A stretch of DNA of 64,000 nt from a virus. The position numbers and the translations under genes are program-made. The DNA lies in the IMG/VR virus record IMGVR_UViG_3300045391_005035; one strand, 5' to 3'. This document shows, piece after piece, positions 1 to 64,000 of the stretch (position 1 is the stretch's first letter; every line of letters begins with the position of its first letter). The notes under the pieces are model-generated. The model ran no database searches. It was not told where the DNA came from and worked only from the letters and a program-made list of their open reading frames with translations.

Positions 1-143
1 ACGTCCGGCATGACTGCGACGTGGTGGAATGCCCACGGCAGGGCGGCGATGCCCTTGAGCTGGTCGAGCGCAGCAGACTCCACCTCGTGGAGCTGCGTCC
101 AGAGCTTCACCGGAACGACCTTGCCCTTCATCTCGGAGATCAT
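1..143 (-). CDS. rtcB: RtcB-family RNA ligase, N-terminal part (truncated by window edge)
   Basis: Not in the ORF track. Reverse complement reads MISEMKGKVVPVKLWTQLHEVESAALDQLKGIAALPWAFHHVAVMPDV, matching the bacterial RtcB N-terminus (PVKxW...AVMPDVH). ATGA overlap with the upstream gene. Confidence 0.9.
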   Translation of the reverse strand, partial: MISEMKGKVVPVKLWTQLHEVESAALDQLKGIAALPWAFHHVAVMPD

Positions 144-397
144 GGCTTCCTCAGCAGTGTTGCGTACTCGCCGAGGTCCAACGCATGCGGACCAGCGGCC
201 TCGTGGCTCGGACAGACGAACGCCAGATGCGCAGGCATCTGCCGCGTGCCAGTGTGCTTCTCGTGCTGGTACGTCGCGAGCTTGCACTCGCCCCACGCGC
301 GACCGCCGATGAACCGGCTGTGCTTGCACGTGCCGCAGGTCGCGACGAGGCGAACGCCGCGATCGGCGAATACGCTCAACTTCGACTTGTCGGGCAT
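140..397 (-). CDS. Small Cys-rich hypothetical protein (CxxC...C...C)
   Basis: TCGTCKH...GEC...VCPSHE; translationally coupled to rtcB. Confidence 0.7.
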   Translation of the reverse strand: MPDKSKLSVFADRGVRLVATCGTCKHSRFIGGRAWGECKLATYQHEKHTGTRQMPAHLAFVCPSHEAAGPHALDLGEYATLLRKP

Positions 398-413
398 GCG
401 CGAGGTGTCGCAT

Positions 414-433
414 GTTCTTGCAACACACGCAAC
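414..433. promoter_or_regulatory. Shared operator-like motif CAACACACGCAAC
   Basis: Motif at 421-433; 414-428 is the exact reverse complement of 7362-7376. Confidence 0.6.
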
Positions 434-439
434 CGCGTT

Positions 440-607
440 CTACCAGTACCAGCCCTTCTTGGCTCGCAGCGGCGGGAGTAGGTCGTAGCGTCCGGTGCGG
501 ATCAGATGCTTGCAGCGAGCGCGGTGCAGCCGCGAGTGTTGTCGACGATACCAGGCGGGATCACGCCAGTTGCCGCCGATCGACTTGTGGTGCTTCGTTC
601 GGGCCAT
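440..607 (-). CDS. Small basic hypothetical protein (55 aa, MARTKHH...KKGWYW)
   Basis: GGAGG RBS before ATG at 607; Arg/Trp-rich phage-type peptide. Confidence 0.6.
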   Translation of the reverse strand: MARTKHHKSIGGNWRDPAWYRRQHSRLHRARCKHLIRTGRYDLLPPLRAKKGWYW

Positions 608-671
608 GGGGTCCTCCAGGCCCGGAGGAGATCTCCGGGTCCTATCAGGACCACCTGGCGCAGCTCGCGCA

Positions 672-1106
672 TCACTCGTCCTCGTCGACGTCGTCGACCC
701 AGATGGGCGTACCAGGGCCCATCCACGACCCAACGACGTTGAACTCGAAGAACTCGTGCGCTTCCTCGGACGTCATGCCGCGAGCCTTCAGCACGAGCAG
801 TGCGCTCGCCATCGAGAACGCGGCGATGGGCGGCTGACCGCACCGCCGAGCGAGTCCGATGAACGCGTCATCGAACCCATCGGGCCAGAGTGCGTCCGGG
901 TTCTCGTCGGCCAAGAGCGCTCGGTGCCGCTCGACAAGCTGCCGGTGCTTGGCGACGAACTTCTGCGCTGCTCGCCGCGCCGCGATGGCGCGCGTAGCTG
1001 CGACGCGAGCGGAGATCTTATCGGCGGCCTCACGCTCGGCGTCGCTCAGATCGGCGCGCAGGTCCTTCAGGACCTTGCCGAGCGTGTCGTCGAGCGCGTC
1101 ACCCAC
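672..1106 (-). CDS. Conserved phage hypothetical protein
   Basis: DGFDDAFIG...GMTSEEAHEFFEFNVVGSWMGPGTPIW pattern familiar from phage proteins; GTG start 6 nt after a -10 box. Confidence 0.7.
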   Translation of the reverse strand: MGDALDDTLGKVLKDLRADLSDAEREAADKISARVAATRAIAARRAAQKFVAKHRQLVERHRALLADENPDALWPDGFDDAFIGLARRCGQPPIAAFSMASALLVLKARGMTSEEAHEFFEFNVVGSWMGPGTPIWVDDVDEDE

Positions 1107-1112
1107 GGCCGG

Positions 1113-1141
1113 ACAGTATGTTGCATAAACCATGGCGTCAA
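1113..1141 (-). promoter_or_regulatory. Sigma70-type promoter TTGACG-N17-TACTGT with GCAACA half-site, leaderless
   Basis: Read directly on the minus strand; -10 lies 6 nt upstream of GTG 1106. Confidence 0.65.
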
Positions 1142-1162
1142 GCTGTGGTACGCTATTTTCCT

Positions 1163-2152
1163 ATGCCGACTCCCTCCTGCCGCGACCTTCTGAGCCGCGA
1201 GATCTACGACCCCGTCTACGATCCGCTGACCGGGATCTGCTACCGGAACCCATGCGCCGCAGAGGAGGCGGGGATCGTCGACTGGATGCCCGGCTGCGGC
1301 GCCACCATCCCGAGTTACGCGATCGACACGGGTCCCACGTGGGTGGAAGAGGCGTGGTGGAACGACGGCGGCGGGCGTGGTCGTCGCCGTCGTCGGCGCT
1401 CAGGACATCCGCTCTCGCCTCCCGGAGGCGGCCGCTTCGGTCCTACCCTCGGGCCGCCCATGCTCCGTCCTGGCGGGGGCATGAAGTCGTCGGGCGGTGG
1501 AGGAGATCTGCTCCCGCCGATGCACTCTGGTCCGACGATGTTCGGCCAGGCGTCCGACCCGGCGAATCGTCGCATGGGCGGCGCAGGCCCGGTAGGCCCA
1601 GGGCTCGACGTCGATCGACCGACGTACTCGCCGCACTACGGCGGCCAGGTCATGGCGCCATACGCGCCGTCCTCGGTACAGCTGCGCACGCAGCCGACGA
1701 GCTACGTGGGCACGTACCGTCCGGCAGCGAGCAGCTACCAGGCGAGGCCGTACGCAGCCACCATGGCTCCGATGCGAGCGGCGTCGATGCAGATGCGCCC
1801 TCAGGCCGTCTCGGCGTCGAAGGGGATGCGTGGGCTCGGGCAGACGCCTCCGACGGTGCCCGGCGTGTCCGCGCCGTGCGACACGCTCATGTGCCGCATC
1901 AACACGTCGCCGTTCAATCCGATCCGCGCCGTTCGCGGCGTCTGGTTCCCCGAACCAAGTGGCAATCGCTTCGCTGGCATCGGCATCGCGCTGTACCGAG
2001 GCATCGCCGTCGCAGGGGCACTCGGGGCGTCGTACGCGACCTCGCGTCGAACGCGCTCCGCAGCAAAGATCGTGGCCGCTGGCGTCGCCGGCCTTGTGTT
2101 CGCCCCGATGGGCCTCGACGCAGCCGTCAACGCATTCCGGAGCCGCGCGTGA
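1163..2152 (+). CDS. Putative virion membrane protein (MRGLGQ motif, C-terminal hydrophobic helices)
   Basis: KGMRGLGQT motif; C-terminal GASYATSRRTRS hairpin resembles that of 32024-32341. Confidence 0.65.
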   Translation: MPTPSCRDLLSREIYDPVYDPLTGICYRNPCAAEEAGIVDWMPGCGATIPSYAIDTGPTWVEEAWWNDGGGRGRRRRRRSGHPLSPPGGGRFGPTLGPPMLRPGGGMKSSGGGGDLLPPMHSGPTMFGQASDPANRRMGGAGPVGPGLDVDRPTYSPHYGGQVMAPYAPSSVQLRTQPTSYVGTYRPAASSYQARPYAATMAPMRAASMQMRPQAVSASKGMRGLGQTPPTVPGVSAPCDTLMCRINTSPFNPIRAVRGVWFPEPSGNRFAGIGIALYRGIAVAGALGASYATSRRTRSAAKIVAAGVAGLVFAPMGLDAAVNAFRSRA

Positions 2153-2415
2153 GCCTCGACTATCTTCTCCACTGCGACAACTGGGCCCAGGCCCCCAACC
2201 TGAACGCAGGACGCTCAACCGTTCGCGGCCTGCGCAACGCGATCCGTGCTGCTGCGCGAAAGCTCTCCACCAACAGCGAAGACACGTGCCGCGTGTACCT
2301 GCCGAAGAACGGCTGGCTCCGACCGGGCGACGAGGTCGCTGCCGTTCGCCGGACGAAGAGCGGCTTCGCGGTGAAATACAACCCGAAGTTCGCACGCCAC
2401 CTCGTTCCGACGTGA
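2149..2415 (+). CDS. Hypothetical protein
   Basis: GTGA overlaps with both neighbours. Confidence 0.55.
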   Translation: MSLDYLLHCDNWAQAPNLNAGRSTVRGLRNAIRAAARKLSTNSEDTCRVYLPKNGWLRPGDEVAAVRRTKSGFAVKYNPKFARHLVPT

Positions 2416-2735
2416 AGCTCATCGACCTCGAACCGACGTTTCTACAGATCGTCGGCCCCGGGCGGCGACTGCGCATCGACACGCTTCCGGCCGACGGCCT
2501 GATGTTCCTGTGCCCAAAGTGCTTTCTCGCGAACAAAGGCAACGTCGGCACGCACAGCGTCTGTTGTTGGCAGCCGCACGTTCCGCAGACCGAACTACCC
2601 ACCCCTGGGCGCTGGTCACTGGTCGGCACCGGGTACCACGACCTCACGCTCGTCGCCGGCTCGTCGTCGATCTTGCTCACCTCCGGCTGTCACGCTCACT
2701 TCTTCATTCGGAACGGCCTCATCGAGTGGAGCTAG
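2412..2735 (+). CDS. DUF6527-like Zn-binding protein
   Basis: FLCPKC...SSSILL..GCHAHFFIRNG.IEW signature. Confidence 0.7.
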   Translation: MKLIDLEPTFLQIVGPGRRLRIDTLPADGLMFLCPKCFLANKGNVGTHSVCCWQPHVPQTELPTPGRWSLVGTGYHDLTLVAGSSSILLTSGCHAHFFIRNGLIEWS

Positions 2736-2740
2736 GTTGC

Positions 2741-2769
2741 TTGAACCTGTCGGACACCTCGGCTACCGT
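2741..2769 (+). promoter_or_regulatory. Promoter TTGAAC-N17-TACCGT, leaderless
   Basis: TACCGTcgcctcATG; nearly identical to TACCGTcgcgtcATG at 7389-7403. Confidence 0.6.
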
Positions 2770-2775
2770 CGCCTC

Positions 2776-3207
2776 ATGAACGACGCTGGCGCGAAGGACC
2801 AAGGCCTCGGAGCGAAACTGTTGAAGGAGCTGGAGAACGGTCTCCTGATCGCGTATCGCGTGAAGAATCACGCGCTCGACTACTCGATCATGAACCGTCC
2901 CGAGCCGAACCTCAGCGGCGTCGACGACCACGCGCTCGCGACGGCGATCGTGTACGCCGGCAACAAGTTCAGGATCGTGCACTCGCCAACGCTAGCCTCT
3001 CGCCCCGAGAAGGTCTCGCGTTCCGACGGTCGCACCATCACATACGACGAGCTGATCGACATCGACTTCGATGAAGGCGTCATCCGTACGAGTCGCCGCG
3101 AGACGATGACGCTCCAGATGCTTCAGGGCATCGTCGGCGATCTGATGTCCAAGGCGACGAAACCATCACCCGGCGTGATGACAGAGAAGCCCAGGTCGGC
3201 GAACTGA
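2776..3207 (+). CDS. Hypothetical protein
   Basis: Globular-looking ORF following a leaderless promoter. Confidence 0.65.
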   Translation: MNDAGAKDQGLGAKLLKELENGLLIAYRVKNHALDYSIMNRPEPNLSGVDDHALATAIVYAGNKFRIVHSPTLASRPEKVSRSDGRTITYDELIDIDFDEGVIRTSRRETMTLQMLQGIVGDLMSKATKPSPGVMTEKPRSAN

Positions 3208-3208
3208 G

Positions 3209-3493
3209 CTACGCGTCGAGGAAGATGAAGTCGAAACCTGCGCTGGTGATGAACCAGCACAGCTGGTCGCCCCAGACGGAACGAAAGACGCCCGCGTCGG
3301 GATCCTGAGCAAACGCGTTCGCCAGGAACTCACGCGGCGTCTCGTCGTCGTCCAGGATCGGCGACAGATCGACGTGACGCAGGAACGAGCTTGGAGTGAC
3401 GCGCTTGGCCACGCGCATCATCTCGTGCCAGTTCGCCTCGTCCGTTGCGCTTCGGCGACGGACGACGCTACATTGGCCGACGTAACGGCTCAC
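3209..3493 (-). CDS. Hypothetical phage protein
   Basis: GTGA overlap with 3490-3675; ends FITSAGFDFIF. Confidence 0.55.
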   Translation of the reverse strand: MSRYVGQCSVVRRRSATDEANWHEMMRVAKRVTPSSFLRHVDLSPILDDDETPREFLANAFAQDPDAGVFRSVWGDQLCWFITSAGFDFIFLDA

Positions 3494-3675
3494 GCGGCGC
3501 GCTTCAGGTCCGCCGATCGCTCGCCGACGCCGAGCACGGCCCTGCGATCTGCGCCGCTCATCATCGACCAGATGGCACGCAGCTCGGCCTCGAAGCCGTC
3601 CGTGTCGTCGCCGCGAAGACGCGCGGCCCGCAGGCGCTCTCGCGCCGCCCTGTACATCTCGACCTGGTTGCCCAT
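3490..3675 (-). CDS. Small hypothetical protein
   Basis: GAGGAG RBS upstream of ATG. Confidence 0.55.
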   Translation of the reverse strand: MGNQVEMYRAARERLRAARLRGDDTDGFEAELRAIWSMMSGADRRAVLGVGERSADLKRAA

Positions 3676-3694
3676 GGAACACTCCTCGTAGGAG

Positions 3695-3732
3695 AAAAGG
3701 AAAAGCCGCCTCAGAGACTCCTCCGAGGCGGC
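3695..3732 (-). terminator. Intrinsic terminator
   Basis: GCCGCCTC/GAGGCGGC stem followed on the minus strand by TTTTCCTTTT. Confidence 0.7.
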
Positions 3733-3929
3733 CCACGTGCAGCGAATGCAGCAGAGGTGCTTACGGAGGAGATGTTGCGTTCTTGATGTCGTTGCCGGCT
3801 TCGACCGAACTCACTTTCGCGACGGGGCATGCCGGGCACATGGACCCGGTGCCACACGTGGCACCACCGTCGCGCAAAATGAGAATCGGCTTCAGCACGA
3901 AACTCTTGTCCCACGTCGTCGCAACATCG

Positions 3930-4355
3930 TCAAGAAGAATGTTGCGTCGGTCGCGTTGGTCTCGTGAACAGTGCGATCTCTTCGTCGTTGAGCCAGCGGC
4001 GATCGGTCGCGTTGTAGACAAACGTCGGCTTCTGGGCTTCGAGCGCGAGTCGCACGCTGTGCATCGTTCCGCGTGATGCTCCGTCCCAGCAGGCGATCAG
4101 CTGTTCGCACGCGTCGACGATCTGCTGGTTCCGCTTGAAGCCAGCTCCACGCCCATACTTGTCCCAGTCGGCCGGGAAGATCACGGGCGGCCGCTTGCAG
4201 AGCTTGCGGGCAACCTTCTCCGCAAGCGTGTCGGCGCCACGGGCGCCGCCGCTGACGATGACGACCTCAGGATCGTGCTCCAGCAGGCGCGTCACGATGC
4301 GCTCCATCACCTTCATGTCCATGAAGGTCCTCGACCCGACGATGGCGACGTTCAC
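3930..4355 (-). CDS. SLOG-superfamily (DUF2493/YspA-like) protein
   Basis: VAIVGSR...IVSGGARGAD...ADWDKYGRGAGFKRNQQIV...WDGASRGT. Confidence 0.85.
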   Translation of the reverse strand: MNVAIVGSRTFMDMKVMERIVTRLLEHDPEVVIVSGGARGADTLAEKVARKLCKRPPVIFPADWDKYGRGAGFKRNQQIVDACEQLIACWDGASRGTMHSVRLALEAQKPTFVYNATDRRWLNDEEIALFTRPTRPTQHSS

Positions 4356-5809
4356 CGGAGCGGCCTGTACGGCTGGTCGAAGCCTACGCATGCCTCGGTG
4401 TTCGGCTGGAGCTGACGACGAGGAGGCCGGCCAAATGCACCGTGTTGTCGGTACAGGTCAACCGTCTGGTACATCGAGTTCGCCGAGCGCATGTCCGATA
4501 CGGCACTGGGATCGATACCGAAGCCGCTCAGTACGCTGACCCAGAAGATGACCTCGTCAGGGAACTTGATCTCTGCCGCGTGTGCAGCGGCGAACCCCGG
4601 TGACCGGTTCGCCTTGCCCTTGATCTGCTTCACGTTCTCCGCGCGGAGCACTGCCTCGTCGGCGTCTGGCTCGCGCATCTGCTTGCGGATGTCCTCTGCG
4701 TAGATCTGCGTATCGATCTCCAAGGTGAAGCGCGGCTTGTTCGCTCGCGAGCGGAGCGACCAGACCTCGATCTCGCCGTCCTTCAGCGCTCGTACGTAAC
4801 CCATGCCCTGATCGCCGACGCAATGTCGCATCAGCGTTCCTTCGAGACGCAGATCGCCCGGATGCAGCTTGATGAGCTTCCACGGCGCCTCTTCGTAGAG
4901 CGGGCCCTTCGTGATGCCCATCGCGCGCAGATCCGCTTGCGTCCACTCGCCGATGACCTCGCGCGGATCGTCGCGCCCTGACTCCAGCGCCGCGAAGTAT
5001 TCCTTCAGGGTCTGGTAGACCTCCTCGCGCTCGTCTTCGCCCTCGAACCACTTGATGACGAAGCCGAGCAGTTCCTCATCGGGCAGCGGCTGCTCGCGCA
5101 GCTTCTTGGCGAGAATCGAGTTCTCCGTCTCCAGCGCCGAGAAGAACACCTCCTTCGCCTTCTGCGGGTCATTCTCGACGACCTCGTTGAGGTAGGCGGA
5201 GATCAGGTCGCGGCACCACTCGTAGAACTCTTCCCGGTTGGACGTGATGTAGACCGGCGATCCGGAAGTACGACCCCAGTTCTCTTCGACACGGTCGACC
5301 TGATCCCACCAGACCTGACCGTCGAGCGACTTCCAGAACTCCCGCGCCAGTTCTGGCGGGATGTGCTCAGCACCGTCTGGGACTCGCGCGTGCGGGAAGT
5401 AGACGCTGTCCTCTGTTTCCACCCGGAACGAGAAGACATCCGGATCGCTCGACCAGGTGAACGGACCCCAGTGCGGCCAGCCGCCCAGGCGGTGGTGCCG
5501 CGACCGTCGTCGCTCACCGTCGGCTGCCTCCTTCAGCGCCTCGACAACCCGTTCACGCGGCACGTAGTCCAGGTTGTACTCCGCGGGGCTGTCGTAGATC
5601 ACCTGGTCCACGAACTTGTCGTCGCTGGCCCAGATCGAAAAATCAGGAACCGGATCTTCGTCGGCGTCGCGGTGGGCGTGGAGGCCCTTGGTGTCCCACC
5701 AGTACATCGCCTGATCCAGCTTCTCAGCGATGTCGGCGCGGAGTTCCTCGTCGTTACTCGCCAGGTGGCGCTGGACCTGCTCCATGGAGACTGCATCTTC
5801 GAGCAGCAC
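4352..5809 (-). CDS. PcfJ-like domain protein
   Basis: LRLEGTLMRHCVG..Y...IWSLR...PRFTLEI...QIKGKAN pattern; start codon uncertain. Confidence 0.7.
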   Translation of the reverse strand: MLLEDAVSMEQVQRHLASNDEELRADIAEKLDQAMYWWDTKGLHAHRDADEDPVPDFSIWASDDKFVDQVIYDSPAEYNLDYVPRERVVEALKEAADGERRRSRHHRLGGWPHWGPFTWSSDPDVFSFRVETEDSVYFPHARVPDGAEHIPPELAREFWKSLDGQVWWDQVDRVEENWGRTSGSPVYITSNREEFYEWCRDLISAYLNEVVENDPQKAKEVFFSALETENSILAKKLREQPLPDEELLGFVIKWFEGEDEREEVYQTLKEYFAALESGRDDPREVIGEWTQADLRAMGITKGPLYEEAPWKLIKLHPGDLRLEGTLMRHCVGDQGMGYVRALKDGEIEVWSLRSRANKPRFTLEIDTQIYAEDIRKQMREPDADEAVLRAENVKQIKGKANRSPGFAAAHAAEIKFPDEVIFWVSVLSGFGIDPSAVSDMRSANSMYQTVDLYRQHGAFGRPPRRQLQPNTEACVGFDQPYRPLR

Positions 5810-5810
5810 G

Positions 5811-7355
5811 TCAGGCCTCCATGTCCTCGACGGCGGTGAGCGCCTTGTCGATCATCTCGTCGGTCAGGTGCTCGGCCTTGTAGACGCCTGGGTAGCGCTT
5901 ACGCTGCATGAGCGCGTCGCGTACCGCCACGACGACCGGCACCTTCTCCTCGTCGTCGTCATCGCCGCCGTAGACCGTGGCGGCGTTGTTCGCGACATCC
6001 GATCCGAGACTCGCTCCCACGAACGGACTGATGCGCCGCGCGATCTCTCTCGCGATGTCGTGCACGCGCCCGTTCTCGCGCACGCCCTTCACGGCGTAGT
6101 CGTGTCCCTCGACGTCGCCACCGGTGGGACGGCGCACGAACGGCTCGATCCAGATGACCTTCCGCAGCGCCCGCCCAGGCCCGTGTGCCTGCTGACGGAA
6201 GTGACCGCGCACGAGGATGTCGTCCTTCGTGAGCGTCCGCTGGATCCGCGTCACCTGACGACCGACATCCCAGAGTGAGAAGTTCTTGCCGATCGTGACC
6301 TGACGTCGAGCACCGCTGCCGGCGCGGCGAGCATGCTCGGCCTTCTCGACGACCTCTGGCCAGGTCTGGCGACCACCGGTCGGCTGGATGTCCGGGTTCG
6401 GGCTCGACAGGTAGAGGCAGAAGTTGACCACGAACTTCCGCAGCAGCTTGTACCCGTCCTCGTACGCAAACTCGACGCCCTGCCATCGAACGAACGGACG
6501 ACGCTCCCTCCGGCTGTCCATGCCATCGTCGTCGATCGTTGCTTCGTACTCCTCGATCGAGCCGTCGAACCCCTCTGGCAGCGATACGAAGTTCACCTGC
6601 GCATTGTCGTCGGTCGCAGAGGTCGACTTCTCGTTCGGCTCGCCCCAGAAGAGCGACAGCAGCAGACGCCCCTCACGGGGGCCGTCGTTCGCACGCCCCT
6701 CTGCCACGCCCACGAGCGAAACCTTGTGCCAGCCGGTGACGGAGTTCCACATCTCCAGCGCGCCCGGCGGCATCTGGATGTAGAAGCCTGGGAGCGGCGG
6801 TCGCACGTCGCGCGGCCTGACGGAGTCCGCGTCCGTGAGGATGAGCTTCTCGGCGAGGCTGTCGCGCAGCTCGAAGACGCTCGGAGCGCCGAAGCGGCGT
6901 GCCGACATGTAGATGAACAGCGCGGTGAACGGAAGCTGAATCGCCGCGAAGAACTGCTGCCCCGACATGCGGTGGCCGTACATCTGGAGCTGCCCGAGCA
7001 GTGCGTTGGCGGCGACGTCGATGAGCTGCTTCCACTGCTTCGTGTTGCCCGGTCTCATCAGGTCGATGAGGTCGGTGGCGGTCCCCATGTCCAGGTCTTC
7101 TGGCGCGATCCCCGTCTGCACGTGCCAGAGCATCGGCGACAGAACCGTCTGCGACCGGCGCTGCACCGGCTTCCCTTGCCGCCAGAGCTTCTCGACCTCG
7201 TCCATCGTTGCCAGCAGCTTCTTCTGCATGTCCGGCGTCGCATGGCGCAGCGCCATCCCGGGAGAGCTGGCCAGCTCGACGGCGCGCTGCTTGATGGTGT
7301 CGGAGATCGTCCAGAAATCATCGTTCTCGCCAGCCATGACGACGAACGTTACCAC
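5811..7355 (-). CDS. Large hypothetical phage protein
   Basis: VRGHFRQQAHGPGRALRKVIWIEPFVR motif common in phage proteins; VREN junction before a short C-terminal domain. Confidence 0.7.
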   Translation of the reverse strand: MVTFVVMAGENDDFWTISDTIKQRAVELASSPGMALRHATPDMQKKLLATMDEVEKLWRQGKPVQRRSQTVLSPMLWHVQTGIAPEDLDMGTATDLIDLMRPGNTKQWKQLIDVAANALLGQLQMYGHRMSGQQFFAAIQLPFTALFIYMSARRFGAPSVFELRDSLAEKLILTDADSVRPRDVRPPLPGFYIQMPPGALEMWNSVTGWHKVSLVGVAEGRANDGPREGRLLLSLFWGEPNEKSTSATDDNAQVNFVSLPEGFDGSIEEYEATIDDDGMDSRRERRPFVRWQGVEFAYEDGYKLLRKFVVNFCLYLSSPNPDIQPTGGRQTWPEVVEKAEHARRAGSGARRQVTIGKNFSLWDVGRQVTRIQRTLTKDDILVRGHFRQQAHGPGRALRKVIWIEPFVRRPTGGDVEGHDYAVKGVRENGRVHDIAREIARRISPFVGASLGSDVANNAATVYGGDDDDEEKVPVVVAVRDALMQRKRYPGVYKAEHLTDEMIDKALTAVEDMEA

Positions 7356-7361
7356 GGAAAA

Positions 7362-7394
7362 GTGTGTTGCAAGAACTACCGCGCATGTTACCGT
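7362..7394 (+). promoter_or_regulatory. Promoter TTGCAA-N16-TACCGT with operator half-site GTGTGTTGC, leaderless
   Basis: -10 lies 6 nt before ATG 7401; 15-nt identity with 414-428. Confidence 0.6.
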
Positions 7395-7400
7395 CGCGTC

Positions 7401-7580
7401 ATGAAGTCCATGGAACAGCAGCTGGAAGAGGCCCGTGAGGAGATCGACGCGCTCAAGCGAATGGTCGCTGGGCGCGACGATGCGATCGAGACGCTGCGCG
7501 CGATGGTGAAGCGCGCCGCGCGTGAGATGCGCGCCGGCTCGAAAGACATCCTCGCCGACCTGGAGAAGGTCAAGACGTGA
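7401..7580 (+). CDS. Small coiled-coil hypothetical protein
   Basis: MKSMEQQLEEAREEIDALKR. Confidence 0.6.
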   Translation: MKSMEQQLEEAREEIDALKRMVAGRDDAIETLRAMVKRAAREMRAGSKDILADLEKVKT

Positions 7581-7822
7581 CGTTCCTCAATGCACGGCAG
7601 CGCGAGCACGCCGCGGCGCTTCTGATGCGCGAGCTGATCTGCGAGAAGATCTACCGCGAACGCGACAAGTGGACCGCGGTCCATCCCTGCCGTGCTCTCG
7701 GCGTGCGAACGCTCCCGTTCGACGTGAGCGACTACATCACCAACGACCTCTTGACCTTGGATGCGCCGCGTTTGCGCGCATACGCGGCCGAGGTGCTCGA
7801 CCTGCTGGAGAAGCGCAGATGA
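7577..7822 (+). CDS. Hypothetical protein
   Basis: Coupled ORF. Confidence 0.6.
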   Translation: MTFLNARQREHAAALLMRELICEKIYRERDKWTAVHPCRALGVRTLPFDVSDYITNDLLTLDAPRLRAYAAEVLDLLEKRR

Positions 7823-8079
7823 GCGACGATCAATCCGAGGCGAATCCAATGGCCGGCGTCAGCTTCGGTGTCCTCGCAGTGCCTGGCACCGAGGTCCGCG
7901 GCCGTACGAACTGCAACCACCCGAAAAACCGGCGTCGCGAAGGCGAGCGCATGTCGCTCGTGTACGGCTCCGCTCCGACGGAGGAGTGCACGCTGTGCGG
8001 CGCATGGCGGCCGACAGATCGCTGGCTCGGCCCGTGGCGTCGTGCGACCGTGTCGCGTGGAGACCGCGATGACGAATGA
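7819..8079 (+). CDS. Small Zn-ribbon-like hypothetical protein
   Basis: CNH...CTLCG. Confidence 0.55.
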   Translation: MSDDQSEANPMAGVSFGVLAVPGTEVRGRTNCNHPKNRRREGERMSLVYGSAPTEECTLCGAWRPTDRWLGPWRRATVSRGDRDDE

Positions 8080-8551
8080 ACGCTCGGTCATCGAGCGCGC
8101 GAGGGAGATCTCGCAGGTCGCGCTAGATCACGGATGGGACGCGCCTACGTGGGACAACTTCCTCGCGAAGCTCATGCTCGTCATGACCGAGGTGCAGGAG
8201 GCCGAGGATGCGAGCACTCATGACGAAGCGGTGATGGAGCTGGCTGACGTCGTCATTCGAACGCTGAACGTGCTCTTCACGCTCAACGGTGATGGTCCCG
8301 TGCCGATGGAGGAGCCGTTGCCGCCGAGCGACGACCTGCTCCTCCGTACGCGCCAGGTGCTCTGCCGCTCCGCTGAGTTCTATCGCCGCGGCATGGATGG
8401 TCGCGCTCTCGGCGAGCTGTGGGACCTGATCGTCGGAATCGAACGGTGGTGCACCGAGCGCGGCTGCGACATCTGGGTCTTCGTCGATAAGAAGACGGAG
8501 ATCAATCGAGATCGTCCGCGCATGCACGGCAAGAAGCGCTCGATCGGCTAG
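8069..8551 (+). CDS. MazG-like nucleotide pyrophosphohydrolase
   Basis: KLMLVMTEVQEA...ELADVVIR...KKTEINRDRPRMHGK. Confidence 0.8.
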   Translation: MTNERSVIERAREISQVALDHGWDAPTWDNFLAKLMLVMTEVQEAEDASTHDEAVMELADVVIRTLNVLFTLNGDGPVPMEEPLPPSDDLLLRTRQVLCRSAEFYRRGMDGRALGELWDLIVGIERWCTERGCDIWVFVDKKTEINRDRPRMHGKKRSIG

Positions 8552-8820
8552 CGCGCTCGACTTGCTCCGACGAAGCGCTTGAGCTGACGTTCGAACCAAT
8601 CGTCCCACTCGCGCTCCCACTGCTTCACGAGAGCGTCTGGTAGATGCGTCTTCGCGACGAACTCGGCGTGGAGCTTCGCCGACTTCGCGGCCGCCCTCGC
8701 CTCGCCTTCGAGGTCGCCTTCGAAGTGGCAGAACCACCAGCGCCGTCGCTGCTCCCACATCGCTTCTAGCTGCGCGACGGAGTTACGAACGTACCTGCGC
8801 TGTGCGGCGCTGATCGACAC
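8548..8820 (-). CDS. Hypothetical protein
   Basis: Convergent ORF at the end of the minus-strand operon. Confidence 0.55.
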   Translation of the reverse strand: MSISAAQRRYVRNSVAQLEAMWEQRRRWWFCHFEGDLEGEARAAAKSAKLHAEFVAKTHLPDALVKQWEREWDDWFERQLKRFVGASRAR

Positions 8821-8823
8821 GTG

Positions 8824-9195
8824 TCACGTCCACCTGAAGCCGAGTAGTGCCATGCAGAACGCCGCGATCTCCTGCGCTGGCGCGCTGGAGTGAGATGCGA
8901 GGATGCGCAGAAACGCGTGCAGCACGGAGATGTCTCGGAACGTGATGAGCACGTTCTGCCCGCGGAAGCTGATCGTGACGCGATCGGCGAAGCCCATGCC
9001 CGCTGAGAGGTACGTCGCGAGCGTCGCTGCCTGGTCCGCTTCGTCCTTGTCGTCGAGCACCAGCGTGAAGACTTCCGGTGGTGCGCAGAGCGCGCTGTGT
9101 CCACGCTCGTCGCGATAGCGCCAGATGTGCCGCTTGAACTCCCGGAACGGCGGGACGGTGCCAGCGGGTACGGCGAGGCGCGGAACGGCGCTCAC
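8824..9195 (-). CDS. Hypothetical protein
   Basis: Coupled to the DnaJ gene. Confidence 0.6.
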   Translation of the reverse strand: MSAVPRLAVPAGTVPPFREFKRHIWRYRDERGHSALCAPPEVFTLVLDDKDEADQAATLATYLSAGMGFADRVTISFRGQNVLITFRDISVLHAFLRILASHSSAPAQEIAAFCMALLGFRWT

Positions 9196-9788
9196 GTCGC
9201 CACGCTCCGCACCTTCATCATCACCTTGAAGGCGCGATCGATCTCCTCGAACCTCGCTCGCGCTGCCTCCTTCTCTTCGGAAGGTGCTCCCGGTGGCACG
9301 CGATCGGGGTGTGCCGCGCCCGCGAGCTTGCGGTACGCCTTCTTGATCTCATCGATGGGCGCGTCGGCATCGACACCGAGCACCTCCCAAGGCTTCGGCC
9401 CCTTCGGCACGCCCGCCTCCGGCGCACGGCCCGGAGGGGCGCCGCGGGCCGCGTTTTTCGCGAAGTCGGACATGCCGTTCTTGAGCGCGAGCATCTTCTC
9501 GTTGCCCGCATGCCACATGAACTTGAAGCAGCGCTCGCACGTCGCGAAGCCGTCGCCCTTCGCGCTGATCATCGCGAGCGCCTCGAAGGGGAACATGTTG
9601 TGACAGCCGCTGCACTTGTAGGCAGCGCGACGCAGCTCCTGCGGAATCTGCTGCATGGCGGCGCGCTGGCTGTCTACGCGGCCCTGGAAGAACTCCGTCG
9701 CGCGCTCGAATACGGCGTCGATGCCGACATCGATGGCGCGATCCAAGACGTCGTCGAGGCGTGCCTGATGGCTGGGCTTGCGAGGCAT
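9192..9788 (-). CDS. Zn-finger plus C-terminal J-domain co-chaperone
   Basis: CSGC...CERC; PWEVLGV...IKKAYRKLAGAAHPD (HPD motif). Confidence 0.85.
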   Translation of the reverse strand: MPRKPSHQARLDDVLDRAIDVGIDAVFERATEFFQGRVDSQRAAMQQIPQELRRAAYKCSGCHNMFPFEALAMISAKGDGFATCERCFKFMWHAGNEKMLALKNGMSDFAKNAARGAPPGRAPEAGVPKGPKPWEVLGVDADAPIDEIKKAYRKLAGAAHPDRVPPGAPSEEKEAARARFEEIDRAFKVMMKVRSVAT

Positions 9789-9798
9789 CCGTGTTCCC

Positions 9799-10107
9799 TC
9801 AGATCACGACGAGCGTGGAGCCGAGCCCGGCCGCCGGCACGAGTCGCCCTCGAAGCATCATGCGCCGATCGGCGCGCACGGCGAGGCCTGCGCCAGGGTT
9901 CACGAACCCGCCGAGTCCGTCGTCCGGGCAGCCGAGCGGAAAGGGGAGCGGTGCGTAGTTGCCGATCGCGCGACCGCCTCGCGCGTTGTACGCGACCGTC
10001 TCGTTCGGAATGATGGTCCTGAGCTGACGCGCCCAGACGCTGTGCGCATTCGCGAAGCGACGCATCGGCTGCGTGCCGGGGAGGACCTTGGCGACGTGGT
10101 AGCTCAT
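9799..10107 (-). CDS. Small putative virion protein (MSY start, GLG motifs)
   Basis: MSYH...IIPN...DGLGG...AGLGS. Confidence 0.6.
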   Translation of the reverse strand: MSYHVAKVLPGTQPMRRFANAHSVWARQLRTIIPNETVAYNARGGRAIGNYAPLPFPLGCPDDGLGGFVNPGAGLAVRADRRMMLRGRLVPAAGLGSTLVVI

Positions 10108-10982
10108 GAACGAATCCTACCCTTCTTCCGGCTGGTTCGCCGCTTCTTGCGGCTCGTTCGCTTGTTCGGGGCGACACGGCGATGCTTCATCGACGCGCTC
10201 CGTTGCGACGTAGACAGCGACGTGCGCTTCGATGGCGTTGCGGCAATCCAGTTGTCGTCGAGCGGCACGATGGTCGTGGACATGTCCTCGTGCAGCGCCG
10301 GAAAATAGAGCGAGTCGATCTCCGCCACGTGACCCACCAGCGCGGGAATCAGCTGGCCCCACCGATCGCGAGCATCGACGAGACGCACGTACACCATCTG
10401 GTAGATCGTGTACCCGTGCGTTTTATCGAAATCCGTCGTCACGTGATCGACAACACCACGTGCCCCCGCCGGAATGGTGCCGGCCAACGATTCGACCGCC
10501 GCCGAGAACTTCACGCGCGTGCCTGGCGCGTAGGTGTGCTGCACCCAGTTTCCATACGCCGCCGACGCCAGCGTCGTACCTGACAGCAGCGGTGCCGGTG
10601 GCACCGGGTTCGGCGTCGTGTGTCGTCCTTTCCACGAACGCTTGAGCGGAACCGTCTGCGGACCCCAGTTGTCGACCAGCGGGCGGAGCGTTGTGTGGGC
10701 GACCTCGTAGTCGACGTCCGCCCACCACTTCTCCTGGTGAGCGCCGAACAGAAGCGGTGTCGCAACTGTCGTTTCGAGCCCGAGGTCACGAGAGCTTCGA
10801 TACAGGCGTCGGACGCGAGCGACGGTGCCAGCCGGCAGGATCATCTCTTCCAGATCGTCACCGACCTTCGTGAAGAACGCGACCGGCTTCAGTAGGCGGA
10901 CCGGCGTATCGACAGCGTAGGTCTTCTCGACCCAGTCGTCCCACGGCGGAATGTAGTGGCCAACCGGCGGCGGCGGGATCAC
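10104..10982 (-). CDS. Two-domain SH3/DUF4314-like protein with basic KRTS tail
   Basis: Two copies of W...TYA.GT.V..PAG..G.V...PL.DNW, separated by TTPN; VAPN-KRTSRKK tail. Confidence 0.65.
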   Translation of the reverse strand: MIPPPPVGHYIPPWDDWVEKTYAVDTPVRLLKPVAFFTKVGDDLEEMILPAGTVARVRRLYRSSRDLGLETTVATPLLFGAHQEKWWADVDYEVAHTTLRPLVDNWGPQTVPLKRSWKGRHTTPNPVPPAPLLSGTTLASAAYGNWVQHTYAPGTRVKFSAAVESLAGTIPAGARGVVDHVTTDFDKTHGYTIYQMVYVRLVDARDRWGQLIPALVGHVAEIDSLYFPALHEDMSTTIVPLDDNWIAATPSKRTSLSTSQRSASMKHRRVAPNKRTSRKKRRTSRKKGRIRS

Positions 10983-12028
10983 AGGAGCCTCCTACGCTTC
11001 AGTTCGTCGTAGATCTCCTGCTGCTCTTCCGGAGACCACTGATCGTCATCGATGTGGATCGACCTTCGCGTCGACGATCCGGTAGCGTAGTCCTCGTTCG
11101 CATCCGACTGCGTATACCATCGGGCCGGACCAGGATAGTCGCTGCCTTCGACGTGGCCGAGTTCTTCCGCGATGATCTTGGCCGCTCGCTGCGCGAACGA
11201 CTCACCCTCGTCTAGGTCGGCTGCGTCGATCTCGATGTCACTCAGCGACTCGTGATCGATCTCCGGGTACACGTCCGGCTCGCTCGCGTGCACCGTCTCG
11301 CTCGTAAACCCGAGCCGACGCGAGCCACCGAGCTGCGCGGCCGCCTCTGGCGCCACTCCACCGCCCACCGTGCCGCCGATGTAGTAGCGACAATCGCGGT
11401 TCGCGCAGTCGCGGTTCCAGATGCCTTCGAAGTAGTCGTGCGAGCCGCAGGACGGACACGTTGCGTTCGGTGCGAGCCTGCGATGCTTCATCGACGACGG
11501 CCGCGTCTGATGCGGAGCCCAGTTGTCATCGAGCGGGACGAGCCACGTCAGAATGTGAGAACCAATCGGCCGCGTCAGCAGGTTCGTGTTCTTGGCGTCG
11601 AGGAGCTTCCACATGTCCTCGATGTCGGCCGCTACCCAGCTCTGGGCTTCTCCAGGAGCCGCATCGGCGACGTACGAATACGAGCGCGCATCAACAACGC
11701 GCACAGTGATCTGCAATGGGTAGTTATACGCATCGTTGCGCGTAACAGCGACCACCGTACCGCGCGTACCGTCGGGAACGAGCGCGGCCACGGTCGACGT
11801 CCGCAGGTCGTGTGGACCACCTGGGTACCACCCCACTCCGCCGCCCCAGAACTTCACTGGCGTCCCAGGGGCGAACGTGCGGCGCGACCACTTCTCCAGG
11901 TCGTCGACGCCGTGGGTAAGGGCCTGCGGCGGCGGAGGGATTGGGTTCTGATGAACGCGCCGGCTCGTTCGCTTCGTCGGATTCTTCGACGTGCGCTTCG
12001 GACGCCGTGATGTACGCCGCTTCGTCAC
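10979..12028 (-). CDS. Multidomain putative cargo protein (basic leader, SH3-like domain, Zn ribbon, acidic domain)
   Basis: KRTS leader-VHQN; third copy of the DNW domain; LAPN-CPSC..CANRDC. Confidence 0.65.
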   Translation of the reverse strand: MTKRRTSRRPKRTSKNPTKRTSRRVHQNPIPPPPQALTHGVDDLEKWSRRTFAPGTPVKFWGGGVGWYPGGPHDLRTSTVAALVPDGTRGTVVAVTRNDAYNYPLQITVRVVDARSYSYVADAAPGEAQSWVAADIEDMWKLLDAKNTNLLTRPIGSHILTWLVPLDDNWAPHQTRPSSMKHRRLAPNATCPSCGSHDYFEGIWNRDCANRDCRYYIGGTVGGGVAPEAAAQLGGSRRLGFTSETVHASEPDVYPEIDHESLSDIEIDAADLDEGESFAQRAAKIIAEELGHVEGSDYPGPARWYTQSDANEDYATGSSTRRSIHIDDDQWSPEEQQEIYDELKRRRLL

Positions 12029-12621
12029 CAGTCCTCGTCGCCGCGGTCCCGCTCGGACCACTCCATGTAGCGTTCGTCCTCGTTCCAGTGCTCGTAGGGG
12101 CGCATCATGCGCGCTCCCAGCTCGCCCAGCAGCTCTTCGACGACCTGCATGCGCAGCCCGGTGTCATCGCCGTGCTTCTTGTCGTTCTGGTAGAACTCGT
12201 CCGTGAACTTCTGATGCTGTTCGAGCACCTCGGAGGGCCACTGTCGCTGCGGCTTGTTCAGGACGTTCTCGTCGAACGGCGCGCCTTGGCCGATCTGTTC
12301 CTGAACCCACAGGCCGAGCTTCTCGTCGGCGTAGTCGGCCGCGCGATCGGCCATCGCGTCGGCTTCTGCCTCGCGGTCCTCGTCTGACCTGAACGAACGC
12401 TCTTCGAGCTTCGAGTTCAGGTCGTTCCATTCGCTCGCGAGCTTGTCGATCATCTCGCGACGAATCTTCGCCCTCAGGTCGTTCTCGTCCTCGGGCTCGC
12501 GATCGTCGCTGTACGACCAGCCGCGCGTCGGGGCTCGGTAGTTGCTCCGCAGTGATGCTCCCGGGGAACGCTTGCTCGTTCGGCGCTTGCTCGACTTCTT
12601 CTTGCTCGTTCGCTTCGTCAT
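12025..12621 (-). CDS. Basic-leader acidic protein (putative cargo)
   Basis: MTKRTSKKKSSKRRTSKR...LRSN followed by an acidic helical body. Confidence 0.65.
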   Translation of the reverse strand: MTKRTSKKKSSKRRTSKRSPGASLRSNYRAPTRGWSYSDDREPEDENDLRAKIRREMIDKLASEWNDLNSKLEERSFRSDEDREAEADAMADRAADYADEKLGLWVQEQIGQGAPFDENVLNKPQRQWPSEVLEQHQKFTDEFYQNDKKHGDDTGLRMQVVEELLGELGARMMRPYEHWNEDERYMEWSERDRGDEDW

Positions 12622-12624
12622 TGG

Positions 12625-12861
12625 TCAGCGTCTCCTTTTCGACGAGCGCTTGCGCGATGTTTTCAGCAGGCGGTACGCGCGCACGATGAGACTGCCAGCG
12701 GTGCGAGCCTTCCGCGAATCCACCGGACTGGCCACGCTAGCCGCGGCGTACAGTTCGTCCCACGCCTTCACGAGATGAAGACTGGCCGCGTTGATGTGCT
12801 CCTGGGTGTCGCGAGAGACGGTACGCGGCCCAGCGGCCTTTCGACTCGTTCGCTTCGTCAT
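12625..12861 (-). CDS. Small basic protein
   Basis: MTKRTSRK...KTSRKRSSKRRR. Confidence 0.6.
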   Translation of the reverse strand: MTKRTSRKAAGPRTVSRDTQEHINAASLHLVKAWDELYAAASVASPVDSRKARTAGSLIVRAYRLLKTSRKRSSKRRR

Positions 12862-13790
12862 GCGGCCGCTCCTTCGTTCGCCGGCAGACCTGCGCGGCGT
12901 AGCGCGTCCTCGACACGGTACACGATGCGTCCGTGCGCACCGTATCGCCGCGCAACCACCGGCCACTCGCCGTCCCAGTCGATGAGCGTCGACTCGCCAG
13001 ATCGCTTGCCGCTCTCGGCGCCGTCGACCATCGCCGAGCAGATGTCGGCCTTCCGATCGAGCGCTGAACCGTGCGACACATAGAGACCGGGCGGGAGGTG
13101 TCCGAGCGCCCGCCGGGCACCTCCGGGCAGTCGCTGTGGCAGCTCCTGCTCGCGCGCGATTTTCACCGCAGCCATGACGCGCTTGCCCGTGGCTTCCGAT
13201 GTCTCCACCGTGCCGCTCTCGATGTCCTCGACCGCTTCCTCTGCGTCGTCGGGCTCCGGCTCCACTGCCGGCGTCTTCGCCTCGAAGCGACTGCCGAAGC
13301 CGGCTGGCGGCATCGCCGCGTACGTTCGGATGGGCGCCGTCGCGATAGGCGCCGGCGCAATCCTACGGCGCAGGCTGCCCTCGATAATGCGGCTCGTCTC
13401 GCGCACACGGTTCTCCGCGGCGAGCATGCGGTGCTCCAGCTCACGTACTTCCGTCGCGAGCCAGACAGCTCGCGGATCCGCGCACATGCTCAGGTACTCT
13501 GGCGCGTCGATCATCGCCTCGCTGACGAGCACGTCGGCGACCGCCCGGCGAAGCTCGGCAGTGAGCGGAAGCGTGTCGATGTCGACTCCGGCCGCCGTCG
13601 CGAGCGCGGTGAGCGCCTCGGGCAGCGGCACCTCCGAGAGCGTGACCGCGAAGAAAACGCCTTCGTCGTACCCGAACAGACGATCGAAGAAACGGAGCTT
13701 GCGACCCACGTACCGCAGGGTGATTGCTCCGGTACTCCTGTCCTGGCTCTGCCTGATGTCGACGCGCGAGAGGTAGGTGAGGCGGCTCAT
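12858..13790 (-). CDS. Hypothetical protein
   Basis: GGAGG RBS before MSRLTY; coupled to the next gene. Confidence 0.65.
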   Translation of the reverse strand: MSRLTYLSRVDIRQSQDRSTGAITLRYVGRKLRFFDRLFGYDEGVFFAVTLSEVPLPEALTALATAAGVDIDTLPLTAELRRAVADVLVSEAMIDAPEYLSMCADPRAVWLATEVRELEHRMLAAENRVRETSRIIEGSLRRRIAPAPIATAPIRTYAAMPPAGFGSRFEAKTPAVEPEPDDAEEAVEDIESGTVETSEATGKRVMAAVKIAREQELPQRLPGGARRALGHLPPGLYVSHGSALDRKADICSAMVDGAESGKRSGESTLIDWDGEWPVVARRYGAHGRIVYRVEDALRRAGLPANEGAAA

Positions 13791-13940
13791 GAGCGGGACC
13801 TCCAGAAGAACAGAACCTGAAGCGAGGACAGTATGTCTGCTCTCAGACTTGTGGGGCACGCCTGGACCAGGTCGAACTCCTTGATGGAGCCGCCGGATCG
13901 GACACACCGTCCCCGCTTCAGACTCTGTTCTACCACTACC

Positions 13941-14627
13941 TCATGCGGTGATGCGACTCAGGATTGTCTGGAGGATGCGCTGGTCCATGTTGTAGCCGGA
14001 GAACTCGGCCGACATCATGCGCACGTCGAACGGCGGCTCGCGCAGGACCTGCACCGTCAGCTCGATCGCGTCGCCGCTCATCGCGTACGAAGCGAACCCT
14101 TCGCCGAGCGGGTTGTTGGTCCCCGAGAACGGGAACGCGGTGCCCTGGCCAGGCACCGGCGGCACGGACAGCCCGGCGGCGCCCTGCGAGGGCTTGTAGT
14201 TGATGACCTGGCCACGCGCCGTGACGTTCGTGACCATGTCGTACGGCGAGCGGTTGCCTACCTTCACCTCGAAGCCGAAGTAGCTCGCCACGCGCGCCGC
14301 CGGCACCTCGGTGATGTCCTCCACTCCGATGCCGGACTGCTGGTACACCTTGAACCCGAAGTTCTTGATGAGGAACGCCTGGTTCTGCGGCACGACCAGC
14401 TTCACAACCGGCAGCGGCACCGGGAACGGGGGCAGGTTGCCGACGAATAGCGGCTTCGGATAGTTCCGAAAGAAGATCCTGTTGAGGAAGACGGTCGACT
14501 TCGCTGGCAGGAACTGCCAGAAGCCGTTGACAATCTGCGCGGTGACGACGGGCCTGCTGACCTCTCCTTGAGGGAGAGGCGCCGGCGGCAGGTCCTGCCG
14601 AGCACCACGTCGCATGGAGCCGTTCAC
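13941..14627 (-). CDS. Putative jelly-roll capsid-associated protein 3
   Basis: Beta-rich alternating strands (VKLVVPQNQAFLIKNFGFKVY, IELTVQV, SAEFSGY); directly downstream of two similar genes. Confidence 0.5.
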   Translation of the reverse strand: MNGSMRRGARQDLPPAPLPQGEVSRPVVTAQIVNGFWQFLPAKSTVFLNRIFFRNYPKPLFVGNLPPFPVPLPVVKLVVPQNQAFLIKNFGFKVYQQSGIGVEDITEVPAARVASYFGFEVKVGNRSPYDMVTNVTARGQVINYKPSQGAAGLSVPPVPGQGTAFPFSGTNNPLGEGFASYAMSGDAIELTVQVLREPPFDVRMMSAEFSGYNMDQRILQTILSRITA

Positions 14628-14635
14628 GGCCTACC

Positions 14636-15574
14636 TCACGTCGCCGGCGACTGCGCCTGGAGGATCTTGTAGCCGAGCATCGTGAAGTAGAGCGTGCCGC
14701 CGATCGCGACGACGGCGCGGCCCACGGTCGGATCGTCGCCCGACGGATCGGGCGGCGGCTGCTGCTGACCCTCGGCGAAGCCGTTGGGCAGCTGCGCGTA
14801 GTTGACCTCGGCGAATCCGAGATCGCGCGTGAGCGTCGCCTTGAACTGGATCACCGCGCTCTGCGAGAAGAAGTCCGAGATGGGCAGGTACAGAGGCCGA
14901 TCGAACTCGCTGAAGATGTAGCGGCTCGGGATCGGAATCTGGTTCTGCCGGTTGCGGTCCACCGACGCATCGTAGATCTCGAAGAGGAAGTCGGCCTCAC
15001 CAGGGCGGAACGTCTGGACCGCCTGCGCGCCCGCGACCGTGATCGGACCCACGCGTGCTCCGATGTACGCGCCCGAGAACGGGTCGGCGGTGCTGGCGAC
15101 CGGACGGAAACGACCAGTGAGCGGCGTGATGACCTCGGTGCCCGCCACCGGGTCGCCCGGACGCCCCTCGTTCTGGCTGCCGTAGGGGCCGACCGAGTAC
15201 GTCTTCATCAGCATCGCGCTGAGGTACGTCGTGCAGACGAACGGGCCGTCCTGCGAGATCGGCTGCGTGTCCTGCATCTGCTTGCCGGCGAGCGTCACCG
15301 ACGGCTGATCCGGACCCGGGATGTTGATCTGGAAGTTCAGGAAGTAGGGCACCCGCTTGCCGGGGATGTCCTCGATGTAGCGGATGCGCTTCGCTGCCTT
15401 CGCGAGCGAGTCGGCGAGGCGACGCAACTCCAGCTTGTTGTCCGCGAACTCGCCCGCCATCTTGCGGTACGCGCGATGCAGCGCTTCGAGCTGCGTGCGC
15501 TGACGAAGCTCGCGGTCCTCCATCTGACGGAGGTAGGCGGAGACCTGCGGGTCGCTTACGAACGGGGGCGGCAT
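14636..15574 (-). CDS. Putative jelly-roll capsid protein 2 with N-terminal coiled coil
   Basis: PYFLNFQINI...ISQDGPFVC...RPLYLP...IQFKAT...LYFTMLGYKI. Confidence 0.55.
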   Translation of the reverse strand: MPPPFVSDPQVSAYLRQMEDRELRQRTQLEALHRAYRKMAGEFADNKLELRRLADSLAKAAKRIRYIEDIPGKRVPYFLNFQINIPGPDQPSVTLAGKQMQDTQPISQDGPFVCTTYLSAMLMKTYSVGPYGSQNEGRPGDPVAGTEVITPLTGRFRPVASTADPFSGAYIGARVGPITVAGAQAVQTFRPGEADFLFEIYDASVDRNRQNQIPIPSRYIFSEFDRPLYLPISDFFSQSAVIQFKATLTRDLGFAEVNYAQLPNGFAEGQQQPPPDPSGDDPTVGRAVVAIGGTLYFTMLGYKILQAQSPAT

Positions 15575-15674
15575 CGTGACCTTCCTCTGCCCGTTGTTCG
15601 GGCGTTGGCTTGGTGTTTCGGCTGTTGGTCGCCGTCTCCGAAATCGAGCTGGTGTTCGATCTCAGAGACCGCGA

Positions 15675-15696
15675 GGCGGCCCCGCGAAGGGCCGCC
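15675..15696 (-). terminator. GC hairpin after the putative MCP gene (stabiliser or attenuator)
   Basis: GGCGGCCC/GGGCCGCC stem; no U-tract. Confidence 0.4.
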
Positions 15697-15711
15697 CAGC
15701 GATCGCGTCGC

Positions 15712-16479
15712 TCAGAGAACGTCGCGCGAGTGGATGCCGTCGATCAGGTACTTGATGTCCTTCTCGATGTCGTCCGTGCCGGCGACCGACACGTCGCCGG
15801 TCGAGAGGGCCGTCTGACCCGTGGTGATCGCCGCGAGCGGACCGACGCTGCCGTCGATCAGGCCCAGGAGCTGCTCCTGGATGCTCGCGCCCGGCGCCTG
15901 GCCCATCTGGGCGAGCGTCGCGATGCACTGGAAGCCCTGACGGGGCGGGATGAGGATCGGACGCGCCAGGCGCATCAGCGCCGACGACGTCGGCACGCCG
16001 TTGTTCGCGCGCGGGAGGCGCGAGTCGGCGAAGAAGCCGTCGAGGCCGCCGGCGAACGGCGTGTACGCCGTGAACGTCGTCAGCTGCGGCTTGTCGCCGG
16101 CCTGGAACTGCCAGAACAGCTGGTTCTGGCTCTGGTGGTAGAGCTTGTGGACGCGCATCGTGCGGTCCGGGAACACGCCCGGAACCGAGCCGACGGACTG
16201 CGTCGCGCCGGCGACGGTGTAGGTGGCCTCCGGGTTGAACCGGAAGTAGCACCAGACGCGCACGGCGAGCGTGATGAACGTCTGATCCGACGGGAAGGTG
16301 CCACCCGTCGTGAGGTTGCTGACCGCCAGCTCCGCGCCCGAGCGCAGGAAGAGCTGCACGCGGCTGGAGAGCTGGTTCGCGCCCGGGTTCGCGCGGAGGT
16401 CGACGTGACCGTCCGTGCGGATGAGGCTGTCGTAGAAGGGCTGGTGGACGCGCTCGCGCGTTCCGACGATCTTCGGCAT
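15712..16479 (-). CDS. Putative major capsid protein, single jelly-roll type
   Basis: 255 aa, beta-rich; QPFYD...LF...SNL..GG.FP....F....VRV...RPILIPPRQGFQC...YLIDG; strongly C/G-ending codons; flanked by structured UTRs. Confidence 0.6.
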   Translation of the reverse strand: MPKIVGTRERVHQPFYDSLIRTDGHVDLRANPGANQLSSRVQLFLRSGAELAVSNLTTGGTFPSDQTFITLAVRVWCYFRFNPEATYTVAGATQSVGSVPGVFPDRTMRVHKLYHQSQNQLFWQFQAGDKPQLTTFTAYTPFAGGLDGFFADSRLPRANNGVPTSSALMRLARPILIPPRQGFQCIATLAQMGQAPGASIQEQLLGLIDGSVGPLAAITTGQTALSTGDVSVAGTDDIEKDIKYLIDGIHSRDVL

Positions 16480-16672
16480 GTTCGTTCTCACTCCCGGAGC
16501 TGTGCTCCGTTACGTATCGCCCGAGACCCCTCGGGTGATGTCCACGCCAAGTCCACTACCTGGCACCCCACGATGTTCGAATCCTTTTCAGGGGATTCTT
16601 TCTGCGACCCGGAACTCCCTCGTGGTCAGAGAGCTTTCACCCGTCGGCTACCGGGTCACAGGAAGTCTTGTG

Positions 16673-17389
16673 TCAGCTCCCACCCGCACTGAAGATGTTG
16701 CGAGCGTAGATGCCTCCGGCCCAGCCGCGATCGCGTGGCGAGCCCATCGTCTCCGTCACCGGGATGAACGCCCTCTTGCGGATCGCAGGCAGAGCCATGT
16801 CGATCGGCTCGACGGTCGAGATCGCCTCGACCGCAGAGAGAGCATCGTCCGCGTCGTCGACGCCGAGCATGCCCTTGTACGGCGCACCCGCGTGGCTCAC
16901 GTCGACCATCAGACCACCACCGAGCGACGAGCGCTGGTAGTACCCGCTCAGCACGTTCGCCGGCGGGGGCGTCGCAGCCGATGCGTTCGCCGCATCGACC
17001 GGGAGCATCGAGGAAGGAATCAGGGGCAGCAGTCCGGCGACGCCGGCGCCAGCGGCGACGGTCATCTGCGTCTCGGGGGAGAGCCCGAGCGAGTCACCGA
17101 ACATGTACGCGCCGTACGCGGCTGCCGACGAGGCGACGGCCGCGATCAGCCGGCGGTCCTGCCCAGGCAGGATCATCGGGCCGACCTTCGAGCCGAGCCA
17201 CTGCGTGAGCAGCACGCCGCCCGTCGCGCCGAGCGCCGGGAACACGATCTTCTCCATCACGTCGATGCCGCCGAGCGTCGCGTTGCGCGCGAGACGACGC
17301 AGGGCACCACGAGCGTTCGTGAGCAGCACGTACCGGTTGCGACGTACCTTGCGGCGGCCGCTCCTGCTCGTGCGCTTCTTCTTGCTCAT
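16673..17389 (-). CDS. Basic-N-terminus 3-TM virion membrane protein, paralogue of the 17436-19742 C-terminal half
   Basis: VRRNRYVLLTN vs MKRNRYVLMRN; EPIDMA...GGIYARNIF vs QPIDMA...GGIFARSIF. Confidence 0.7.
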   Translation of the reverse strand: MSKKKRTSRSGRRKVRRNRYVLLTNARGALRRLARNATLGGIDVMEKIVFPALGATGGVLLTQWLGSKVGPMILPGQDRRLIAAVASSAAAYGAYMFGDSLGLSPETQMTVAAGAGVAGLLPLIPSSMLPVDAANASAATPPPANVLSGYYQRSSLGGGLMVDVSHAGAPYKGMLGVDDADDALSAVEAISTVEPIDMALPAIRKRAFIPVTETMGSPRDRGWAGGIYARNIFSAGGS

Positions 17390-17435
17390 GGTGCCCTTGC
17401 TCCTCGTGATGGGTGGATGCGTCAGTTGCTGACCA

Positions 17436-19742
17436 TCAGGTCAGCGAGCCGCCGAAGATCGAGCGGGCGAAGATGCCGCCCTCGCCGGTGCGACCCTCGG
17501 ACGTCACCATGGACGTCTTGATGGGCAGCGTGCGGTGCATGACGCTGGTGACCTCGCGCGCCATGTCGATCGGCTGCTCGATCGACACGAACGGCGGCTG
17601 CTGGAGGCCGCCGGGGCCGACCGGCGGCGTGAGCGTCGGGACCGCGATCGGCGAACCGACCACGCCCGGCGTCCCCGCGTCACCCATGCCGGCCGCCGCG
17701 TACATCGTGCCCATGCCGGCCGCCGCCTCGTAGGCGCCGACGCCCGCGGCCGCTTCCATGGTGTCCATCAGGCCGTCGACCGACGCCTGATCGCCCATGC
17801 CGGCCGCCGCGTACATCGTCGGCGATCCGAGGCCGCCGAGCGGCTGGTCGACGTACTCGCCCATCGGCTGATCGACGTACTCGCCCATCGAGGGGTCCTG
17901 CACGTACGCGCCGAGCGGCTGATCGACGTACTCGCCGAAGCCCGCGCCCCAGCGACCGAGGTACGGCGCCGCCTGCGTGCCACGCAGGAGCCGCACGGCG
18001 ACCGCGCAGCCCATGCCCGCGACGATCGGCGTGAGGTTCTGGCGGAGCATCGCCGGCAGCTTGCCGCCGAACGCGATCGCGAGACCCGCGACGCCAGCGC
18101 CGACGAGCGACTTCGTGACGATCGGGTCCGCGCGACCCGCGTCGAGCATGTTCGTGATCGCCGGGACGCCAGCGGCGAGGTTCGCCGCTGCGTTCGCGGC
18201 CATCAGGCCGCCCACGGCGTACGCACCCGGGATCGCGACCTGGTTGATCGGATCGACGCCGAAGATCGTCATGTTGCGCATCAGCACGTAGCGGTTCCGC
18301 TTCATGCCCTTCGAGTGACGACGACGACGGCCGTTGCGGCTGACGTGCTTCTTGCTGTGGCGCTTCCGACTGTTCCGACGCATCGAGGACCTCCCGTTCG
18401 CGCTCACGCGCTTCTTGCTGTACCGCTTCTTGCTGTACCCGGACCGCATCGCGCGGGCGTGGGCATCCGACGCCGCTCCACCGAAGTGGAACTTGCGCAC
18501 GTAGGCGCGCTCGCTCACGTGCCCCGGCACGTAGACGGCGTAGCCCTTGCGCTTGCTGCGCGGGCCGAACTCGACGAGCTGCACGCGCTGCCCGGTCGGG
18601 AGCCCACGACGCTGGCTGACGCGGCCGAGCATGTTCGCCGCCATGCGGATGCCCGCCGCCCGACGCTTCGGGTGCTTGCTCGTGATGTGGATGTACGGCG
18701 GGTTGAAGAGCCGACCGGTGCGGAACGGCGACGCCGCGAAGCCCTTGACGCGCTTGTAGCCGCCACGTGCCTTCGACGTCAGGTGGAAGCGTCCGTGCTT
18801 GCGGCTGAGACGACCACGCTGCTGCGCCTTGCGGCTCGCCCTCGCAGCGACCGCCGCAGCGGACTCGGCAGCCTTCGCGGCGCGACGCGCCTTCGCGGCG
18901 GCCTTGTTCGCCGCCTTCTTGGACGACTTCTTCGCCTTCTTCGCCTTGCTCGTGGCCTTCGAGGCGGCCTTCTTCGCCTTGCTCGCATGCTTGCGTGCGC
19001 TCGCGGCGGCCTTGCTCGCGACCTTCTTCGACGTCGCCTTCTTCGCCTTCGACGCGGCCTTCTTCGCAGCGCTCGCCTGCTTGCTCGCGCTCTTCGCAGC
19101 CTTCGACGCGGCCTTCGCCGTCACGCGGCCGCCGGTCACGGTCGCCGCCGACTTGCTCTTCTTGTGCGACCGCTTCGAGGCCGACGCGAGAGCGCTCGAC
19201 ACGCGCTTGCGCTGCGCGCTCGTCATCGACGCGAACGCTGCCTGCGGACCCGTCGCCTTGCGTCCGCCCTTCGAGCGCCGCCGACCGCTTCCGACGTCGA
19301 TGCCGCGAGCCGCGGCCTTCACGGCCTCGCGATCTGCGGTCGACATGTTGCGACGCATCGCACGCTTGAGCGCCTTGAGGTTGTACGCCATCGAGCTTCT
19401 CCCTGTGTTCCGAAGGACCTGCTTGCGGCTCATGGGACGAGCCATGACCGTTCCCCACTCGTCGACCGCGACGAGGCGAGCACCGTTCGAGTCCGCGTGC
19501 TTCTCGGCCCAGCCGCGGGCACCGCGCACCGTTCGATACGCAGGACTGAGACGCTGATTGCGACCACGCGTCGCGCCGCGGATCCACTGAAATGGATTGC
19601 GCACAGGCGGGCGACCAGGGTTGATCACCGTCATGTGCGTAACGCCGCCCACGTTCGGCTCCATGCCGGGGCTGCGCTCGTACTTCCGAGCGACGGACTT
19701 CGTGCTCTTGCGGTAGACCAAGGCCATCTGGACGCAACTCAC
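17436..19742 (-). CDS. Large core/membrane protein: H1-like and protamine-like DNA-binding regions, 3 TM, GEYVDQP and AAAGMG repeats
   Basis: AKKAASKAKK tract; RHSK tracts; three hydrophobic helices; C-terminal repeats. Start may be ATG 19727. Confidence 0.75.
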   Translation of the reverse strand: MSCVQMALVYRKSTKSVARKYERSPGMEPNVGGVTHMTVINPGRPPVRNPFQWIRGATRGRNQRLSPAYRTVRGARGWAEKHADSNGARLVAVDEWGTVMARPMSRKQVLRNTGRSSMAYNLKALKRAMRRNMSTADREAVKAAARGIDVGSGRRRSKGGRKATGPQAAFASMTSAQRKRVSSALASASKRSHKKSKSAATVTGGRVTAKAASKAAKSASKQASAAKKAASKAKKATSKKVASKAAASARKHASKAKKAASKATSKAKKAKKSSKKAANKAAAKARRAAKAAESAAAVAARASRKAQQRGRLSRKHGRFHLTSKARGGYKRVKGFAASPFRTGRLFNPPYIHITSKHPKRRAAGIRMAANMLGRVSQRRGLPTGQRVQLVEFGPRSKRKGYAVYVPGHVSERAYVRKFHFGGAASDAHARAMRSGYSKKRYSKKRVSANGRSSMRRNSRKRHSKKHVSRNGRRRRHSKGMKRNRYVLMRNMTIFGVDPINQVAIPGAYAVGGLMAANAAANLAAGVPAITNMLDAGRADPIVTKSLVGAGVAGLAIAFGGKLPAMLRQNLTPIVAGMGCAVAVRLLRGTQAAPYLGRWGAGFGEYVDQPLGAYVQDPSMGEYVDQPMGEYVDQPLGGLGSPTMYAAAGMGDQASVDGLMDTMEAAAGVGAYEAAAGMGTMYAAAGMGDAGTPGVVGSPIAVPTLTPPVGPGGLQQPPFVSIEQPIDMAREVTSVMHRTLPIKTSMVTSEGRTGEGGIFARSIFGGSLT

Positions 19743-19802
19743 CCGCTCGACCCCTGAGAGCAGGTGAGAAGCGCGAGAGCGCGCCCCAGGTCTTCGATGA
19801 GA

Positions 19803-19831
19803 ACCCTACGGGGGTCCTTTCCTCGATGCAA
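19803..19831 (-). promoter_or_regulatory. Promoter TTGCAT-N17-TAGGGT for the core/capsid operon
   Basis: Read on the minus strand in the gap upstream of 19742. Confidence 0.6.
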
Positions 19832-19854
19832 GAGAAATCGTCAGCGAGTGATCG

Positions 19855-20073
19855 CTATCCGATCCGACGCGTCGTGTCGTCTGGATGCGGCATAGGCGGG
19901 TTCTGCAAATCGTAGTCGTCCATTCGTGGCGAAGTCGCAGCCTGCATGCGCTCGCTCTTCGGAAGAAGACGCAAGCCACGTGCAGAATCCTTCACGCCAC
20001 GAGCGACTCGTCGCACCTCGGCGAGCTGACGACGCATCTCCGACACATGTGGGTCGACTTTGGTCTCGCTCAT
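19855..20073 (-). CDS. Small hypothetical protein
   Basis: GGAGG RBS; coupled. Confidence 0.55.
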   Translation of the reverse strand: MSETKVDPHVSEMRRQLAEVRRVARGVKDSARGLRLLPKSERMQAATSPRMDDYDLQNPPMPHPDDTTRRIG

Positions 20074-20411
20074 CTAGACCTCCCGTAGCCTCCCGTGGAG
20101 ACGCTTTTCCCCACGATCGCTTCGAGTGAGCTGATTCGCGTTTCGACGCGCGCCAGCGCCTCGATCATGTTCTCGCTCACAGCACGCGTTTCCGCCTGTG
20201 ATCGAACTTGCTCTCTCGCTGCCTCGCTGAAGTCTTTGATGACTGCGATCACCGTGCCAGACACGGCCTTCGAGTCTTCGATGTGCTCCTTGCGCGACTT
20301 CGCAAGCTCTCGCGTCTGATGAAACGCAAATCCTGCAAGCGGCGCGAGGACCAGGAGGAATACTGCTCCGAACGCGCCCCACTGCTGCGTGATCAGCTCG
20401 GCGTTTTCCAT
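20070..20411 (-). CDS. N-terminal TM plus coiled-coil protein, holin-like
   Basis: WGAFGAVFLLVLAPLAGFAF followed by a coiled coil. Confidence 0.45.
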   Translation of the reverse strand: MENAELITQQWGAFGAVFLLVLAPLAGFAFHQTRELAKSRKEHIEDSKAVSGTVIAVIKDFSEAAREQVRSQAETRAVSENMIEALARVETRISSLEAIVGKSVSTGGYGRSR

Positions 20412-20414
20412 GAC

Positions 20415-21083
20415 TCAGCCGTCGATACCTTCCTTGAGCACTCGCAACTTCCCCCCCTTGAGAATACAGAGGAATCCTGCGTCTCCGTTCGGCTGCGGCT
20501 TCGGAGAGAACACTGCGAGCGTGTGTCCATCCGGAGCCGCGAGCAGCCACGTGTTACGTGGGTTCACCTCGTGAATCTGACCGTCGTCGTCACGACGGAC
20601 GAACAACCCGAGGCAGTAGCCAAGGCGCGCCCATGCCGACGACGGCGGCAGCGACACCCTCTCGACGCCCGCGTTGCGCTTCAGCTGCGCCTCCGCGAAC
20701 TTGGCGTTTTCGTAGAGCCGGACGCCCTTGCCTTCGCGGTATTCGCGACCTTCGTAGGGCTCGTGCCGGTGCTTGTAGTCGGTGTCGACTTCCTCTTCGC
20801 CGTCCTTCGTCCACTTGCTCGACCGGTACATCACCGAGAGCGCGTCGCCGACTGGGACGATCTGCGTGGGCGGGTTGTACGGCACGCGAACCACCATGCG
20901 CGGTGCCTTCTGCTGAAAGATCTCGTACCGATCCATCGCTCGGTCGAGCGCGGTGCCAGCGGCGCCGTGGATCTTGTCAGGATCGATCTCCGTTCCGAAT
21001 GTCCGCGCTTCGACGGTGCGATTCGGCTTGAGCTGACGACTCGCTCGACGACCTCGGCTCGACCTCTTGCTCGTGCGCTTCAT
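20415..21083 (-). CDS. Basic-leader globular virion protein
   Basis: MKRTSKRSS...LKPN; YRSSKW...YKHRHE; C-terminus GGKLRVLKEGIDG. Confidence 0.7.
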   Translation of the reverse strand: MKRTSKRSSRGRRASRQLKPNRTVEARTFGTEIDPDKIHGAAGTALDRAMDRYEIFQQKAPRMVVRVPYNPPTQIVPVGDALSVMYRSSKWTKDGEEEVDTDYKHRHEPYEGREYREGKGVRLYENAKFAEAQLKRNAGVERVSLPPSSAWARLGYCLGLFVRRDDDGQIHEVNPRNTWLLAAPDGHTLAVFSPKPQPNGDAGFLCILKGGKLRVLKEGIDG

Positions 21084-21409
21084 CGACGCCTCCACCACCA
21101 TGCGGCCGCCGCCCCGACGAGACCGCCGATCGCGTACTTCTTGAGGTCGTCGTTGCTCGGCATGTCGAGACCGAGTCCCGCGAGCGGACCGGTGCCTCGC
21201 ACGCGAACCTCTCCGCGGCACATGTGGTCGTAGCCGACGAACTGTGCGTCGGACGGCAGCGGATTCATCTGCGTGTCGGGGTCCGCGCCGAGACGGCCGA
21301 CGTTCCGCGGTCGCGGTGGCTTCGGATCGTCACCCACGGAGGCGGGACGGGCGTCGCGATAGATCGCCCACGAGTTGCGGTCCCAGTCCCAAACGGAGTA
21401 CAGCGCCAT
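21080..21409 (-). CDS. Small virion membrane protein
   Basis: LAGLG motif, then C-terminal TM and WWWRRR. Confidence 0.65.
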   Translation of the reverse strand: MALYSVWDWDRNSWAIYRDARPASVGDDPKPPRPRNVGRLGADPDTQMNPLPSDAQFVGYDHMCRGEVRVRGTGPLAGLGLDMPSNDDLKKYAIGGLVGAAAAWWWRRR

Positions 21410-21473
21410 CGGTCCCTTCCTCGGTGACCAAGCGTGCCCGACGTCAGAGTAGCATGGTGATCGTCGACGCCGC

Positions 21474-22079
21474 TTATTTGTTCGCTCGACGCGCGCCGAG
21501 CCAATCCCTCGCAGAGAACGGTCGCCCTTCGTTCCCACTGTTGCGTCGCATCCGGCTCGGATGCGTCTCCAAGCCGTGGCGACGCAGCAGTGCTTCGACG
21601 TTGCGAACCTGGCGCGGCGCGCCGAGGTCATTGCTGACGTAGACGGGCGGCACGTTCTTGTCCGGCGACCTGAAGACCAGGTGGCCGGAGCGAGTGTGCT
21701 CGATCTCCCAGCCAGCTTCGCGCGCCATGTCTTCGATGCGTCGGATGTCGCTGCCGCCGCGCCCACGACTGACGCGCTTGCCGCCGTTCGCGCGCAACGG
21801 GTTCTTCTTCGCTGCCCACCATTCGTGGTCGAGCTTGGCGGTCGCGTCTTCGAGCGCCTCGATCTTCGCGTCGAACACGAGCTTCTCGCGGTCCCAGTCG
21901 TCCCACCGCTCCGCCTTCATCAGCTCGTACATTCGATCGCGTCGCTGCTCCTGAAGCCTCGCGATCTTCTCGTTGATGGGATCGGCTTCCTTGCGGATCT
22001 GCGCTCGCGTCCGGCCTGCGTTCGGGCGAACCTGACGACTCGTGCGACTTGCGATCTTGCGTGATGTTCGTCGCGCCAC
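21474..22079 (-). CDS. Putative cargo polyprotein: coiled coil plus HicA-like domain between xxN motifs
   Basis: VRPN / LRAN / MRRN delimit domains; DIRRIEDMAREAGWEIEHTRSGHLVFRSP is HicA-like. Confidence 0.65.
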   Translation of the reverse strand: MARRTSRKIASRTSRQVRPNAGRTRAQIRKEADPINEKIARLQEQRRDRMYELMKAERWDDWDREKLVFDAKIEALEDATAKLDHEWWAAKKNPLRANGGKRVSRGRGGSDIRRIEDMAREAGWEIEHTRSGHLVFRSPDKNVPPVYVSNDLGAPRQVRNVEALLRRHGLETHPSRMRRNSGNEGRPFSARDWLGARRANK

Positions 22080-22081
22080 GA

Positions 22082-23269
22082 CTACCTCTTCGAGGACTTG
22101 ACCTGTACCGCAACCGGTACGCCGACGAGCGTCTTGGCGTACTCCTCGACACGGAAGTAGCTCCGACCTTGGTCGTCGATACCGCGCACGATGACCGGGA
22201 ACTTCGGGTCGAAGTTGTCGACGATCCAGTGGTACTCGCCCACCTTCGAGGCCCCGATCCTCGTCGACGTCATCGCGCCCTTCAGCGACGCGTTCTTGAA
22301 CTGGACGATCGCCTCGCCCTTCTTCGGCCCGTAGCCGTACTTGTAGAGCCCTGGAGGCAGGCGCTTGAACTTCGCCGCTACACCGGGCGGCAGCATGTCC
22401 GCCATCGTTGTCGGATGACCCTCTTGACGAACGAGCGCGATCGAGTTCCAGACGTCCATCTCGCTCAGCTTGTTGGTCGAGAGATGACGCCCGTTTCGAC
22501 GAATCGGCTCCGAGTGCCACGGCGTGATGTGCGCCTGCCTCAGAGCTGCACCGAGGCTGCGGATCTCGCTACGCTGCGATGGCGTCGCGAAGTCGGCGAG
22601 CGCCTCGATGTGTGCGAACGCGTCCTGTGCGCGCCACGAGTCGCCAGCGCGGAGAGACGACCATGCCTGGGTCAGCTCGCGCTCCAGCTCGTGCTCCAAC
22701 ATGTCGAGCCGTTCTCCGCCACGGTTCGACTGGAGACGAACACGATCACGCGGTTCGAGCGACAGGTGCGAGTGGCCTCGGCCGTCGATGACGTAGGCGC
22801 TTCTCATCGACGGATCGCCGAGCCACCGAGCCATCGCCGTCTCGCGCATCGCGCCGACTGGACCTGCCCCGAACGCATGACGGTGCCCAGCGCTGTCCAC
22901 GCCGATCGCGCGGTACAGCGGAGGCGGGTTGCGTGAAATGCGGCGACCGTTCTTCCTCGGCGGCAAGCCCTTCAACTCGCGCCAGATCGGCTCGTACTTC
23001 TTCGTCGGCGAGATGATCACGGCGAACGATGCTTCGCCGGCGCGGCTGCGCGATGGCACTTCGCGGACCTTCGCGGTGAAGGTGTCTCGGTACGCCGTTC
23101 GGAGCATCGTGGCCTGCTTCTCGGCCTGCTCGCGCGTCTTGAACCGTGATTCCTCGTGCTCCAGCACTTCGCGCGGCGCGGAGCGCTTCGAGCGGAACAT
23201 CCCGAAAGCGTTGCGCGAGACGCGGCGAGCGTTGCGGCTGGTCCTGCGACGTGACGTGCGCTTCACCAT
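22082..23269 (-). CDS. Putative cargo polyprotein with four small domains
   Basis: Linkers VSRN, ISRN, LQSN, IRRN/LSTN separate compact domains. Confidence 0.7.
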   Translation of the reverse strand: MVKRTSRRRTSRNARRVSRNAFGMFRSKRSAPREVLEHEESRFKTREQAEKQATMLRTAYRDTFTAKVREVPSRSRAGEASFAVIISPTKKYEPIWRELKGLPPRKNGRRISRNPPPLYRAIGVDSAGHRHAFGAGPVGAMRETAMARWLGDPSMRSAYVIDGRGHSHLSLEPRDRVRLQSNRGGERLDMLEHELERELTQAWSSLRAGDSWRAQDAFAHIEALADFATPSQRSEIRSLGAALRQAHITPWHSEPIRRNGRHLSTNKLSEMDVWNSIALVRQEGHPTTMADMLPPGVAAKFKRLPPGLYKYGYGPKKGEAIVQFKNASLKGAMTSTRIGASKVGEYHWIVDNFDPKFPVIVRGIDDQGRSYFRVEEYAKTLVGVPVAVQVKSSKR

Positions 23270-23745
23270 AAAAACCAACCCTTCTTCTTCGGAGCTGCGG
23301 CATGGGCACGCGCCGCCTCTTGGACGCCAGCGTTGCGTGCTGCGGTGATCAGGCGCTCGATGCCGTCCTGCGCGCTGTTGATTAGCTCACCACTCCGGAA
23401 GCATTGCTCCGAGTTCGTGTCTTCGCAGTTCAGTTCGAACGCCACTTCAGCGAGCATCGCGGCGCGGACGAATGTGTGCGCGGCTGCCTGAAAGTCGTAG
23501 GTTGTCCAGGCGCGTTCCGCTGCCGCCTCGGCCTTGCGGATCATCGCCGCGGCCTCGTCGAGCATGGTCTCCAGATCGTCGCGCAGAAGATGCCTGGCCT
23601 CGTCCTCCCGTTGCCGGAAGTCGCCGAGATGATGCTCATGCATCTCCGGGATCGTCGAGTTGCGGACGGGCTCGTGCACGCGCCTGCTCGTGCGATTCTT
23701 CGCGCTACGCGGAGCGCGACTGGTCCTTCGCGCCGCGCGAGCCAT
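23263..23745 (-). CDS. Basic-leader helical protein (putative cargo)
   Basis: RRTSR...KNRTSRR...PVRN followed by an acidic helical bundle. Confidence 0.65.
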   Translation of the reverse strand: MARAARRTSRAPRSAKNRTSRRVHEPVRNSTIPEMHEHHLGDFRQREDEARHLLRDDLETMLDEAAAMIRKAEAAAERAWTTYDFQAAAHTFVRAAMLAEVAFELNCEDTNSEQCFRSGELINSAQDGIERLITAARNAGVQEAARAHAAAPKKKGWFLW

Positions 23746-23748
23746 GGC

Positions 23749-24225
23749 TCACGCAGCCGAGCGGTAACGCGACTTGCGCGAACGCTTGTTGCGGCGGACG
23801 TGGCGACGATTCGCCTTCACCGGACCCTTCACGTTCCAGCTCATGTAGGCGATGCCGCCGAGCACCGCGACGCCCACGCCGATCATCACCGGCCAGTACC
23901 AGTCCGGACTCGCGGAGACCGGCGGTGCGGTGGCGGTAGCCGGATCGATGGCCGGAGTCGTCGTGGCCGGAGTCGTCGTGGTCTGCTGACCCGTCGCTGC
24001 GCCGACGATGCTGCTGATGAGCGAGCCACCTGTCGTGAGCGCTGTCGACCAATCGGACGCGGTGTGATCCGCCGTCGTCGTCGTTGTCTTGGTCTGCCCG
24101 AGCCCGAAGAGCCCGTTCGCTCGGTACGGACCCTTGCCCCATCCGAAGAGGCCATGCGCCTCGTAGGGGTTGCCGAGTCCAGCTGCCGCGAAGATTCCGC
24201 GGTTGACGCGATTCGTGTAGCTCAT
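23749..24225 (-). CDS. Virion membrane protein (MSY leader, GLG, Thr-rich stalk, TM, basic tail)
   Basis: MSYT..GIFAAAGLG..LFGLGQ..TM..VKANRRHVRRN. Confidence 0.7.
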   Translation of the reverse strand: MSYTNRVNRGIFAAAGLGNPYEAHGLFGWGKGPYRANGLFGLGQTKTTTTTADHTASDWSTALTTGGSLISSIVGAATGQQTTTTPATTTPAIDPATATAPPVSASPDWYWPVMIGVGVAVLGGIAYMSWNVKGPVKANRRHVRRNKRSRKSRYRSAA

Positions 24226-24551
24226 CACTTCCTCTTCTTTCGGCTCTTCAGCCACCACATGACACCGGCTCCGACGAGCCCCACGCCGACCACGCCCGCG
24301 ACCCCGACACCGACCACCGCGGTCTCCGTCTGCCCGAGGCCGTAAGGTGCAACGCACCCGCGGTACCGCAAACAGGGGAGCACGAGCGACGGCGGCTGGC
24401 TCCAGCACTCGGAGCACGGGCTGTAGGCGACGTAGTCGATGAAGCCGGGGCCATACCATCCGCCACGCCAGCCACGACGCACCCAGCCGTGGCCGCCGCG
24501 ACGAAAGCCGCCGCGGTGGCCCGCGCCATGATGACCCCCGCCGCCACTCAC
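24225..24551 (-). CDS. Small Gly/Arg-rich virion membrane protein
   Basis: RGGW tract, PYGLGQ, TM, KSRKKRK. Confidence 0.65.
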   Translation of the reverse strand: MSGGGGHHGAGHRGGFRRGGHGWVRRGWRGGWYGPGFIDYVAYSPCSECWSQPPSLVLPCLRYRGCVAPYGLGQTETAVVGVGVAGVVGVGLVGAGVMWWLKSRKKRK

Positions 24552-25132
24552 CTGCGCCTCCGCCTGCGCCGACCGTTGTTGTTCAAGATCTTGCTGACCG
24601 TGCGGATCTTCGCCCACTGCGCGAGCACGTATCCCGTGACGCCGAGGCCGAGAATGCCGACGCCGGCCCACATGAGGCCGCGATCGCCCATGCGAGAAAA
24701 CCAATCCCCCCACGACACGTACGAGTGCGTCGAAAGGGTTGGCGCCCCGATGAGAGAACGGTATCGGACCTCGAATCCGTTGTACTCGTTCGCGAAGTTG
24801 TGCAGCGACGATGCCAGACTTCCGCTCGCATACTGACCATCCGCACGGACAGTCGACGACAGCCATTCGCGAAGTCCGGAGGCCGATGCGTCTCCGCTCG
24901 CGACCTGAAGCTGTCGGAAGAACGGCTGCCAGCGCTGCGTGTACCAGACGAGCCACTCGTTGTAGAGGCGTGCCTTGTCGGGGCCGCCACCGAGCAGCGC
25001 GCCCGCATGGGACGTGATGTCGGTGTTCAGCGCCTGCGCCGCGGTATTGATCTGCTGCCCCGCCCCGGTCATGTCACCCGGCGTGTACAGAGACTCCGCG
25101 ACCGTCACCTCTCCGAGGGCTCGGTAGCTCAT
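24548..25132 (-). CDS. Virion membrane protein
   Basis: MSYRALGE...helical body...TM...ILNNNGRRRRRRR. Confidence 0.7.
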   Translation of the reverse strand: MSYRALGEVTVAESLYTPGDMTGAGQQINTAAQALNTDITSHAGALLGGGPDKARLYNEWLVWYTQRWQPFFRQLQVASGDASASGLREWLSSTVRADGQYASGSLASSLHNFANEYNGFEVRYRSLIGAPTLSTHSYVSWGDWFSRMGDRGLMWAGVGILGLGVTGYVLAQWAKIRTVSKILNNNGRRRRRRR

Positions 25133-25707
25133 CGCGCTCCCCGACGGCGACGGTTCCGAAGAAGCCGACGCCGATTCGACGCCATCTTCTTGCGGCGCAT
25201 CATCACGACGCCCGCCACGACGACGACCGAGCTGACGACAGCGACCGGCACGAGCCACGCGCTCGGGCTGCTGTCGGCTGGCGCGAGGGTCGGATCGAGC
25301 GCAGGCGGGACCGGCGTCGAGACGTACGACGTGCCGCTTGTGATCGCGGACGGAGATGGCGGCAACGGCAGGTTCGTCCGGCCGGTCACCGTCGCGAGCG
25401 CCGACCGCGTGTTCGTGCCGTAGATCCCGTCCACCGCCAGGCCGTGGCCGTAGGCGAGCTGGAACGTGCGCACCGCGGGGATCGGCAGGCGGTTCTGTAC
25501 CGCCGTCGGGTTCGCGATCACGGCGGAGATGGCCGCGTTCGCGGTCACCGTCGGATCGGTCTCCGCCAGCGTGAACGTCATGTCCGGCGCCGTCGGCGCC
25601 GCGGCGCCAAGCCCGAGCAGGCCGAACAGACCCGTCGTGCGGCGACGCTTGCCGCCGAAGCTCGCGCCTCGGTAGAACGGAGTCGATCCCAATCCTGCGT
25701 AGCTCAT
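25129..25707 (-). CDS. Membrane-anchored peptidoglycan-binding-domain protein
   Basis: AVRTFQLAYGHGLAVDGIYGTNTRSAL is the PG_binding_1 signature; MSYAGLG leader; TM; MASN/LLRN tail. Confidence 0.8.
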   Translation of the reverse strand: MSYAGLGSTPFYRGASFGGKRRRTTGLFGLLGLGAAAPTAPDMTFTLAETDPTVTANAAISAVIANPTAVQNRLPIPAVRTFQLAYGHGLAVDGIYGTNTRSALATVTGRTNLPLPPSPSAITSGTSYVSTPVPPALDPTLAPADSSPSAWLVPVAVVSSVVVVAGVVMMRRKKMASNRRRLLRNRRRRGAR

Positions 25708-25743
25708 GTTCTTCCTCAACCCTCGCGGCTCATGCCGCTGTGA

Positions 25744-26385
25744 TCAGACCTTCTGTCCCTCGTCGCGCAAGGCGTCGATGTAGTCCTCCCACGCCTTGCC
25801 CTTCTTGCCGCCGCCCGGATAGAAGCCGACGACGCCGCCCTCGTGCTCGACAGCAGAGAGACCCTCGCGCTTCGCGAGCTTGTCCAGCTCCTTGATCGGA
25901 GGCTTCACGCCCTTGCAGTGGATCGTGACGAGCGGCGAAACCTGCTTGAGCTTCTTCGCTGCGTCGTCGGCGTCCGTATAGATCGTCGTCTTGTCCCCGA
26001 CGCCGTTCTTCTGAAGGCTCACTCGAAGCCGATCGCCGAACGCCGACCGACTCGGTGACCACCCGGCAGGCAGCGCCGGCAGCGAGGAGCCGCCCTCGGA
26101 GTCGCCTGGATTCTTCGCGACGGCGTCCTTGTTCTTCGTGAAGAAGTAGTAGGCGAGGCCGGCGCCGACGGCACCCAGGCCCCATCCCCAGACCGGAACG
26201 CCGGCCAGACGGCGCTGAAGCAGCGACTCCGGCGCCGTCTGCGTCGGAATCTGCGCGAGCGAATGCGCCTGCTGCTGCGCGATCGACAGCGGAAAGAGCT
26301 GCATCTGCATCGACGGCGGCGCGTGTCCCGGATGCTGCTCCATGTACTCGGCCTCGATCTGGTCGTACTCGTCCATGTGCCCCAC
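25744..26385 (-). CDS. Virion membrane protein with C-terminal globular domain
   Basis: GVPVWGWGLGAVGAGLAYYFF TM followed by VAKN. Confidence 0.65.
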   Translation of the reverse strand: MGHMDEYDQIEAEYMEQHPGHAPPSMQMQLFPLSIAQQQAHSLAQIPTQTAPESLLQRRLAGVPVWGWGLGAVGAGLAYYFFTKNKDAVAKNPGDSEGGSSLPALPAGWSPSRSAFGDRLRVSLQKNGVGDKTTIYTDADDAAKKLKQVSPLVTIHCKGVKPPIKELDKLAKREGLSAVEHEGGVVGFYPGGGKKGKAWEDYIDALRDEGQKV

Positions 26386-26396
26386 GTTCCTTCTCT

Positions 26397-26777
26397 TCAG
26401 CGACTGTGCCGGCGCGAGCGACGCCGACGCTTGCCACCACGGTTGGCCGTCACGGTACCACTACGACGACCGCCTCTCATCATGAGAACGGCGACCAGGC
26501 CGACGACGGCGACGCCGCCGACGACGTAGAGCACCGTGTTGTTGTTCGACGCGGGGGCCGTGTACGCGCTGGGCGGCGGCATGTACGCCGCGCCACCGCT
26601 CTTGTCCGGCGCTGGCGGCATGTACGCCGCGCCACCGCTCTTCGCTCCCGTGGTGGCGCCGCCGGTCGTGGCGAGCGTCGAGATCAGCTCGTCGGACGCC
26701 GCGTCCGGAAGCGGAGCTGTCGCCGTCGTCGTCTGGCCGAGGCCGTCGAAGAGGTTGCCACCGAAGATCCCAGCCAT
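26397..26777 (-). CDS. Small virion membrane protein
   Basis: MAGIFGGNLFDGLGQ; 2x KSGGAAYMPP; TM; VTAN-RGGKRRRR. Confidence 0.7.
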   Translation of the reverse strand: MAGIFGGNLFDGLGQTTTATAPLPDAASDELISTLATTGGATTGAKSGGAAYMPPAPDKSGGAAYMPPPSAYTAPASNNNTVLYVVGGVAVVGLVAVLMMRGGRRSGTVTANRGGKRRRRSRRHSR

Positions 26778-26779
26778 GA

Positions 26780-27757
26780 TCACGCCTTCTTCCTGCGCCG
26801 CTTGTTCGCGGTCACCTTGTGCGACGAACGAAATGCGATCGCGGCGATTCCCACGCCGGCCGCACCGACCACCCACCACTTCAGATCCACACCCATCGGC
26901 CTGATGGCCCAGCGCGATGGCGACGACGACGGTCCCGTCGTCAGCACCGGCGCGATCGTCACCGGACCGACTGGCGTAAAGTCCGGCGCCGTGGAGTCGC
27001 TCGGCGGCGCCGCGTTCGGCACACAGAGTCCGCTCGCATCACGGAAGTACCCGTCCGTGCACTGGACCTGTGCATCCGGCTGCGTCGACAGGGACTCCGC
27101 CGCCTGAGCCGCCGCCTGAGCCGCCGCCGCCTCGCTCGCCGCTTGATTCGCGACTGCCTGAGCCTGCTGCGCCGAAGCGACCTGCACGGGCGTCTGAGCC
27201 TGCTGCGCTTGCGCTGTCGCCGTCGTCTGCGCGGCGTTCGCGACAGCCACCTTCTGCGCCGCGAACGTTCGTGCAGCGAGCAGTCCGCCCGGACGCAGCG
27301 GAGACGTCGCGAGCGTTGGCGTTGGCGCGTGTCCGGCGTACTTGCCGGCGGCGATGTCAGCGAGCAGCTTCTCGATGCTCACACCGACGAGGACTGGCGG
27401 CGTGGGGTTCACCGCGTTCCTGTAGCCACCGACGACGATGCTCTGCGTCACGAACTGCTTGAGGTTCGGAGACAGCGTGTTCAGCGCGGCGGCTACTGCC
27501 GCAGGATCGATCTTGCCGAACGCGTTGGGCTTCGCCCGCGACAGCAGGGCGCCGGCGAGGAAGAGCGGAGCCATCGAACGGTTGTTGTTGCTGGTCGCAT
27601 ACAGCTTCGACATCCAGCTGCCGAGCGCTGCGATCATCGCCGCGTTGACACCGACGTCGACCATCGGCGCCGTGGGCGCACGATTGACTGGACCCGGCGT
27701 CGCCGGCGCGAAGCCGGTCCGCAGCAAGGTCGCCTGACCCAGGCCTTCGTAGCTCAT
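26780..27757 (-). CDS. Virion membrane protein with Ala/Gln-rich stalk
   Basis: MSYEGLGQ; CTDGYFRDASGLC; TM; VTAN-KRRRKK. Confidence 0.7.
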   Translation of the reverse strand: MSYEGLGQATLLRTGFAPATPGPVNRAPTAPMVDVGVNAAMIAALGSWMSKLYATSNNNRSMAPLFLAGALLSRAKPNAFGKIDPAAVAAALNTLSPNLKQFVTQSIVVGGYRNAVNPTPPVLVGVSIEKLLADIAAGKYAGHAPTPTLATSPLRPGGLLAARTFAAQKVAVANAAQTTATAQAQQAQTPVQVASAQQAQAVANQAASEAAAAQAAAQAAESLSTQPDAQVQCTDGYFRDASGLCVPNAAPPSDSTAPDFTPVGPVTIAPVLTTGPSSSPSRWAIRPMGVDLKWWVVGAAGVGIAAIAFRSSHKVTANKRRRKKA

Positions 27758-28122
27758 CGACGACTCCGCCTGTGACGACGACGACCGTTCGGCGTGACCG
27801 AGCTGCGGCCGCGGAAGTAGTAGTAACCGCCGGCGATCGCCGCGAGCGCCCACCAGCGCAGCGCGATACCGAACGGCGCCGCCGGCAGCGAGAACGACAT
27901 CGGCGTCTTGCTCTTGTCATCCGTGTTCATCGGCGCGAGCGGAACGAGCGGCGTCGGCTCCGGTGCCGGCATGAACGGCGGCGGCGACGGCGGCGGAGCT
28001 GGCATCGGGATCAGGTCCGACGGCCCAGGCTCCGTGGTGAACACGGCTGGATCCGTCGTCATGGGCGTCGCGGGAGCGATGTCGGTCCCGAGACCCGTGA
28101 GCGAATAGTGTCTGTAGGCCAT
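27754..28122 (-). CDS. Small Pro-rich virion membrane protein
   Basis: MAYRHYSLTGLG; TM; VTPN-GRRRHRR. Confidence 0.7.
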   Translation of the reverse strand: MAYRHYSLTGLGTDIAPATPMTTDPAVFTTEPGPSDLIPMPAPPPSPPPFMPAPEPTPLVPLAPMNTDDKSKTPMSFSLPAAPFGIALRWWALAAIAGGYYYFRGRSSVTPNGRRRHRRSRR

Positions 28123-28133
28123 GGCCGTTCCTC

Positions 28134-28433
28134 TCAGCGCTTGCGCTTCTTCCGACCGTTGCGAGTCATCGCGCGCGACCGCATCACGAACCACGCCGTG
28201 AGCCCGAGCCCGACGAGCGAGTACAGCTCCATCCGGAGTGGCCGAGCGTCCGCCGAGGTCAGATCGGAAACGATCTGTCCGAGCGGATGCATGCCCTCAC
28301 GTGGCGGATGCGTCTGCCACACGTACTTGCTCGGCACGCGACGTCGCTGCGGCTGCGACAGGTCCGCGTAGACCCATGGGTTCGTGACAGCCCACGGCGC
28401 GTAGCCGAGGTGTCGCTTGACGGCGTACGTCAT
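28134..28433 (-). CDS. Small virion membrane protein
   Basis: MTY..HLG..PLGQ; TM; MTRN-GRKKRKR. Confidence 0.7.
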   Translation of the reverse strand: MTYAVKRHLGYAPWAVTNPWVYADLSQPQRRRVPSKYVWQTHPPREGMHPLGQIVSDLTSADARPLRMELYSLVGLGLTAWFVMRSRAMTRNGRKKRKR

Positions 28434-28437
28434 CGAG

Positions 28438-28695
28438 TCACTCCTCGTTCTTCTTCAGCTTCGCCTGCATCGGACGCCACCAGGCGAAGTAGGCCCACGC
28501 GGCTCCGACGACCGCCGCGCCAGCCCCGAAGCAGACGAGCGGTCGTCGGTAGAACGGCACGGCCTCCACCTGGCCGAGAGGCGGGAGCCCATAGAGCGGA
28601 TACGCTGGCATGCCCTCGGTGGGCACCGCACCTCCGCTCATCTCGGACGCCTGCTGCTCGTACTGCTGCGGCTGGACGTACTGATCGAAACGCAT
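28438..28695 (-). CDS. Small virion membrane protein
   Basis: PPLGQ; TM; LKKN. Confidence 0.65.
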   Translation of the reverse strand: MRFDQYVQPQQYEQQASEMSGGAVPTEGMPAYPLYGLPPLGQVEAVPFYRRPLVCFGAGAAVVGAAWAYFAWWRPMQAKLKKNEE

Positions 28696-28722
28696 GGGCT
28701 CCTCCTCCGTCAGCGAGAAGGA

Positions 28723-29130
28723 TCAGCGGCTGTGGCGCCGACGCGAGTGGCGGCGGTTCTTGCTCACGCGACGACGGCTGCGACGACGACCGTTCTTGCT
28801 CACGCGACGACGGCTGCGACGACGACCGTTCTTGCTCACGCGCTTCTTCGAGTGGCGCTTGCCCTTCGACGTGCGCTTCTTCGAGTGGCGCTTGCGCGAC
28901 GTGCGCTTCTTCGACACGCGACCCACCGAGAACATCTTGCTGCCACGCTTGATGCTCACGTGCTTGCTGCCGCGCTTGATGAGACCACGCGCCTTGCGAC
29001 GCGCTGCACCGAGCTTCGACGAGCGCGCGACCACGCGGTGCGTCTTGCCGCTCAGGATCGCGAACAGCTTGCTGTCGAGCTTGCTGCGCGAGTGCTTCTT
29101 CCGGCTCTTCCGCTTCGTTCCCATGATCAC
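28723..29130 (-). CDS. Protamine-like DNA-condensing protein
   Basis: Extremely R/K/S-rich; 3x RVSKN. Confidence 0.75.
   Translation of the reverse strand: MIMGTKRKSRKKHSRSKLDSKLFAILSGKTHRVVARSSKLGAARRKARGLIKRGSKHVSIKRGSKMFSVGRVSKKRTSRKRHSKKRTSKGKRHSKKRVSKNGRRRSRRRVSKNGRRRSRRRVSKNRRHSRRRHSR
28756..28842. repeat. Coding 36-bp tandem repeat (about 2.4 copies) encoding RVSKNGRRRSRR
   Basis: GTTCTTGCTCACGCG recurs at 28756, 28792 and 28828. Confidence 0.85.
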
Positions 29131-30536
29131 TTCACTCCCATGTTGCGCGCGAACTTTCGCGCGTGCCTCTTCACGTTTCGCTGCACCGATCTGCCCTGCT
29201 TAGTCTGCGTGAGGAAGTAGTACCCCACACCTACGGCCGCAGCGCCGAGTAGAAGATTCCGACCCATGCTGGCCGTCGGCGCCGCTTCTGGCGTCGCGAC
29301 CTGTCCCATGCCCAGCGCCGCCGGGCTACTGACGAGCGCCGCGACGTCGGCCTGCGCCGCGTTCTTGTTGCCGGCGATCGGCGCAACATGTGCGACGACT
29401 GCCTGCTGAAGCACGCCAGAGTTCGCGCGCAGCTTCTCGCCCATCTTGTCGATGCGCGGCAGACCCGAGCGGCCCTTCGCGCGATCGGCCATGTCCTTCA
29501 TGGTCGCGTGCATCACGCAGTGTGCGAGCGTGTCTTCGAGCGCAGTGTCTGGACGATAGCCCATCGCGACGAGGCGCTCGGATACCTGGCGGCACTTCGC
29601 CGCCTGTCCCGCGCCGAGCGCTTCTGTCGCCTGCGTGAGGAACGACGAGCGTACCGTCGGGTTCGAGATCATGCGGGCCTCGTCGACGACGGCCTTGGCC
29701 GCCGCACGTCCGAACGCCTCGATGTGCGAACGCGGCCCGGTTCTCTCTGGGCGCATGCTCGGCATCTGCTGATCGACGAATGGAGACGACGTCGGCTTGA
29801 GGTCTCGCACGTTGCGCGCGAACGTGACGCCGCCGCCGGATGGCTGCACGACACGCCAGTTGTTCGCGACCGAGTCCCACATCTGCGACTGCTGCACGTC
29901 CAGCTCGCCCTCCTGGGCGATGTACGCGGGCAGCGCGTAGTCGTTGGCGAAGGATCCGTCGCGCGGATTCCACACGACGCCCTCTTCCATGTCGAAGATG
30001 CCGGTGCCGATCACGTTCTGCGGATCATCGTCGTACTCGAACGAGCCGCGGTCGTAGATCGTCGCCGGATCGACGCCAGCGTTCGACGGCATGCGGTTCC
30101 GCTGCGGATGACGCGACGCCGGACGCACCGGCTGCGGCGAGCCGCTGACTCGGATGGCGATCTCCTGCGCTGGCGACGCGCCCGATGCGGGGTCGTCTCC
30201 AGAGAGATCCGTGCGCATCGAGGCGGGGCGGTAGCCGCCGCCTCCTCCGACCTTCCACGGATACGAGCCGTACTCCGTCTCGGACATCCCAGGATCGTCC
30301 TCGGTCGAGTCCGTCAGGTCGAACTCCGACATGCCGTCCACGTCCGATGCCGGGCCCGCGCCAGATCCCGGCGTCGACGGCGTGTCCTCCTGAAGCTCGT
30401 CGTCGAGGAACGACGAGTCGGGATCGCCGGGCAGACGCTGGTAGTCCTGCACGTCGAGATTCGCGTTTCCACGCATCGTCGGCATGTCCAGATCGCCTGC
30501 ACCGTCATCGAGATCGAAGTCGAAATCGCTCATCAC
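29127..30536 (-). CDS. Virion membrane protein with acidic disordered N-terminus
   Basis: Asp-rich N-terminus; helical domain related to the next two genes; ALGMGQ; TM; VQRN...FARN. Confidence 0.7.
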   Translation of the reverse strand: MMSDFDFDLDDGAGDLDMPTMRGNANLDVQDYQRLPGDPDSSFLDDELQEDTPSTPGSGAGPASDVDGMSEFDLTDSTEDDPGMSETEYGSYPWKVGGGGGYRPASMRTDLSGDDPASGASPAQEIAIRVSGSPQPVRPASRHPQRNRMPSNAGVDPATIYDRGSFEYDDDPQNVIGTGIFDMEEGVVWNPRDGSFANDYALPAYIAQEGELDVQQSQMWDSVANNWRVVQPSGGGVTFARNVRDLKPTSSPFVDQQMPSMRPERTGPRSHIEAFGRAAAKAVVDEARMISNPTVRSSFLTQATEALGAGQAAKCRQVSERLVAMGYRPDTALEDTLAHCVMHATMKDMADRAKGRSGLPRIDKMGEKLRANSGVLQQAVVAHVAPIAGNKNAAQADVAALVSSPAALGMGQVATPEAAPTASMGRNLLLGAAAVGVGYYFLTQTKQGRSVQRNVKRHARKFARNMGVK

Positions 30537-30561
30537 GTTCTCCGTCCGCGCCCCACGCGCG

Positions 30562-31278
30562 TCAGTCGAGTACCATCCACGCAGCGCCGAGCACCGTCAG
30601 CAGGATAGCGCCGCCGACAGCCACCGTCTGAAACCGATGCTTCCGCGATGCCGCCTCGGCGGCCGCCTGCTGACTCGCGGCCACTTGCTGTGCCGCGGCG
30701 AGCTGCGCCTGTGCTCGCGCCGCCGCCGTCGCAGCATCGCGCGCTTCCTTACCACAGTCGAGCACCTGACCGGCAACGGTGCTGCCGATGCTCGTGACGA
30801 GGCCGACGATCTGCCCGTACACCGGAACGACCTGCGCCACGCCGCCGACCATGTTGGCTCCGGATGCGATCATGCATCCAGTCGCGCGATCGTCCGCGCC
30901 GCTACCGAGACCCACGTCGACCAACGAATCCCACCCGCTGCGCGTCGCAATGTTGTGCCTGATGTTTTCGAGGCTTCGATCGAGGCGCGTGTTCGCAATC
31001 GCAAGGCGCAGAGCATCGAACGCAACCTGATCGGGATTCGCGCCGGACACCAGGCCCTTCTTCATCTCCATGAGCACAGGCGCCGATGGCACTTCCAGCT
31101 CATCGAGCGACGATTCCATCACCTGTAGCCGACGCTCGCTAGGCACCTTCGCCATCGCGAGCATGATCGACGACGCATCCAACGACGCCTTGGCCAGCAC
31201 CGGATCGCTGAACGCGCGCTTCCCCACGCCAACGGGCGTGACGTCGCCGAGCGCTCGCGATGCCGACGCGTAGCTCAT
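30562..31278 (-). CDS. Virion membrane protein, paralogue of 31275-32027
   Basis: MSYASASRALG; ASSIMLAMAKVP..DQVAFDALRLAIA; VGLGS; C-terminal TM. Confidence 0.7.
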   Translation of the reverse strand: MSYASASRALGDVTPVGVGKRAFSDPVLAKASLDASSIMLAMAKVPSERRLQVMESSLDELEVPSAPVLMEMKKGLVSGANPDQVAFDALRLAIANTRLDRSLENIRHNIATRSGWDSLVDVGLGSGADDRATGCMIASGANMVGGVAQVVPVYGQIVGLVTSIGSTVAGQVLDCGKEARDAATAAARAQAQLAAAQQVAASQQAAAEAASRKHRFQTVAVGGAILLTVLGAAWMVLD

Positions 31279-32027
31279 GCCGCCTTCTTCAACATGGCGT
31301 AACCGATGCCGAGGGCGGCGATCGCGCCTCCGCCGACCAGCACGTAGCGCATGAACCGTGCGTCCGCGGCCTGCTGCATCGCGAGCGCCTGAACGGTGCC
31401 CTGCTGTGCCAGGCGCGCCTGATCGAGCGCCTGCTGTCCGCGGATCACGAGCTGCCCAGCGCCGCAGCCAGCGATCTGGCCAGCCGTCTGGGTACTCGAC
31501 GTGAGCGCTCCGGTGCCAGATCCGGTACCGGTCTGATCGAGCACGCCGCCGATCATGCCGACGGTACCCGCGACGTACGAGCAGAAGATCGCGTTCGCGT
31601 CGTTGATGTTCTGACTGGTGCGGCCCTGAGCCTCGGCGATTGTCTGCCCCAGCCCGGAACCGGCCGGTCGCTGCGCCAACGTCTGCTGCACGAAGTGGTC
31701 GGCGATCGCGGCGCGGATTGCGTCGAACATCGCCTGGTCCACCTTGTTCGCCGGCGCAGTCGCCACCCGTCGAGCGAAGTCGGCGCGGGCAGAATCTCCG
31801 AGTCCACGCTGCACCGCATTGAGGGTGCGCACCATCTCGGCGAGGCGCTGACTGCGCGGCACCGACGCCATCTTCAACATGACGTTGGACGCGAGTAGCG
31901 ATGCGGTCGACAGAATGGGGCTCGACTGAGCCATGGTGCCCAGCTCGATCGGAGCCTGATCCGGCACGACGGACGCACCGAGTCCCATGAGCCCACGTGC
32001 AGCACGGCTGCGCCCTGCGTACGTCAT
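31275..32027 (-). CDS. Virion membrane protein, paralogue of 30562-31278
   Basis: MTY..LMGLG; ASNVMLKMASVP..DQAMFDAIRAAIA; SGLGQ; C-terminal TM. Confidence 0.7.
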   Translation of the reverse strand: MTYAGRSRAARGLMGLGASVVPDQAPIELGTMAQSSPILSTASLLASNVMLKMASVPRSQRLAEMVRTLNAVQRGLGDSARADFARRVATAPANKVDQAMFDAIRAAIADHFVQQTLAQRPAGSGLGQTIAEAQGRTSQNINDANAIFCSYVAGTVGMIGGVLDQTGTGSGTGALTSSTQTAGQIAGCGAGQLVIRGQQALDQARLAQQGTVQALAMQQAADARFMRYVLVGGGAIAALGIGYAMLKKAA

Positions 32028-32341
32028 CGACGGCTCCTCTTCCGGTTCCGACGCATCGCGGCCGGCTTGCCGAAGCCCTGGGCAACGGCAACCGCCAGCG
32101 CGATCGGCCACACGATGCCGCCGCCGATACCCCACGCGAGCGCCCAGCCCCACGAGTTGCTGCGACGGTAGCCGTGGTACGCGAGCGCGCCCATGGCTGC
32201 AACGCTGGCGACGCGCAGCGCCATCATCGACGGCGACGCGAGCTGGATCGCGGTCGATGGTGTGGTCGGCGGCGTGACCGGAGCGGCCGTCTGCCCGAGG
32301 GGAGCACGAGCGTAGTAGGGAGCCTGTGCGTAGTTGCTCAT
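32024..32341 (-). CDS. Small virion membrane protein
   Basis: APLGQ; AYHGYRRSNSWGWALAW hairpin; MRRN-RKRSRR. Confidence 0.7.
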   Translation of the reverse strand: MSNYAQAPYYARAPLGQTAAPVTPPTTPSTAIQLASPSMMALRVASVAAMGALAYHGYRRSNSWGWALAWGIGGGIVWPIALAVAVAQGFGKPAAMRRNRKRSRR

Positions 32342-32349
32342 GCCTGTTC

Positions 32350-32907
32350 CTACACGGGGAAAAAGGTGTACTGCTGGACGCGAGAGAGCATGTTTGCGGT
32401 CTTGCGGCCCGCGACCGGGTCGAGTGCCCACCACAGGCCGGTGCTCGGGTCCTGCGCCTCGACGAACACATGCGTGTGGATCTTCGGCTCGCCGAACCGG
32501 CGCGGCTTGAAACCGACCGTCACGAACCGGATGGGAGCGCCGATCACGAGGCAGCAGGTGCCGATCCCGAGCGCGAACTCGTCGCAGTCGCAGACGAGCC
32601 GACCCTGCGTCGCGTCCTGGACCATGCGCTCCGGGTCCTTGATCAGCTCCACATGCACCGGGTCGCGCGTGTACCGCCCGTTGTTCCCCCACCACTTCGA
32701 GATGGCGACGCACTCCGACAGGTACGCCTTGGGCCGGATGTTCGCGATGATCTGCTCGGTGTGCCGCCGGACGAAGATCGACCGCTCGCCTCGCTCGCCG
32801 CGAGCCAGCTCGATCATTTTACGGACGGTGTGATCCGTTCCCCGGTACGGCTCCACAGAGCCGATCGCGTTGTTGTACGCGGGGGAGTATGCAGACGCTC
32901 GAAGCAT
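32350..32907 (-). CDS. Transglutaminase-like (papain-fold) Cys-His-Asp enzyme, candidate maturation protease
   Basis: YTRDP...CDCDE...HTHVF...WWALDP. Confidence 0.8.
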   Translation of the reverse strand: MLRASAYSPAYNNAIGSVEPYRGTDHTVRKMIELARGERGERSIFVRRHTEQIIANIRPKAYLSECVAISKWWGNNGRYTRDPVHVELIKDPERMVQDATQGRLVCDCDEFALGIGTCCLVIGAPIRFVTVGFKPRRFGEPKIHTHVFVEAQDPSTGLWWALDPVAGRKTANMLSRVQQYTFFPV

Positions 32908-32977
32908 GGGCAGGTATTGAACCTGTCCAAGCGTGCCCGAACGCAGTGTCGCACGTGGTATGCGATCTGTGCAACCG

Positions 32978-33301
32978 CTACCGACGCGTCGTCAGCTTCA
33001 GGCCGTCGCGGACCATGACCTTGGGCTGCATGCGCGCCGGCGCCGATCCGCGCGCCTCGCCTTGCAGCTCCACGCGAACCGACACGATGTCGCGACCACG
33101 GTACTCGGTCACGAGGATGAACATGCCTCCGGGCGCGATACCCAGCTTGCGCAACGGCTCCGATGGCATCGAGTAGGTGGACCCGTCGACGAAGCGAACT
33201 GCCGCCCGCGGTCCCTGCATTACGGCCAGCTGCGCGAGACGACGCTCGGTGCTTGTTGACGGCTGCTGTTGGAGCTGCCGGTAGTTGCCGAGCGCCTTCA
33301 T
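32978..33301 (-). CDS. Hypothetical protein
   Basis: In-operon ORF. Confidence 0.55.
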   Translation of the reverse strand: MKALGNYRQLQQQPSTSTERRLAQLAVMQGPRAAVRFVDGSTYSMPSEPLRKLGIAPGGMFILVTEYRGRDIVSVRVELQGEARGSAPARMQPKVMVRDGLKLTTRR

Positions 33302-33315
33302 GCCCGCGCAGCGTA

Positions 33316-35676
33316 TCAGATCGCTGCGCGCAGAGCTGCCAGCGCTGTGCGAACGAAGCGCTGACCACGCGGCGTCGTGCCAGCGCTGTGCGGCTCTGCC
33401 TGCTGGATGTTCGCGATCACCTGCTCGTCGGTCATGCCGGCGATCGCCTGGATGATCATCGGCGGCACGCCGCTGCTGAGCATCTTCTGGACGAACTCCT
33501 CTGGCTCGTCACCACTCTCGACGCTCTCGTGGACGCGCTTGGCGACTTCCTTGGCGATCATCATCTGGAGCTTCGGATCCACGGCACCACCCTGCGGCTG
33601 AGGCTGAGCTTGTGATCTACCACGAGGCTGAGCCTGCTGTGGAGCCTGCTGTGGAGCCTGCTGTGGAGCCTGCGTCGTCGTAGCAGGCGCCGGGGCTGCA
33701 TCGGTGGGAAGGGGCGGCTGCACCGGCTCGCCCCACGGGCGCGGCTTCGGCAGCCCAACGCTCATGTCCGGAACCGGAAGTCCAGACGACGGCTTGGGAC
33801 GAGCCGTGCGCGGCTCACCGAGGATGCCTCGCGGCTTCGCGCTGCTGCGCGAGGTGCGCTGCTGCGCCTGGAACGCGTCGAACTGATCCTTCGGTGCGAG
33901 CGCGAGCTGGCCGTTGGGAGCCTGCACGACCACCATCGGCCCCTGCGGCGTCTGGACGATCTGCCCTGGCTGCGGAGGAGGCTGCGAGACCTGCTGTTGT
34001 GGGGGCTGCTGCGGCGCCACCTGCTGTCCCACCTGGGCCCCGCCGTTGATGGTCTGCCAGATCGCGGGCAGGTTTTCGAGCGCGGTGTTGAGGACCTCCT
34101 GCCAGCCCTGCGCTCCGTCGCCGCTGCCCGAGAGGCCGATACCACCTCCGCTGGACGGCGGCGGCGAATCTTCGACGCCGAGCGCGTCCTTCGCGACGCT
34201 CCGCAGATCGCGAAGGCTGGAGAGCTGCTTGACGATGTCGCCGCGATCGGCGAGCTGCGACTCGAACCCGCGCACCTTCGCCTGAAGCTGCTCGATCTCC
34301 GAGCGCTGCCACTGGAGCTGCGACTCGTAGTTCGTCTTCTGCGTCTCGACGCGAGACTCCCACTGGACCTTCAGGTTGATCTCGGCCTGCTCCAGGCGAT
34401 CACGCCACTGCTGATCTCGCTCGTCGGCCTGACGCTTGTACATCTCCATGTCGCGGCGACGCTCCTCACGTTCGACGCGCAGCGCCTCTTCGTGACGCTG
34501 CTCGCGCATGCGCCCCGCTTCGCGCTCCGCTTCGATCTCGCGCCGATTCGCGTCGCGCATCGACTGAATCTCGGAGACGTGAGAGTCGCGCAGCGACTGG
34601 AGCATCGTCTGATTCTGCTTGTGGATGGCCTCGATCTCCGCCTGATGGCGATCGAGGATGTTCCTCGTGATGCCCTCTGCCGACGTGGCGGCGATCCGCG
34701 CTGCCTCCGCAGCAGCAGCACCCCCGTCACCTTTGACCATGGGAATGAGCTTCTCGATCTGGTCGATGACGTTCGGCTGCGGGGCGTTGTTCATAGCTTC
34801 CACCTTCGCTTCGAGGCGACGATATTCTTCCTTCGACTCGCTCAGACGCTGTTCGAGGAACGCGCGTTCGGTGGCGGATCGCTCACGCTCTGCCTTCAGC
34901 ACTTCGTCCGCTCGGCGTCGCTCGGCGTCGACGACTGGATCCATGAACTCGCGCGCCGCCTTCGCGGTCGCGTCGGCCTTGTCCTCGGCGCGGATGCGAT
35001 CTGCGCGCTCACGCTCCGCCGTCGCCTCGACCATCTTCAGTGCCGACGCCGCCAGCGTCGGGTTCTCCGGCGCCTGCATCATCATCGGGGCCTGAGGTAC
35101 GGGTGCGACACCGCTGGCTTGGTCGAGCTTCGCCCGCACCGAGCGCGAAACACGCTCTGGGTTCGGCTCGCCGGCGACTTCGACCTTGAACGAGTCGTAG
35201 CGGCGAACGTTGTTGGGACCCTTGTTCGGGTCCGGCCCCATGACGCGCACCTCGAACGTGCCGCCGCCGTACTCGGAGCTGATGTACTCCTCGGTGATCT
35301 GATGCCTGTAATCGGCCAGGTATCCGTTGCCCTGCACTCCGCCGGGCAGCCACTTCGGGAGCAGGCGGTAGAGCTGGACGCTGAAGTTCGGATCGTCTCC
35401 GACGCGGTACTTCGACAGCACGCTACCGAGCGTGCGCTGACTCTCCGCAGGGCGCGGCAGCTCGCTCGGAAGCAGGTTCGCCGGGTCGTCGTCCGCAGCG
35501 GCCTCCTCGCGAAGCTCGGCGCGATCTTCCTGCGAATCGGCCTCGTCAGATTCGACGTCGATCGACGACGGCAGCGCCTTGGTCGCCTTCCGACGACGCG
35601 CTCGCGGCGGCGGATCGTCGGACGTGAGGTTGTCGATGAACCGGTCGACTTCGCCAGCGAGCTGATCGTCGCTCAC
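33316..35676 (-). CDS. Large coiled-coil protein with Pro/Gln-rich C-terminal linker
   Basis: Long E/R/Q heptad region; 786 aa. Confidence 0.75.
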   Translation of the reverse strand: MSDDQLAGEVDRFIDNLTSDDPPPRARRRKATKALPSSIDVESDEADSQEDRAELREEAAADDDPANLLPSELPRPAESQRTLGSVLSKYRVGDDPNFSVQLYRLLPKWLPGGVQGNGYLADYRHQITEEYISSEYGGGTFEVRVMGPDPNKGPNNVRRYDSFKVEVAGEPNPERVSRSVRAKLDQASGVAPVPQAPMMMQAPENPTLAASALKMVEATAERERADRIRAEDKADATAKAAREFMDPVVDAERRRADEVLKAERERSATERAFLEQRLSESKEEYRRLEAKVEAMNNAPQPNVIDQIEKLIPMVKGDGGAAAAEAARIAATSAEGITRNILDRHQAEIEAIHKQNQTMLQSLRDSHVSEIQSMRDANRREIEAEREAGRMREQRHEEALRVEREERRRDMEMYKRQADERDQQWRDRLEQAEINLKVQWESRVETQKTNYESQLQWQRSEIEQLQAKVRGFESQLADRGDIVKQLSSLRDLRSVAKDALGVEDSPPPSSGGGIGLSGSGDGAQGWQEVLNTALENLPAIWQTINGGAQVGQQVAPQQPPQQQVSQPPPQPGQIVQTPQGPMVVVQAPNGQLALAPKDQFDAFQAQQRTSRSSAKPRGILGEPRTARPKPSSGLPVPDMSVGLPKPRPWGEPVQPPLPTDAAPAPATTTQAPQQAPQQAPQQAQPRGRSQAQPQPQGGAVDPKLQMMIAKEVAKRVHESVESGDEPEEFVQKMLSSGVPPMIIQAIAGMTDEQVIANIQQAEPHSAGTTPRGQRFVRTALAALRAAI

Positions 35677-36293
35677 GGCTGGTCTCCGCCATCCGACCCA
35701 GCCGTCTCGTCGACGTCTGCGGCCTCCTCGCCGACCTCGTCCGCGGCCTGCTCCTCCTCGCCGTCCCCCTCGTCCTCGTCCTCGTCGTCGTCGTCTTCGA
35801 CGCTCTGATCGCCCATGAGAGCGGCCACGAGCTGGTTGTAGGCGAGGGCCATCTCGTTGAACTTCGCCTCCGTGTCCTTGTCACTCGGGTACTTCGTTCC
35901 GAGATGCGAGCCGAGTGCGTAGAGCGCCTGGCCGAGTGCGTTGACCTGATCGGTGCCGACCGCGGCGAACGCTTCACCATCGCTCACTTCGGCGCCGAGC
36001 TTGCGCAGGTGCTTCGCGGTCCACTGCCGCTGCCGCTGAAGCTGCGTCGCATTGCTGACGGCGAGCGTGTGCAAGTCGTACATCGTCGTGCCGAGCATCT
36101 CGACCGCCTGTACGAAGCGCTCCATCAGCGTCAGCGAGATGAACTTCCTGAGCTGATCCGGATTCGAGAAGCTCTTGTCCTTGAGCAGCTTCTTCTGGTC
36201 CGCCTGGAGCATGTTGAGGAACTGCACCAGTGCCGGCGGCAGCTCGATCTCCATCTCCATGTCGGCCGACTCGCTCTGCGTCTCTTCGCTCAT
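35673..36293 (-). CDS. Hypothetical helical protein with acidic tail
   Basis: GAGGGAG RBS before MSEETQ; D/E-rich C-terminus. Confidence 0.7.
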   Translation of the reverse strand: MSEETQSESADMEMEIELPPALVQFLNMLQADQKKLLKDKSFSNPDQLRKFISLTLMERFVQAVEMLGTTMYDLHTLAVSNATQLQRQRQWTAKHLRKLGAEVSDGEAFAAVGTDQVNALGQALYALGSHLGTKYPSDKDTEAKFNEMALAYNQLVAALMGDQSVEDDDDEDEDEGDGEEEQAADEVGEEAADVDETAGSDGGDQP

Positions 36294-36304
36294 GTTCGTC
36301 TCCC

Positions 36305-36832
36305 TCAGAGGTCCTTTTCGCCGTGCTCTTGTGCGTATTCGGCCGCCAGCTCCCGCTGACGACGTCGGAAGTTGCGAATCAGATCGCGGCTCGCCACGTC
36401 GATCGGCCGCCGAGCCGAGCAAGCGAAGACCGCTACCTCACCGATCTCCATCAGCTCCGACGCCGTCGCGAGACGGGTGCAGTAACACCTGATCTGCTTG
36501 GGCTGATCGCCGAAGCCCTTGGTTACGCCTTCGGCCTCGGTGACCCATTCCACGAAGTGCTCGCACGCCGGACGACCCGTCGCCTCGTCTTCGGTGCAAA
36601 TCAGGTTGTCCTTGGTGAGCATCAACGCGGGACCGGGCGGCTCGCCGCCGCCGATCATCACGCCACCGTCCGCAGCCGGGACGACCGGCACGTAGCCCGT
36701 CTCGACGTAGTCGGAGGGACGTGTGGCCATCGGCTTCTGACCGGACGTCGACAGATCTCCCGGCTTCTCCGGATCCGTTCCGCCCCAGGACGGCGCCGCC
36801 TCGTCCCCGAAAATGCCACGCTCGCTCGACAT
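36305..36832 (-). CDS. Cys-containing hypothetical protein, first gene of the leftward arm
   Basis: LIC..ACEH..CYC..AC; TAGAGT -10 box 8 nt upstream. Confidence 0.65.
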   Translation of the reverse strand: MSSERGIFGDEAAPSWGGTDPEKPGDLSTSGQKPMATRPSDYVETGYVPVVPAADGGVMIGGGEPPGPALMLTKDNLICTEDEATGRPACEHFVEWVTEAEGVTKGFGDQPKQIRCYCTRLATASELMEIGEVAVFACSARRPIDVASRDLIRNFRRRQRELAAEYAQEHGEKDL

Positions 36833-37338
36833 GGATGGCGACTCTACTCGCGTCAGAACGGACCACAATAGCTCATGTCGTTATCAGCTACGCTTTTGCA
36901 AAATCAGTTTTCGCCACGCGCCATCATGCGCCTTATAGCGCCTACTCTGGCGCAGCTCGGCCGGGACCGACCTATGACGCGTCAGCCGTGGACCATGAAT
37001 GGGCCGCCATTTGCCTGAATGGGCCGCGAGTCCCGCTCGTGGCCGCGTCGCGGAGCTGCGCTGCGCGTGCGCCGCAGCGCGCAGCGCCCTGGTAGGCGCG
37101 GAGCGCGCGTCGCGGTAGCGAGATCCACGAGAGCCGCCGCGAGGGCGCGCAGCGCGCCGTTGGCGAGTGAACGAGACCACGTAGCCACGCCAGAAACGGC
37201 CGAAGCGGGCGCGCGAGCCCGCCTATGAAAGCCCCCGCAGAGAAGAAGGCGCGACCGCGGTCACCCGTGAGAACGCTCACACTACATGCTGGCGTTTGCG
37301 GCTGTTTGCGGTAGATTCGGAGTGTTCCTGAAACCTGA

Positions 37339-37398
37339 CCGTGACCCCCTGGGGGTGCCGGCGGGTACGCGAGAGTGAGTCCCGTGACCCCCTGGGGG
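37339..37398. repeat. 17-bp direct repeat CCGTGACCCCCTGGGGG (x2) in the divergent intergenic region
   Basis: Copies at 37339-37355 and 37382-37398; internal palindrome CCCCC-T-GGGGG. Confidence 0.8.
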
Positions 37399-37699
37399 AG
37401 ACGTGGAGTAACGACGAGTCACGACAGCCGGCGCCGGCTGTACGGGCGAGTCTACCACCGAACCCCGAAGGGCGAGGATAACCTCCGCGCTGCCCCTCGT
37501 CTTCCCCCGTGCTCTCCCCGTCGAATAGGCGGGCTGGGCGGGGTCTGCCCACGTCGTCAGTCCGATGCTCCGCGGGGCGTCGTTCTGGTAGCGTGGGCAC
37601 CGGACAGGCCCTGGCGGGTTCCCGCGCTGGGCGTGGGCCGAGATCCGTCTCGGCGCATGACCAGGGCGGGATCCAACCCCCCGTCCACTGGAGACCACC

Positions 37700-38884
37700 G
37701 TGACACACGCAACCCCGCAACCCACCACCCCCAACCCCCGCGCGAACGGCCTCGCCGCCGCGCCGGGCATGACCGTGCTCTCCGACCAGCCCGAGCGCTG
37801 GACGGCGACCGGCGCCAGTCCGATGACGTGGAGCGAGGCGCGCGAGCGCGTCGCCGCCGCGGATGCCGCGGACGGCGCTCGCTCCGACCTCGCGATCGGC
37901 GACCTCTCCACGTGGGTCGTCGGGCCGCGTCCCGACGGCGTCGCCTGCCTCACTCCGATCCCGATGCCGGGCCGCCCGAACCCCGGGCTCATCCCGATGC
38001 GGAAGAGCGCGTTCCGTCACCTCGTCGCCGCTCTGCCGGGCAAGCCGCCCGCGGACTACCTGCTCTCGCTGCCCGCGAAGCTCGCCAGCGCGTGCATCAG
38101 TACCGGGCTTCAGCGGATGGACCCGAGCGACACGAGCAAGCTCTTGCGCCTGGCAGGTGGCGAGGCTCGCGCGATGGCCAGTGAGAAGTACGCGCCGCTC
38201 GACAACGGCCTCGTGCTGGACCTCGCCGAAGCGACGTTTCGCGCGATGGGCCTGCTCGGCGACATCCGCGTGACCGACCTCGCCGTCGGCCCGACCCTCG
38301 CGCTGCGTGTCGTGCTGCCTGGCGAGGGCCTCGCCGTCAAGCGCGGCGACGTGATCCAGTACGGCCTGGACATCGGCAACGGCGAGACCCTCACGCGCAG
38401 CGTGTCGGCGGCGCCGAGCACGTACCGCCTCGTGTGCACGAACGGCATGCGCTCGTGGGACACCGGCGCGGTCAAGCGCTGGACGCACGTGGGCAATCCG
38501 GATCGCCTCCGCGACGCGTTCCGCGACGCGCTTCCCGCCGTGCTCGCCGAAGGTCGCGGCCTCCGCGACCGCATGCGCGTCGCCGTCGACCGCCTGGTCG
38601 ACGACGCGCTCGGCGAGATCGAGGGCCTCAGCGCCTTCGGCTTCGGCGTGGGCGAGACGCGGGCGATCGCCCGGGACCTCTTCGCCGACCGCGGCCTCGC
38701 GCTCCCGAGCGCGACCGACGAATGGCGCGATGCGGTCCGCGGCGCCGAGCCCGTGACCGTCTTCGACGTCGCGAACGCGATCACCCACGTGGCGCAGTCT
38801 CGCGGCAAGACGCACGGCGTCGACGAACGGCTCGCCTACGAAGAGCGCGGCGGCGCCTACCTGACCCGCCGAGTCACTCGCTGA
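37700..38884 (+). CDS. DUF932/DUF945-family protein
   Basis: SEKYAPLDN...IGNGE...YRLVCTNG...FDVANAIT. Confidence 0.8.
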   Translation: MTHATPQPTTPNPRANGLAAAPGMTVLSDQPERWTATGASPMTWSEARERVAAADAADGARSDLAIGDLSTWVVGPRPDGVACLTPIPMPGRPNPGLIPMRKSAFRHLVAALPGKPPADYLLSLPAKLASACISTGLQRMDPSDTSKLLRLAGGEARAMASEKYAPLDNGLVLDLAEATFRAMGLLGDIRVTDLAVGPTLALRVVLPGEGLAVKRGDVIQYGLDIGNGETLTRSVSAAPSTYRLVCTNGMRSWDTGAVKRWTHVGNPDRLRDAFRDALPAVLAEGRGLRDRMRVAVDRLVDDALGEIEGLSAFGFGVGETRAIARDLFADRGLALPSATDEWRDAVRGAEPVTVFDVANAITHVAQSRGKTHGVDERLAYEERGGAYLTRRVTR

Positions 38885-39015
38885 ACCATCCCCCGGCCGG
38901 GCGAGCCTCATCAGCTCGCCCGTCCGGGTCCGCTCGCCTCGCCCTGCCCCCGGTCCTGGTCTCCCGGGACGTGGGCGAAGCGAGCGGACCCGGGCGAAGG
39001 CCCTTGGAGACCACC

Positions 39016-39318
39016 ATGCGAACCACCATCATGATCCTGCTCGTGCTCGTCGGCTGCGCTCCCGCGGAGCCGGAACCGTGCGATCCCGTCAACCCGTGCG
39101 AGGTCATCCGGCCGGCGTACAACGAAGCGCTCGCGCGCATCAACGCGCCCGGCCTCGACTGCTCGCCCGACGGCTTCGAGGCCTTCGGTTGCCTCCTCTT
39201 CGACCCTCTCACCCCCGCCCAGCTGGACGCGTGCGAGGCCGCGTTCGCCGATCTGGACGGCTCCAGCTCGTGCGCGACGCTCCAGAACACCCTTTGGACG
39301 TGCGAGGGAGGCACGTGA
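39016..39318 (+). CDS. Cys-rich lipoprotein
   Basis: MRTTIMILLVLVG-C lipobox; several further Cys; same TGGAGACCACC RBS as 37700. Confidence 0.65.
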   Translation: MRTTIMILLVLVGCAPAEPEPCDPVNPCEVIRPAYNEALARINAPGLDCSPDGFEAFGCLLFDPLTPAQLDACEAAFADLDGSSSCATLQNTLWTCEGGT

Positions 39319-40265
39319 CCATCCCGCATGAGCCCGCAGAGTACGTGGTCGTCGTCGCGACGGACGCGGAGGCTGCGATGCGGTTTTTCGGCCGCTCCGA
39401 CCGACCCGTGAACCTGGGTCCACCCGCCAACCCGGAGCGCTACAAGCCTGGCGCACGCCGCTGGGGCTTCCGGCGCGTCGCGCCGGATCGTGAGGCCGCG
39501 AACGCCGCGGTCATCGCGAAGGTGCGGAAGCTCCTCGCGCTGGCAGACGACGCCGGTGCAACCGAGGGCGAGGCAACGAACGCCGCCGCCGCCGCGCAAC
39601 GGCTGATCGAGCTGCACCGGCTCGACGTCGCGACGCTCGAAGCGGGCGAGGGCGATGCTCCGCCGCTGCCCGAAGAGACGATCGTCAACGAGCCACTGAT
39701 CGAGGGCGGAGCACCCACCGCCAAGCGTATCGTGTCGTGGCGTGGCCAGCTCACTGGCGGCATCGCCAAGTCGAACGGCTGCCGCCACTACTGGCACGTC
39801 GAGTCGGGCAAGGGTGTTCACCTGCGCATCGTCGGGCCGGCCTCGCGTCTCGCGTCAGTCCGCTACCTGTACGCCTATCTCTCGCACGAAATCGACCGGC
39901 TCGGGACGGAAGCCGCTCGCGGCAACGGTCGCGCGTACGGCAACGCCTGGCGCCTCGGCTGCGCTCAGCGAGTCAGCGAGCGACTCCGTGAGAGCGTCAA
40001 GGCCGCACGCGTCGAGGCGAGGACCCGAGCGAAAGCGGACTCCGGGGCGGCCCTCGCGCGTCTCGACAATGCGCTCGCGCGCATCGAGAGCGACGAGCAG
40101 CGCGTGCTCGAAGCGCTCAGAAAGCTCCGGCTCGTCAACTCCCCCACCAAGGTTGGCAGTGCGAGCGGCTACGAAGCTGGCAAGGCCGCCGGCAATCGCA
40201 TCCAGCTCGGCGGGCACGCCGCGCTCGGCCGCGGGGCCGCCGGCAAGATCGGGCGCGGCCAATGA
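39315..40265 (+). CDS. DUF2786-domain protein
   Basis: IAKVRKLLALA...EATNAAAAAQRLI. Confidence 0.75.
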   Translation: MTIPHEPAEYVVVVATDAEAAMRFFGRSDRPVNLGPPANPERYKPGARRWGFRRVAPDREAANAAVIAKVRKLLALADDAGATEGEATNAAAAAQRLIELHRLDVATLEAGEGDAPPLPEETIVNEPLIEGGAPTAKRIVSWRGQLTGGIAKSNGCRHYWHVESGKGVHLRIVGPASRLASVRYLYAYLSHEIDRLGTEAARGNGRAYGNAWRLGCAQRVSERLRESVKAARVEARTRAKADSGAALARLDNALARIESDEQRVLEALRKLRLVNSPTKVGSASGYEAGKAAGNRIQLGGHAALGRGAAGKIGRGQ

Positions 40266-40537
40266 GCAGCAGCCACGTCGCCAGTACGGCGCGACTCCGG
40301 CTCGGGCTGACCGACACGCAGTGGGATCTACTCGGTCTCACGGATCACCGCGTGCGCAGCGACTACGAGGCGCACGGGTTGACGGTCGAAGGGTGGGTAG
40401 CGACCGGCACCGTCGCAGGCTTCGCTAGGATGCGCCGCCATGCGGCGTGTTTCGAGAACGCCGAGAGCGCGGGTACGCGTCGGTCGATGCGCGCGCTCGT
40501 TCGCAAGATCGACCAGATCACCGGGAGTGCGTCGTGA
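40262..40537 (+). CDS. Hypothetical early protein
   Basis: Chain of ORFs with 4-nt overlaps. Confidence 0.55.
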   Translation: MSSSHVASTARLRLGLTDTQWDLLGLTDHRVRSDYEAHGLTVEGWVATGTVAGFARMRRHAACFENAESAGTRRSMRALVRKIDQITGSAS

Positions 40538-40788
40538 GACTACTCGATCTCGTTCGCACGCTCCGCGAGAGCAGTGCGCGCGTCACGCTCGACGGGCTCG
40601 AATCGTTGCTCGCGCTCGCGCGCGTTCGCGTAGAGCGGCTCGTGCTCGGTCCGCACCACTGGACCGCGACCATCACGTACGACGGAGGCGCCATCACCTA
40701 TGAGGGGATGGGCCGGACCATCGCGAGCGCGCTCGCCGATGCCTGTCGCGTCGCCAGCCAGTGCGGCGCAGATCGGCGGGCGTCATGA
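40534..40788 (+). CDS. Hypothetical early protein
   Basis: GTGA overlap. Confidence 0.5.
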   Translation: MRLLDLVRTLRESSARVTLDGLESLLALARVRVERLVLGPHHWTATITYDGGAITYEGMGRTIASALADACRVASQCGADRRAS

Positions 40789-41042
40789 CGAAGCGCCTGC
40801 GCCTGATCGACGTGCGTAGCCTTCTCGTCGAGGCGATCCAGCGCGACCAACCCACGCCCGACGCGCTGCTCTGGCTCGACCGGCTTCGCTCGCGCGGCTG
40901 GCCGTCCGGCAACGTCGCACCCTTCACGCACGGCGACCTGCTCGCGTTTTTGCGCGACGGCGTCAACGGGATCCCCGACCTGACAAGCGCGCAATGGGAC
41001 GCGTTCCTCGCGCTCTGCGACGACATGGAGGCCAGACAATGA
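40785..41042 (+). CDS. Hypothetical early protein
   Basis: ATGA overlap. Confidence 0.55.
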   Translation: MTKRLRLIDVRSLLVEAIQRDQPTPDALLWLDRLRSRGWPSGNVAPFTHGDLLAFLRDGVNGIPDLTSAQWDAFLALCDDMEARQ

Positions 41043-41374
41043 AGCAGCACATCGATGGGTGCCGAGGCATCACTCACCACGTACCCTGCGACTGCACCGA
41101 GCTGCTCGACACGCGCTCGTGGAACGACCAACCCGCCGAGGTCTCGGCCGCCGCTCGGCTCTGTTCGTTCTCGATGGAGGGCGTGCAGATCGAGATTCGT
41201 CACTCGACCACGACGCCGTGGTACGTGACCGCCGGCAATCTCTTCGGTTCGCAGACACTGCGCTGCGAAGGCGCCGAGTGCGCGCTCCGCGCCGTCGAGG
41301 CTCTCAAGCTCCGCCACCGTGACAGACCGGTGCAGCTCCCTCCGGGCTGCGTGCTGCTCTCGGAGCCGTCATGA
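41039..41374 (+). CDS. Hypothetical early protein
   Basis: ATGA overlap, GGAGG RBS. Confidence 0.55.
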   Translation: MKQHIDGCRGITHHVPCDCTELLDTRSWNDQPAEVSAAARLCSFSMEGVQIEIRHSTTTPWYVTAGNLFGSQTLRCEGAECALRAVEALKLRHRDRPVQLPPGCVLLSEPS

Positions 41375-41724
41375 CTTGGGCCAAGCCGTCCACCGTCGTC
41401 ACCGTCGAGGATGCCCACGGCGAGATCGAGGTTCGTGGCGGTGACACCGGCACGCCGCACGTCGTGGCTGGCGTAGACAGCAACCTCTACGAGGTGAGTC
41501 TCGGCGACTCTACTGCCGCCTACTTTGCCACCGAGGAAGACGCGTGCGACTTCCGCGAGCTGCTGATCGCGAGCTGGGGACTCGGAGCTAGGCGACTCTA
41601 CACCGAGGTCGATATGCGTGCTTTCGGCGAACTGGTACGCGCCGAGGTCGCGGAGTACGGCAGCGATAACGACCACGTCGCAGACCTGTTTGTGCGCTTC
41701 ACGAAGCTCGGAGAGCGAGCATGA
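41371..41724 (+). CDS. Hypothetical early protein
   Basis: ATGA overlap. Confidence 0.6.
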   Translation: MTWAKPSTVVTVEDAHGEIEVRGGDTGTPHVVAGVDSNLYEVSLGDSTAAYFATEEDACDFRELLIASWGLGARRLYTEVDMRAFGELVRAEVAEYGSDNDHVADLFVRFTKLGERA

Positions 41725-41755
41725 ACCAGCATCATCGCAACCAAGGAGACGAGTG

Positions 41756-42070
41756 ATGGGGATGACGTACGCAGAGGTGGCGACCCGAATGCTCCGCATG
41801 CTCGGCGACGCCGGCTACGACACGCGTTCGTACAGCGGACGCGGGATGATGGGCGATCGGTGTGTTGCGCTCGAAGGCGAAGACATCGACGTGTACCGCC
41901 TCGCGCTCGACCTCGCCGACGAGGCCGAGCAGGATGAGACCGGCGACGACGCCGTCGCGCTCGACCTCGCGCGCAGCCCCGAGGTCGACTCCATGGGTCG
42001 CGGCACCGTCATCTACTGGTCCCGCCTGCCGTGGCCCAAGGACCGTGAGGAGGAGGTCGTTGATGACTAA
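41756..42070 (+). CDS. Conserved phage hypothetical protein
   Basis: RSYSGRGMMG.C...DSMGRG.VIYW motif; AAGGAG RBS. Confidence 0.65.
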   Translation: MGMTYAEVATRMLRMLGDAGYDTRSYSGRGMMGDRCVALEGEDIDVYRLALDLADEAEQDETGDDAVALDLARSPEVDSMGRGTVIYWSRLPWPKDREEEVVDD

Positions 42071-42230
42071 GCACGAGCGCACCGACTTCCGCGCCTTCTG
42101 CCAGAACGCGACGGACGCGCAGCTCCGAGAGATCGTTCGTCGCGAGCGCGCAGCAGCCCGTGGCGGCAGCGAGTACCGCGAGCAGTGCGCCGAGATTGCC
42201 GAGGAGGTCGCGGAAGCCCGCGGCGTATGA
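42063..42230 (+). CDS. Small hypothetical protein
   Basis: GGAGG RBS. Confidence 0.5.
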   Translation: MTKHERTDFRAFCQNATDAQLREIVRRERAAARGGSEYREQCAEIAEEVAEARGV

Positions 42231-42400
42231 GCGACACCCTCGCACAAGCCGAACGTGCGCTCGAAGAGGGCGACGTCGAGAGCGCGCTCGACGCGCTAGC
42301 CGTCTACGCCGAGCAGCGCGGACGCGGCGAGCAGCAAGGCGACGACGACGTCCGCTGGGAGCACCTCAGCGAGCTGGCGTTCGAAATGGGGTCACTGTGA
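42227..42400 (+). CDS. Small hypothetical protein
   Basis: ATGA overlap. Confidence 0.5.
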   Translation: MSDTLAQAERALEEGDVESALDALAVYAEQRGRGEQQGDDDVRWEHLSELAFEMGSL

Positions 42401-42672
42401 GAGCCAAGAACCGTCCGAGCACGCGCGAAGGTCTCGCGGCAGAGAACAAGTCGCTCCGAGCGCGCATCGACGACCTGCTGAACGGCTCGCCGAAGACCGA
42501 CGCGGACATGACGCCAGCCATGCGACGGCTACGCATCGCGCTGGAACGCAAGATCGGCGAGCTGTCGGTCGAAGTGACGCGGCTCGAAGAGGAGCGCGAC
42601 GCCCTCAAGGCCGAGCTGGCGACAGCTCGCGTGTACATCGCGCAGCTCGAAGGAACGCTCGCGCGATTCTAG
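42397..42672 (+). CDS. Coiled-coil hypothetical protein
   Basis: GTGA overlap; heptad pattern. Confidence 0.55.
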   Translation: MRAKNRPSTREGLAAENKSLRARIDDLLNGSPKTDADMTPAMRRLRIALERKIGELSVEVTRLEEERDALKAELATARVYIAQLEGTLARF

Positions 42673-42683
42673 CAGTTCGCTGG

Positions 42684-42711
42684 TTGACTTTCAACATACG
42701 CAACATACTAT
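42684..42711 (+). promoter_or_regulatory. Promoter TTGACT-N16-TACTAT with operator CAACATACGCAAC in the spacer
   Basis: Read directly; motif at 42692-42704. Confidence 0.7.
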
Positions 42712-42725
42712 CGAGGACCAGTTCG

Positions 42726-43004
42726 ATGCCTACCAACCCTCGCAACCACGGCTACGGCGATTCGCCCAAGGTGAAGGGCCCGCCAAGCGTGACGAGTCAG
42801 CTGCCCGGCCCGTGTCCGCACTGCGGCTGCGGCCAGGTGTTCGACATCAAGGTCGAAGTCGACGAGACGAGCGTGCACCCGATGCTGCGTCGGCCCGACG
42901 AGCCGCATCGTGTGGTCGGTCGCTACATCGGGTGCGCCGCGTGTCCGTGGGCGTCGCCGATGATCACCAGCTGCGAGCTGATCGCGGTCGAGAGGCCGTC
43001 ATGA
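42726..43004 (+). CDS. Zn-ribbon hypothetical protein
   Basis: CPHCGC...CAACP. Confidence 0.6.
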   Translation: MPTNPRNHGYGDSPKVKGPPSVTSQLPGPCPHCGCGQVFDIKVEVDETSVHPMLRRPDEPHRVVGRYIGCAACPWASPMITSCELIAVERPS

Positions 43005-43315
43005 GGAAACGACCGATCATGGAAGCGGCCCGCTTTTGGACCGGCTCGACGAAGCGCCGGAAGACGACCGCCGAGAAGTTCGACGCCGCCGAGATCGAGG
43101 GTCGCGTTGCTCGCTGGAGCGAGGCGATGGATGCGCTCGACGAAGCTGCGAAGAGCCTTGCGACCGTCGGCCACGACGCAGCGGTGCAAGCCGTCGAGGC
43201 GCATAACGGGACGCGCGGTCCGGCGTTCACGCCGATGCGAGCGGATTTCGAGTGGGCCAAGCGCGTCACGCGACGGCTCAAGCAGCTCGCGGACGAGATC
43301 GCGAGGTACCAGTGA
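43001..43315 (+). CDS. Hypothetical protein
   Basis: ATGA overlap. Confidence 0.55.
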   Translation: MRKRPIMEAARFWTGSTKRRKTTAEKFDAAEIEGRVARWSEAMDALDEAAKSLATVGHDAAVQAVEAHNGTRGPAFTPMRADFEWAKRVTRRLKQLADEIARYQ

Positions 43316-43632
43316 CGAAGACGAAGATCGAGATCACGCCCGAGGTTCTCGCCAACATGCGCGAGGTGTACGGACACCAGTGCCGCGTCTGCGGAGACCA
43401 ACTCTCGATGCAGGACTCACGCGACCTGGTGTTCGCGTGCAGTCCGATGGAGGACGATCCGGACAAGCCAGGATACCTGCGTCTCAAGGCGGGACGCAAG
43501 ATGGGGCTGGACGACCACTACGGCGCCTCGCGCCGCTACTTCTCGCACGCCTACCTCTCGCCTCAGCCGCTCGTCGTCGCGCTCATCGAGGCGTACGAAG
43601 CGCTGCTCAAGCGGACCGGAGAGACGCCGTGA
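43312..43632 (+). CDS. Hypothetical protein (CxxC)
   Basis: GTGA overlap; CRVCG. Confidence 0.55.
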   Translation: MTKTKIEITPEVLANMREVYGHQCRVCGDQLSMQDSRDLVFACSPMEDDPDKPGYLRLKAGRKMGLDDHYGASRRYFSHAYLSPQPLVVALIEAYEALLKRTGETP

Positions 43633-43937
43633 CGGCCGCCAGCTATCGCACGAACGACCCGAAGGGATGGGGCGGCGACCCGAAGCGCGGAGCTGCGCTT
43701 GGGCGCCCGCAGCGGCACGGCGACCCCGCATACGCTGGCGTGCTCACGCTGCGCCGCGTGCGCATCGATCGCGAGGGCTACGACGGGCTCGGGACCTATT
43801 GGGGTCTCTCGAACACACCGCTCTACTGGTTCGCTAGCGCGAACAACTACATCGACCGCACGGTGTGGGCAGCCAACCGCGAGGCGGCGCGCGAGTACGT
43901 GCTGCGTGAGTACCCGAACGCGACGGTGCGTCGATGA
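43629..43937 (+). CDS. Conserved phage hypothetical protein
   Basis: RGAALGR...LRRVRID.EGYD..GTYWG...PLYW pattern. Confidence 0.6.
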   Translation: MTAASYRTNDPKGWGGDPKRGAALGRPQRHGDPAYAGVLTLRRVRIDREGYDGLGTYWGLSNTPLYWFASANNYIDRTVWAANREAAREYVLREYPNATVRR

Positions 43938-44209
43938 TCCTCGACTGGCATTGCGCCGATGGCGCCGAAGTCCCCCACGTGAGCGTCAACGACGTGACCG
44001 AAGGTCCGGACGACGAGGTCTGCGTGGCGGTGTTCTATCCGACCGTCGCCGAGATCGAGGCGGCGCGGCTGGCCCCCTACCCGCGCGCGATGGGGCCGTG
44101 CGAGGACCGAGCGCTCCTCTTCATCGAAGCGCTGGTCGTCGCGGGGCGCGCGCAGCGACCCGACGCTGCCTGGCAGGCCAGGTGGTACCCCGAGGAGTCG
44201 ACCTCATGA
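43934..44209 (+). CDS. Hypothetical protein
   Basis: ATGA overlap. Confidence 0.55.
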   Translation: MILDWHCADGAEVPHVSVNDVTEGPDDEVCVAVFYPTVAEIEAARLAPYPRAMGPCEDRALLFIEALVVAGRAQRPDAAWQARWYPEESTS

Positions 44210-44475
44210 GCCGCCCCGTTCATCGCATCCCTGGCCACGACGTCGACCGCATCGATGTCGCCGCTGGCCTTCGCGAGCTTCGCGAGATCGGCTACGACGA
44301 TCCGCACACCGTCATGGTCATCGAGCACGCGCTTCGGCGCTACGCCCGCGGCGAAGAGGAGGCTGCTCGTCGCGGCGCAATCGACAAGTCGTTCCACGGC
44401 ATCAGCTTCACGTGCTGGACGCGTGTCCTCGCGGCAGCGATGGCGTCCGCAGAAGCAGCCGCAAAGAGGCAGTGA
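44206..44475 (+). CDS. Hypothetical protein
   Basis: ATGA overlap. Confidence 0.55.
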   Translation: MSRPVHRIPGHDVDRIDVAAGLRELREIGYDDPHTVMVIEHALRRYARGEEEAARRGAIDKSFHGISFTCWTRVLAAAMASAEAAAKRQ

Positions 44476-44497
44476 CAAACGGAAAGGACGGCCGACA

Positions 44498-44893
44498 ATG
44501 ACGCGTTTCGTGATGACCATCCCAGGGGCCGAGGCCATGTCGCACGGCGACATCGCTCGCGCCTTGCGTCGCCTCGCCGACGAAATGGTGAGCTGGAACC
44601 CGAACTTCCAGGGGGGCGGCTCACTTCGCGCTGACGATGGGCGCGCCATCGGTACCTGCCACTACGCGCACGACGACGCGAGCATCGCTCTCCGCATCTA
44701 CGATGAGACCAAACAACAGTTTGGGCTCGTGTTCCGACGCCCTGGACGCGTCGACATTCACACCATCGACCAAGGCCCCAACAAGGGAAAGCTGATCGCC
44801 TACGTCTACGACGGCGTTCGGGTCAGCGACAGCGTCGAGCCGCTCGGCTGCTTCGACGGCAGCGAACGCGGCAACGTCGAGTGGGTCCGGTGA
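44498..44893 (+). CDS. Hypothetical protein
   Basis: AAAGGA RBS; IARALRRLAD..LR.DDG..IG resembles 53442-53639. Confidence 0.6.
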   Translation: MTRFVMTIPGAEAMSHGDIARALRRLADEMVSWNPNFQGGGSLRADDGRAIGTCHYAHDDASIALRIYDETKQQFGLVFRRPGRVDIHTIDQGPNKGKLIAYVYDGVRVSDSVEPLGCFDGSERGNVEWVR

Positions 44894-45120
44894 TCAAGCT
44901 GCTTCTCGACTGTGACGGCCTACTGCACGCGACGTGGTGCCGTGCGGTGACCGCCGCCAATGTGGACGATCCCGACCTGTGCGACTGCAACCCGTGCAGC
45001 TGCTGCGAGGGAGCGGGCCACGTCATCAACGAAGAGGGTCAGGAAGAGACCTGCGGCCAGTGCGGAGGCAACCCGCACCGCCGTCAGCCACCGCGCGGCA
45101 GCTACGGTTCGAACCGCTAG
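44890..45120 (+). CDS. Small Cys-rich protein (CxxCxGxG-type)
   Basis: CSCCEGAG...CGQCGG. Confidence 0.55.
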   Translation: MIKLLLDCDGLLHATWCRAVTAANVDDPDLCDCNPCSCCEGAGHVINEEGQEETCGQCGGNPHRRQPPRGSYGSNR

Positions 45121-45283
45121 GGAGACGTCATGAAGATCAAGCTCGGTCGCTGGTACATCGCGCTCGCGGTCTACGTCCCGGGCCACCAGCAGCCCGCATG
45201 CGCTGGCTTCGGATTGCGCGGCTCGGAAGAGCGCGCTCGGTCCGTTGCCATCGCTCTCGCCACCAGCCTCCAGGAGACCCGGG

Positions 45284-45631
45284 ATGACGCGCGAACATGA
45301 TGACGACGAATACGAAGGACCGCTGCTGCTCGGCATGATCGGCGAGTACGATCGCGAACAGCGGTCGCTCATCCGCACTCTGCGCGAGCGCGTCAAGGAG
45401 CTGGAGATCGAGAACCGGCGCCTCGGAGGTGACGCGCTGGCGACCGCGCAGGCGTCGACCAGGAGCCTGCTCAACAGCATCCTGTCCGGCGCGATCTCCA
45501 AGCCGCTCTCCCGCGAGGAGCAGATCAAACGTCTGCGCGCGATCTTCGACGCGGGGATGGTCTGCGAAGGTCGCTGCGAACATCCGCCTACCGACGACGA
45601 ACTGCTCGAAATGTGGGAGCAGGGCACGTGA
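45284..45631 (+). CDS. Hypothetical coiled-coil protein
   Basis: AGGAG RBS. Confidence 0.55.
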   Translation: MTREHDDDEYEGPLLLGMIGEYDREQRSLIRTLRERVKELEIENRRLGGDALATAQASTRSLLNSILSGAISKPLSREEQIKRLRAIFDAGMVCEGRCEHPPTDDELLEMWEQGT

Positions 45632-45767
45632 AAGAGAACAAGGACGAGTCGTTCTACGCGGGCATCCTGCGGCAGGGCGCTCAGGCACTCGGCGGATGGG
45701 ACAAGCTCCGCGCTCTGCTCGACAAGCTCGCGGCCGAGGACACGGAGAAGAAGGCGCGAGGTGCACG

Positions 45768-46409
45768 ATGAGCCTCTGCATCGGCCACTTCTTGCTCGTG
45801 ACGGAGCCCGACGGATCCGTCACCGTCTACGACGAGAGCCTCTCCGAGGAGGAGATCGAGCAGCGCGAGGAAGACGGCGACGACCCGTGGGTGTTCAGCG
45901 GATCGATGCGCGACGCTCGGGCGTTCGTCTACGACGAGCTGGGCGAACCAGACCCAGACCTCGACCCCGACGAGCCGTGTGAACGCGTCGCGCAGAGCAA
46001 GCCGTGCGGCGAGTGCCCGTTCCGACGCAAGGCTGCTCCCGGCTGGCTCGGCGCCTCAGATCCCGAGGGTTTCGTCGGGACGATGATCACCGAGCGGGAA
46101 CCGCTCCCGTGTCACTCGACCATCAACTACGAGCGCGACGACTGGCACGAGCAGTGGCTCGCCAGCTCGAATCCGCGACACAAGCTCTGTGCTGGAGCGC
46201 TCACGCTCATGGCGAACGAAGGGAAGAGGCCGCGCACCGGCCCCTCGAAAGATCGCGACACGAAGGCCGTGTTCGCGAGCTACCGCGAGTTCGTCGAGCA
46301 CCACCGTGGGTCCAGCGTGCAGTCCTGGACAGACCCGGCCCCGGGCACTGCCGAGCGTGCCGGGCTCGACTGGGTACGTGACCGTCTCAAGCTCCCGACG
46401 CTCAAGTAA
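45768..46409 (+). CDS. DUF6283-like Cys-rich protein
   Basis: PCGECPFRR...PCHST...LCAGAL. Confidence 0.65.
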   Translation: MSLCIGHFLLVTEPDGSVTVYDESLSEEEIEQREEDGDDPWVFSGSMRDARAFVYDELGEPDPDLDPDEPCERVAQSKPCGECPFRRKAAPGWLGASDPEGFVGTMITEREPLPCHSTINYERDDWHEQWLASSNPRHKLCAGALTLMANEGKRPRTGPSKDRDTKAVFASYREFVEHHRGSSVQSWTDPAPGTAERAGLDWVRDRLKLPTLK

Positions 46410-46417
46410 GGACGACC

Positions 46418-47065
46418 ATGAAGCGCTACACCGCTCTCTTCGAGGAGGTTCGTGTCCTTCTCGCTGCGCACTTCGAGCCGGGCGGCTCGTTGGCGGAGAC
46501 CATCATCGAGATCGACGAGGAGCCCGGCGGTTACCACCGCGAGCGGATCCGTATCCGCCCGCGCGACGCCGCCGAGAAACACGCGTACGCAACCATGCTC
46601 GGCGAAAAGGGCTACCAGGATCGCGTCGACATGCAGTCACGCGCATGGCAGCGCGCCAAGCTCTTCAAGAAGCTCCGCCCAGCCACCCGGCTCGCCGATG
46701 CGTTTCGTGTCGCCGCCCTCGACGGCATCGCGTACAGCAATGCGCGCCGGGTGATCGTGGCCGAGAACAAGCGCCTCCTTGCGATCGCCTCGCGGCTTCT
46801 CACCGAAGCCGGCATCCCCCACGCGAACACCATCGATCCACACACGTCCGGCGAGGTGAAGCCGCGCGTATACATCGGACCACCGGAGCCGCTCTCCCCT
46901 GGTCGCATCACGATGGAACGCAACACGCGGGACAAGATCTACTGCTGGCCCGAACACGCGGTCGAGGGCGCGCGAGCCCTGCTCGCGCTTAGCGATGCCA
47001 CCGCTGCGTTCGAGGACGCGCGACAGCGCCTCGCGCACGCAATACGGCCAGGGGACTCGACATGA
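46418..47065 (+). CDS. Hypothetical protein
   Basis: AAGGA RBS. Confidence 0.6.
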   Translation: MKRYTALFEEVRVLLAAHFEPGGSLAETIIEIDEEPGGYHRERIRIRPRDAAEKHAYATMLGEKGYQDRVDMQSRAWQRAKLFKKLRPATRLADAFRVAALDGIAYSNARRVIVAENKRLLAIASRLLTEAGIPHANTIDPHTSGEVKPRVYIGPPEPLSPGRITMERNTRDKIYCWPEHAVEGARALLALSDATAAFEDARQRLAHAIRPGDST

Positions 47066-47403
47066 GCGACGCCGACAACTTCCTGAACGCGCTCCGTTCG
47101 ATCGACGGCACGCGCGAGACGCCACAGCACTGCCGCGGCTGGCTCCGCGACATGCAGAAGCGAGGTCTCATCAGCAAGGACGCGGCGGGCGTCACGCACC
47201 TGACCGCCGAGGGTCGCCTTCGCGCGTTCCCGCAGTATGGCGCGCTGCGCATCACCCGCGAGCGAGTGAACGACGCGATCTACAACGAAGGCCGCGGCCT
47301 CTCGACCTCCGCGAACGTCTACAAGACCTTTGCGGCGCGCGATTCGCGCCGATCGCTCTGGTACACGCCCGAGTACGCCAAGACGATCGCGAGGCCGAAG
47401 TGA
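47062..47403 (+). CDS. Hypothetical protein (possibly winged helix)
   Basis: LRDMQKRGLI...HLTAEG. Confidence 0.55.
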   Translation: MSDADNFLNALRSIDGTRETPQHCRGWLRDMQKRGLISKDAAGVTHLTAEGRLRAFPQYGALRITRERVNDAIYNEGRGLSTSANVYKTFAARDSRRSLWYTPEYAKTIARPK

Positions 47404-47849
47404 CATCCGCCGCTCGCAAGGCTGCCGTCCGCGAGACCGCGACCACGCTCTGCGCCATCGACAAGATGGTCGACGAGTGGACCTCGCTCGCGGACACCAC
47501 CGCGCCGTCCACGATGACGGCCGATCAGATCGAAGCGACGCGCATGACGCTCGACGAGCTGATTTTGCGCGCCAGAGCGGCGTCGCTCGCGCTGCGTGAG
47601 CTGAAGTCGACGCTCGATCCCGACGCTCAGCGTCCATATAAGACCACCGTCGTCACCATCACGCTCGCGTTCACGGGCTCGGCGCGCGACGAAGCTGCGT
47701 CCGACCTCGACAACGTGCTCGACAACGGAACGTTCCAAGAGGCGATCGCCGAGTACGCAGCCGACCACGATCACGACTACGAACTGATCAGCGCGCTCGT
47801 CACCGAGACCGGTGAGGAGCTGCGAAGAGACCTGCGAAGAGACCGATGA
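47400..47849 (+). CDS. Hypothetical protein
   Basis: GTGA overlap. Confidence 0.55.
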   Translation: MTSAARKAAVRETATTLCAIDKMVDEWTSLADTTAPSTMTADQIEATRMTLDELILRARAASLALRELKSTLDPDAQRPYKTTVVTITLAFTGSARDEAASDLDNVLDNGTFQEAIAEYAADHDHDYELISALVTETGEELRRDLRRDR

Positions 47850-48253
47850 ACATCGACGAACATCAAGCACCGACGACCGCGACGCTGGACGAAGCGCTGC
47901 GGTACGTTCGCGTGTGGAACACGGTGCTCCAGCGCGCGAAGCAGCAGGGCGACCCCACGCGTGAGATCGCCGGCCTGCTCGGGCTCGACCGGGCGCGTGA
48001 GATCGCGCGTCGCGCTCTCGACAGGCACATGGACGCAGGGGCCGATGCTCTCGTGCCACCGACGGCGACCGAGACCTGCGAGCTGTGCGCTGCCGAACAC
48101 GAGACCGACTACGGCCGTGTCATCGCGTTCCTCGAACGCGCCAAGATCTCCATGCAATCCCGCGGCGGTGACGAACTCGTCACGCCGCACGCTGTGTACG
48201 TGTTCAACCAGCGCGGCGAGCTGACCGACATCCAGCCGAAGGAGCAGACGTGA
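47846..48253 (+). CDS. Hypothetical protein
   Basis: ATGA overlap. Confidence 0.55.
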   Translation: MNIDEHQAPTTATLDEALRYVRVWNTVLQRAKQQGDPTREIAGLLGLDRAREIARRALDRHMDAGADALVPPTATETCELCAAEHETDYGRVIAFLERAKISMQSRGGDELVTPHAVYVFNQRGELTDIQPKEQT

Positions 48254-49494
48254 CCAAGCGAGCATCGAAACCCACCGCCGCCAGCGATGATCCCGCTTCG
48301 CTGGCCAAGCAGCTCCGCCGAACCACCGACGCCGACCGCGGTGGCGCCCGTGAAGCGGCCGAAACGGTGGTCGCGCTCGCGATCCAGGCGCGCATCCCCG
48401 TCTTCATCTACAGCGAACCCGGCACCGGTAAGAGCGCCACGACGCGAGCGCTCGTCGAGGAGCTTCGCGAGACGCTGCACACGATCATGCTCTCGACGCG
48501 CGAGCCCACAGACCAGGGAGGTCTGCCCGGGGTGTTCGAAGAGCGCGGCGAGAAGCTCGTGCGTCTCATCCCGCCGGGCTGGGCGCGCGACATCATCCGT
48601 GCCGGACACGGCGTCGTGCTCTTCGACGAGATCACGAACGCGACGCCGCAGGTCATGAACAGCGGCCTGCGCGTCATCCAGGAAGGCGTCGTGGGCGACG
48701 GTGACAAGCTGCCGGAGCGCACGAGCTTCGTCGTCGCAGGCAACCCGCCCGAGACGAACGTCGGGGCCAACGACATCACGGCTGGCTTTGCGAACCGCTG
48801 CCTGCACGTCGCATGGCCGTTCGAGTACGCGCGCTACCGCATCGGGATGTTGACGCGCTGGAAGAACGTGGGACGGCCGGCGGTTCCGATCCTCCCGGAG
48901 AACTGGCGCGACGAGATTCCGGCGATGTGCGCGCTCGTGATCGCGTTCCTCGACACGCGGCAGGATCTCGCTCAGAAGCAGCCGGACGACATCGCCGAGC
49001 AGGGCAAGGCGTGGCCCAGCGGGCGCACGTGGGAGCTGACCGCGTTCATGCTCGCGGCAGCGAAGGTCGCCGGCTACGACCCGAAGTCGACCGTCGGGCG
49101 ACTGATCGTTCGCGGGCTCGTCGGCGAGGCTGCTCAGACGCAGTGGTCGGCGTGGATCGCGACCATGGACCTCCCGTCGACCGACGACGTACTCGCGAAC
49201 GCGGCGACCATCGAGATGCCGACTCGACAGGATCGCCTGATGACGATCCTCACGGGCATCGTGCGCTACGTCGCCGAGCATCGCGACGTCGAGACGTACA
49301 TGAGAGCCTGGACGTTCGTAAACCGCGTGATGCGCGAGGACCCGAGTATCGCGATCCCTACCGTGCGCGACCTCGGGGCGCTCATGCCGCCCGGCGCCGA
49401 CCAGAAGAGCGGCACACCCTTCCACCAGGGTCTACTTATGAGCAAGGAGCATCTCCGCAGCTCGAAGGTCGACTACGGAAGCGCGAGAACATGA
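48250..49494 (+). CDS. MoxR-family AAA+ ATPase
   Basis: SEPGTGKS Walker A; VLFDE Walker B; AGNP; FANR; PSGRTWE. Confidence 0.9.
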   Translation: MTKRASKPTAASDDPASLAKQLRRTTDADRGGAREAAETVVALAIQARIPVFIYSEPGTGKSATTRALVEELRETLHTIMLSTREPTDQGGLPGVFEERGEKLVRLIPPGWARDIIRAGHGVVLFDEITNATPQVMNSGLRVIQEGVVGDGDKLPERTSFVVAGNPPETNVGANDITAGFANRCLHVAWPFEYARYRIGMLTRWKNVGRPAVPILPENWRDEIPAMCALVIAFLDTRQDLAQKQPDDIAEQGKAWPSGRTWELTAFMLAAAKVAGYDPKSTVGRLIVRGLVGEAAQTQWSAWIATMDLPSTDDVLANAATIEMPTRQDRLMTILTGIVRYVAEHRDVETYMRAWTFVNRVMREDPSIAIPTVRDLGALMPPGADQKSGTPFHQGLLMSKEHLRSSKVDYGSART

Positions 49495-49877
49495 CGAGGC
49501 GGAAGACGGCGAAGCCGGCGGAGCCACCTCTGGCCCCAGCTCCGACGACCTGCGTCTACGAGGTCCCGGGCGAGGGCCGATGCCGCCGCCCGATCGAGAA
49601 GTACGAGCATTGCTCCAAGCACCTCGCGGAGAGCCCGCAGGAGCGCTCGAACCAGACGACGCTCCTGAGCGCGCTCCAGACGGCGCGAACTCGCCGCGAC
49701 GACTTCGGCCAACGACTGCTCGATCTCTACGTTGTGCTCTCCGACGGCTCGACGCCGATCCCAGACGACCTTCAGCGCGAGTACCGCGCACTGTGGCACC
49801 GGCACCAGTACATCAAGACGGTGCGTGACAGCCGGCGCGTCGGTGACGAGCTGCCGGCAGAAGTGACGATGCGATGA
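49491..49877 (+). CDS. Hypothetical protein (C..C..C..H)
   Basis: Coupled ORF. Confidence 0.55.
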   Translation: MTRRKTAKPAEPPLAPAPTTCVYEVPGEGRCRRPIEKYEHCSKHLAESPQERSNQTTLLSALQTARTRRDDFGQRLLDLYVVLSDGSTPIPDDLQREYRALWHRHQYIKTVRDSRRVGDELPAEVTMR

Positions 49878-50119
49878 CCCTGCGATCTCAGTCGTGCGGA
49901 CATTCGTGGAAGCCGATTCCCACCTGGGGAGGACGCTACCGGTGCGAGTGGTGCGGCGCGCTCGCGTTCCGGAAGCTCGTCGATCGCGTGCATCCGGGCA
50001 AGAACTCGCTCAACGATCGGCTCCAGGTATACAGGTGCCGAAAATGCGACGAGCCGGCAGTCGTTTACGACAAGCTGGACGGCGGTCGCTGTCGTGTGCA
50101 CGCGGAGAGTGTGGCGTGA
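49874..50119 (+). CDS. Zn-finger protein
   Basis: CGH..CEWC..CRKC..CRVH. Confidence 0.6.
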   Translation: MTLRSQSCGHSWKPIPTWGGRYRCEWCGALAFRKLVDRVHPGKNSLNDRLQVYRCRKCDEPAVVYDKLDGGRCRVHAESVA

Positions 50120-51444
50120 TCTACGAGAAGGCAGAGCGGAAGCTCCGCGAAGCTCGCACGCGTCTGACGTTCGCGCGACCGTATTACGCCTCGGGCGCGC
50201 ACGCGATGCGGCTGCTCGTGACGCCTGAGGTCCCCTCGCTCGCCGTAGACGAGTGGTGGCGCCTGTACGCGAACCCCGGCTGGGTCGAACGCTACGACGT
50301 CGGGCAGGTCGCGACCGGTCTTTCTCACGAGCTGCAACACCTTCTGCTCGATCACGGCGGACGAGCACGCCGCTGCGGCGTAACCGCGGCGACCATGGAC
50401 ACGTGGAACGGCGAAGCGGCCGATCCCGACATCAACGACGGGCTGTGCGCCGACTGCAAGAGCTGCACGCCGCCCCTCCCGCTGCTACCGGCCGAGTGGT
50501 GTGCGCTTCCCGAGCACTTCGGGCTGCCGGACGGTCGCGTCGCCGAATGGTACTTCGCCGAACGCATGCAGGTGCGTCGCGAGGCCATGCGTCACGCGAG
50601 CGCCGGCGACACCAAGAAGAACGGCGGCGCCGGCAATGGCGGTCGTGGTCGAGAGGGAGACGGAGCGGGGGCGAACGGAGCGATGCGTTTGCCCAACTTC
50701 GGCTGCGGTTCGGGCGCCACCGGGGTCGCGGCGCCATGGGAGGTCGGTTCGCCCGAGGAGAGCGGCGTGGACGGCCTCTCCGACGCGGACGCGCTCGATG
50801 TACGGCAACGGGTCGCCTCAGCCGTGAAGCAGCACGCGACGCAGCGAGGCCGCGGCTCGGTGCCGCTCGGGCTTCTCGAATGGTCGGACGAGCTACTGCG
50901 GCCTCGTCGGATCCCGTGGGAACACACCCTCGCGCACGCTCTCCGGCGCGCGAGCCACACGGTCGCGGGCGCAGTGCAGCACAGCTACGCGCGCACTTCG
51001 CGCCGTCAGGACGCGTTCCGCCCGTTCATCATGCCGGCGTACCGGCGTCCGGTGCCGAACGTCGTACTCGTGTCGGACACGTCGCTCTCGATGGCCGACC
51101 ACCGCAAGCTCGTGCGCGGCGTCGTGGACGACGCGTGTCGGAACCTTGGGGTGCCACTGCGCATGATCGACGTCGACTCCTCGGTGCACCGCGACGTGGT
51201 CGTCACCAGCGGCAAGAAGGCGGCGCAGCAGGGCGGGGGTGGCACGGACATGCGCGTGGGCATCGAGCGCGCGATGCAGCGGTCGAAGCCGGCGGACGCG
51301 ATCGTGGTCTGCACCGACTGCGGGACGCCGTGGCCGGCGCGCAAGCCGAAGGCGCTGGTCATCGTGGCAGCGGTCGGCGCAACAGAAACAGACATCGCAG
51401 CGGTTCCATCTTGGGCAACCGTGATCAGGGTAGAGGCAGCATGA
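50116..51444 (+). CDS. DUF2201-type metallopeptidase-like plus vWA domain protein (MoxR partner)
   Basis: HELQH (HExxH); DTSLSM MIDAS; GGGGTD; CTD. Confidence 0.85.
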   Translation: MIYEKAERKLREARTRLTFARPYYASGAHAMRLLVTPEVPSLAVDEWWRLYANPGWVERYDVGQVATGLSHELQHLLLDHGGRARRCGVTAATMDTWNGEAADPDINDGLCADCKSCTPPLPLLPAEWCALPEHFGLPDGRVAEWYFAERMQVRREAMRHASAGDTKKNGGAGNGGRGREGDGAGANGAMRLPNFGCGSGATGVAAPWEVGSPEESGVDGLSDADALDVRQRVASAVKQHATQRGRGSVPLGLLEWSDELLRPRRIPWEHTLAHALRRASHTVAGAVQHSYARTSRRQDAFRPFIMPAYRRPVPNVVLVSDTSLSMADHRKLVRGVVDDACRNLGVPLRMIDVDSSVHRDVVVTSGKKAAQQGGGGTDMRVGIERAMQRSKPADAIVVCTDCGTPWPARKPKALVIVAAVGATETDIAAVPSWATVIRVEAA

Positions 51445-52163
51445 AAGAGGGAAGCGTGAAGATCATCGCGTCGACAAAGATCGCCTGTCCGGTAGCCGGA
51501 TCCAAGCGCCACACGGTTACCATCACCGACGACGGCACGCTCCATTGCGACTGCCGCGACGCGGCCGAGCGCGGCGGCGCACTCGCCGGACGCATCATGC
51601 TCGGTCTGCCACCGACCGACGGCGCCCGCGGCTGCGGCGCGCTCGCGGCGCTCGTCGACGGTGCGAGCACGCTGCTGCCGCTCGTGCGCGGTACGCATCG
51701 GCCGAAGTACGGCGCCTGGGAGGAGCTGGTCTTCGCCTACTCGGGGAACCCGATCTTCCGCGCTGCGCTCGATCTCGCAGAGCGCATTCACGAGCCCACG
51801 CGAGCACCGGTCCGCAAACTCGTCACGGAATACGTCGAGCGCGCCAGCTATCGCCACTCGCTCGGCAAGCTCCGGTTCCGAGAGAGCCTCCGGGCGCTCT
51901 GGGACGTGCCCGTCAACGACGACCTCGACAAGTTCATCGTGAGCGCGTTCGACGACCAACCCTGGTCCGTGCCGTACATGCCTGGCTGGAAGGAGCAGAT
52001 CGCCGACATGGGGCTCGCCCTGGTCGACGGTAAGTTCGTGTGTGGTCGCTCGCCGGCTGACCCGAACATTCTCTACGCCATCGTCGAGCACGAGCACGGC
52101 GAAGCGCACTGGGTCCGTCCGCACAGGCTCGGGCGCGGCAAGCGCCTCAAGGAGATCGTATGA
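51441..52163 (+). CDS. Hypothetical protein
   Basis: ATGA overlap. Confidence 0.6.
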   Translation: MKEGSVKIIASTKIACPVAGSKRHTVTITDDGTLHCDCRDAAERGGALAGRIMLGLPPTDGARGCGALAALVDGASTLLPLVRGTHRPKYGAWEELVFAYSGNPIFRAALDLAERIHEPTRAPVRKLVTEYVERASYRHSLGKLRFRESLRALWDVPVNDDLDKFIVSAFDDQPWSVPYMPGWKEQIADMGLALVDGKFVCGRSPADPNILYAIVEHEHGEAHWVRPHRLGRGKRLKEIV

Positions 52164-52489
52164 TCCTGTTCTCGCTCGAATCCAAGCCGGAGAAGCGCGC
52201 CGATCGCCGCGGGGTCGAGGCTATTCTGTCGCGTAACTTCGTGAGCGTCAGCGTGCGACCGCTGCTGCCGCGGCTCTGGTCCATCTCGCTACGCCTCCAT
52301 AAGATCTCCAAACTGGAGTGGGCCGAGCAGGAGAAGTCCGGCCTACACGTCAGCACGCCGGACAGCGACGGATGGAACACGATCTACTACCGCCGCCCTG
52401 GCAGCCTCTACTACGGCCTCCTCGTCATCGGACGACGTCAGACGTGGTTCGAGAAGACCGCAGCCCGCACGCCGGAGGTTCGCGCATGA
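52160..52489 (+). CDS. Hypothetical protein
   Basis: AAGGAG RBS. Confidence 0.55.
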   Translation: MILFSLESKPEKRADRRGVEAILSRNFVSVSVRPLLPRLWSISLRLHKISKLEWAEQEKSGLHVSTPDSDGWNTIYYRRPGSLYYGLLVIGRRQTWFEKTAARTPEVRA

Positions 52490-52743
52490 AGACCGTCACC
52501 GACCTCTCCCCCGAGACGCGGCGCCTGCTGCGTTCTCTGCACGCGAAATACGCGGCGGAGAAGGCCAAGTACGATGCCGTCGTCAGCGCCGAGGAGACCG
52601 TCGTGCAAGCACTTCGCAGGGAGCGGATCCTCGCGCGCACCGGCATGGACGCCGCCTGGGACGCCCTCGGCGTGTACGCGCGCGAGCGCGAAATCACCGT
52701 GGAGCTGGCGCTCGCGGCAGTTGCCGCTGGGGATGGCGAATGA
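52486..52743 (+). CDS. Hypothetical protein
   Basis: GGAGG RBS. Confidence 0.55.
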   Translation: MKTVTDLSPETRRLLRSLHAKYAAEKAKYDAVVSAEETVVQALRRERILARTGMDAAWDALGVYAREREITVELALAAVAAGDGE

Positions 52744-53089
52744 CGTTCATTCGTCTGCGGGTGTCATCGTGACGCCGAAGCAGCGACGTCTGGCGCTCGC
52801 GGCGAAGCTCCTCGCGATCGTCGACTATCTCGACGAGAACCAGCGCGACAGCCGTCACGATCGCACGTTCATGATCGAGATCGGCGTCTCGTCCCGCCCT
52901 GGATGGTACGCAACCGTCGACCTGACCAACGGCTGGCTATGCAAGCCGAGCAAACGCGGGCGTCTCGCGTCGAACTGGGAGGACGGCTCGGGGCCACTCG
53001 GCAGCCGGCACTACCGCGCCGAATCGGCGCGGTCGGTGTCCGACGCGCTCTTGCGGCTCAAGGTGCCGCGCACGAGGAACCGAACATGA
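52733..53089 (+). CDS. Hypothetical protein
   Basis: Overlapping chain. Confidence 0.5.
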   Translation: MANDVHSSAGVIVTPKQRRLALAAKLLAIVDYLDENQRDSRHDRTFMIEIGVSSRPGWYATVDLTNGWLCKPSKRGRLASNWEDGSGPLGSRHYRAESARSVSDALLRLKVPRTRNRT

Positions 53090-53439
53090 AGAAGACACCC
53101 ATGCCCAGCGGTCACGACGAGTCTCCCATCGTTCGCGAGGCGCGCATTCTTGACAGCCACCGCGCGACCGCGCTCAGTCTGGCCGCGAGCGAAGCGAAGT
53201 GGCTCCGAAGACGAGTCGCCGATCTGTACGACGACATGTCCGATCCGCAGTCGATACACCACGCGAGCGCGATCGAGGTTGCCGGACACGTCGCTCGCCT
53301 CGACATGCACCTCGAACAGCTCAAGGAGCGCAACGCCGCGATGCGCCGGCTGCGGCTGCTGGCCGAAGCGCTCGACGTCACCGATCAGTGGCCGAAGGAA
53401 GTCGAGCTGCTCGTCGTTCTGAGGAGTGAGAAGAAGTAG
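53086..53439 (+). CDS. Hypothetical protein
   Basis: ATGA overlap. Confidence 0.55.
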   Translation: MKKTPMPSGHDESPIVREARILDSHRATALSLAASEAKWLRRRVADLYDDMSDPQSIHHASAIEVAGHVARLDMHLEQLKERNAAMRRLRLLAEALDVTDQWPKEVELLVVLRSEKK

Positions 53440-53441
53440 CC

Positions 53442-53639
53442 ATGCACGCGAAGATCGACCTCATGTTCGACAACGACGGCATCAGCGGTGAGCAGGCGGC
53501 GGCGCTCCTCCGCCGGCTCGCCCGGGACATCGAAGCGTACTCGGCCGAGGATCTGGTCGGGTACCGCGGCAGCGTGAGCACCGCGGATGGCGTCGCGCGA
53601 GCGGCGTTCTTCGCGGGTGAGGACAGCGAAGAGGACTGA
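53442..53639 (+). CDS. Small hypothetical protein
   Basis: AALLRRLARDIE; resembles the N-terminus of 44498. Confidence 0.55.
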   Translation: MHAKIDLMFDNDGISGEQAAALLRRLARDIEAYSAEDLVGYRGSVSTADGVARAAFFAGEDSEED

Positions 53640-53651
53640 AGGGAGAGGACG

Positions 53652-54389
53652 ATGCAGATCGCGAATCAGAAGAAGGCAGTGCGGCTCGAAGACAAGCTCA
53701 AGGAGGCCGAGGCGGCGCTCGTCGTTGCGCGGGCCGCGCTGGCGGCGAAGGAGGCGGAGATCGCCGACCAGCTCGCCGTCGCCGAGCGCGAGTACAAGGA
53801 GGCCGACGACAAGTGCGACCTCGCCAGCAAGACCCTGGAGCGGACGAAGGCGGAGGTGCAGAAGCGCCTCGGCCTGACACCGGCCGCGACGAGGAAGGCG
53901 GTGCTCGCGTGGGCCGGACTCGCGCCCGGCGAGGAGCACGAGGCGATCATCCGCGGTGAGAGCAAGATCCTCGACGAGGCGATCGCCCATCTCACGCGCT
54001 ACGTGGTCTCCCAGGACACCCGCGTGATCGCTGCGTCGAAGGCTTCCGATGCCGCGTACAAGGTGCGCTTGGCGAAGGGCAACGTGAAGTCGGCGCTCGA
54101 CCGTGAGGTGTGGAATGAAGAGCGGCGCGTCTCCCAGCTCGAACAGGAGATCAAGAGCATTCGCGATCGTATCGACGAGCGCGACATCAACAAGAAGTTG
54201 CAGGCAGAGGATCCGAAGAAGGCGCCGGTCTCGAAGGAAGACCAGGCGCGCTTCGTCGAAGCTCGTCGTCGCCTCACGCTCGCCGCGAACGGACGCGAAC
54301 GCGGCTCATGGTCGTCGAGCTGGCACAACGAAGGGGCGAAGGCGAAGCTCGATCCGCCGTTCGTCTGGCCGCCGAAGGAGGCGAAGTAG
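53652..54389 (+). CDS. Coiled-coil hypothetical protein
   Basis: Heptad-rich; GAGAGGA RBS. Confidence 0.65.
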   Translation: MQIANQKKAVRLEDKLKEAEAALVVARAALAAKEAEIADQLAVAEREYKEADDKCDLASKTLERTKAEVQKRLGLTPAATRKAVLAWAGLAPGEEHEAIIRGESKILDEAIAHLTRYVVSQDTRVIAASKASDAAYKVRLAKGNVKSALDREVWNEERRVSQLEQEIKSIRDRIDERDINKKLQAEDPKKAPVSKEDQARFVEARRRLTLAANGRERGSWSSSWHNEGAKAKLDPPFVWPPKEAK

Positions 54390-54391
54390 CA

Positions 54392-54610
54392 GTGGGCGGC
54401 AAAGCGCGGGCACCGTCGAAGGACGTGCGCGAGCTGATTCGCACCGTCGAGCGCGAAGGCTGCGAGGTCGAGCGCCTCGGCTCCGGCCACTTCCGCATTA
54501 GCCGGCCGGGCCACCCGGACACGGTCACTCTGAGCGGCACCGCGACGTCCAGCGGCGTCCAGTACGACACGCGAAAGAAGATCCGCATCCTTCTCGGGGT
54601 AACCGTGTAG
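54392..54610 (+). CDS. HicA-like (dsRBD-fold) toxin protein
   Basis: KDVRELIRTVEREGCEVERLGSGHFRISRP; no adjacent HicB recognised. Confidence 0.65.
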   Translation: MGGKARAPSKDVRELIRTVEREGCEVERLGSGHFRISRPGHPDTVTLSGTATSSGVQYDTRKKIRILLGVTV

Positions 54611-54612
54611 CT

Positions 54613-54873
54613 ATGGCGACCAAGAAGCGACAGACGAGCATCAATCACTGGGGCTACGAGGTCATCCAGGTCGGCAAAGGCGGCGCGGCGGCTGGCAACC
54701 ACCGTCGCGGCATCACCGGCATCCGCTTCGGCAACAAGAAGGCGGCGCTCGTCGCGGCGGCCAAGGCGTGCGGCGAGTGCGAGACGTGGCGCGTGGTCGA
54801 GATCCCACCCGGCGAGCCACTGGACTACGATGGCCACGTCGTCGGAGAAGTGACGATCGAAAGGCTCATGTGA
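54613..54873 (+). CDS. Hypothetical protein
   Basis: In-operon ORF. Confidence 0.55.
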   Translation: MATKKRQTSINHWGYEVIQVGKGGAAAGNHRRGITGIRFGNKKAALVAAAKACGECETWRVVEIPPGEPLDYDGHVVGEVTIERLM

Positions 54874-55346
54874 TCTTCCAACCGACCGCAGACATCTCGC
54901 CGATCACCGAGCACATCTCCATCGGCGGGATCAGCAGCTACGGCCACCCGAGCCGACTCGTCGCGTTCAAGCTCGTGCTGAACGTCGCGTGGGAGCTGAC
55001 CGACTGGGGTGGCGACGACGGCGGTCCGCTGGAGGACTCGACGCTCCCGAACGGCGTCGTCGTCCGCAACGGGCGCCTCGACGATACCGACGACATCGAG
55101 GATGTTCGCAAGCAAGAGGCCGAAATCTTCCGCGTCGTCGGCCTCGTGAACCAAGCTCGCGCTCGCGGCGACAACGTCCTCGTGACGTGCGCCGCGGGAC
55201 GAAACAGATCTGCGCTGGTGATCGCCGAGCACCTCATCCAGGTGGGCGGCCACCCGCACGCGACGGTCAAGCTCATCCAAGCGGCGCGATCCCGAGCGCT
55301 CAGCAACGACGCCTTCGTCGCCTGGCTCAAACGGCGGCGGTCGTGA
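54870..55346 (+). CDS. Dual-specificity/tyrosine phosphatase
   Basis: VLVTCAAGRNRSA (Cx5R) P-loop; upstream LDD acid loop. Confidence 0.9.
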   Translation: MIFQPTADISPITEHISIGGISSYGHPSRLVAFKLVLNVAWELTDWGGDDGGPLEDSTLPNGVVVRNGRLDDTDDIEDVRKQEAEIFRVVGLVNQARARGDNVLVTCAAGRNRSALVIAEHLIQVGGHPHATVKLIQAARSRALSNDAFVAWLKRRRS

Positions 55347-55648
55347 CCAACCCGCTCAAGCGCTACATCTACACGCTCGACGACGAGCAGCTCGTGCTGC
55401 GCATGGTCGAGCTGGACACGAAACTGCTGCCGCCAGCGATGTATCCAGGTCTCAACGAGACGCCTCAGCTCACCGATTGGGAGCGCAGCTTCATCGCCGG
55501 CATCCAGACGTTCTGGGCGCGTCACGGCGGCGTGACCTGGAAACAGCGCCGGATGATGCGCCTGACGCTCCTCGACGTCTGCGAACGCGAGGTACGTCGC
55601 CAGGAAGCCATCATCGTCCGACAAGCTGTCGTGAAGCTCGCCCCGTAG
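55343..55648 (+). CDS. Hypothetical protein
   Basis: LTDWERSFI...TWKQ pattern. Confidence 0.6.
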   Translation: MTNPLKRYIYTLDDEQLVLRMVELDTKLLPPAMYPGLNETPQLTDWERSFIAGIQTFWARHGGVTWKQRRMMRLTLLDVCEREVRRQEAIIVRQAVVKLAP

Positions 55649-55673
55649 TCGTCTACCCTGGAGGAGGTCCGCC

Positions 55674-56120
55674 ATGTCCGCCAAGAAGAACTGGTCTCTC
55701 GTGATGGAGTTGACGCAGTGCGCAAGCGGCGAGCACCACGTCGCCCAAGCGCGTTCGCGATTCAAGAAGCTCTCGCGCCGCTACGTTCGGCGCGCCATGA
55801 AGCGCGAGATCGACATGCTACTCGTGGAAGTCGTCGACCAGGCTGCCATCGACGAGCAGATCACCTTCGAGCTGGAGCGGCGTGACGAGGAAGAGTACCG
55901 GCTCGCGATGGACCTCTACGACGAGCACCTCGGCCAGTCCTACGATGAGGACCCCTACTTCAACGACGACCTGTACAGCGACTTCGGAGACGACGATGTT
56001 CACATCGACACGGACCATGACTGGTACGACGACCTGTTGTTCTCGGATGTCTCGTTCCGGTTTGCAGACGACGATCCCGAGAGCCAGAAGGAGCGCTGGC
56101 TCCGTGGGGAGAGGATCTAA
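55674..56120 (+). CDS. Hypothetical protein with basic N-terminus and very acidic C-terminus
   Basis: GGAGG RBS. Confidence 0.6.
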   Translation: MSAKKNWSLVMELTQCASGEHHVAQARSRFKKLSRRYVRRAMKREIDMLLVEVVDQAAIDEQITFELERRDEEEYRLAMDLYDEHLGQSYDEDPYFNDDLYSDFGDDDVHIDTDHDWYDDLLFSDVSFRFADDDPESQKERWLRGERI

Positions 56121-56122
56121 CC

Positions 56123-56428
56123 GTGGAGGACGGGAACGTGAGTACACAGCGATTCTTCGGCGGCAAGTTCAACGGAGCTGACATGGCGCAGACACAGCAG
56201 CGCTCGACACACGAATCGGCCGTCGCGCTCATCGACGGTATCATCCGCGTGAGGGACGCGGCGCGCGACGACGACTACGACCCGAGCCTCACGCGCATCG
56301 GCAACCCGGCGCTCGTGCTGCGCCTCGATCGCGGCTACGACGTCGTCAGCTTCGCGCCATACCGCCGCCTCAACGAGTCCCCGCTGACGCGCGCACAGGC
56401 GGAGGCGCTGTGTCGTCGATCAGACTGA
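56123..56428 (+). CDS. Hypothetical protein
   Basis: In-operon ORF. Confidence 0.55.
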   Translation: MEDGNVSTQRFFGGKFNGADMAQTQQRSTHESAVALIDGIIRVRDAARDDDYDPSLTRIGNPALVLRLDRGYDVVSFAPYRRLNESPLTRAQAEALCRRSD

Positions 56429-56444
56429 TGGTACCCTCGACCCC

Positions 56445-56807
56445 ATGACCTTCATCGTCAAGCGCGGCAAGTACCTCATCGAGAAGACACGCCGGAACAC
56501 GGTCGGCGTGGTGGCTCTCGTCGGCACCGGGGGCTCGGTCCCGAAGCTCGTCCAGGACGCCGTGAACGGCTACGCGCGCCACCTTGGCCGCAGCGGCTCG
56601 GACGAGGAAGAGGAGCGCAAGACGATCCGCGCCGGCATGAAGCAGATGCAGGGCACCTGGCTCGTGCTCTCGCCCTCGGGCCTGCGATGGGCCTCGGCCT
56701 CCGGCAAGGTCGACGAGGACAAGAAGTCCATCAAGACGGCGCTCCGCAACTCCGGATGGAGCCCGCCGAGCGAGCAACTCGACGAGCTTCTTGCAGAAAA
56801 CAGTTGA
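56445..56807 (+). CDS. Hypothetical protein
   Basis: TACCCT 7 nt before ATG. Confidence 0.6.
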   Translation: MTFIVKRGKYLIEKTRRNTVGVVALVGTGGSVPKLVQDAVNGYARHLGRSGSDEEEERKTIRAGMKQMQGTWLVLSPSGLRWASASGKVDEDKKSIKTALRNSGWSPPSEQLDELLAENS

Positions 56808-56866
56808 CGCAACACTCGCAACGCACTAGGGTCCGCTCTCACATCGCAGATGTTGCGAGTGTTGCG
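56804..56866 (+). promoter_or_regulatory. Promoter TTGACG-N17-TAGGGT overlapped by a perfect 15-bp inverted repeat of the operator motif
   Basis: CGCAACACTCGCAAC (56808-56822) / GTTGCGAGTGTTGCG (56852-56866). Confidence 0.75.
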
Positions 56867-56875
56867 AGGACCTAG

Positions 56876-57175
56876 GTGACCACACCATCGACCTTCAAGA
56901 AACAGGGCCTCCTGAGTACCGGCGACATCGCCGAGAGGCTTGGGGTGCACCGGACGACCGTCTGGCACTGGATGACGTCGGGACTGCTCAAGTCCACGCG
57001 CGTGACCCCGCGATTCCGCGGAGTGACGGAGGCCGATCTCAAGGCGTTCCAGTCCAACTTCATTCCGGATTCGCCGGCTGTCAGTCCGAAGAAGGCGCCG
57101 GCGTCGAAGAAGAGGGAGACGCTGGAGTCGACGGTTCGCAGGGTGAAGAAGAAGAGGGCGGCGAAAGCCACCTGA
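56876..57175 (+). CDS. HTH_17/excisionase-like DNA-binding protein
   Basis: LLSTGDIAERLGVHRTTVWHWMTSGLLKS. Confidence 0.85.
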   Translation: MTTPSTFKKQGLLSTGDIAERLGVHRTTVWHWMTSGLLKSTRVTPRFRGVTEADLKAFQSNFIPDSPAVSPKKAPASKKRETLESTVRRVKKKRAAKAT

Positions 57176-57188
57176 GAGGAGAAGGGAC

Positions 57189-58250
57189 ATGAGCAACGAG
57201 AAGAACGCGGGGACCGAAGTGGTCCCTGCGGTGGGCAGGATTGTCACTACACAGCAGATCGAAGACGCCGGTCTGCTCATGCCGCTGGCCGATCCAGCGG
57301 CCTTGCGCGCCGCGTTCGCGGAGCGGCAGAGGGTGCTCACGAGCATCCTCGATCCGGACCGCGACTTCCTCTACTCGGTGAAGTATCGCGACCGCGACGG
57401 CAACGAGCGCTCGACCCTCGTGAACACTCTCACCGAGGCCAAGCGGCAGATCGAGCACCTCGGCAACGGCGCGAAGTACGACGCGCACCCCAAGAAGAGC
57501 GGCTGCCTGAAGCTCGCTCACGCGCTCGGCATCGAGTCCGTGATGGTCGAGACCACGGGCCTGCCCAAAGATCCGCGTGCGAACTGGAGTTCGTGCCGAT
57601 ACATCGCCACCCACAAGCGCACCGGACGCCGCGAAGAGGGCCAGGGATACTGCTCCTCCGACGAGCGACCGAACCAGAAGATGAAGGCGCACGCCATCAT
57701 CTCGATGGCGGACACGCGCGCCTACTGCCACGCGGTGCTGCGCTGCGCCGGATACGACAACGTGGGCGCCGAGGAGATGGAGCTGCTCGCGGCCGGCGAG
57801 CAGGACGTCGCGGTGACGATCCAGAACGTCATCCCGGTCGAGCGCGAGCGCCCCGCTCTCGCGACCCAGTCGGCTCCGCGGACCACCATCATGGAGGAGA
57901 TGAACAGGACCGCACCGACGCAGGCGGCTCCCACCCCGATCGCCGCGTCGTCGCAGGCAGCGCCTCAGGCGGCGGCTCCGGCGGCAGCGCAGGCCTCGGC
58001 ACCGGCTCCCACCCCCACGCCCAAGGAGCCGCTCCCGGCGGCACCTCACCCCGAGGGCCCCGGCAAGGGCGACGTGATCACGAACGCAATGGCCGCCGAG
58101 CTGAGCGCGAAGCTCCTCGCGAAGCTCGGCAGCAAGGAGAAGGCTCGCGCCTGGCTCAAGGACGCTGCGGGGGTCGAGCGCTCGATCCACGTCCGCGAAG
58201 ATCAGATCGGTTCTCTAACCAAGATGCTCGATGCGCTGGAGGCGCCCTGA
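57189..58250 (+). CDS. Putative single-strand annealing/recombination protein
   Basis: KKSG.LKLA...GQGYCSSDE...HAIISMADTRA...AV, then an Ala/Pro linker; sits before an SSB-like gene. Confidence 0.5.
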   Translation: MSNEKNAGTEVVPAVGRIVTTQQIEDAGLLMPLADPAALRAAFAERQRVLTSILDPDRDFLYSVKYRDRDGNERSTLVNTLTEAKRQIEHLGNGAKYDAHPKKSGCLKLAHALGIESVMVETTGLPKDPRANWSSCRYIATHKRTGRREEGQGYCSSDERPNQKMKAHAIISMADTRAYCHAVLRCAGYDNVGAEEMELLAAGEQDVAVTIQNVIPVERERPALATQSAPRTTIMEEMNRTAPTQAAPTPIAASSQAAPQAAAPAAAQASAPAPTPTPKEPLPAAPHPEGPGKGDVITNAMAAELSAKLLAKLGSKEKARAWLKDAAGVERSIHVREDQIGSLTKMLDALEAP

Positions 58251-58253
58251 ACG

Positions 58254-58766
58254 ATGCCGGAGATCACCGTCAAGCACAACGTCAAGGACGCGCAGCCGCC
58301 GCAGCGCGAGGTCATCCCGACCGGGACGTACCACTCGAACATCATCAAGGTCACCCCGGGTCTGACGAACTTCGAGCCGAAGCTCCAGACGATCTCGATC
58401 GAGTATTCGATCACCAAGACGGCTGATGGCTCCGTCGTCAACGACGAGCCCGCGGACAAGTATGCGGGCCGCAGCGTGTACCAGGACTACATCCTGGAGC
58501 CCGGCACCAAGCCGTTCGCCAACCAGCGCGAGGCATTCCGTCTCCAGCAGCTCATGGCGGCGACGAAGTGTCCGTACAAGCCGCTCGAAGGCGGCATGAT
58601 CTCGTTCAACACCGACCACCTGCTGGGCAAGGGCGTGAAGATCACCGTCACACAGCGCCCCGGCAAGAAGCGCGAAGGCGACGACCCGAAGGCGCCGCTT
58701 CCGCTGTTCAACAACGTCGACCGCGTCGACTCCGAGGTCGAGGTCGATCCGGCCGCCCTGGTCTGA
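58254..58766 (+). CDS. DUF669-like single-stranded DNA-binding protein
   Basis: IPTGTYH..I...IEYSI...YAGR.V...LLGK.V.ITV...NNV. Confidence 0.7.
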   Translation: MPEITVKHNVKDAQPPQREVIPTGTYHSNIIKVTPGLTNFEPKLQTISIEYSITKTADGSVVNDEPADKYAGRSVYQDYILEPGTKPFANQREAFRLQQLMAATKCPYKPLEGGMISFNTDHLLGKGVKITVTQRPGKKREGDDPKAPLPLFNNVDRVDSEVEVDPAALV

Positions 58767-58777
58767 AGGTGCGCGGG

Positions 58778-58888
58778 GCCTGCGCCGCGCCCTGGTTTCG
58801 TGGGCTCCTTGGTCTGCGGCGCTACGTCGCTTCGGTCACCGCATGGTGCGGTAGCCACCCACGAAACCAGGGCGGGTCGTAGGCTTTT
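58778..58888 (+). ncRNA. Candidate structured RNA (multi-branched stem) or complex terminator
   Basis: Perfect 17-bp stem 58788-58804/58858-58874, outer 7-bp stem, two internal hairpins, trailing TTTT. Confidence 0.5.
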
Positions 58889-58894
58889 GAGGAG

Positions 58895-59332
58895 ATGGTC
58901 ATGAACATCGCGAAGATGATCGCTCGTGTCGAGAAGATGAAGCTCGAAGTCGTCGCCATGCAGAAGGAGGTCAAGGCTGCGTCGAAGGCGGAGCTGAAGA
59001 AGATCAACAGGCTGGAGAAGCAGATGAAGAAGCTGCGCGACAAGCTCGCAGCCATGACGCCCGAGCAGCGTGGTGAGGTCCAGGGGACCGAGGAAAGCGA
59101 GAAGTCGAAGAAGCTGAAGGACGGCATCGACGACCTTCAGCAGCAGATCTACACGGCCGAGGATGGTACCGCGCTCGGGAGCGCTGGCGACTCGTACGCC
59201 GACGACGGCATCATCGGCTCCGTGGAGCAGCTCGATCTCGCGCTCGACGCACTGGTCCACGGCAAGGGCAAGCGCCGCCAGGGGTTCCTGGTGACCTACG
59301 AGGAGCAGCTCTCGGCGTCGTCTGCGAAGTAG
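58895..59332 (+). CDS. Coiled-coil hypothetical protein
   Basis: GAGGAG RBS; K/E-rich. Confidence 0.65.
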   Translation: MVMNIAKMIARVEKMKLEVVAMQKEVKAASKAELKKINRLEKQMKKLRDKLAAMTPEQRGEVQGTEESEKSKKLKDGIDDLQQQIYTAEDGTALGSAGDSYADDGIIGSVEQLDLALDALVHGKGKRRQGFLVTYEEQLSASSAK

Positions 59333-59337
59333 TCCGC

Positions 59338-61506
59338 GTGCCCGTTGTCACTGTCCCCGAAGTCGTACGGCTCACGCCGCTCCGGTTCGCCGATCCAGAC
59401 CCATGGACGACGCAACCGGACGGCGGAGAGCTGTTCGTGGGGGACCTGCTGGAACCGTCGGAAGAGGCAGAAGCCAGCGTTTCGCTCACGATGCGCGAGT
59501 CGATCGCCTTCGAGAACACCGCTCCGCGTCTCGAACCGCGCACGCTGCGCCCGTACCAGTCCGAGTGCATCGAGGCCGTGTTTCGTGCGTGGGCCGCCGG
59601 TAAGAAGGCCCCGCTCATCGTGCTCGCAACAGGGGCGGGTAAAACGGTAATAGCCGCGGAGATCTTCCGTCGCCTGCGCGTCGAACATCCTGGGTTCAGC
59701 TATCGCGTCTGGTTCCTCGCGCATCGTGAGGAGCTGCTCGACCAGACCTACCGCCTCGTGAAACTGGTCGCACCCGAGGCCACGTGCGGCATCGTGCAGG
59801 GCGACCGCAACGACCTCGGCAAGTTCGCTACCCTCGGTTCGGTCGACACGCTTGCGAGCCGCGCTCGGTTCGATGAAGCCATCACCGGCCGCAATCCGAA
59901 CGTGCATTCGATTCAGGCGCGGCCGCCGAGCCTCGTGATCATCGACGAGTGTCATCACGCGACGTCGCCCAAGTACCAGCGACTCATCGCGTGGATCCGC
60001 GAGGCCAATCCGGACGTCATTTTCCTCGGCATGACAGCGACGCCTGGGCGTACGGACGGGACTGCGTTGGACAAGGTGTTCGACGGCGTCGCCTACGAAC
60101 GCAACGCGTTCCAGCTCATCGAAGATGGCTTCCTGGTCCCGCCCGTCGGCTACCGCGTCGATCTGAACATCAATCTCGACGTGATCCCCACCGACGGTGG
60201 CGACTTCAAGCCGGCGCCCCTCAGCAAGGTGATGAACCAGCCGGCCGTGAACCAGGCCGTCGTCGAGGGCTACCAGCGCTACGGTGATAGCCGCAAGATG
60301 CTCGCGTTCTGCGTGACCGTGCAGCACGCGAAAGACCTGGCCGAGCAGTTTCGCATGATGGGCGTTCAAGCTCGTCACATCGACGGCGCGATGAAGAAGG
60401 CGGACCGCGACGAGGTGAAACGGGCCTTCTCCGAAGGCAAGATCCGCATCCTCACGTCGTGCGATGTGCTCACCGAGGGCTACGACGATCCGAGTGCACA
60501 GGGCGCCCTGTTTGCGCGCCCGACGAACAGTCAGCTCGTCTACGTTCAGGCGCTGGGGCGAGCGCTACGCCTGCACCCATCGAAGCGCGACGCGCTGGTG
60601 ATCGACTGCGTCGGTAACAGCGAGCGCCACCAGCTCGCCCAGCTCGCCTCGCTCGCCGGGCTCGACGCCGTCACGAAAGATGAACGTCGGAACCCGCTCG
60701 AAGCTGAAGAGGTGGAGCTGGCGAACGCGGAGCTTGGCGGCATCGACGCTCGCCGTATCGACTTCCGCGTCCTGCGACGCCCGAGCAAGTGGTCATGGCG
60801 CGAGACCCGCTTCGGATGGACCGTATCCATCCCGCGGATCGGCTACTTTTTGCTCGCGTGGGCGAGCAACGACCGCCGCTCGGTTGACGTGAAGTTTCAC
60901 GATCTGCGCGACGGTAAGCGCGACACGCCGCCGATGATCTTGAGCACGATGATGGACTTCGAGATGGCCCATGGGCTCGTCGAGCAGGAGATCGAGCGGC
61001 TCTTCACGGCTCGGACCTCGAAGGCGCGAGCCAAGGAGTCAGACGGTGGACAGCTCGGCGCAGCTCGCGAAGTGCTCGACGAGGGCGTGGCGGGCGAGCT
61101 GTTCTCTCCCGAGGAACTGATGCGCAACGATGCCGACTGGCGCAATCGCCCGACGAGCGAGCGTCAACGCGCCGCGCTCGTCGACATCGGCGTCAAGCTG
61201 GAGTCGGTACCTGCGACAGCCGGTGATGCTTCCGACCTGTTCTCGGTGATGACGATCGAGCGCGACGCGAAGCAGCGAGAGCCAGCGACGCCGAAGCAGA
61301 AGGCGATGATTGTCCAGCAGAAGCTCGCGACCTACGACGAGGCGCAGGCGATGACGAAGAAGCAGGCCGCTGCGCTCATCGTTCGGTTCCTCAAGGAGAA
61401 GGAGGCCAAGAAGAAGGCTGCTTCCTCTCCCGCCGCGGCCGACCACGACGCTTCTCCATTCGACGACGATGCGCCACCTCCAACGGACGAGGATGCTCCG
61501 CCATGA
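59338..61506 (+). CDS. SF2 DExH-box helicase (ResIII/Irc3-like)
   Basis: LRPYQ; ATGAGKT; DECHH; MTAT; LTEGYD; QALGR; start uncertain. Confidence 0.92.
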   Translation: MPVVTVPEVVRLTPLRFADPDPWTTQPDGGELFVGDLLEPSEEAEASVSLTMRESIAFENTAPRLEPRTLRPYQSECIEAVFRAWAAGKKAPLIVLATGAGKTVIAAEIFRRLRVEHPGFSYRVWFLAHREELLDQTYRLVKLVAPEATCGIVQGDRNDLGKFATLGSVDTLASRARFDEAITGRNPNVHSIQARPPSLVIIDECHHATSPKYQRLIAWIREANPDVIFLGMTATPGRTDGTALDKVFDGVAYERNAFQLIEDGFLVPPVGYRVDLNINLDVIPTDGGDFKPAPLSKVMNQPAVNQAVVEGYQRYGDSRKMLAFCVTVQHAKDLAEQFRMMGVQARHIDGAMKKADRDEVKRAFSEGKIRILTSCDVLTEGYDDPSAQGALFARPTNSQLVYVQALGRALRLHPSKRDALVIDCVGNSERHQLAQLASLAGLDAVTKDERRNPLEAEEVELANAELGGIDARRIDFRVLRRPSKWSWRETRFGWTVSIPRIGYFLLAWASNDRRSVDVKFHDLRDGKRDTPPMILSTMMDFEMAHGLVEQEIERLFTARTSKARAKESDGGQLGAAREVLDEGVAGELFSPEELMRNDADWRNRPTSERQRAALVDIGVKLESVPATAGDASDLFSVMTIERDAKQREPATPKQKAMIVQQKLATYDEAQAMTKKQAAALIVRFLKEKEAKKKAASSPAAADHDASPFDDDAPPPTDEDAPP

Positions 61507-61940
61507 ACGATCTCGTCCTCGGCCACTCGCGGTCTACCGCTCGGCGCCCAGACGAATGGGTCTGGCGCATCCGGCGCTCGATCGCCGCGATCCAGAAGGC
61601 CCGCGAGCTGGAGCCCACGCATGCGTGGGATCACGGCGGCGCATACGTGCTTGCGCGGTCGCTCGGCGCGGTGGCTCCTGGTTCTCCGGCGCTCGGCATC
61701 CTCATCCTCACGGCCGTAGGCGCTCCCCGTCCGCTGATCAACGACGAGCTGCGCCGCCTCGGTCTGTGGGATGGCGCGATGCAGATCTTCACTCGGAACA
61801 AGTCGATACCGGTCGAGATCGACAAGCTCGGCGACCAATGGGTCGACGCGCTCGCGTCGGTTCCGCGACACCTCTACCGCGTGAACCGCGTGAGTCGCTT
61901 CGGCGCGATCTATCACGGACCGCGGTGGTGGGAGAAGTGA
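61503..61940 (+). CDS. Hypothetical protein
   Basis: Coupled between the helicase and exonuclease genes. Confidence 0.6.
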   Translation: MNDLVLGHSRSTARRPDEWVWRIRRSIAAIQKARELEPTHAWDHGGAYVLARSLGAVAPGSPALGILILTAVGAPRPLINDELRRLGLWDGAMQIFTRNKSIPVEIDKLGDQWVDALASVPRHLYRVNRVSRFGAIYHGPRWWEK

Positions 61941-62593
61941 TCGACCACTTCAAGCTCTGGTTCGAACTGCCGCTAGTCGTTCTTGATTTTGAAACGACGG
62001 GTCGAGCCGCGTCGCACGACGACCGTATCGTGGAGATCGCCGCCGTGCGCGTCGAGAACCTGAAGGTCGTACGGAGCTGGCAGACGTACCTGAACCCGGA
62101 CCGTCCGATCCCAGAGGACGCGAGCCTCGTGCACGGGATCTACGGCGAGGACGTCGCCCTCGCGCCGCGATTTCGTGCAAAAGCGGGCGAACTGCTCGCC
62201 TTCTGCGACGGAGCCATTCCGTGCGCGTACAACGAAGGCTTCGACCGCGGGTTCCTGATGGCCGAACTGTGGAACGCCGGCTTCGACGCCCGCGTGCCGA
62301 TCATGGCGTGGCCCGAGTGGCTCGACATCCTGGCGTGGACGCGCAGTGTCGACCGCTTCATGAAGAACGACGACGGCAGCAAGGCGTCGAACCGCCTCAG
62401 CGAAGCGTGCAAGCGCCGCGGAATAGAGACGCCTGGCGCCCACGGCGCGCTAGCGGATGCCAAAGCCGCAGCGGCGCTGCTCGCGGCGATCGCTTACGAC
62501 ATGCATCGCTCCACGATCAGCGAGTTGATTCGGCGCCAGCAACTACTCAGCAGCGCATACGACCGCCGCCACAACACGCCGAGGAACCGGTGA
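61937..62593 (+). CDS. DEDDh 3'-5' exonuclease (DnaQ-like)
   Basis: LDFETTG; AYNEGFD; HGALAD. Confidence 0.9.
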   Translation: MIDHFKLWFELPLVVLDFETTGRAASHDDRIVEIAAVRVENLKVVRSWQTYLNPDRPIPEDASLVHGIYGEDVALAPRFRAKAGELLAFCDGAIPCAYNEGFDRGFLMAELWNAGFDARVPIMAWPEWLDILAWTRSVDRFMKNDDGSKASNRLSEACKRRGIETPGAHGALADAKAAAALLAAIAYDMHRSTISELIRRQQLLSSAYDRRHNTPRNR

Positions 62594-63750
62594 ACCTCTC
62601 GCCGGATGACAAGGTCAGATTTCTGATGGAGGCGACGCGCGGGCCGGACGACTGCTACGCGTTCCGCTCGTTCGATCCTGGACGAGAACAGCAATACTAC
62701 TGGCGCCCCGTATACGCCCGCGTGACGCCAGAGGCCGTGCTCCGCCACATGGCCGGCGAGATCGAGATCGGCGCGTATGCGCTGATCCCGGCGGCGTCGA
62801 CTGCTGACTTCCCGACGTGCCGCTGGATCGCCGCGGACTTCGACGGCAAGAGGCAGGGATGCGACTGGCAGAGCGACGTTCAGCGCTTTCTCGCGGTGCT
62901 GGTCGACACGCAGGCGAACATCCTCGTGAACCGCTCGCGCTCAGGCCAGGGCGTTCACGTGCGCGTGCTCTTTCGCGAGCCGGTTCCAGGCTGGATGGCG
63001 CGCCGCTGGATGCAGGCGTGGCTCGAAGAGTCGGGCGTCGTCTCCGAGATCGACGACGCGATCCCATCGAGCTTCGATCGCCTCATCCCGATGCAGGACA
63101 CCCTGCGCCTCGATCTGACGTACGACTTCCACCGGCGCCCAGGAAACCTCGTCGGCTCGCCGATGCATAAGAAGCTCGCGGTCAAGAACGGCGGCACCCT
63201 TCCCATCGCTACCGACGCCGCTCTGGTCGGTGTGTTCGAGCCCGACGGACGCCACTGGCATCACCTAGTTCGAGCGGTCGAAGAGCGTGCGTGGGGAGAA
63301 GAAGAGTTGCGCGCCGCACTGCTCGATGCCCCCGGAGGCGACGACGCCAAGCCGCCGACGGGCCTGCGATACGGCAACCACGCACTGACGGTGCTACAGG
63401 GCGACGCTGCGAGCCTCGAACTGCTCGTCATGCGCCGGCACTGCGCCTTCCTCCAGTACCTCCAGGCCGGCGGCGATCAGCCGTACAGCCTCTGGGTCGC
63501 TCTCGCCTCGCAGCTCCACCGCTTCGGCGAGGCGGGTCACAACGCGTTTCACGAACTATCGCAGCTCGACGTGCGCTATAAATCGCACGCCACCGAGATG
63601 AAGTGGGAGCAGACCGCAGAGATGCAACCCATGCGCTGCGATACGCTGGTCGACATGGGGTTCCGCTGCCCGCACCTGACTACGCGGCGCTGCAACGGCG
63701 CGAAAGCTCCCGCGTACTTCCCGGAACACGCCGGCTACGAGCCGCTGTAG
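62590..63750 (+). CDS. Archaeo-eukaryotic primase (TOTE-like AEP) with Cys4 C-terminal domain
   Basis: AADFD; RSRSGQGVH; FDRLIPMQD; GNLV; C-terminal HCAF..RCDTL..CPH..RC. Confidence 0.8.
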   Translation: MNLSPDDKVRFLMEATRGPDDCYAFRSFDPGREQQYYWRPVYARVTPEAVLRHMAGEIEIGAYALIPAASTADFPTCRWIAADFDGKRQGCDWQSDVQRFLAVLVDTQANILVNRSRSGQGVHVRVLFREPVPGWMARRWMQAWLEESGVVSEIDDAIPSSFDRLIPMQDTLRLDLTYDFHRRPGNLVGSPMHKKLAVKNGGTLPIATDAALVGVFEPDGRHWHHLVRAVEERAWGEEELRAALLDAPGGDDAKPPTGLRYGNHALTVLQGDAASLELLVMRRHCAFLQYLQAGGDQPYSLWVALASQLHRFGEAGHNAFHELSQLDVRYKSHATEMKWEQTAEMQPMRCDTLVDMGFRCPHLTTRRCNGAKAPAYFPEHAGYEPL

Positions 63751-63754
63751 GGTC

Positions 63755-63783
63755 TTGACACGTGTTGCGTGTGTTGTATGAAT
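63755..63783 (+). promoter_or_regulatory. Promoter with TTGACA and operator GTTGCGTGTGTTG in the spacer
   Basis: 63764-63776 is the exact reverse complement of 421-433. Confidence 0.65.
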
Positions 63784-63789
63784 AGGCCC

Positions 63790-64000
63790 GTGGCAACGAA
63801 GCACCGCAAGCGGCCCCGCAAGCGCGTCATGCGGCTGTCGACGTCGATCCGTGAAGACGACCCGCTCGACGCTCTGTCGCCACCTGTCCGCCTAGCAGCC
63901 ACGCTGGCAACCAAGTTGAGCACCGCCGAGCTGTTGGACGAAAACGCCGTTGGGCGCGTCGCATGTCTGGCTGCGGCACGGTTCTGCGCTCCACCGTCGA
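63790..64000 (+). CDS. Hypothetical protein (truncated by window edge)
   Basis: GTG after the promoter; MATKHRKRPRKR...; open to the end of the window. Confidence 0.45.
   Translation, partial: MATKHRKRPRKRVMRLSTSIREDDPLDALSPPVRLAATLATKLSTAELLDENAVGRVACLAAARFCAPPS

What the first reader, a model, noticed from the sequence alone, without database searches (positions are those of the whole stretch)
9799..36832. Probable very large tailless, membrane-containing virus with single-jelly-roll capsid
Seen: a 27-kb co-oriented block with about 18 small membrane proteins, protamine/H1-like proteins, three beta-rich capsid-sized genes and a transglutaminase-fold enzyme. I recognise no terminase, portal, HK97 capsid, tape measure or tail genes. 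Established: many small membrane proteins plus paired single-jelly-roll capsid proteins characterise Halopanivirales (P23-77, SH1), whose genomes are only tens of kb. Inference: this element is over 64 kb, carries a Caudoviricetes-like early arm, and may be an undescribed large lineage.
Basis: partly seen in the sequence, partly recalled or inferred. Interest (0 to 1): 0.85.

Follow-up and report, generated by a model that had tools for sequence, protein, structure and literature searches.

The report
Large tailless jelly-roll bacterial virus
This 27-kb gene block looks like the particle-building module of an uncultured bacterial virus with a genome of about 150-300 kb. The virus has no detectable head, tail or DNA-packaging genes of ordinary phages and probably builds a jelly-roll shell over a membrane and protein-condensed DNA, a design known so far only from much smaller viruses.

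Summary
Window 9799-36832 is an unbroken run of about 34 minus-strand genes. It has about 14-15 membrane proteins (8 with a C-terminal helix plus poly-Arg tail), protamine-like proteins, a conserved trio of capsid-sized genes and a transglutaminase-like Cys-His-Asp enzyme.

Near-complete relatives of 123-298 kb, three with circular maps, show no terminase, portal, HK97 or DJR capsid. They also lack any FtsK/HerA/A32 ATPase. One partial relative carries a non-conserved HerA-like gene. So kinship with Halopanivirales is not supported. The nearest analogue is SPV1 (Portogloboviridae), which is motor-less and has a nucleoprotein core.

MAG bins hint at Planctomycetota/PVC hosts. I found no publication or cultured relative. 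This scan reached similar readings before on other DNA (e.g. e1-5595514). All evidence is computational, and no virion, membrane or assembly route has been shown.

The parts
15712..16479 (-). g24, 255 aa. The most conserved protein of the lineage and candidate major shell protein. Its N-terminus (MPK(I/L)...RER.HQPF.D.L.R) is invariant.
14636..15574 (-). g23, 312 aa. N-terminal 54-residue helix, the conserved IEDIPGKRVPY motif, then an eight-stranded jelly roll. Candidate second shell, penton or spike-base protein.
13941..14627 (-). g22, 224-228 aa. Third member of the conserved trio; fold not determined.
   Evidence: Homologues sit in the same position in G002, L027, L028, L020 and L023. Only a weak resemblance to the last strands of g23 (hhalign prob 3.7%). 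No Pfam or PHROG hit.
17436..19742 (-). g26, 768 aa. H1/protamine-like basic N-terminal half, three TM helices and a Gly/acidic repeat tail. Candidate DNA-condensing protein anchored in the membrane.
   Evidence: Composition and TM scan. The C-terminal TM part is conserved next to g24 in distant relatives. No Pfam hit.
16673..17389 (-). g25, 238 aa. Shorter paralogue of g26: basic N-tag, RNRYVL motif, two TM helices, GGI(Y/F)AR.IF end.
   Evidence: Sequence reading, TM scan, homologue in G002.
20415..21221 (-). g27. Basic N-terminal tag plus a conserved globular domain; a core gene of the module.
   Evidence: Found upstream of g24 in G001-G003 and in L023, L027, L028 and L032. No Pfam hit.
21474..23745 (-). 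Three proteins with N-terminal KRTSRK-type basic tags (one has a faint HicA-like stretch). Candidate core-associated cargo.
   Evidence: HicA_toxin at only E 0.04.
23749..28695 (-). Array of about 9 small proteins, most with a C-terminal TM helix followed by a poly-Arg/Lys tail. Candidate virion membrane proteins whose tails face the DNA.
   Evidence: Hydropathy and composition scan; no Pfam hits for those scanned.
28723..29130 (-). g37, 135 aa, 44% Arg+Lys. Protamine-like candidate DNA-condensing core protein.
29127..30536 (-). g38, 469 aa. Acidic N-terminus, conserved middle and C-terminal TM; a core gene.
   Evidence: 45-50% identity in G001-G003; no Pfam or PHROG hit.
30562..31988 (-). g39 and g40, two similar ~238-aa membrane proteins with a C-terminal anchor.
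   Evidence: homologue in G001-G003.
32350..32907 (-). g41, 168-185 aa. Transglutaminase-like (papain-fold) Cys-His-Asp enzyme. Candidate maturation protease or wall peptidase.
   Evidence: Transglut_core E 5e-4 for the window copy; 5 of 18 relatives hit it, best E 2.6e-6; C108/H146/D163 invariant.
33316..36832 (-). First three genes of the arm: a Cys-rich 175-aa protein, an acidic 206-aa protein and a 786-aa coiled-coil/PQ-rich protein. Candidate scaffold or size-determining proteins.
   Evidence: Sequence reading. g43 and g44 are conserved in G001-G003. No Pfam or PHROG hit.
9799..13790 (-). Distal genes of the block (g17-g21). g21 is conserved just after the trio. The others carry KRTSRK-type tags at the N- or C-terminus.
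9192..9788 (-). g16, a zinc-ribbon plus DnaJ-domain protein just outside the given coordinates. It travels with the module in relatives.
   Evidence: DnaJ E 3e-12; homologues after g21 in L027 and L028.
48367..51444 (+). MoxR-type AAA+ ATPase and DUF2201 metallopeptidase/VWA partner. MoxR is the only non-helicase P-loop ATPase conserved in the lineage.
   Evidence: Pfam and PHROG hits; conserved in G001-G003; P-loop census.

Best explanation
The block is the late (virion) module of an undescribed lineage of large bacterial viruses. Genomes are about 120-300 kb of dsDNA with circular maps, and hosts are possibly Planctomycetota/PVC.

The likely particle is tailless. An icosahedral shell is built from small jelly-roll proteins (g23 shown; g24 and g22 inferred). 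Beneath it lies a lipid membrane studded with about 15 small viral membrane proteins, whose poly-Arg tails, together with protamine/H1-like proteins (g37, g26, g25), condense the DNA. The transglutaminase-like cysteine enzyme g41 probably processes virion proteins or cuts the cell wall.

No packaging ATPase of either known kind is conserved in the lineage. The genome is therefore most likely condensed by basic proteins and enclosed by membrane and shell, as in SPV1, rather than pumped into a preformed capsid.

Shown here: gene content, conservation, the g23 jelly-roll model, and the absence of detectable hallmark genes.
Inferred: shell role, membrane, tailless shape and the assembly route.

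For: (2) The g24-g23-g22 trio, with g27, the g26 C-terminus and g21, is the conserved core down to 22-36% identity and in a 37% GC lineage. The trio has the highest GC3 of the arm, and g24 is the most conserved protein.

(3) Six-frame Pfam searches of five relatives (152-298 kb, CheckV 90-100%) found no Terminase_6N/6C, TerL_ATPase, Terminase_3, Phage_portal, SPP1_portal, Phage_capsid, Gp23, Capsid_NCLDV, Pox_A32 or DUF87. FtsK gave only 16 bits inside an SNF2 helicase.

(4) Walker-A census of G001, G002, G003 and the circular 122.7-kb G007c finds only helicases, MoxR, DnaB/DnaC-like and kinase-like proteins.

(5) Few large ORFs: in G002, 12 of at least 500 aa, mostly replication or repair enzymes. 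This is unlike a 160-kb tailed phage.

(6) Viral character: IMG/VR records; end overlaps of 123-141 bp showing circular maps; endolysin, endonuclease VII, integrase, Mu Gam, ParB and PHROG-matching replication genes.

(7) About 14-15 TM proteins, 8 with TM plus poly-basic tail, and a 44% Arg+Lys protein.

(8) SPV1 has two single jelly-roll capsid proteins, an inner membrane and a nucleoprotein core, and no packaging enzyme is among its nine annotated functions (PMC8459092).

Against: Absence of hallmark genes rests on Pfam and PHROG profiles and a motif census, which can miss very divergent genes. The window's own 176-kb contig could not be searched beyond the window.

One relative (G006c) does carry a HerA-like ATPase.

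No virion, lipid or proteome data exist. No sequence similarity to any solved capsid protein or to SSIP-1 was found.
Confidence: 0.55

Rival explanations
1. It is a virus of this new lineage, but the jelly-roll protein g23 is not the shell. It would be a spike, fibre or membrane-anchoring protein, and the true major capsid protein (perhaps g24) has a fold that is not yet recognised.
For: g23 has a 54-residue N-terminal helix ahead of the jelly roll, as trimeric fibres do. BFVD lists uncharacterised proteins of tailed actinophages and an Agrobacterium phage tail fibre among its matches. g24, not g23, is the most conserved and best-expressed-looking gene, and its model is unresolved.
Against: The top solved matches of g23 are shell proteins of membrane-containing tailless viruses. 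The weak g24 model still ranks jelly-roll capsids first, with no other fold class.
Confidence: 0.2
2. It is a tailed (Caudoviricetes) jumbo phage whose terminase, portal, HK97 capsid and tail genes are too divergent for the profiles used.
For: Several 470-630-aa proteins of G002 have no family hit.
Against: Twelve hallmark profiles were negative in five near-complete relatives. No TerL-like P-loop appears in four complete or near-complete genomes. The unannotated 606- and 633-aa ORFs are not conserved across the relatives. There are few large ORFs. The g23 and g24 models give no HK97 match.
Confidence: 0.1
3. It is a true member of Halopanivirales/Helvetiavirae (two vertical single jelly-roll capsid proteins plus an A32-like ATPase) that has grown very large, with the ATPase simply missed.
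Against: FtsK, Pox_A32 and DUF87 profiles and the Walker-A census are negative in complete relatives. The HerA-like gene of G006c has no homologue in the window, G001-G003 or G007c. There is no sequence-profile hit to any solved capsid chain. SPV1 scores higher.
Confidence: 0.05
4. It is not a virus but a large circular plasmid-like element, and the block encodes a membrane-associated or secreted apparatus.
For: No hallmark virion gene is recognised by sequence. A circular map and ParB fit a plasmid. Jelly rolls also occur in cellular proteins (PHM, nucleoplasmin).
Against: No conjugation or secretion ATPase is present. Endolysin, endonuclease VII and Mu Gam are phage-like. The records sit in IMG/VR with CheckV estimates. 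A strongly conserved trio of small beta-rich proteins next to protamine-like proteins fits a particle better than a plasmid function.
Confidence: 0.07

Closest known systems
Portogloboviridae (Sulfolobus polyhedral virus 1, SPV1; capsid proteins VP4/VP10, PDB 6OJ0)
   Different: SPV1 infects a hyperthermophilic archaeon and has a 20-kb genome, against 120-300 kb here. There is no sequence similarity. The core proteins here are protamine/H1-like and partly membrane-anchored. The replication arm, endolysin and integrase are bacterial and phage-like.
Halopanivirales / Sphaerolipoviridae (P23-77 VP16/VP17, SH1 VP4/VP7, HHIV-2, HCIV-1)
   Different: The defining A32-like FtsK/HerA ATPase is not found. 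Genomes are 5-10 times larger. There is a trio of genes rather than a pair. No sequence-profile similarity.
Salisaeta icosahedral phage 1 (SSIP-1, JN880423)
   Same: A tailless, membrane-containing bacterial virus with a large capsid, a circular 43.8-kb genome and almost no annotated functions. Earlier notes of this scan linked related elements to it.
   Different: Profiles of the g23 and g24 families find nothing in SSIP-1 proteins (best hmmsearch E 0.02 among 57 proteins; hhalign prob <= 3.2%). tblastn of g23 and g24 against GenBank phages gives no match.
Adenovirus-type core (protein VII, mu, V, with a cysteine maturation protease)
   Same: Arg-rich core proteins next to capsid genes, and a papain-fold cysteine enzyme in the late block. 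This comparison is from my own knowledge.
   Different: Adenoviruses have a double jelly-roll hexon and the IVa2 packaging ATPase; neither is detected here. No homology was tested or claimed.

Membership tests
Halopanivirales (Helvetiavirae) | Two adjacent major capsid proteins with a vertical single jelly-roll fold | tested here: inconclusive
   g23 is a jelly roll in a confident model. The g24 model is weak. g22 was not folded. Orientation in the shell cannot be tested.
Halopanivirales (Helvetiavirae) | FtsK/HerA-superfamily (A32-like) packaging ATPase near the capsid genes | tested here: not met
   No P-loop ATPase in the minus arm. FtsK, Pox_A32 and DUF87 profiles are negative in G001-G005. 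Walker-A census is negative in G001-G003 and G007c. A lone HerA-like gene in G006c is not conserved.
Halopanivirales (Helvetiavirae) | Sequence or profile similarity to VP16/VP17 or VP4/VP7 | tested here: not met
   hmmsearch of the A2 and A3 profiles against all PDB chain sequences gave no capsid hit at E <= 10.
Portogloboviridae | Single jelly-roll shell proteins resembling VP4/VP10 | tested here: inconclusive
Portogloboviridae | Nucleoprotein core, inner membrane and no packaging ATPase | not testable with these tools
   Consistent gene content: basic proteins, TM proteins, no conserved motor. No particle data.
Caudoviricetes | Large terminase, portal and HK97-fold capsid protein | tested here: not met
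   Terminase_6N/6C, TerL_ATPase, Terminase_3, Phage_portal, SPP1_portal, Phage_capsid and Gp23 are all negative in five relatives. Gp23 also rang in no control genome, so that search is uninformative. Pfam and PHROGs are negative in the window. No HK97 match for the g23 or g24 models. Profile sensitivity is limited.
Bamfordvirae / Tectiliviricetes (double jelly-roll viruses) | [quoted passage not shown] | tested here: not met
   g23 has one barrel of about 240 aa. Capsid_NCLDV is negative. ATPase evidence as above. DJR proteins match g23 only over one barrel.
SSIP-1-like phages | Homology to SSIP-1 structural proteins | tested here: inconclusive
   hmmsearch and hhalign against the SSIP-1 proteome gave nothing significant. 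The targets were single sequences, so remote homology is not excluded.
Transglutaminase-like cysteine peptidases (PF01841) | Cys-His-Asp triad in the core motif order | tested here: met
   C108, H146 and D163 are invariant in 18 sequences. Five of them hit PF01841, best E 2.6e-6. The window copy scores 20.5-20.7 bits against a cut-off of 23.

The most novel reading that the evidence does not exclude
These genomes represent a deep, unclassified lineage (family to realm level) of 120-300 kb bacterial viruses, perhaps infecting Planctomycetota/PVC. They would build a very large tailless jelly-roll shell over a membrane and load their DNA without any packaging motor, by condensing it with protamine-like and membrane-anchored basic proteins. 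This would be an SPV1-like or adenovirus-core-like strategy scaled up about ten-fold and found in Bacteria.
Probability: 0.4. Interest if true: 0.9.

Novelty: new variant of a known kind. Interest (0 to 1): 0.78.

Why it matters
All known large bacterial viruses are tailed and use a terminase-portal motor. Known tailless, membrane-containing prokaryotic viruses have genomes of about 10-45 kb. A widespread lineage of 120-300 kb tailless, apparently motor-less jelly-roll viruses would change three things:
- It would break the assumed size limit for that architecture.
- It would add a second route to large genomes in bacterial viruses.
- It would make the question of how DNA enters a membrane-lined capsid without an ATPase directly testable.

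The lineage has hundreds of protein clusters and occurs in several environments and GC ranges. It would also give Planctomycetota/PVC bacteria a candidate virus group, and it shows that hallmark-gene virus detection misses such elements.

Tried and rejected
- Megablast of the block, and tblastn of g23 and g24, against GenBank phages: no match.
- Pfam and PHROGs on nearly all proteins of the minus arm above 100 aa: only the DnaJ, SLOG, weak PcfJ and Transglut_core hits noted above.
- hhalign of the g24 profile against g23, and of g22 against g24: no relation. g22 against g23: only prob 3.7%.
- Profiles against PDB sequences: nothing.
- SSIP-1 link suggested by earlier notes: nothing significant.
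- Complex prediction for g24 with the g23 barrel: no verdict (score 0.00, controls not run). This counts neither for nor against binding.
- The weak FtsK hit in G003 lies in an SNF2-type helicase and is not a packaging ATPase.
- The 1121-aa P-loop protein next to the AEP primase in G002 reads as a helicase (Walker A, DEDP, TTHA motifs; no Pfam, PHROG or PDB hit).
- The 420-aa P-loop-like ORF of G001 is the DUF2201/VWA protein.
- Promoter and terminator scans around the trio and at the divergent junction: nothing above shuffles.
- No tRNA in the window.
- The search for related loci with the diverse A2 alignment failed for lack of a conserved stretch.
- Walking along the window's own 176-kb contig failed: products were not on record, or a shorter contig was returned.
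- No whole genome is held for the window.
Environment, virome occurrence and Atlas neighbours therefore could not be checked.
- The structure-prediction cap (2 jobs) left g22, g27 and a deeper g24 alignment (A3) unfolded.

Full report
WHAT IS THERE

The window has 64-71% G+C, so raw ORF lists are noisy. I called genes by third-position GC. Two divergent arms meet at about 36.9-37.7 kb.

The minus arm runs from 36832 down past 9799. The finding's coordinates hold about 34 consecutive minus-strand genes, many with 4-base start/stop overlaps.

The plus arm (37.7-64 kb) is a replication and early arm. It contains:
- a MoxR-type AAA+ ATPase and a DUF2201 metallopeptidase/VWA partner;
- an SSB-like protein;
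- an SF2 helicase and an RNase T-like exonuclease;
- an AEP primase.

Several of these match PHROG families of known prokaryotic viruses.

CHECKING THE OBSERVATION

A hydropathy and composition scan finds about 14-15 proteins with membrane helices, not 18.
- Eight have a C-terminal helix followed by a run of Arg/Lys.
- Seven proteins start with a basic KRTSRK-like tag.
- One 135-aa protein is 44% Arg+Lys.
- The 768-aa protein at 17436-19742 has an H1-like basic half, three helices and a Gly/acidic repeat tail, with a short paralogue next door.

The three capsid-sized genes are real. They have the highest GC3 of the arm (0.96, 0.91, 0.90).

The transglutaminase-like call is borderline for the window copy (E 5e-4). 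It is backed by the family: 5 of 18 members hit PF01841 (best E 2.6e-6), no other family is hit, and Cys108/His146/Asp163 are invariant.

Nothing in the window matches a terminase, portal, HK97 capsid or tail family in Pfam or PHROGs.

RELATIVES AND THE WHOLE GENOME

The 255-aa protein g24 has 257 homologue clusters, all unnamed. Its own contig is 176,411 bp.

IMG/VR holds relatives on contigs of 139-298 kb. I read three whole:
- G002, 159,872 bp;
- G003, 161,502 bp;
- G001, 152,857 bp.

G002 and G003 end in 127- and 123-bp overlaps, which means circular maps. Gene order matches the window.

A distant relative, G007c (g24 at 31-42% identity), is a complete 122.7-kb circle with a 141-bp overlap.

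The core shared by all is g27, the g26 C-terminus, g24, g23, g22 and g21 (often with the DnaJ protein g16), together with g38, g40, g41, g43, g46, MoxR/VWA, the helicase and the AEP primase. The trio recurs even at 22-36% identity and in a 37% GC lineage.

No cultured phage in GenBank has g23 or g24.

Eight MAG contigs carry g24. Four are binned to Planctomycetota or Lentisphaerota (Phycisphaeraceae, Planctomycetota, Pirellulales, Lentisphaeraceae). This is a weak host hint.

G002 also encodes an Amidase_2/PG_binding_1 endolysin just downstream of the module. It further has endonuclease VII, a tyrosine integrase, Mu Gam, ParB, thymidylate synthase, glycosyltransferases and an intein-bearing SNF2 helicase. 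This gene content fits a virus of bacteria.

I searched five relatives (CheckV 90-100%) in six frames. There were no hits for Terminase_6N, Terminase_6C, TerL_ATPase, Terminase_3, Phage_portal, SPP1_portal, Phage_capsid, Gp23 or Capsid_NCLDV. The Gp23 search also rang in no control genome, so it carries no weight.

- Pox_A32 and DUF87 gave nothing.
- FtsK gave one 16-bit match inside an SNF2 helicase.
- An independent Walker-A census of G001-G003 and G007c lists only helicases, MoxR, DnaB/DnaC-like and kinase-like proteins.

One partial relative, G006c (106 kb, Planctomycetota MAG), has a 574-aa HerA-like ATPase with two winged-helix domains (DUF87 E 2e-7). This gene has no homologue in the window, G001-G003 or G007c, so it is not a core function.

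The large unannotated ORFs of G002 (606 and 633 aa) are not conserved across the relatives. ORFs of 500 aa or more are few and are mostly replication enzymes. This does not look like a 160-kb tailed phage.

FOLDS

g23 was predicted with a 28-sequence alignment reaching 23% identity. The model has pLDDT 78.5 and pTM 0.66. It shows a helix at residues 9-62 followed by an eight-stranded sandwich.

An all-against-representatives search ranks the matches as follows:

The second look gives SPV1 8.6, SH1 7.4, HHIV-2 7.1 and D13 7.0. Foldseek also ranks SPV1 first, at E 0.025. BFVD lists SPV1 VP4 at probability 1.00.

Profiles of g23 and g24 hit no solved protein by sequence. They also hit no SSIP-1 protein.

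MECHANISM (INFERRED)

The lineage has no conserved packaging motor. It does have an abundance of protamine-like proteins and membrane proteins with poly-Arg tails. This fits assembly around protein-condensed DNA. The membrane proteins' basic tails would face the genome, and a jelly-roll lattice would form the outside. [quoted passage not shown]

Suggested roles for other genes, all inferred:
- g41 is a plausible maturation protease or wall peptidase.
- g43 and g44 (coiled-coil and acidic) are plausible scaffold or size-setting proteins.
- The conserved MoxR/VWA pair may act as an assembly chaperone.

From DNA volume alone, a 176-kb genome needs an inner cavity of roughly 85-90 nm. That implies a particle well over 100 nm. 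This is my own estimate, not a tool result.

COMPARISON AND NOVELTY

The element works most like SPV1, and less like Halopanivirales. It is not a member of either:
- Halopanivirales membership fails on the ATPase and on sequence similarity.
- Portogloboviridae share only a fold-level resemblance and a gene-content analogy.

I found no paper describing such large tailless bacterial viruses.

Earlier follow-ups of this scan reached similar readings on other DNA (e1-5595514, e1-5345316, e1-5325803 and others). I treated those as leads. My own tests agree with the SPV1 analogy. For this lineage they do not reproduce the SSIP-1 link.

VERDICT

The most likely reading is the virion module of an undescribed lineage of large, tailless, probably membrane-containing, apparently motor-less jelly-roll viruses of bacteria (confidence 0.55).

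The main open points are the folds and roles of g24 and g22, whether a membrane exists, and how the DNA is enclosed.

Noticed in passing
L054:4912-6636 (+), relative G006c, Planctomycetota MAG contig: A 574-aa HerA-like ATPase (DUF87 E 2e-7) with two C-terminal winged-helix repeats, followed by a DUF5131 gene. It is absent from the window, G001-G003 and the circular G007c, so it is an accessory gene in a lineage that otherwise lacks FtsK/HerA ATPases.
   Followed up: partly
window 15712-16479 (-) and alignment A3: The first ~21 residues of g24 (MPK(I/L)..RER.HQPF.D.L.R) are almost invariant across lineages that share only 31-36% identity overall, including one of 37% GC. This may be an N-terminal arm with a strongly constrained contact or signal.
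   Followed up: partly
window 10104-12621, 16673-17389, 20415-23745, 28723-29130 (-): A recurring basic tag of the KRTSRK(K/R) kind sits at the N-terminus (sometimes the C-terminus) of otherwise unrelated proteins. Separately, eight small proteins end in a TM helix plus poly-Arg tail. These may be a core-targeting or DNA-contact signal.
   Followed up: partly
window 48367-51444 (+): The MoxR-type AAA+ ATPase and its DUF2201 HExxH-metallopeptidase/VWA partner are conserved in every complete relative. MoxR is the only non-helicase P-loop ATPase of the core. Its role (assembly chaperone?) is unknown.
   Followed up: partly
window 9192-9788 (-): A zinc-ribbon plus DnaJ (J-domain) protein lies just below the block and keeps this position after the g21 homologue in relatives L027 and L028. 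This suggests recruitment of host Hsp70 for assembly.
   Followed up: no
L017:7265-10486 (G002) and L060:12941-15727 (G007c): Inteins with LAGLIDADG homing endonucleases interrupt the SNF2 helicase of G002 and the DnaB helicase of G007c.
   Followed up: no
L014:12317-13231 (+) in G002: An Amidase_2 plus PG_binding_1 endolysin lies 2 kb downstream of the capsid module in G002. No homologue was found in the window, whose lysis gene remains unidentified.
   Followed up: no
window 13941-14627 and 14636-15574 (-): g22 and g23 share a faint pattern in their last two strands (...(V/T)(L/T)R ... loop ... GY(N/K)(I/L/M)). hhalign prob is only 3.7%, but they may be very old paralogues.
   Followed up: partly
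window 3930-7355 (-): Below the block lie a SLOG/DprA-like protein (YAcAr E 5e-12) and two ~500-aa proteins, one with a weak PcfJ-like hit. PcfJ plus pentapeptide-repeat proteins recur in G002.
   Followed up: no
window 54870-55346 (+): Precomputed Pfam on an identical gene in another assembly (L064) marks this 158-aa protein as a dual-specificity phosphatase (DSPc).
   Followed up: no

Follow-up and report, generated by a model that had tools for sequence, protein, structure and literature searches.

Two late viral proteins built as strings of small modules joined at basic linkers ending in hydrophobic-x-x-Asn, a possible cut-and-release cargo system

The window analysed here is a stretch of 64,000 nucleotides from the virus record IMGVR_UViG_3300045391_005035, and within it two adjacent genes, P0001 and P0002 (Table 1), are confirmed as genuine, closely coupled and conserved ORFs. 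In fact P0001 starts with a GTG 5 nt past a GAAGAGG site and 2 nt past the stop of P0002, the ATG of P0002 overlaps the stop of the upstream gene (ATGGTGA), and GC3 is 0.79 in P0001 and 0.83 in P0002. The original prediction had read both products as basic leaders followed by small domains strung between xxN motifs, and on re-reading, both the layout of the ORFs and the motif positions were borne out: VRPN20, LRAN98 and MRRN180 in P0001, and VSRN20, ISRN114, LQSN182, IRRN259 and LSTN266 in P0002, where modules A, B and C have no internal Asn. The block around the two genes is co-oriented, codes for about 20 membrane proteins as well as protamine-like ones, and stands opposite to a helicase-primase arm. 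This late context is kept in the relatives L003, L004 and L012, where membrane-protein genes lie upstream and a giant protamine-like protein, with Arg arrays that carry xxN at their flanks, is encoded downstream. Searches of about 35 window ORFs against Pfam and PHROGs gave almost no matches in the late block, and among these ORFs no structural or virion gene of a known family, nor a gp21-type protease, portal or HK97-type capsid, was recognised there, so that the term late structural block is deduced from gene order and membrane-protein content.

Table 1. Features of the two genes and of related loci in the window
Feature	Coordinates	Strand	Description
P0003 (5' neighbour of P0002)	23263..23745	-	leader RRTSR...PVRN and module E
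P0002	22082..23269	-	395 aa: leader, then modules A, B, C and D
P0002 leader	23210..23269	-	residues 1-20 (KRTSRRRTSRN...VSRN); pLDDT <50
Module A and linker	22928..23209	-	module 21-107, linker 108-114 (ISRN); homologous modules in relatives
Module B	22724..22927	-	residues 115-182, ending LQSN; beta-beta-alpha-beta-beta-alpha, pLDDT 94-97
Module C and linker	22472..22723	-	three-helix bundle 183-259, linker (IRRN, LSTN) to 266; pLDDT 90+
Module D	22085..22471	-	residues 267-395, conserved C-terminal domain of the family; pLDDT 90-98
P0001	21474..22079	-	201 aa: basic leader, helical hairpin, HicA-like module, short basic tail
P0001 leader	22020..22079	-	residues 1-20 (RRTSR...VRPN); pLDDT <50
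P0001 helical hairpin module	21786..22019	-	residues 21-98, ending LRAN; helices 25-55 and 59-92, pLDDT 95+
HicA-like folded core	21579..21755	-	residues 109-167, alpha-beta-beta-beta-alpha; His133 at 21681-21683
MRRN180 junction and basic C-terminal tail	21477..21551	-	residues 177-201; pLDDT <50
Transglutaminase-core-like Cys-His-Asp protein	32350..32907	-	Pfam Transglut_core E 6e-4, 20.5 bits (cut-off 23)
Free-standing HicA-like gene, early arm	54392..54610	+	carries GSGH; without leader or xxN

The family to which these proteins belong is found in a lineage of large (~140-176 kb), high-GC uncultivated viruses. The phage GenBank records of INPHARED gave no DNA or protein match, and the single P0002 sequence gave no match in IMG/VR, where members were recovered by using an alignment of domain D as query; D is present in 68 family members, and nine IMG/VR contigs contain it, genomes of 171 kb and 139 kb among them. 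The same alignment searched against genome contigs found a single contig of 6.4 kb under a Clostridia MAG label; this is probably a mis-binned viral contig and carries no host evidence. For P0001, one homologue was found among 5.8 billion proteins, namely P0004, which is 79% identical and has a distinct acidic module of 119 aa after the same M-K-R-N.

The AlphaFold2 (AF2) models, with pLDDT as the measure of confidence, predict that the segments between the motifs fold separately, as the original prediction had expected. The hairpin (25-92) and the HicA-like core (109-167) of P0001, together with modules B (119-182), C (185-245) and D (270-381) of P0002, are modelled with pLDDT of 84-98, while pLDDT is below 50 at residues 1-20, 96-108 and 173-189 of P0001 and at 1-30, 70-113 and 254-266 of P0002. 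These low-confidence stretches coincide with the leaders and with every xxN linker except one, and disordered linkers are predicted at seven of the eight xxN sites. The exception is the B-C junction, where LQSN182 is a helix end within a confident, ordered region, and the motif could there be a structural feature of module B instead; among 20 relatives of B, the hydrophobic-x-x-N end is kept in 19/19 (18 Leu, 1 Ile) regardless of which module comes next. Module C has six relatives, with xxN at either side. The prediction is weaker for module A, which was confidently modelled only in part: its homologues, P0083 with two tandem copies and P0088, both behind membrane anchors, were misaligned in the first MSA and then left out, so that A was modelled without homologues.

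As for the functions of these modules, the folds say little. Foldseek with the whole models returned nothing at E <0.001, and in three runs of VIA fold searches the P0001 hairpin and, for P0002, the three-helix module C took up nearly all the matches, so that these runs say little on the HicA core, B and D; for the hairpin, the PDB matches are generic hairpins only, and module D has neither a Pfam match nor a fold match. Moreover, no meaningful Pfam match was obtained in any of 81 family proteins, one match being spurious. Accordingly, a function can be recognised only for the HicA-like module and for a NUDIX domain in one relative, and the earlier description of the domains as effector-like is a guess for modules A-D.

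The linkers follow a simple rule. A joint is a disordered stretch rich in Arg and Lys, often with (K/R)RTS(R/K), which ends in hydrophobic-x-x-Asn and doubles as an N-terminal leader. In the late-block proteins the pattern [VLIM]xxN in basic context occurs 30 times, against 6.3 +/- 2.4 in shuffled sequences (maximum 13 in 500 shuffles), while in the early arm it is not enriched (4 against 5.0 expected); similarly [KR]RTS[KR] occurs 16 times in late proteins and never in early ones. The preference for a hydrophobic residue at P4 is unique to Asn, being 60% compared with 7-20% for all other residues, and in orthologue pairs the junction Asn is conserved in 19/23 cases as against 109/211 for the other linker residues. 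Leaders of 18-29 aa with this ending were found in P0001, P0002, P0003 and the genes at 16673, 10979 and 12025, the strict hydrophobic-x-x-N match being seen in four of the six, and a leader of the same form is retained when a module becomes N-terminal. The HicA-like gene of the early arm and 43 free-standing relatives have no such leader. DNA-level homogenisation of repeats was ruled out, since the codons of the KRTSR stretches vary, which also indicates selection at the protein level. Two other candidates were rejected as well: 2A-like ribosome skipping at NPGP, a eukaryotic mechanism, because the sites are mostly N-G, N-A or N-R, and N-glycosylation sequons, because the N-x-S/T pattern is absent.

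Shuffling exactly at the motifs had been proposed as a test, and the relatives do display it, the basic xxN linkers being the points at which their modules change order, join or separate. By HMMER, 65 relatives match discrete blocks of P0002 (21-107, ~100-185, 181-254 and 257-393) that are bounded by the junction Asn, and internal ends of BLAST alignments lie at a median of 9 aa from a basic-context Asn, compared with 26 aa for random positions. The order here is E in one ORF, A-B-C-D in the next and hairpin-HicA in the third, while in L001, which has no module A, it is B-C-E, then D, then hairpin-HicA-X, with E joined behind B-C via an internal RRTSR...VVRN linker. The DNA breakpoints relative to L001 fall in leaders; for example, the DNA of the P0002 leader junction is kept in L001, where it stands directly 5' of D. 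In a 79%-identical relative, the B-C block lies at the opposite side of the P0003 domain and D is an ORF of its own with a leader. By sequence comparison, module E of P0003 is thus part of the shuffling unit of P0001 and P0002. The HicA-like module likewise varies in position, being on either side of D or one ORF further on: P0010 is a single ORF of the form D-HicA, L012 has HicA-D in a single ORF, and L003 has a HicA-first ORF of 418 aa. Other relatives differ in content, with inserted modules as the sole difference between P0014 and P0015, and with a bona fide NUDIX enzyme (E 2e-14) fused behind LRAN in L012, which in L003 and L004 occurs at the same place as a separate gene. Most family members have either a membrane anchor or a basic leader at the N-terminus and domain D at the C-terminus, with the variable modules between, and the anchors often bear a common MSY...GLG leader. 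Considering that the breakpoints are inside the linkers, the linkers are recombination joints. P0001 and P0002 are hence late proteins of a 'beads-on-a-string' type, in which each bead is an independently folding module of 60-130 aa, and these architectures, together with the AF2 domains, agree with the earlier claim of modular, interchangeable and mutually unrelated domains.

Among the beads of P0001 and P0002, the HicA-like module is the only one to which a family can be assigned. Its modelled core consists of helix 109-121, strands 125-128, 134-137 and 146-148 and helix 155-167, with pLDDT of 84-88, which gives a dsRBD-like fold of about 60 residues. HicA is the sole Pfam family matched, in 6/6 modules and in 20/43 of a wider alignment (best E 2e-5), although the scores against HicA_toxin (PF07927), 14.4 bits for the whole of P0001 and 17.5-17.7 bits for the excised module, are below the gathering threshold of 27 bits. 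The best profile-to-PDB matches are 1whz (E 0.003) and 6g26/4c26 (E 0.004, alignment A1), and Foldseek found the HicA structures 6g26_E (TM 0.59, rmsd 3.0, 53 columns), 4p78_C (0.51) and 5yrz_B (0.54), with E ~1 because the query was the whole two-domain model. Moreover, His133 in SGH is the sole invariant column across 43 aligned sequences, modules and free-standing relatives taken together, and it aligns to the GGH of 1whz. The assignment in the original prediction hence holds for the fold, the invariant motif His and the family matched, and falls short of the Pfam cut-off; judging from alignments and models, what survives is a divergent domain of the HicA superfamily that retains the conserved His of the family. 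The free HicA-like gene predicted in the early arm is indeed present, with its GSGH. Among the neighbours of P0001 and of that gene no HicB-type Pfam match (E up to 0.1) was found, and a novel antitoxin beside the HicA-like genes is possible.

Such reshuffling at the linkers suggests a cut-and-release cargo system. In our favoured explanation, to which we give about an even chance, hydrophobic-x-x-Asn would be cut by a viral protease, so freeing the shuffled modules for entry into the host with the DNA. More specifically, the motif would be the P4-P1 recognition site of a virus-encoded maturation protease, which, after the strings are loaded beside the genome, would cut them into free modules and short basic peptides; the freed modules would then go into the host with the viral DNA, where the HicA-like RNase, and NUDIX in relatives, might attack host RNA. 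We infer cleavage at Asn, packaging in the virion and the effector roles that the original prediction named, host shut-off and anti-defence. There are precedents for parts of this scheme: the prohead proteases of giant phages, with a fixed P1 and a Val-preferring P4, remove 20-aa propeptides from head proteins (PMC10052503), and for the multi-domain 'polyvalent' proteins both packaging and processing have been predicted (PMC5512222). The sole protease-fold candidate in the late block is the transglutaminase-core-like protein (Table 1), which is conserved in L003 at 56-652 and may have a putative role in processing; a protease with known Asn specificity was not found in the 64 kb of this 176-kb contig or in 20-kb pieces of the relatives. 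It is a more tentative proposal that a lineage of large prokaryotic viruses uses a hydrophobic-x-x-Asn protease to free effector modules, among them the HicA-like RNase, NUDIX and many folds of unknown kind, together with protamine-like peptides, with the linkers doubling as recombination joints.

Alternatively, and in our judgement somewhat unlikely, the products could be uncleaved genome-associated proteins of a core or nucleoid, in which linkers and tails bind the packaged DNA, D and the anchors tie the DNA to the particle, xxN is a docking or helix-capping motif, and the modules are spacers or nucleic-acid binders, the HicA-like one being a dsRBD-like binder. Such a role would agree with the dsRBD-like fold, with the structured LQSN junction, with Arg/Lys-rich linkers that adjoin protamine-like proteins, and with the basic tails of neighbours, which follow membrane helices in the usual cytoplasmic or inner-side charge pattern. 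In many relatives, moreover, an RRSS stretch is C-terminal to the last Asn and would stay attached to D, which makes the basic stretch more than a removable tag. However, a mere tether would have no need of an Asn conserved above the other linker residues, or of a P4 preference that Asn alone shows. The same pairs of modules occur both fused and split, with the linker retained as an N-terminal leader, and identical end products are the simplest account of this; the invariant His, as aligned, would also argue for catalysis. Distinctly less probable is that these are late intracellular proteins that stay outside the particle and serve, for example, in assembly, as scaffolds or in late control of the host; they would consist of shuffled modules joined by generic disordered stretches, and the HicA-like one would act in the producing cell. 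The absence of any recognised structural gene of a known family from the late block speaks for it, but the motif grammar is common to membrane-anchored and protamine-like proteins of the block and does not occur in the replication arm, fusions of family members to anchors with the MSY...GLG leader are common, and an unneutralised HicA-like RNase late in the producing cell lacks an obvious use. Finally, protease-free self-cleavage at Asn, either by asparagine-lyase chemistry via succinimide as in the capsid proteins of nodaviruses and tetraviruses and in reovirus mu1, or by slow spontaneous scission at Asn-Gly or Asn-Pro, is very improbable: P1 is Asn without exception, P1' is often Gly, Ala or Pro and no Asn-specific protease was found, but Arg and Lys are common at P1' too, the hydrophobic P4 preference suggests recognition in trans, and known Asn lyases require folded catalytic surroundings, while all sites here but one of the eight fall in linkers that are predicted to be disordered and that separate unrelated modules.

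Returning to the cut-and-release reading, if it is true, a small domain of any kind that comes to lie between two linkers would automatically be loaded, set free and carried into the host as plug-and-play cargo. To our knowledge no phage maturation protease has a hydrophobic-x-x-Asn cleavage specificity, and if the linkers are processing sites, they would represent a previously undescribed P1 Asn maturation specificity in a prokaryotic virus. Processing would also mean that a prokaryotic DNA virus makes particle-internal proteins in polyprotein style, which is rare, and would explain a toxin-fold RNase without antitoxin, inactive in the precursor and freed at maturation or entry. Even without cleavage, closely related viral genomes here shuffle domains at defined peptide joints, dozens of small folds with no known function are defined by the family and move as cassettes, and the grammar of leader and linker is a simple sequence rule for finding more cargo genes in a nearly unannotated virus group.

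Among known systems, the HicA toxins (PF07927; 1whz, 4c26, 6g26, 4p78, 5yrz) share with the P0001 module the length of about 60 aa, the alpha-beta-beta-beta-alpha order, an invariant His within G-x-H and a C-terminal helix that closes with G-L. Unlike them, the P0001 module sits between xxN linkers inside a longer protein with no HicB detected adjoining, and belongs to a distinct subfamily, under the Pfam cut-off, with an STPSDxR...N...LRRAGL tail. Core precursors of large eukaryotic DNA viruses offer another likeness: cleavage of ASFV pp220 and pp62 occurs at Gly-Gly-X, and adenain cleaves adenovirus pVII and pX(mu), that is, a viral cysteine protease acts on a short consensus with hydrophobic P4 in particle-internal precursors and frees small, very basic DNA-binding peptides. 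Their consensus is Gly-based, however, and the protease clans differ; we know of neither module shuffling nor bacterial-type toxin modules in these precursors. In phage T4, the internal proteins and Alt carry a capsid-targeting sequence (CTS), a short N-terminal tag that is processed by the gp21 protease, and this cargo is taken into the head, trimmed and later ejected into the host. Ejection-protein propeptides of phiKZ, 201phi2-1 and SPN3US (PMC10052503, PMC5694885) resemble the present leaders as short N-terminal tags with a fixed P1 and a hydrophobic-preferring P4, and the cargo of those giant phages is loaded, trimmed and ejected into the host, the likeness of the tag here being one of form only. 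In T4 and the giant phages P1 is Glu, the tags are not poly-basic and each protein has one propeptide, whereas here P1 is Asn and the modules form shuffled strings. The MuF-anchored polymorphic toxins of temperate phages, as described by Jamet et al. 2017 (PMC5576092), also combine a conserved domain with exchangeable modules in late regions; their conserved domain is virion-associated, with one variable C-terminal toxin behind MuF, while here MuF was not detected, and the conserved D is C-terminal with several variable modules before it. Polyvalent proteins of phages and conjugative elements (Iyer, Burroughs, Anand, de Souza and Aravind 2017; PMC5512222) are alike in having multiple unrelated domains per polypeptide and in architectures varying by domain shuffling; they lie near late or virion genes, as the present genes would if their block is indeed the late structural one. 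Polyvalent proteins are large, dominated by recognisable enzyme domains, HicA not among them, with a zincin-like peptidase of their own, and are predicted to enter the particle, travel with the DNA and undergo proteolysis. The present family has no peptidase domain in the chain by Pfam in any of 81 proteins. Its modules are instead tiny and mostly of unknown fold, many members are membrane-anchored, and every joint is a basic linker ending in hydrophobic-x-x-Asn.

The two genes at issue, P0001 and P0002, are found where the original prediction had placed them, together with their xxN motifs (hydrophobic-x-x-Asn ending basic linkers or leaders), and so is the free HicA-like gene it had located in the early arm. 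Their GC3 values, 0.79 for P0001 and 0.83 for P0002, show the bias of real genes, and they are packed in an operon-like manner with the upstream P0003, a leader plus module E: the P0002 start codon, ATG, overlaps the P0003 stop codon (ATGGTGA), and P0001 starts with GTG, preceded by a GAAGAGG site, 2 nt past the stop of P0002. The motifs are VRPN20, LRAN98 and MRRN180 in P0001, and VSRN20, ISRN114, LQSN182, IRRN259 and LSTN266 in P0002, whose modules A, B and C contain no Asn besides the junction motifs.

Features of the window considered here
Feature	Coordinates	Strand	Remarks
P0001 (hairpin and HicA-like module)	21474-22079	-	201 aa
P0002 (modules A, B, C, D)	22082-23269	-	395 aa
Free HicA-like gene	54392-54610	+	without leader, without xxN
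Transglutaminase-core-like protein	32350-32907	-	Cys-His-Asp signature; Pfam E 6e-4, below threshold

Both genes lie within a co-oriented minus-strand late block, with many small membrane proteins upstream; downstream come a further small membrane protein, a protein of 268 aa that is conserved, and a protamine-like one of 768 aa with Arg arrays flanked by xxN. This gene order is retained in three contigs of relatives (L003, L004 and L012), and the opposite arm encodes a helicase and an archaeo-eukaryotic primase. The late genes have almost no matches in Pfam and PHROGs, no phage in INPHARED is similar to the window, and IMG/VR records relatives with lengths of 171 kb and 139 kb as viral. The two proteins belong to a virus group in which hardly any genes are annotated. 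L004 (CAZXLQ010000293.1, 6.4 kb, 62% GC) is deposited in an uncultured Clostridia MAG but has the viral late-gene order of the window; it is probably a viral contig assigned to the wrong bin.

The comparison with relatives showed that the linkers are places of shuffling, fusion and fission, as the original prediction had expected. Among 5.8 billion proteins P0001 has one close homologue, P0004, which shares 79% identity and is encoded on L001, a contig of 3.1 kb. For P0002, a word-index search gave 33 relatives and exhaustive HMMER gave 65, with matches in discrete blocks of the query (21-107, about 100-185, 181-254 and 257-393) whose boundaries are the junction Asn residues. The window order is [leader-E] [leader-A-B-C-D] [leader-hairpin-HicA], and that of L001 is [leader-B-C-linker-E] [leader-D] [leader-hairpin-HicA-MKRN-acidic module]; at the DNA level, the B-C block lies on the opposite side of E and A is missing, with the junction of E stop plus next leader kept, which places the breakpoints inside the basic leaders. 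Most of the wider relatives start with either an M-S-Y...GLG leader plus one membrane helix or a basic leader, and end with D, with one to six differing modules in between; for example, inserted modules are the sole difference between P0014 and P0015. The HicA-like module may follow D in one ORF (P0010), precede it in one ORF (L012 7659-8432), or head the ORF following D (window, L001, L003). Similarly, L012 8429-9640 is a leader-bearing string that closes with a NUDIX domain (Pfam E 2e-14, above threshold) fused behind LRAN, and in L003 (12830-13267) and L004 (3670-4101) the NUDIX domain forms a separate gene at the same place; the window has no NUDIX at the corresponding position. The ends of internal BLAST alignments are closer to a basic-context Asn (median distance 9 aa) than random positions are (26 aa). 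In 19 of 19 relatives, module B terminates in hydrophobic-x-x-N (18 Leu, 1 Ile) regardless of the following module, and [VLIM]xxN occurs within 30 aa upstream of D in 44 of 60 relatives (background 0.32).

Cassette exchange involves membrane proteins too: in L001 1-687, L012 6966-7655, P0028 and P0030, a membrane-anchored MSY protein has an extra module (LPKSxFVFPxRRAWPLD...) following its basic tail, and the window orthologue (23749-24459) stops directly after that tail.

Folding by AlphaFold2 with alignments of relatives showed, at the level of models, that the modules fold on their own. The P0001 model has two folded units, a helical hairpin at 25-92 (pLDDT 95+) and, at 109-167, an alpha-beta-beta-beta-alpha fold (pLDDT 84-88), which are separated and flanked by stretches with pLDDT below 50 (1-20, 96-108, 173-189), which are its three xxN regions. 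In P0002, modules B (119-182, pLDDT 94-97), C (185-245, a three-helix bundle, 90+) and D (270-381, 90-98) are predicted confidently, with low confidence at 1-30, 70-113 and 254-266; module A is confident in its first helix only, since it was folded without homologues. The B-C junction LQSN182 sits at a helix end, outside the disordered stretches.

The HicA-like assignment of the P0001 module stood in its fold and catalytic residue, and fell short in the Pfam score. Whole P0001 scores E 0.04 and 14 bits against HicA_toxin, under the cut-off of 27, and E 7e-7 against phrog_2089. HicA_toxin is the top match for each of six modules from different relatives (best E 3e-4), and their profile matches the HicA structures 4c26 and 6g26 over full length (E 0.004) and retrieves 43 free-standing proteins of 63-131 aa, three named YcfA/HicA-like by JGI and one with PF07927. 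In the 43-sequence alignment HicA_toxin is the only Pfam family matched (20 of 43), and the G-x-H motif supplies the sole residue that never varies, a His corresponding to His133 of P0001; the profile of this alignment has its best PDB match in 1whz, a HicA-fold protein of Thermus, followed by HicA entries. The module is predicted to have the topology of HicA; Foldseek lists HicA structures at TM 0.5-0.6 but with E about 1, a value owed to the two-domain query model. We read it as a divergent member of the HicA superfamily that has retained the catalytic residue, not a qualifying Pfam family member. RQVRN160 was rejected as a linker, since it falls within helix 2 of this fold and belongs to the domain. 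Neither P0001 nor the free HicA-like gene was found to have a HicB-type neighbour.

Linkers and leaders follow one grammar, and its motif is restricted to late proteins: [VLIM]xxN in basic context occurs 30 times in the late block, where shuffling gives 6.3 +/- 2.4 (13 at most in 500 shuffles), and 4 times in the early replication arm against 5.0 expected. The preference for a hydrophobic P4, counted from a putative cut after Asn, is unique to Asn among the twenty residues (60% versus 7-20%); among orthologue pairs, conservation is 19 of 23 for junction Asn residues and 109 of 211 for other linker residues. The Asn is mostly followed by Gly, Arg, Ala or Lys. Moreover, [KR]RTS[KR] occurs 16 times in late and 0 times in early proteins, with varying codons, and is thus selected at the protein level. 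It is a basophilic-kinase-type consensus, and right after the free HicA-like gene in the early arm lies a dual-specificity protein phosphatase domain (54768-55346 (+), Pfam DSPc, E 4.4e-11, above threshold); the basic tags might conceivably be controlled by phosphorylation. A second cluster with KRTSR leaders or tails at 10104-12861 (-) (10979-12028, 12025-12621, 12625-12861 and the C-terminus of 10104-10982) probably adds further members; the homologue of 10979-12028 in L004 (2383-3666) stands directly behind the D protein. In the neighbouring 12858-13907 (-), the C-terminal about 90 residues (LPPGLYVSHG...WPVVARRYGAHGRIVYRVEDALRRAGL) resemble domain D (LPPGLYKYG...FPVIVRGIDDQGRSYFRVEEYAK) and look like a divergent paralogue.

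Judged from sequence, hydrophobic-x-x-Asn looks like a P4-P1 protease site, at which a putative protease would cut the strings. This is argued chiefly from module pairs that occur both fused and split, with the linker kept as a leader on a module that becomes N-terminal, as would be expected if processing made the end products identical. The leading alternative is that the strings remain uncut and that their basic joints do no more than bind packaged DNA. As for the protease, no protease-like fold was found in the late block beyond the sub-threshold transglutaminase-core-like candidate, which is conserved at 185-198 aa (L003 counterpart 56-652). Tandem protamine-like Arg arrays flanked by xxN, such as 3x RRVSKN|GRRRSRR, are seen in the window (28723-29130 (-), 17436-19742 (-)), L003 (15281-18055) and L012 (11241-13973). 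Adenovirus mu is an example of an Arg-rich peptide freed by cleavage, and cutting at Asn would likewise free very basic peptides of about 10-35 aa. The predicted HicA-like RNase and the NUDIX enzyme might, as speculation, attack host RNA at entry. As a whole, cleavage and delivery seem a plausible scenario.

Both parts of the cleavage and delivery proposal have precedents. Giant-phage prohead proteases, with a fixed P1 and a Val-preferring P4, remove 20-aa propeptides from head proteins (PMC10052503), which parallels the fixed P1 and hydrophobic P4 of xxN; the 'polyvalent proteins' are multi-domain effectors predicted to be packaged and processed (PMC5512222), as proposed here for P0001 and P0002. 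The closest known kinds are polyvalent or packaged cargo proteins and protease-trimmed head proteins, of which P0001 and P0002 would be a variant.

What the first reader, a model, noticed from the sequence alone, without database searches (positions are those of the whole stretch)
23749..32341. Conserved M-[STA]-Y...(G)LG leader matching the adenovirus-protease cleavage consensus
Seen: consecutive genes begin MSYT, MSYR, MSYA, MSYE, MAYR, MTYA, MSYA, MTYA, MSNY. Each is followed by LFGLG-Q, RALG-E, YAGLG-S, YEGLG-Q, LTGLG-T, LMGLG-A, PLG-Q or similar. FDGLG-Q, PYGLG-Q, LAGLG, MRGLG-Q and LGMG-Q occur in others. Established: adenain cleaves (M/L/I)xGx/G during maturation of precursor virion proteins, and MRGLG, LAGLG, LMGLG, LTGLG and LFGLG fit that consensus exactly. 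Inference: a shared removable propeptide or assembly signal, i.e. adenovirus-like maturation in a bacterial virus.
Basis: partly seen in the sequence, partly recalled or inferred. Interest (0 to 1): 0.82.

Follow-up and report, generated by a model that had tools for sequence, protein, structure and literature searches.

The report
Glycine cut-sites in tailless-phage membrane proteins
A large, undescribed tailless soil phage marks most of its membrane-anchored particle proteins with a short small-Leu-Gly tag that probably tells its own cysteine protease (a transglutaminase-like enzyme, not the adenovirus one) where to cut during particle maturation; no cutting has been shown, but the cultured phage SSIP-1 has the same parts and allows a direct test.

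Summary
The motif is real: 13 of 15 genes at 23749-32341 carry x-[LM]-G, usually just after a Tyr/Phe. It is enriched far beyond shuffles and conserved in relatives whose capsid proteins are only 32-38% identical. It is not the adenain consensus: only 4 of 18 sites here and 22% in relatives fit. It also occurs inside proteins and in tandem arrays, so 'leader' is a special case. Gene 32350-32907 is a transglutaminase-fold Cys-His-Asp enzyme; no adenain or Ulp1-type gene was found in complete relatives. Indirect support for cutting: enzyme and motif occur together in 10/10 genomes; inteins sit at the catalytic Cys; in other viruses the enzyme is fused through xLG linkers to a protein encoded separately here; orthologues swap M|SY for GLG|[NS]Y. 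Cultured phage SSIP-1 has a virion-located homologue (gp34) and five G[LM]G sites. Best reading (0.62): maturation cleavage after the last Gly, analogous to but not homologous with adenain/poxvirus I7. The Tyr segment may first tether membrane to capsid, as vaccinia A17 does (untested). The scan noted similar systems on other genomes. No cleavage shown.

The parts
32350..32907 (-). Transglutaminase-fold cysteine enzyme, candidate maturation protease; triad C108 (32584-32586), H146 (32470-32472), D163 (32419-32421)
   Evidence: Pfam PF01841 E 6e-4, below cut-off; triad invariant in 64 homologues; model pLDDT 91 matches transglutaminase-like folds
32978..33301 (-). Small soluble protein with ALG|NY at 33287-33295; orthologues have either PhiG|[NSG]Y or M|[ST]Y
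32024..32341 (-). Two-TM protein, MSNY start, PLG|Q at 32294-32302
31275..32027 (-). Anchored protein, MTYA start; GLG sites at 31977-31985, 31797-31805 and 31647-31655 (last one a conserved internal junction)
30562..31278 (-). Paralogue of the previous gene, MSYA start; ALG|D at 31246-31254 and internal GLG|S at 30904-30912
29127..30533 (-). 468-aa protein with GMG|Q at residue 408 (29304-29312), about 20 residues before the C-terminal anchor; a site is present in this region in 32 of 33 orthologues
28438..28695 (-). Anchored protein, PLG|Q at 28573-28581 (site in 29 of 30 orthologues)
28134..28433 (-). Anchored protein, MTYA start, PLG|Q at 28278-28286
27754..28122 (-). Anchored protein, MAYR start, GLG|T at 28087-28095
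26780..27757 (-). Anchored protein, MSYE start, GLG|Q at 27737-27745
26397..26777 (-). Anchored protein, GLG|Q at 26736-26744
25129..25707 (-). Anchored protein with weak PG-binding-domain match, MSYA start; GLG sites at 25687-25695 and 25606-25614
24548..25132 (-). Anchored protein, MSYR start, ALG|E at 25112-25120
24225..24551 (-). Anchored protein with Gly/His/Arg-rich N-region, GLG|Q at 24333-24341 just before the TM helix
23749..24225 (-). Anchored protein, MSYT start; GLG sites at 24172-24180 and 24097-24105
21080..21409 (-). Anchored protein (GLG near 21170-21178) whose family is fused behind the protease domain, mostly through xLG-type linkers, in other viruses
17682..17942 (-). Tandem array of about ten x-Tyr...[GPS]-Phi-Gly units in the C-terminal part of gene 17436-19727
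15712..16479 (-). Putative major capsid protein, single beta-sandwich (jelly-roll-like) model; followed by two further beta-rich capsid-like genes 14636-15574 and 13941-14627
   Evidence: weak structural matches, Z up to about 7; identity as MCP is inferred
1118..2152 (+). Isolated plus-strand gene with MRGLG|Q at 1832-1840 followed by a hydrophobic C-terminus

Best explanation
The window is part of a tailless, probably membrane-containing bacterial virus of about 176 kb with single-jelly-roll-type capsid proteins. Its C-terminally anchored particle proteins are made as precursors. A short site, (Tyr/Phe)-x(0-5)-[G/A/P/S]-[L/M/I/F/V]-Gly, is recognised by the virus's own transglutaminase-fold Cys-His-Asp enzyme (32350-32907). 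The enzyme most likely cuts after the last Gly (hydrophobic P2, Gly P1, a papain-type preference). This removes leaders of 7 to about 60 residues, or frees whole soluble domains from their membrane anchors, during or after assembly. Shown: the motif, its conservation, its one-sided position relative to the anchor, and the enzyme's fold and intact triad. Inferred: that the enzyme is a protease, that it cuts this motif, the bond that is cut, and the timing.
For: (1) Enzyme and motif occur together in all 10 genomes checked, in two clades; the second motif (Phi-x-x-N) is largely limited to one clade (enzyme found in 5/5 distant genomes). (2) In longer homologues the catalytic domain is the N-terminal part of a longer, often C-terminally anchored, protein; 17 of 30 have an xPhiG site within 70 residues after it, against 7.6 expected (max 14 in 1000 shuffles). 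In 11 clusters the fused partner is the family of window gene 21080-21409, a separate gene here. This is a polyprotein pattern, and it puts the enzyme on the motif side of the membrane. (3) In the family of 32978-33301, 33 orthologues have PhiG|[NSG]Y and 7 instead start M|[ST]Y without the motif; both give the same N-terminus if Met is removed and the cut follows Gly. (4) Sites mark composition and domain boundaries: Tyr 11% before against 2% after. Internal sites are conserved at junctions. (5) In 212 single-TM proteins, 201 sites lie on the N-side and 3 on the C-side (0.66 vs 0.08 per 100 residues). (6) Intein-like inserts lie immediately before the catalytic Cys in at least 11 homologue clusters (weak Hint matches), as expected for a needed active site. 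(7) SSIP-1 gp34, annotated as a virion structural protein, is a homologue (HHalign 97%, E 7e-11). It has GMG between its domain and anchor, and gp36, gp37, gp52 and gp53 carry G[LM]G near their N-termini.
Against: No cleavage has been observed anywhere, and the SSIP-1 paper with its virion protein data could not be read. About ten tandem copies in 17436-19727, and leaders as short as seven residues, fit a multivalent binding motif equally well. Fusion linkers are Gly-rich in general, and 13 of 30 extended homologues lack a strict site. Some orthologues lack the N-terminal site altogether. A second conserved motif (Phi-x-x-N) could be the enzyme's target in this clade. Orthologues are not independent samples, so the shuffle statistics overstate significance.
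Confidence: 0.62

Rival explanations
1. The Tyr...xLG unit is a non-cleaved assembly motif. It docks into a pocket on the inner face of the capsomers or on a scaffold and so recruits membrane proteins; the enzyme has another substrate.
For: Tandem arrays of about 10 units. Tyr/Phe within six residues upstream in 72% of first sites, against 32% expected. Vaccinia A17 binds D13 through N-terminal tyrosines (PMC13672803). All sites lie on one membrane face.
Against: It does not readily explain the motif at protease fusion junctions, the exchange of M|SY and GLG|[NS]Y, or the co-occurrence with the enzyme.
Confidence: 0.22
2. The enzyme is a true transglutaminase that cross-links the Gln after GLG to lysines of capsid or membrane proteins.
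For: Transglutaminase fold. Gln is the commonest residue after the motif (21%, 4.5-fold enriched).
Against: Orthologous sites exchange Gln for Asp, Glu, Ala, Ser or Thr. None of the five SSIP-1 sites has Gln.
Confidence: 0.06
3. The motif is cut or read by a host factor (a peptidase or membrane-insertion machinery). The viral enzyme acts on the Phi-x-x-N motif in basic tails and core proteins, or on the cell envelope.
For: Phi-x-x-N is strongly conserved on the basic side in this clade. Some transglutaminase-fold relatives are cell-wall isopeptidases (PeiW/PeiP hits).
Against: Phi-x-x-N is nearly absent (0-2 of 20-27 anchored proteins) in five genomes that keep both the enzyme and xLG. In fused forms the enzyme sits on the xLG side.
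Confidence: 0.08
4. Adenain-type system proper: an adenain (C5) homologue cuts (M/I/L)XGX|G.
For: Four of 18 window sites fit, and Leu at that P4 position is about twofold enriched.
Against: 78% of sites do not fit. No PF00770 match in 4 complete relatives and no PF02902 match in 5. The candidate enzyme has a different fold and catalytic order.
Confidence: 0.02

Closest known systems
[quoted passage not shown]
   Same: Cultured, membrane-containing tailless phage with two MCP types (PMC6356626). gp34 is a homologue of 32350-32907 with the triad intact. It follows a coiled-coil gene and precedes C-terminally anchored proteins bearing G[LM]G sites.
   Different: 44 kb against about 176 kb. gp34 has its own anchor. 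Five sites rather than about 30. MCP homology was not detectable by sequence. I found no report of gp34 as a protease or of processing (limited library; the original paper was not held).
Vaccinia A17 / D13 / I7
   Same: A membrane protein whose N-terminal tail starts MSYL, binds the jelly-roll scaffold through tyrosines, and is cut at AG|X by a viral cysteine protease (PMC13672803, PMC4213562).
   Different: One main membrane substrate rather than a dozen. I7 is an adenain/Ulp1-clan enzyme (own knowledge). D13 is a transient double jelly roll. No sequence homology was tested or is claimed, and the shared MSY start may be coincidence.
Adenovirus protease (adenain, MEROPS C5)
   Same: A virus-encoded cysteine protease that cuts many particle precursors at short Gly-containing sites (PMC4246237).
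   Different: Different fold and catalytic order (His54, Glu71, Cys122 against Cys108, His146, Asp163). It needs P2 Gly and mostly P4 M/I/L, which are not conserved here. Its substrates are DNA-binding core and cement proteins, not membrane proteins.
Bacterial transglutaminase-like cysteine proteases (LapG, TgpA, PeiW/PeiP, CPR-C4)
   Same: Best structural matches of the model. LapG releases a surface protein by one cut near its N-terminus (own knowledge).
   Different: Cellular or lysis roles, not particle maturation; only 10-19% identity.

Membership tests
Adenain (C5) maturation system | Protease of adenain fold with His-Glu-Cys order | tested here: not met
   Candidate is Cys108-His146-Asp163 with transglutaminase fold; PF00770 not found in 4 complete relatives. 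The window's own full genome was not held.
Adenain (C5) maturation system | Sites follow (M/I/L)XGX|G or (M/I/L)XGG|X | tested here: not met
   4 of 18 window sites and 51 of 230 sites in relatives fit XGX|G; orthologous sites replace the P2 Gly
Adenain (C5) maturation system | Activation by DNA and a cleaved peptide cofactor | not testable with these tools
   Needs biochemistry
Transglutaminase-like cysteine enzymes (PF01841) | Papain-like core with Cys-His-Asp triad | tested here: met
   Pfam E 6e-4, under cut-off for this protein and over cut-off for relative G004; top Foldseek hits are transglutaminase-like; triad invariant
Transglutaminase-like cysteine enzymes (PF01841) | Protease versus cross-linking activity | not testable with these tools
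   Sequence argues against an obligatory Gln donor; activity needs an assay
Poxvirus A17/I7-like tether-and-release | Tyr-bearing segment binds the capsid protein | tested here: inconclusive
   One co-folding job gave no answer (see Tried and rejected)
Poxvirus A17/I7-like tether-and-release | Cleavage after a small-Gly site by the viral protease | not testable with these tools
   Indirect support only
Halopanivirales / Singelaviria (single-jelly-roll viruses) | Vertical single-jelly-roll major capsid proteins | tested here: inconclusive
   Model is one beta-sandwich with weak matches to jelly rolls including SPV1 capsid protein (Z 6.6); no sequence match to SSIP-1 gp45/gp46
Halopanivirales / Singelaviria (single-jelly-roll viruses) | FtsK/HerA-type packaging ATPase | tested here: inconclusive
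   PF04665 not found in 5 relatives, but one profile cannot exclude a divergent ATPase
Tailed phages (Caudoviricetes) with prohead protease | Terminase, portal, HK97 capsid | tested here: inconclusive
   PF03237 not found in 5 relatives; none among the top 25 families shown in the Pfam and PHROG scans of G009, which list only the top 25

The most novel reading that the evidence does not exclude
A widespread lineage of prokaryotic single-jelly-roll viruses, from compact contigs to genomes of 125-300 kb and including SSIP-1, has evolved a tether-and-release maturation code independently of adenain/I7. Tyr-bearing peptides on a dozen membrane proteins dock the membrane to the capsid lattice, and a transglutaminase-fold protease then cuts each after x-Leu-Gly, sometimes first cutting itself out of a polyprotein. 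A second motif (Phi-x-x-N) marks the DNA-facing side in one clade.
Probability: 0.35. Interest if true: 0.88.

Novelty: new variant of a known kind. Interest (0 to 1): 0.72.

Why it matters
Proteolytic maturation in jelly-roll viruses is, to my knowledge, described only for eukaryotic members (adenain, I7 and relatives). My literature searches found no maturation protease in prokaryotic jelly-roll viruses (open-access library only). If confirmed, this would be such a system, built on a different protease fold, and so a case of convergence on Gly-site maturation. It would give a function to SSIP-1 gp34 and to part of a large uncharacterised family (2222 clusters at E up to 0.001, not all viral). 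It would also give a rule for spotting virion membrane proteins in these uncultured viruses. SSIP-1 makes it testable by one N-terminomics experiment.

Tried and rejected
Co-folding of three MCP copies with the tandem-motif region (residues 592-646 of 17436-19727) gave no answer: score 0.00, partner poorly folded. It is not used as evidence either way. No whole genome is held for the window, so gene-absence tests were run on relatives. Sequence comparison of the MCP profile with SSIP-1 gp45/gp46 was not significant. Foldseek of the MCP model against PDB and BFVD gave nothing at E up to 0.001. PDB sequence hits of the protease profile were designed SAKe propellers, judged spurious. The SSIP-1 paper (PMC3344969) is not held. 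No RNA holder was listed; DNA holders are soil metagenomes. Rejected: a DNA-level repeat (codons vary); the protease's own AIG|S at residues 14-17 as a site (Pro at P2 in 17 of 64 homologues); the adenain consensus as the conserved feature. Gene calls in relatives come from my own simple caller, which reproduced most hand-curated window genes but is incomplete for lower-GC genomes such as G007.
Full report
Setting. The interval is part of a tightly coupled minus-strand operon running from about 36800 to 9800. The window's capsid-like protein is also on record in a 176 kb contig. DNA holders are soil metagenomes. Relatives in IMG/VR are 112-298 kb, several with terminal repeats. Gene 15712-16479 folds as a single beta-sandwich with weak jelly-roll matches, among them the SPV1 capsid protein. 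Terminase and A32-type ATPase profiles found nothing in five relatives. I therefore read this as a large tailless, probably internal-membrane bacterial virus; that is inference, not a classification.

The observation. The quoted starts and motifs are all present. Eight of 15 genes start M-[STA]-Y and 13 carry x-[LM]-G outside membrane segments. Enrichment is clear: 11 of 15 genes have it within 60 residues against 1.5 in shuffles, the operon has 39 sites against 12.7, and non-operon genes are at chance. In dereplicated relatives, 57% of 283 anchored proteins have the motif in the first 60 residues and 47% start M-[STA]-Y. For 240 opposite-strand genes the figures are 6% and 2%. Orthologues are not independent, so these are descriptive numbers. 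The motif persists in genomes whose capsid protein is only 32-38% identical, where the MSY start is less frequent.

What the motif is. The conserved core is hydrophobic-Gly, usually preceded by G, A, P or S, followed by Q, A, D, E, S or T, with Tyr or Phe within six residues upstream in 72% of cases against 32% expected. Adenain cuts (M/I/L)XGG|X or (M/I/L)XGX|G (PMC4246237). Only 4 of 18 window sites and 51 of 230 sites in relatives fit, and orthologous sites replace the Gly that adenain needs at P2. The motif is not confined to N-termini. It is conserved mid-protein in the 31275/30562 family, at residue 408 of the 468-residue protein just before its anchor (32 of 33 orthologues), and as about ten tandem x-Tyr...Phi-Gly units in 17436-19727. 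It lies almost only on the N-terminal side of the single TM helix (201 against 3 sites). The basic C-terminal tails carry a different motif, Phi-x-x-Asn followed by Arg/Lys.

The enzyme. Gene 32350-32907 is transglutaminase-like by Pfam and by fold, with C108, H146 and D163 invariant in 64 homologues. Adenain has the order His54, Glu71, Cys122. PF00770 and PF02902 were not found in four and five relatives respectively. Intein-like inserts lie directly before the catalytic Cys in at least 11 homologue clusters; by established knowledge of inteins this suggests an active site that is needed.

Links between enzyme and motif. First, both are present in all ten genomes examined, whereas the Asn motif is nearly absent from the five distant ones. 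Second, many distant homologues have C-terminal extensions, often ending in an anchor, and 17 of 30 have an xPhiG site within 70 residues after the catalytic domain against 7.6 expected. In 11 clusters the extension is the family of window gene 21080-21409, encoded separately here, and most linkers hold the motif. One such fusion lies on a 10.7 kb contig with the same gene order and a recognisable capsid gene. Third, in the family of 32978-33301, 33 orthologues have PhiG|[NSG]Y and seven start M|[ST]Y instead. Since Met aminopeptidase removes Met before Ser or Thr (established), both give the same N-terminus if the cut follows the last Gly. This favours a hydrophobic P2 and Gly P1, a papain-type preference, over the adenain register, but does not prove it. 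Fourth, the only hit among cultured phages is SSIP-1 gp34 (HHalign 97%), annotated as a structural protein. It has GMG between domain and anchor, and four other SSIP-1 proteins have G[LM]G near their N-termini. The count is 4 against 1.0 expected in anchored proteins and 0 against 2.3 elsewhere (p about 0.02, class chosen after looking).

Mechanism. Most likely (0.62) the anchored proteins are precursors trimmed by this enzyme after x-Phi-Gly, removing short leaders or releasing soluble domains. The closest working analogy is vaccinia A17, whose MSYL N-terminus binds the D13 jelly-roll scaffold through tyrosines and is cut at AG|X by I7 (PMC13672803, PMC4213562). The upstream Tyr and the tandem arrays suggest a similar tether function before cutting, but this step is untested. 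A never-cleaved binding motif remains the main rival (0.22). Cross-linking through the following Gln is unlikely, because Gln is freely replaced and is absent from the SSIP-1 sites. One point is unexplained: the strongly basic 20-residue tails of this clade must end up on the face opposite the motif, presumably with the DNA, and how they cross or avoid the membrane is unclear.

Verdict. The adenain match is superficial, but the idea of protease maturation is partly supported, with a different enzyme. It works like adenain/I7 maturation and is not a member of that family. The scan noted similar motif-plus-enzyme systems in other genomes, and one such note named SSIP-1 gp34, which I checked here. 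Novelty: new variant of a known kind. Interest 0.72.

Noticed in passing
window basic tails and core proteins, e.g. 23210, 22928, 22020, 21021, 28756-28828, 18294-18396 (minus strand): Second motif [VMLI]-x-x-Asn followed by Arg/Lys/Gly/Pro, in basic C-terminal tails and after basic N-terminal segments: 28 sites in the operon against 5 in other genes. Largely confined to this clade. Could be a second processing or DNA-packaging signal.
   Followed up: partly
window 10979-12028 and 10104-10982 (minus): Paralogue pair: one has a basic leader ending ...HQN then PIPPPP, the other starts directly MIPPPP, as if the Asn motif marks a removable boundary.
   Followed up: no
proteins P0224, P0225, P0226, P0231, P0243, P0261, P0291 and others: Intein-like inserts, some with a weak LAGLIDADG match, immediately before the catalytic Cys of the transglutaminase-like enzyme.
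   Followed up: partly
window 13941-16479 (minus): Three tandem beta-rich capsid-like genes; the same trio appears in distant relatives and a similar trio in SSIP-1 (gp45-47). Relatives reach 125-300 kb, large for single-jelly-roll viruses, with no A32-type ATPase or terminase detected.
   Followed up: partly
window 28723-29124 and 17436-19727 (minus): Very basic protamine- or histone-H1-like Arg/Lys/Ser/Ala-rich proteins, probably DNA-condensing core components.
   Followed up: no
window 9799-10107 (minus): Small protein ending in GLG plus a five-residue hydrophobic tail; similar endings at the equivalent position in L106 and L108.
   Followed up: no
window 1118-2152 (plus): Motif-bearing membrane protein gene standing alone on the opposite strand, far from the operon.
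   Followed up: no
L161 (10.7 kb contig): Compact version of the same module: Zn-finger-like gene, acidic gene, coiled-coil gene, protease fused to the 21080 family, tandem-motif protein, then capsid genes.
   Followed up: partly
window 1-143 (minus), 9192-9788 (minus), 48250-51444 (plus): By eye: start of an RtcB-like RNA ligase, a J-domain protein (HPD motif), and a MoxR-like AAA ATPase with a neighbouring metallopeptidase/VWA-like gene. Not tested on the window.
   Followed up: no
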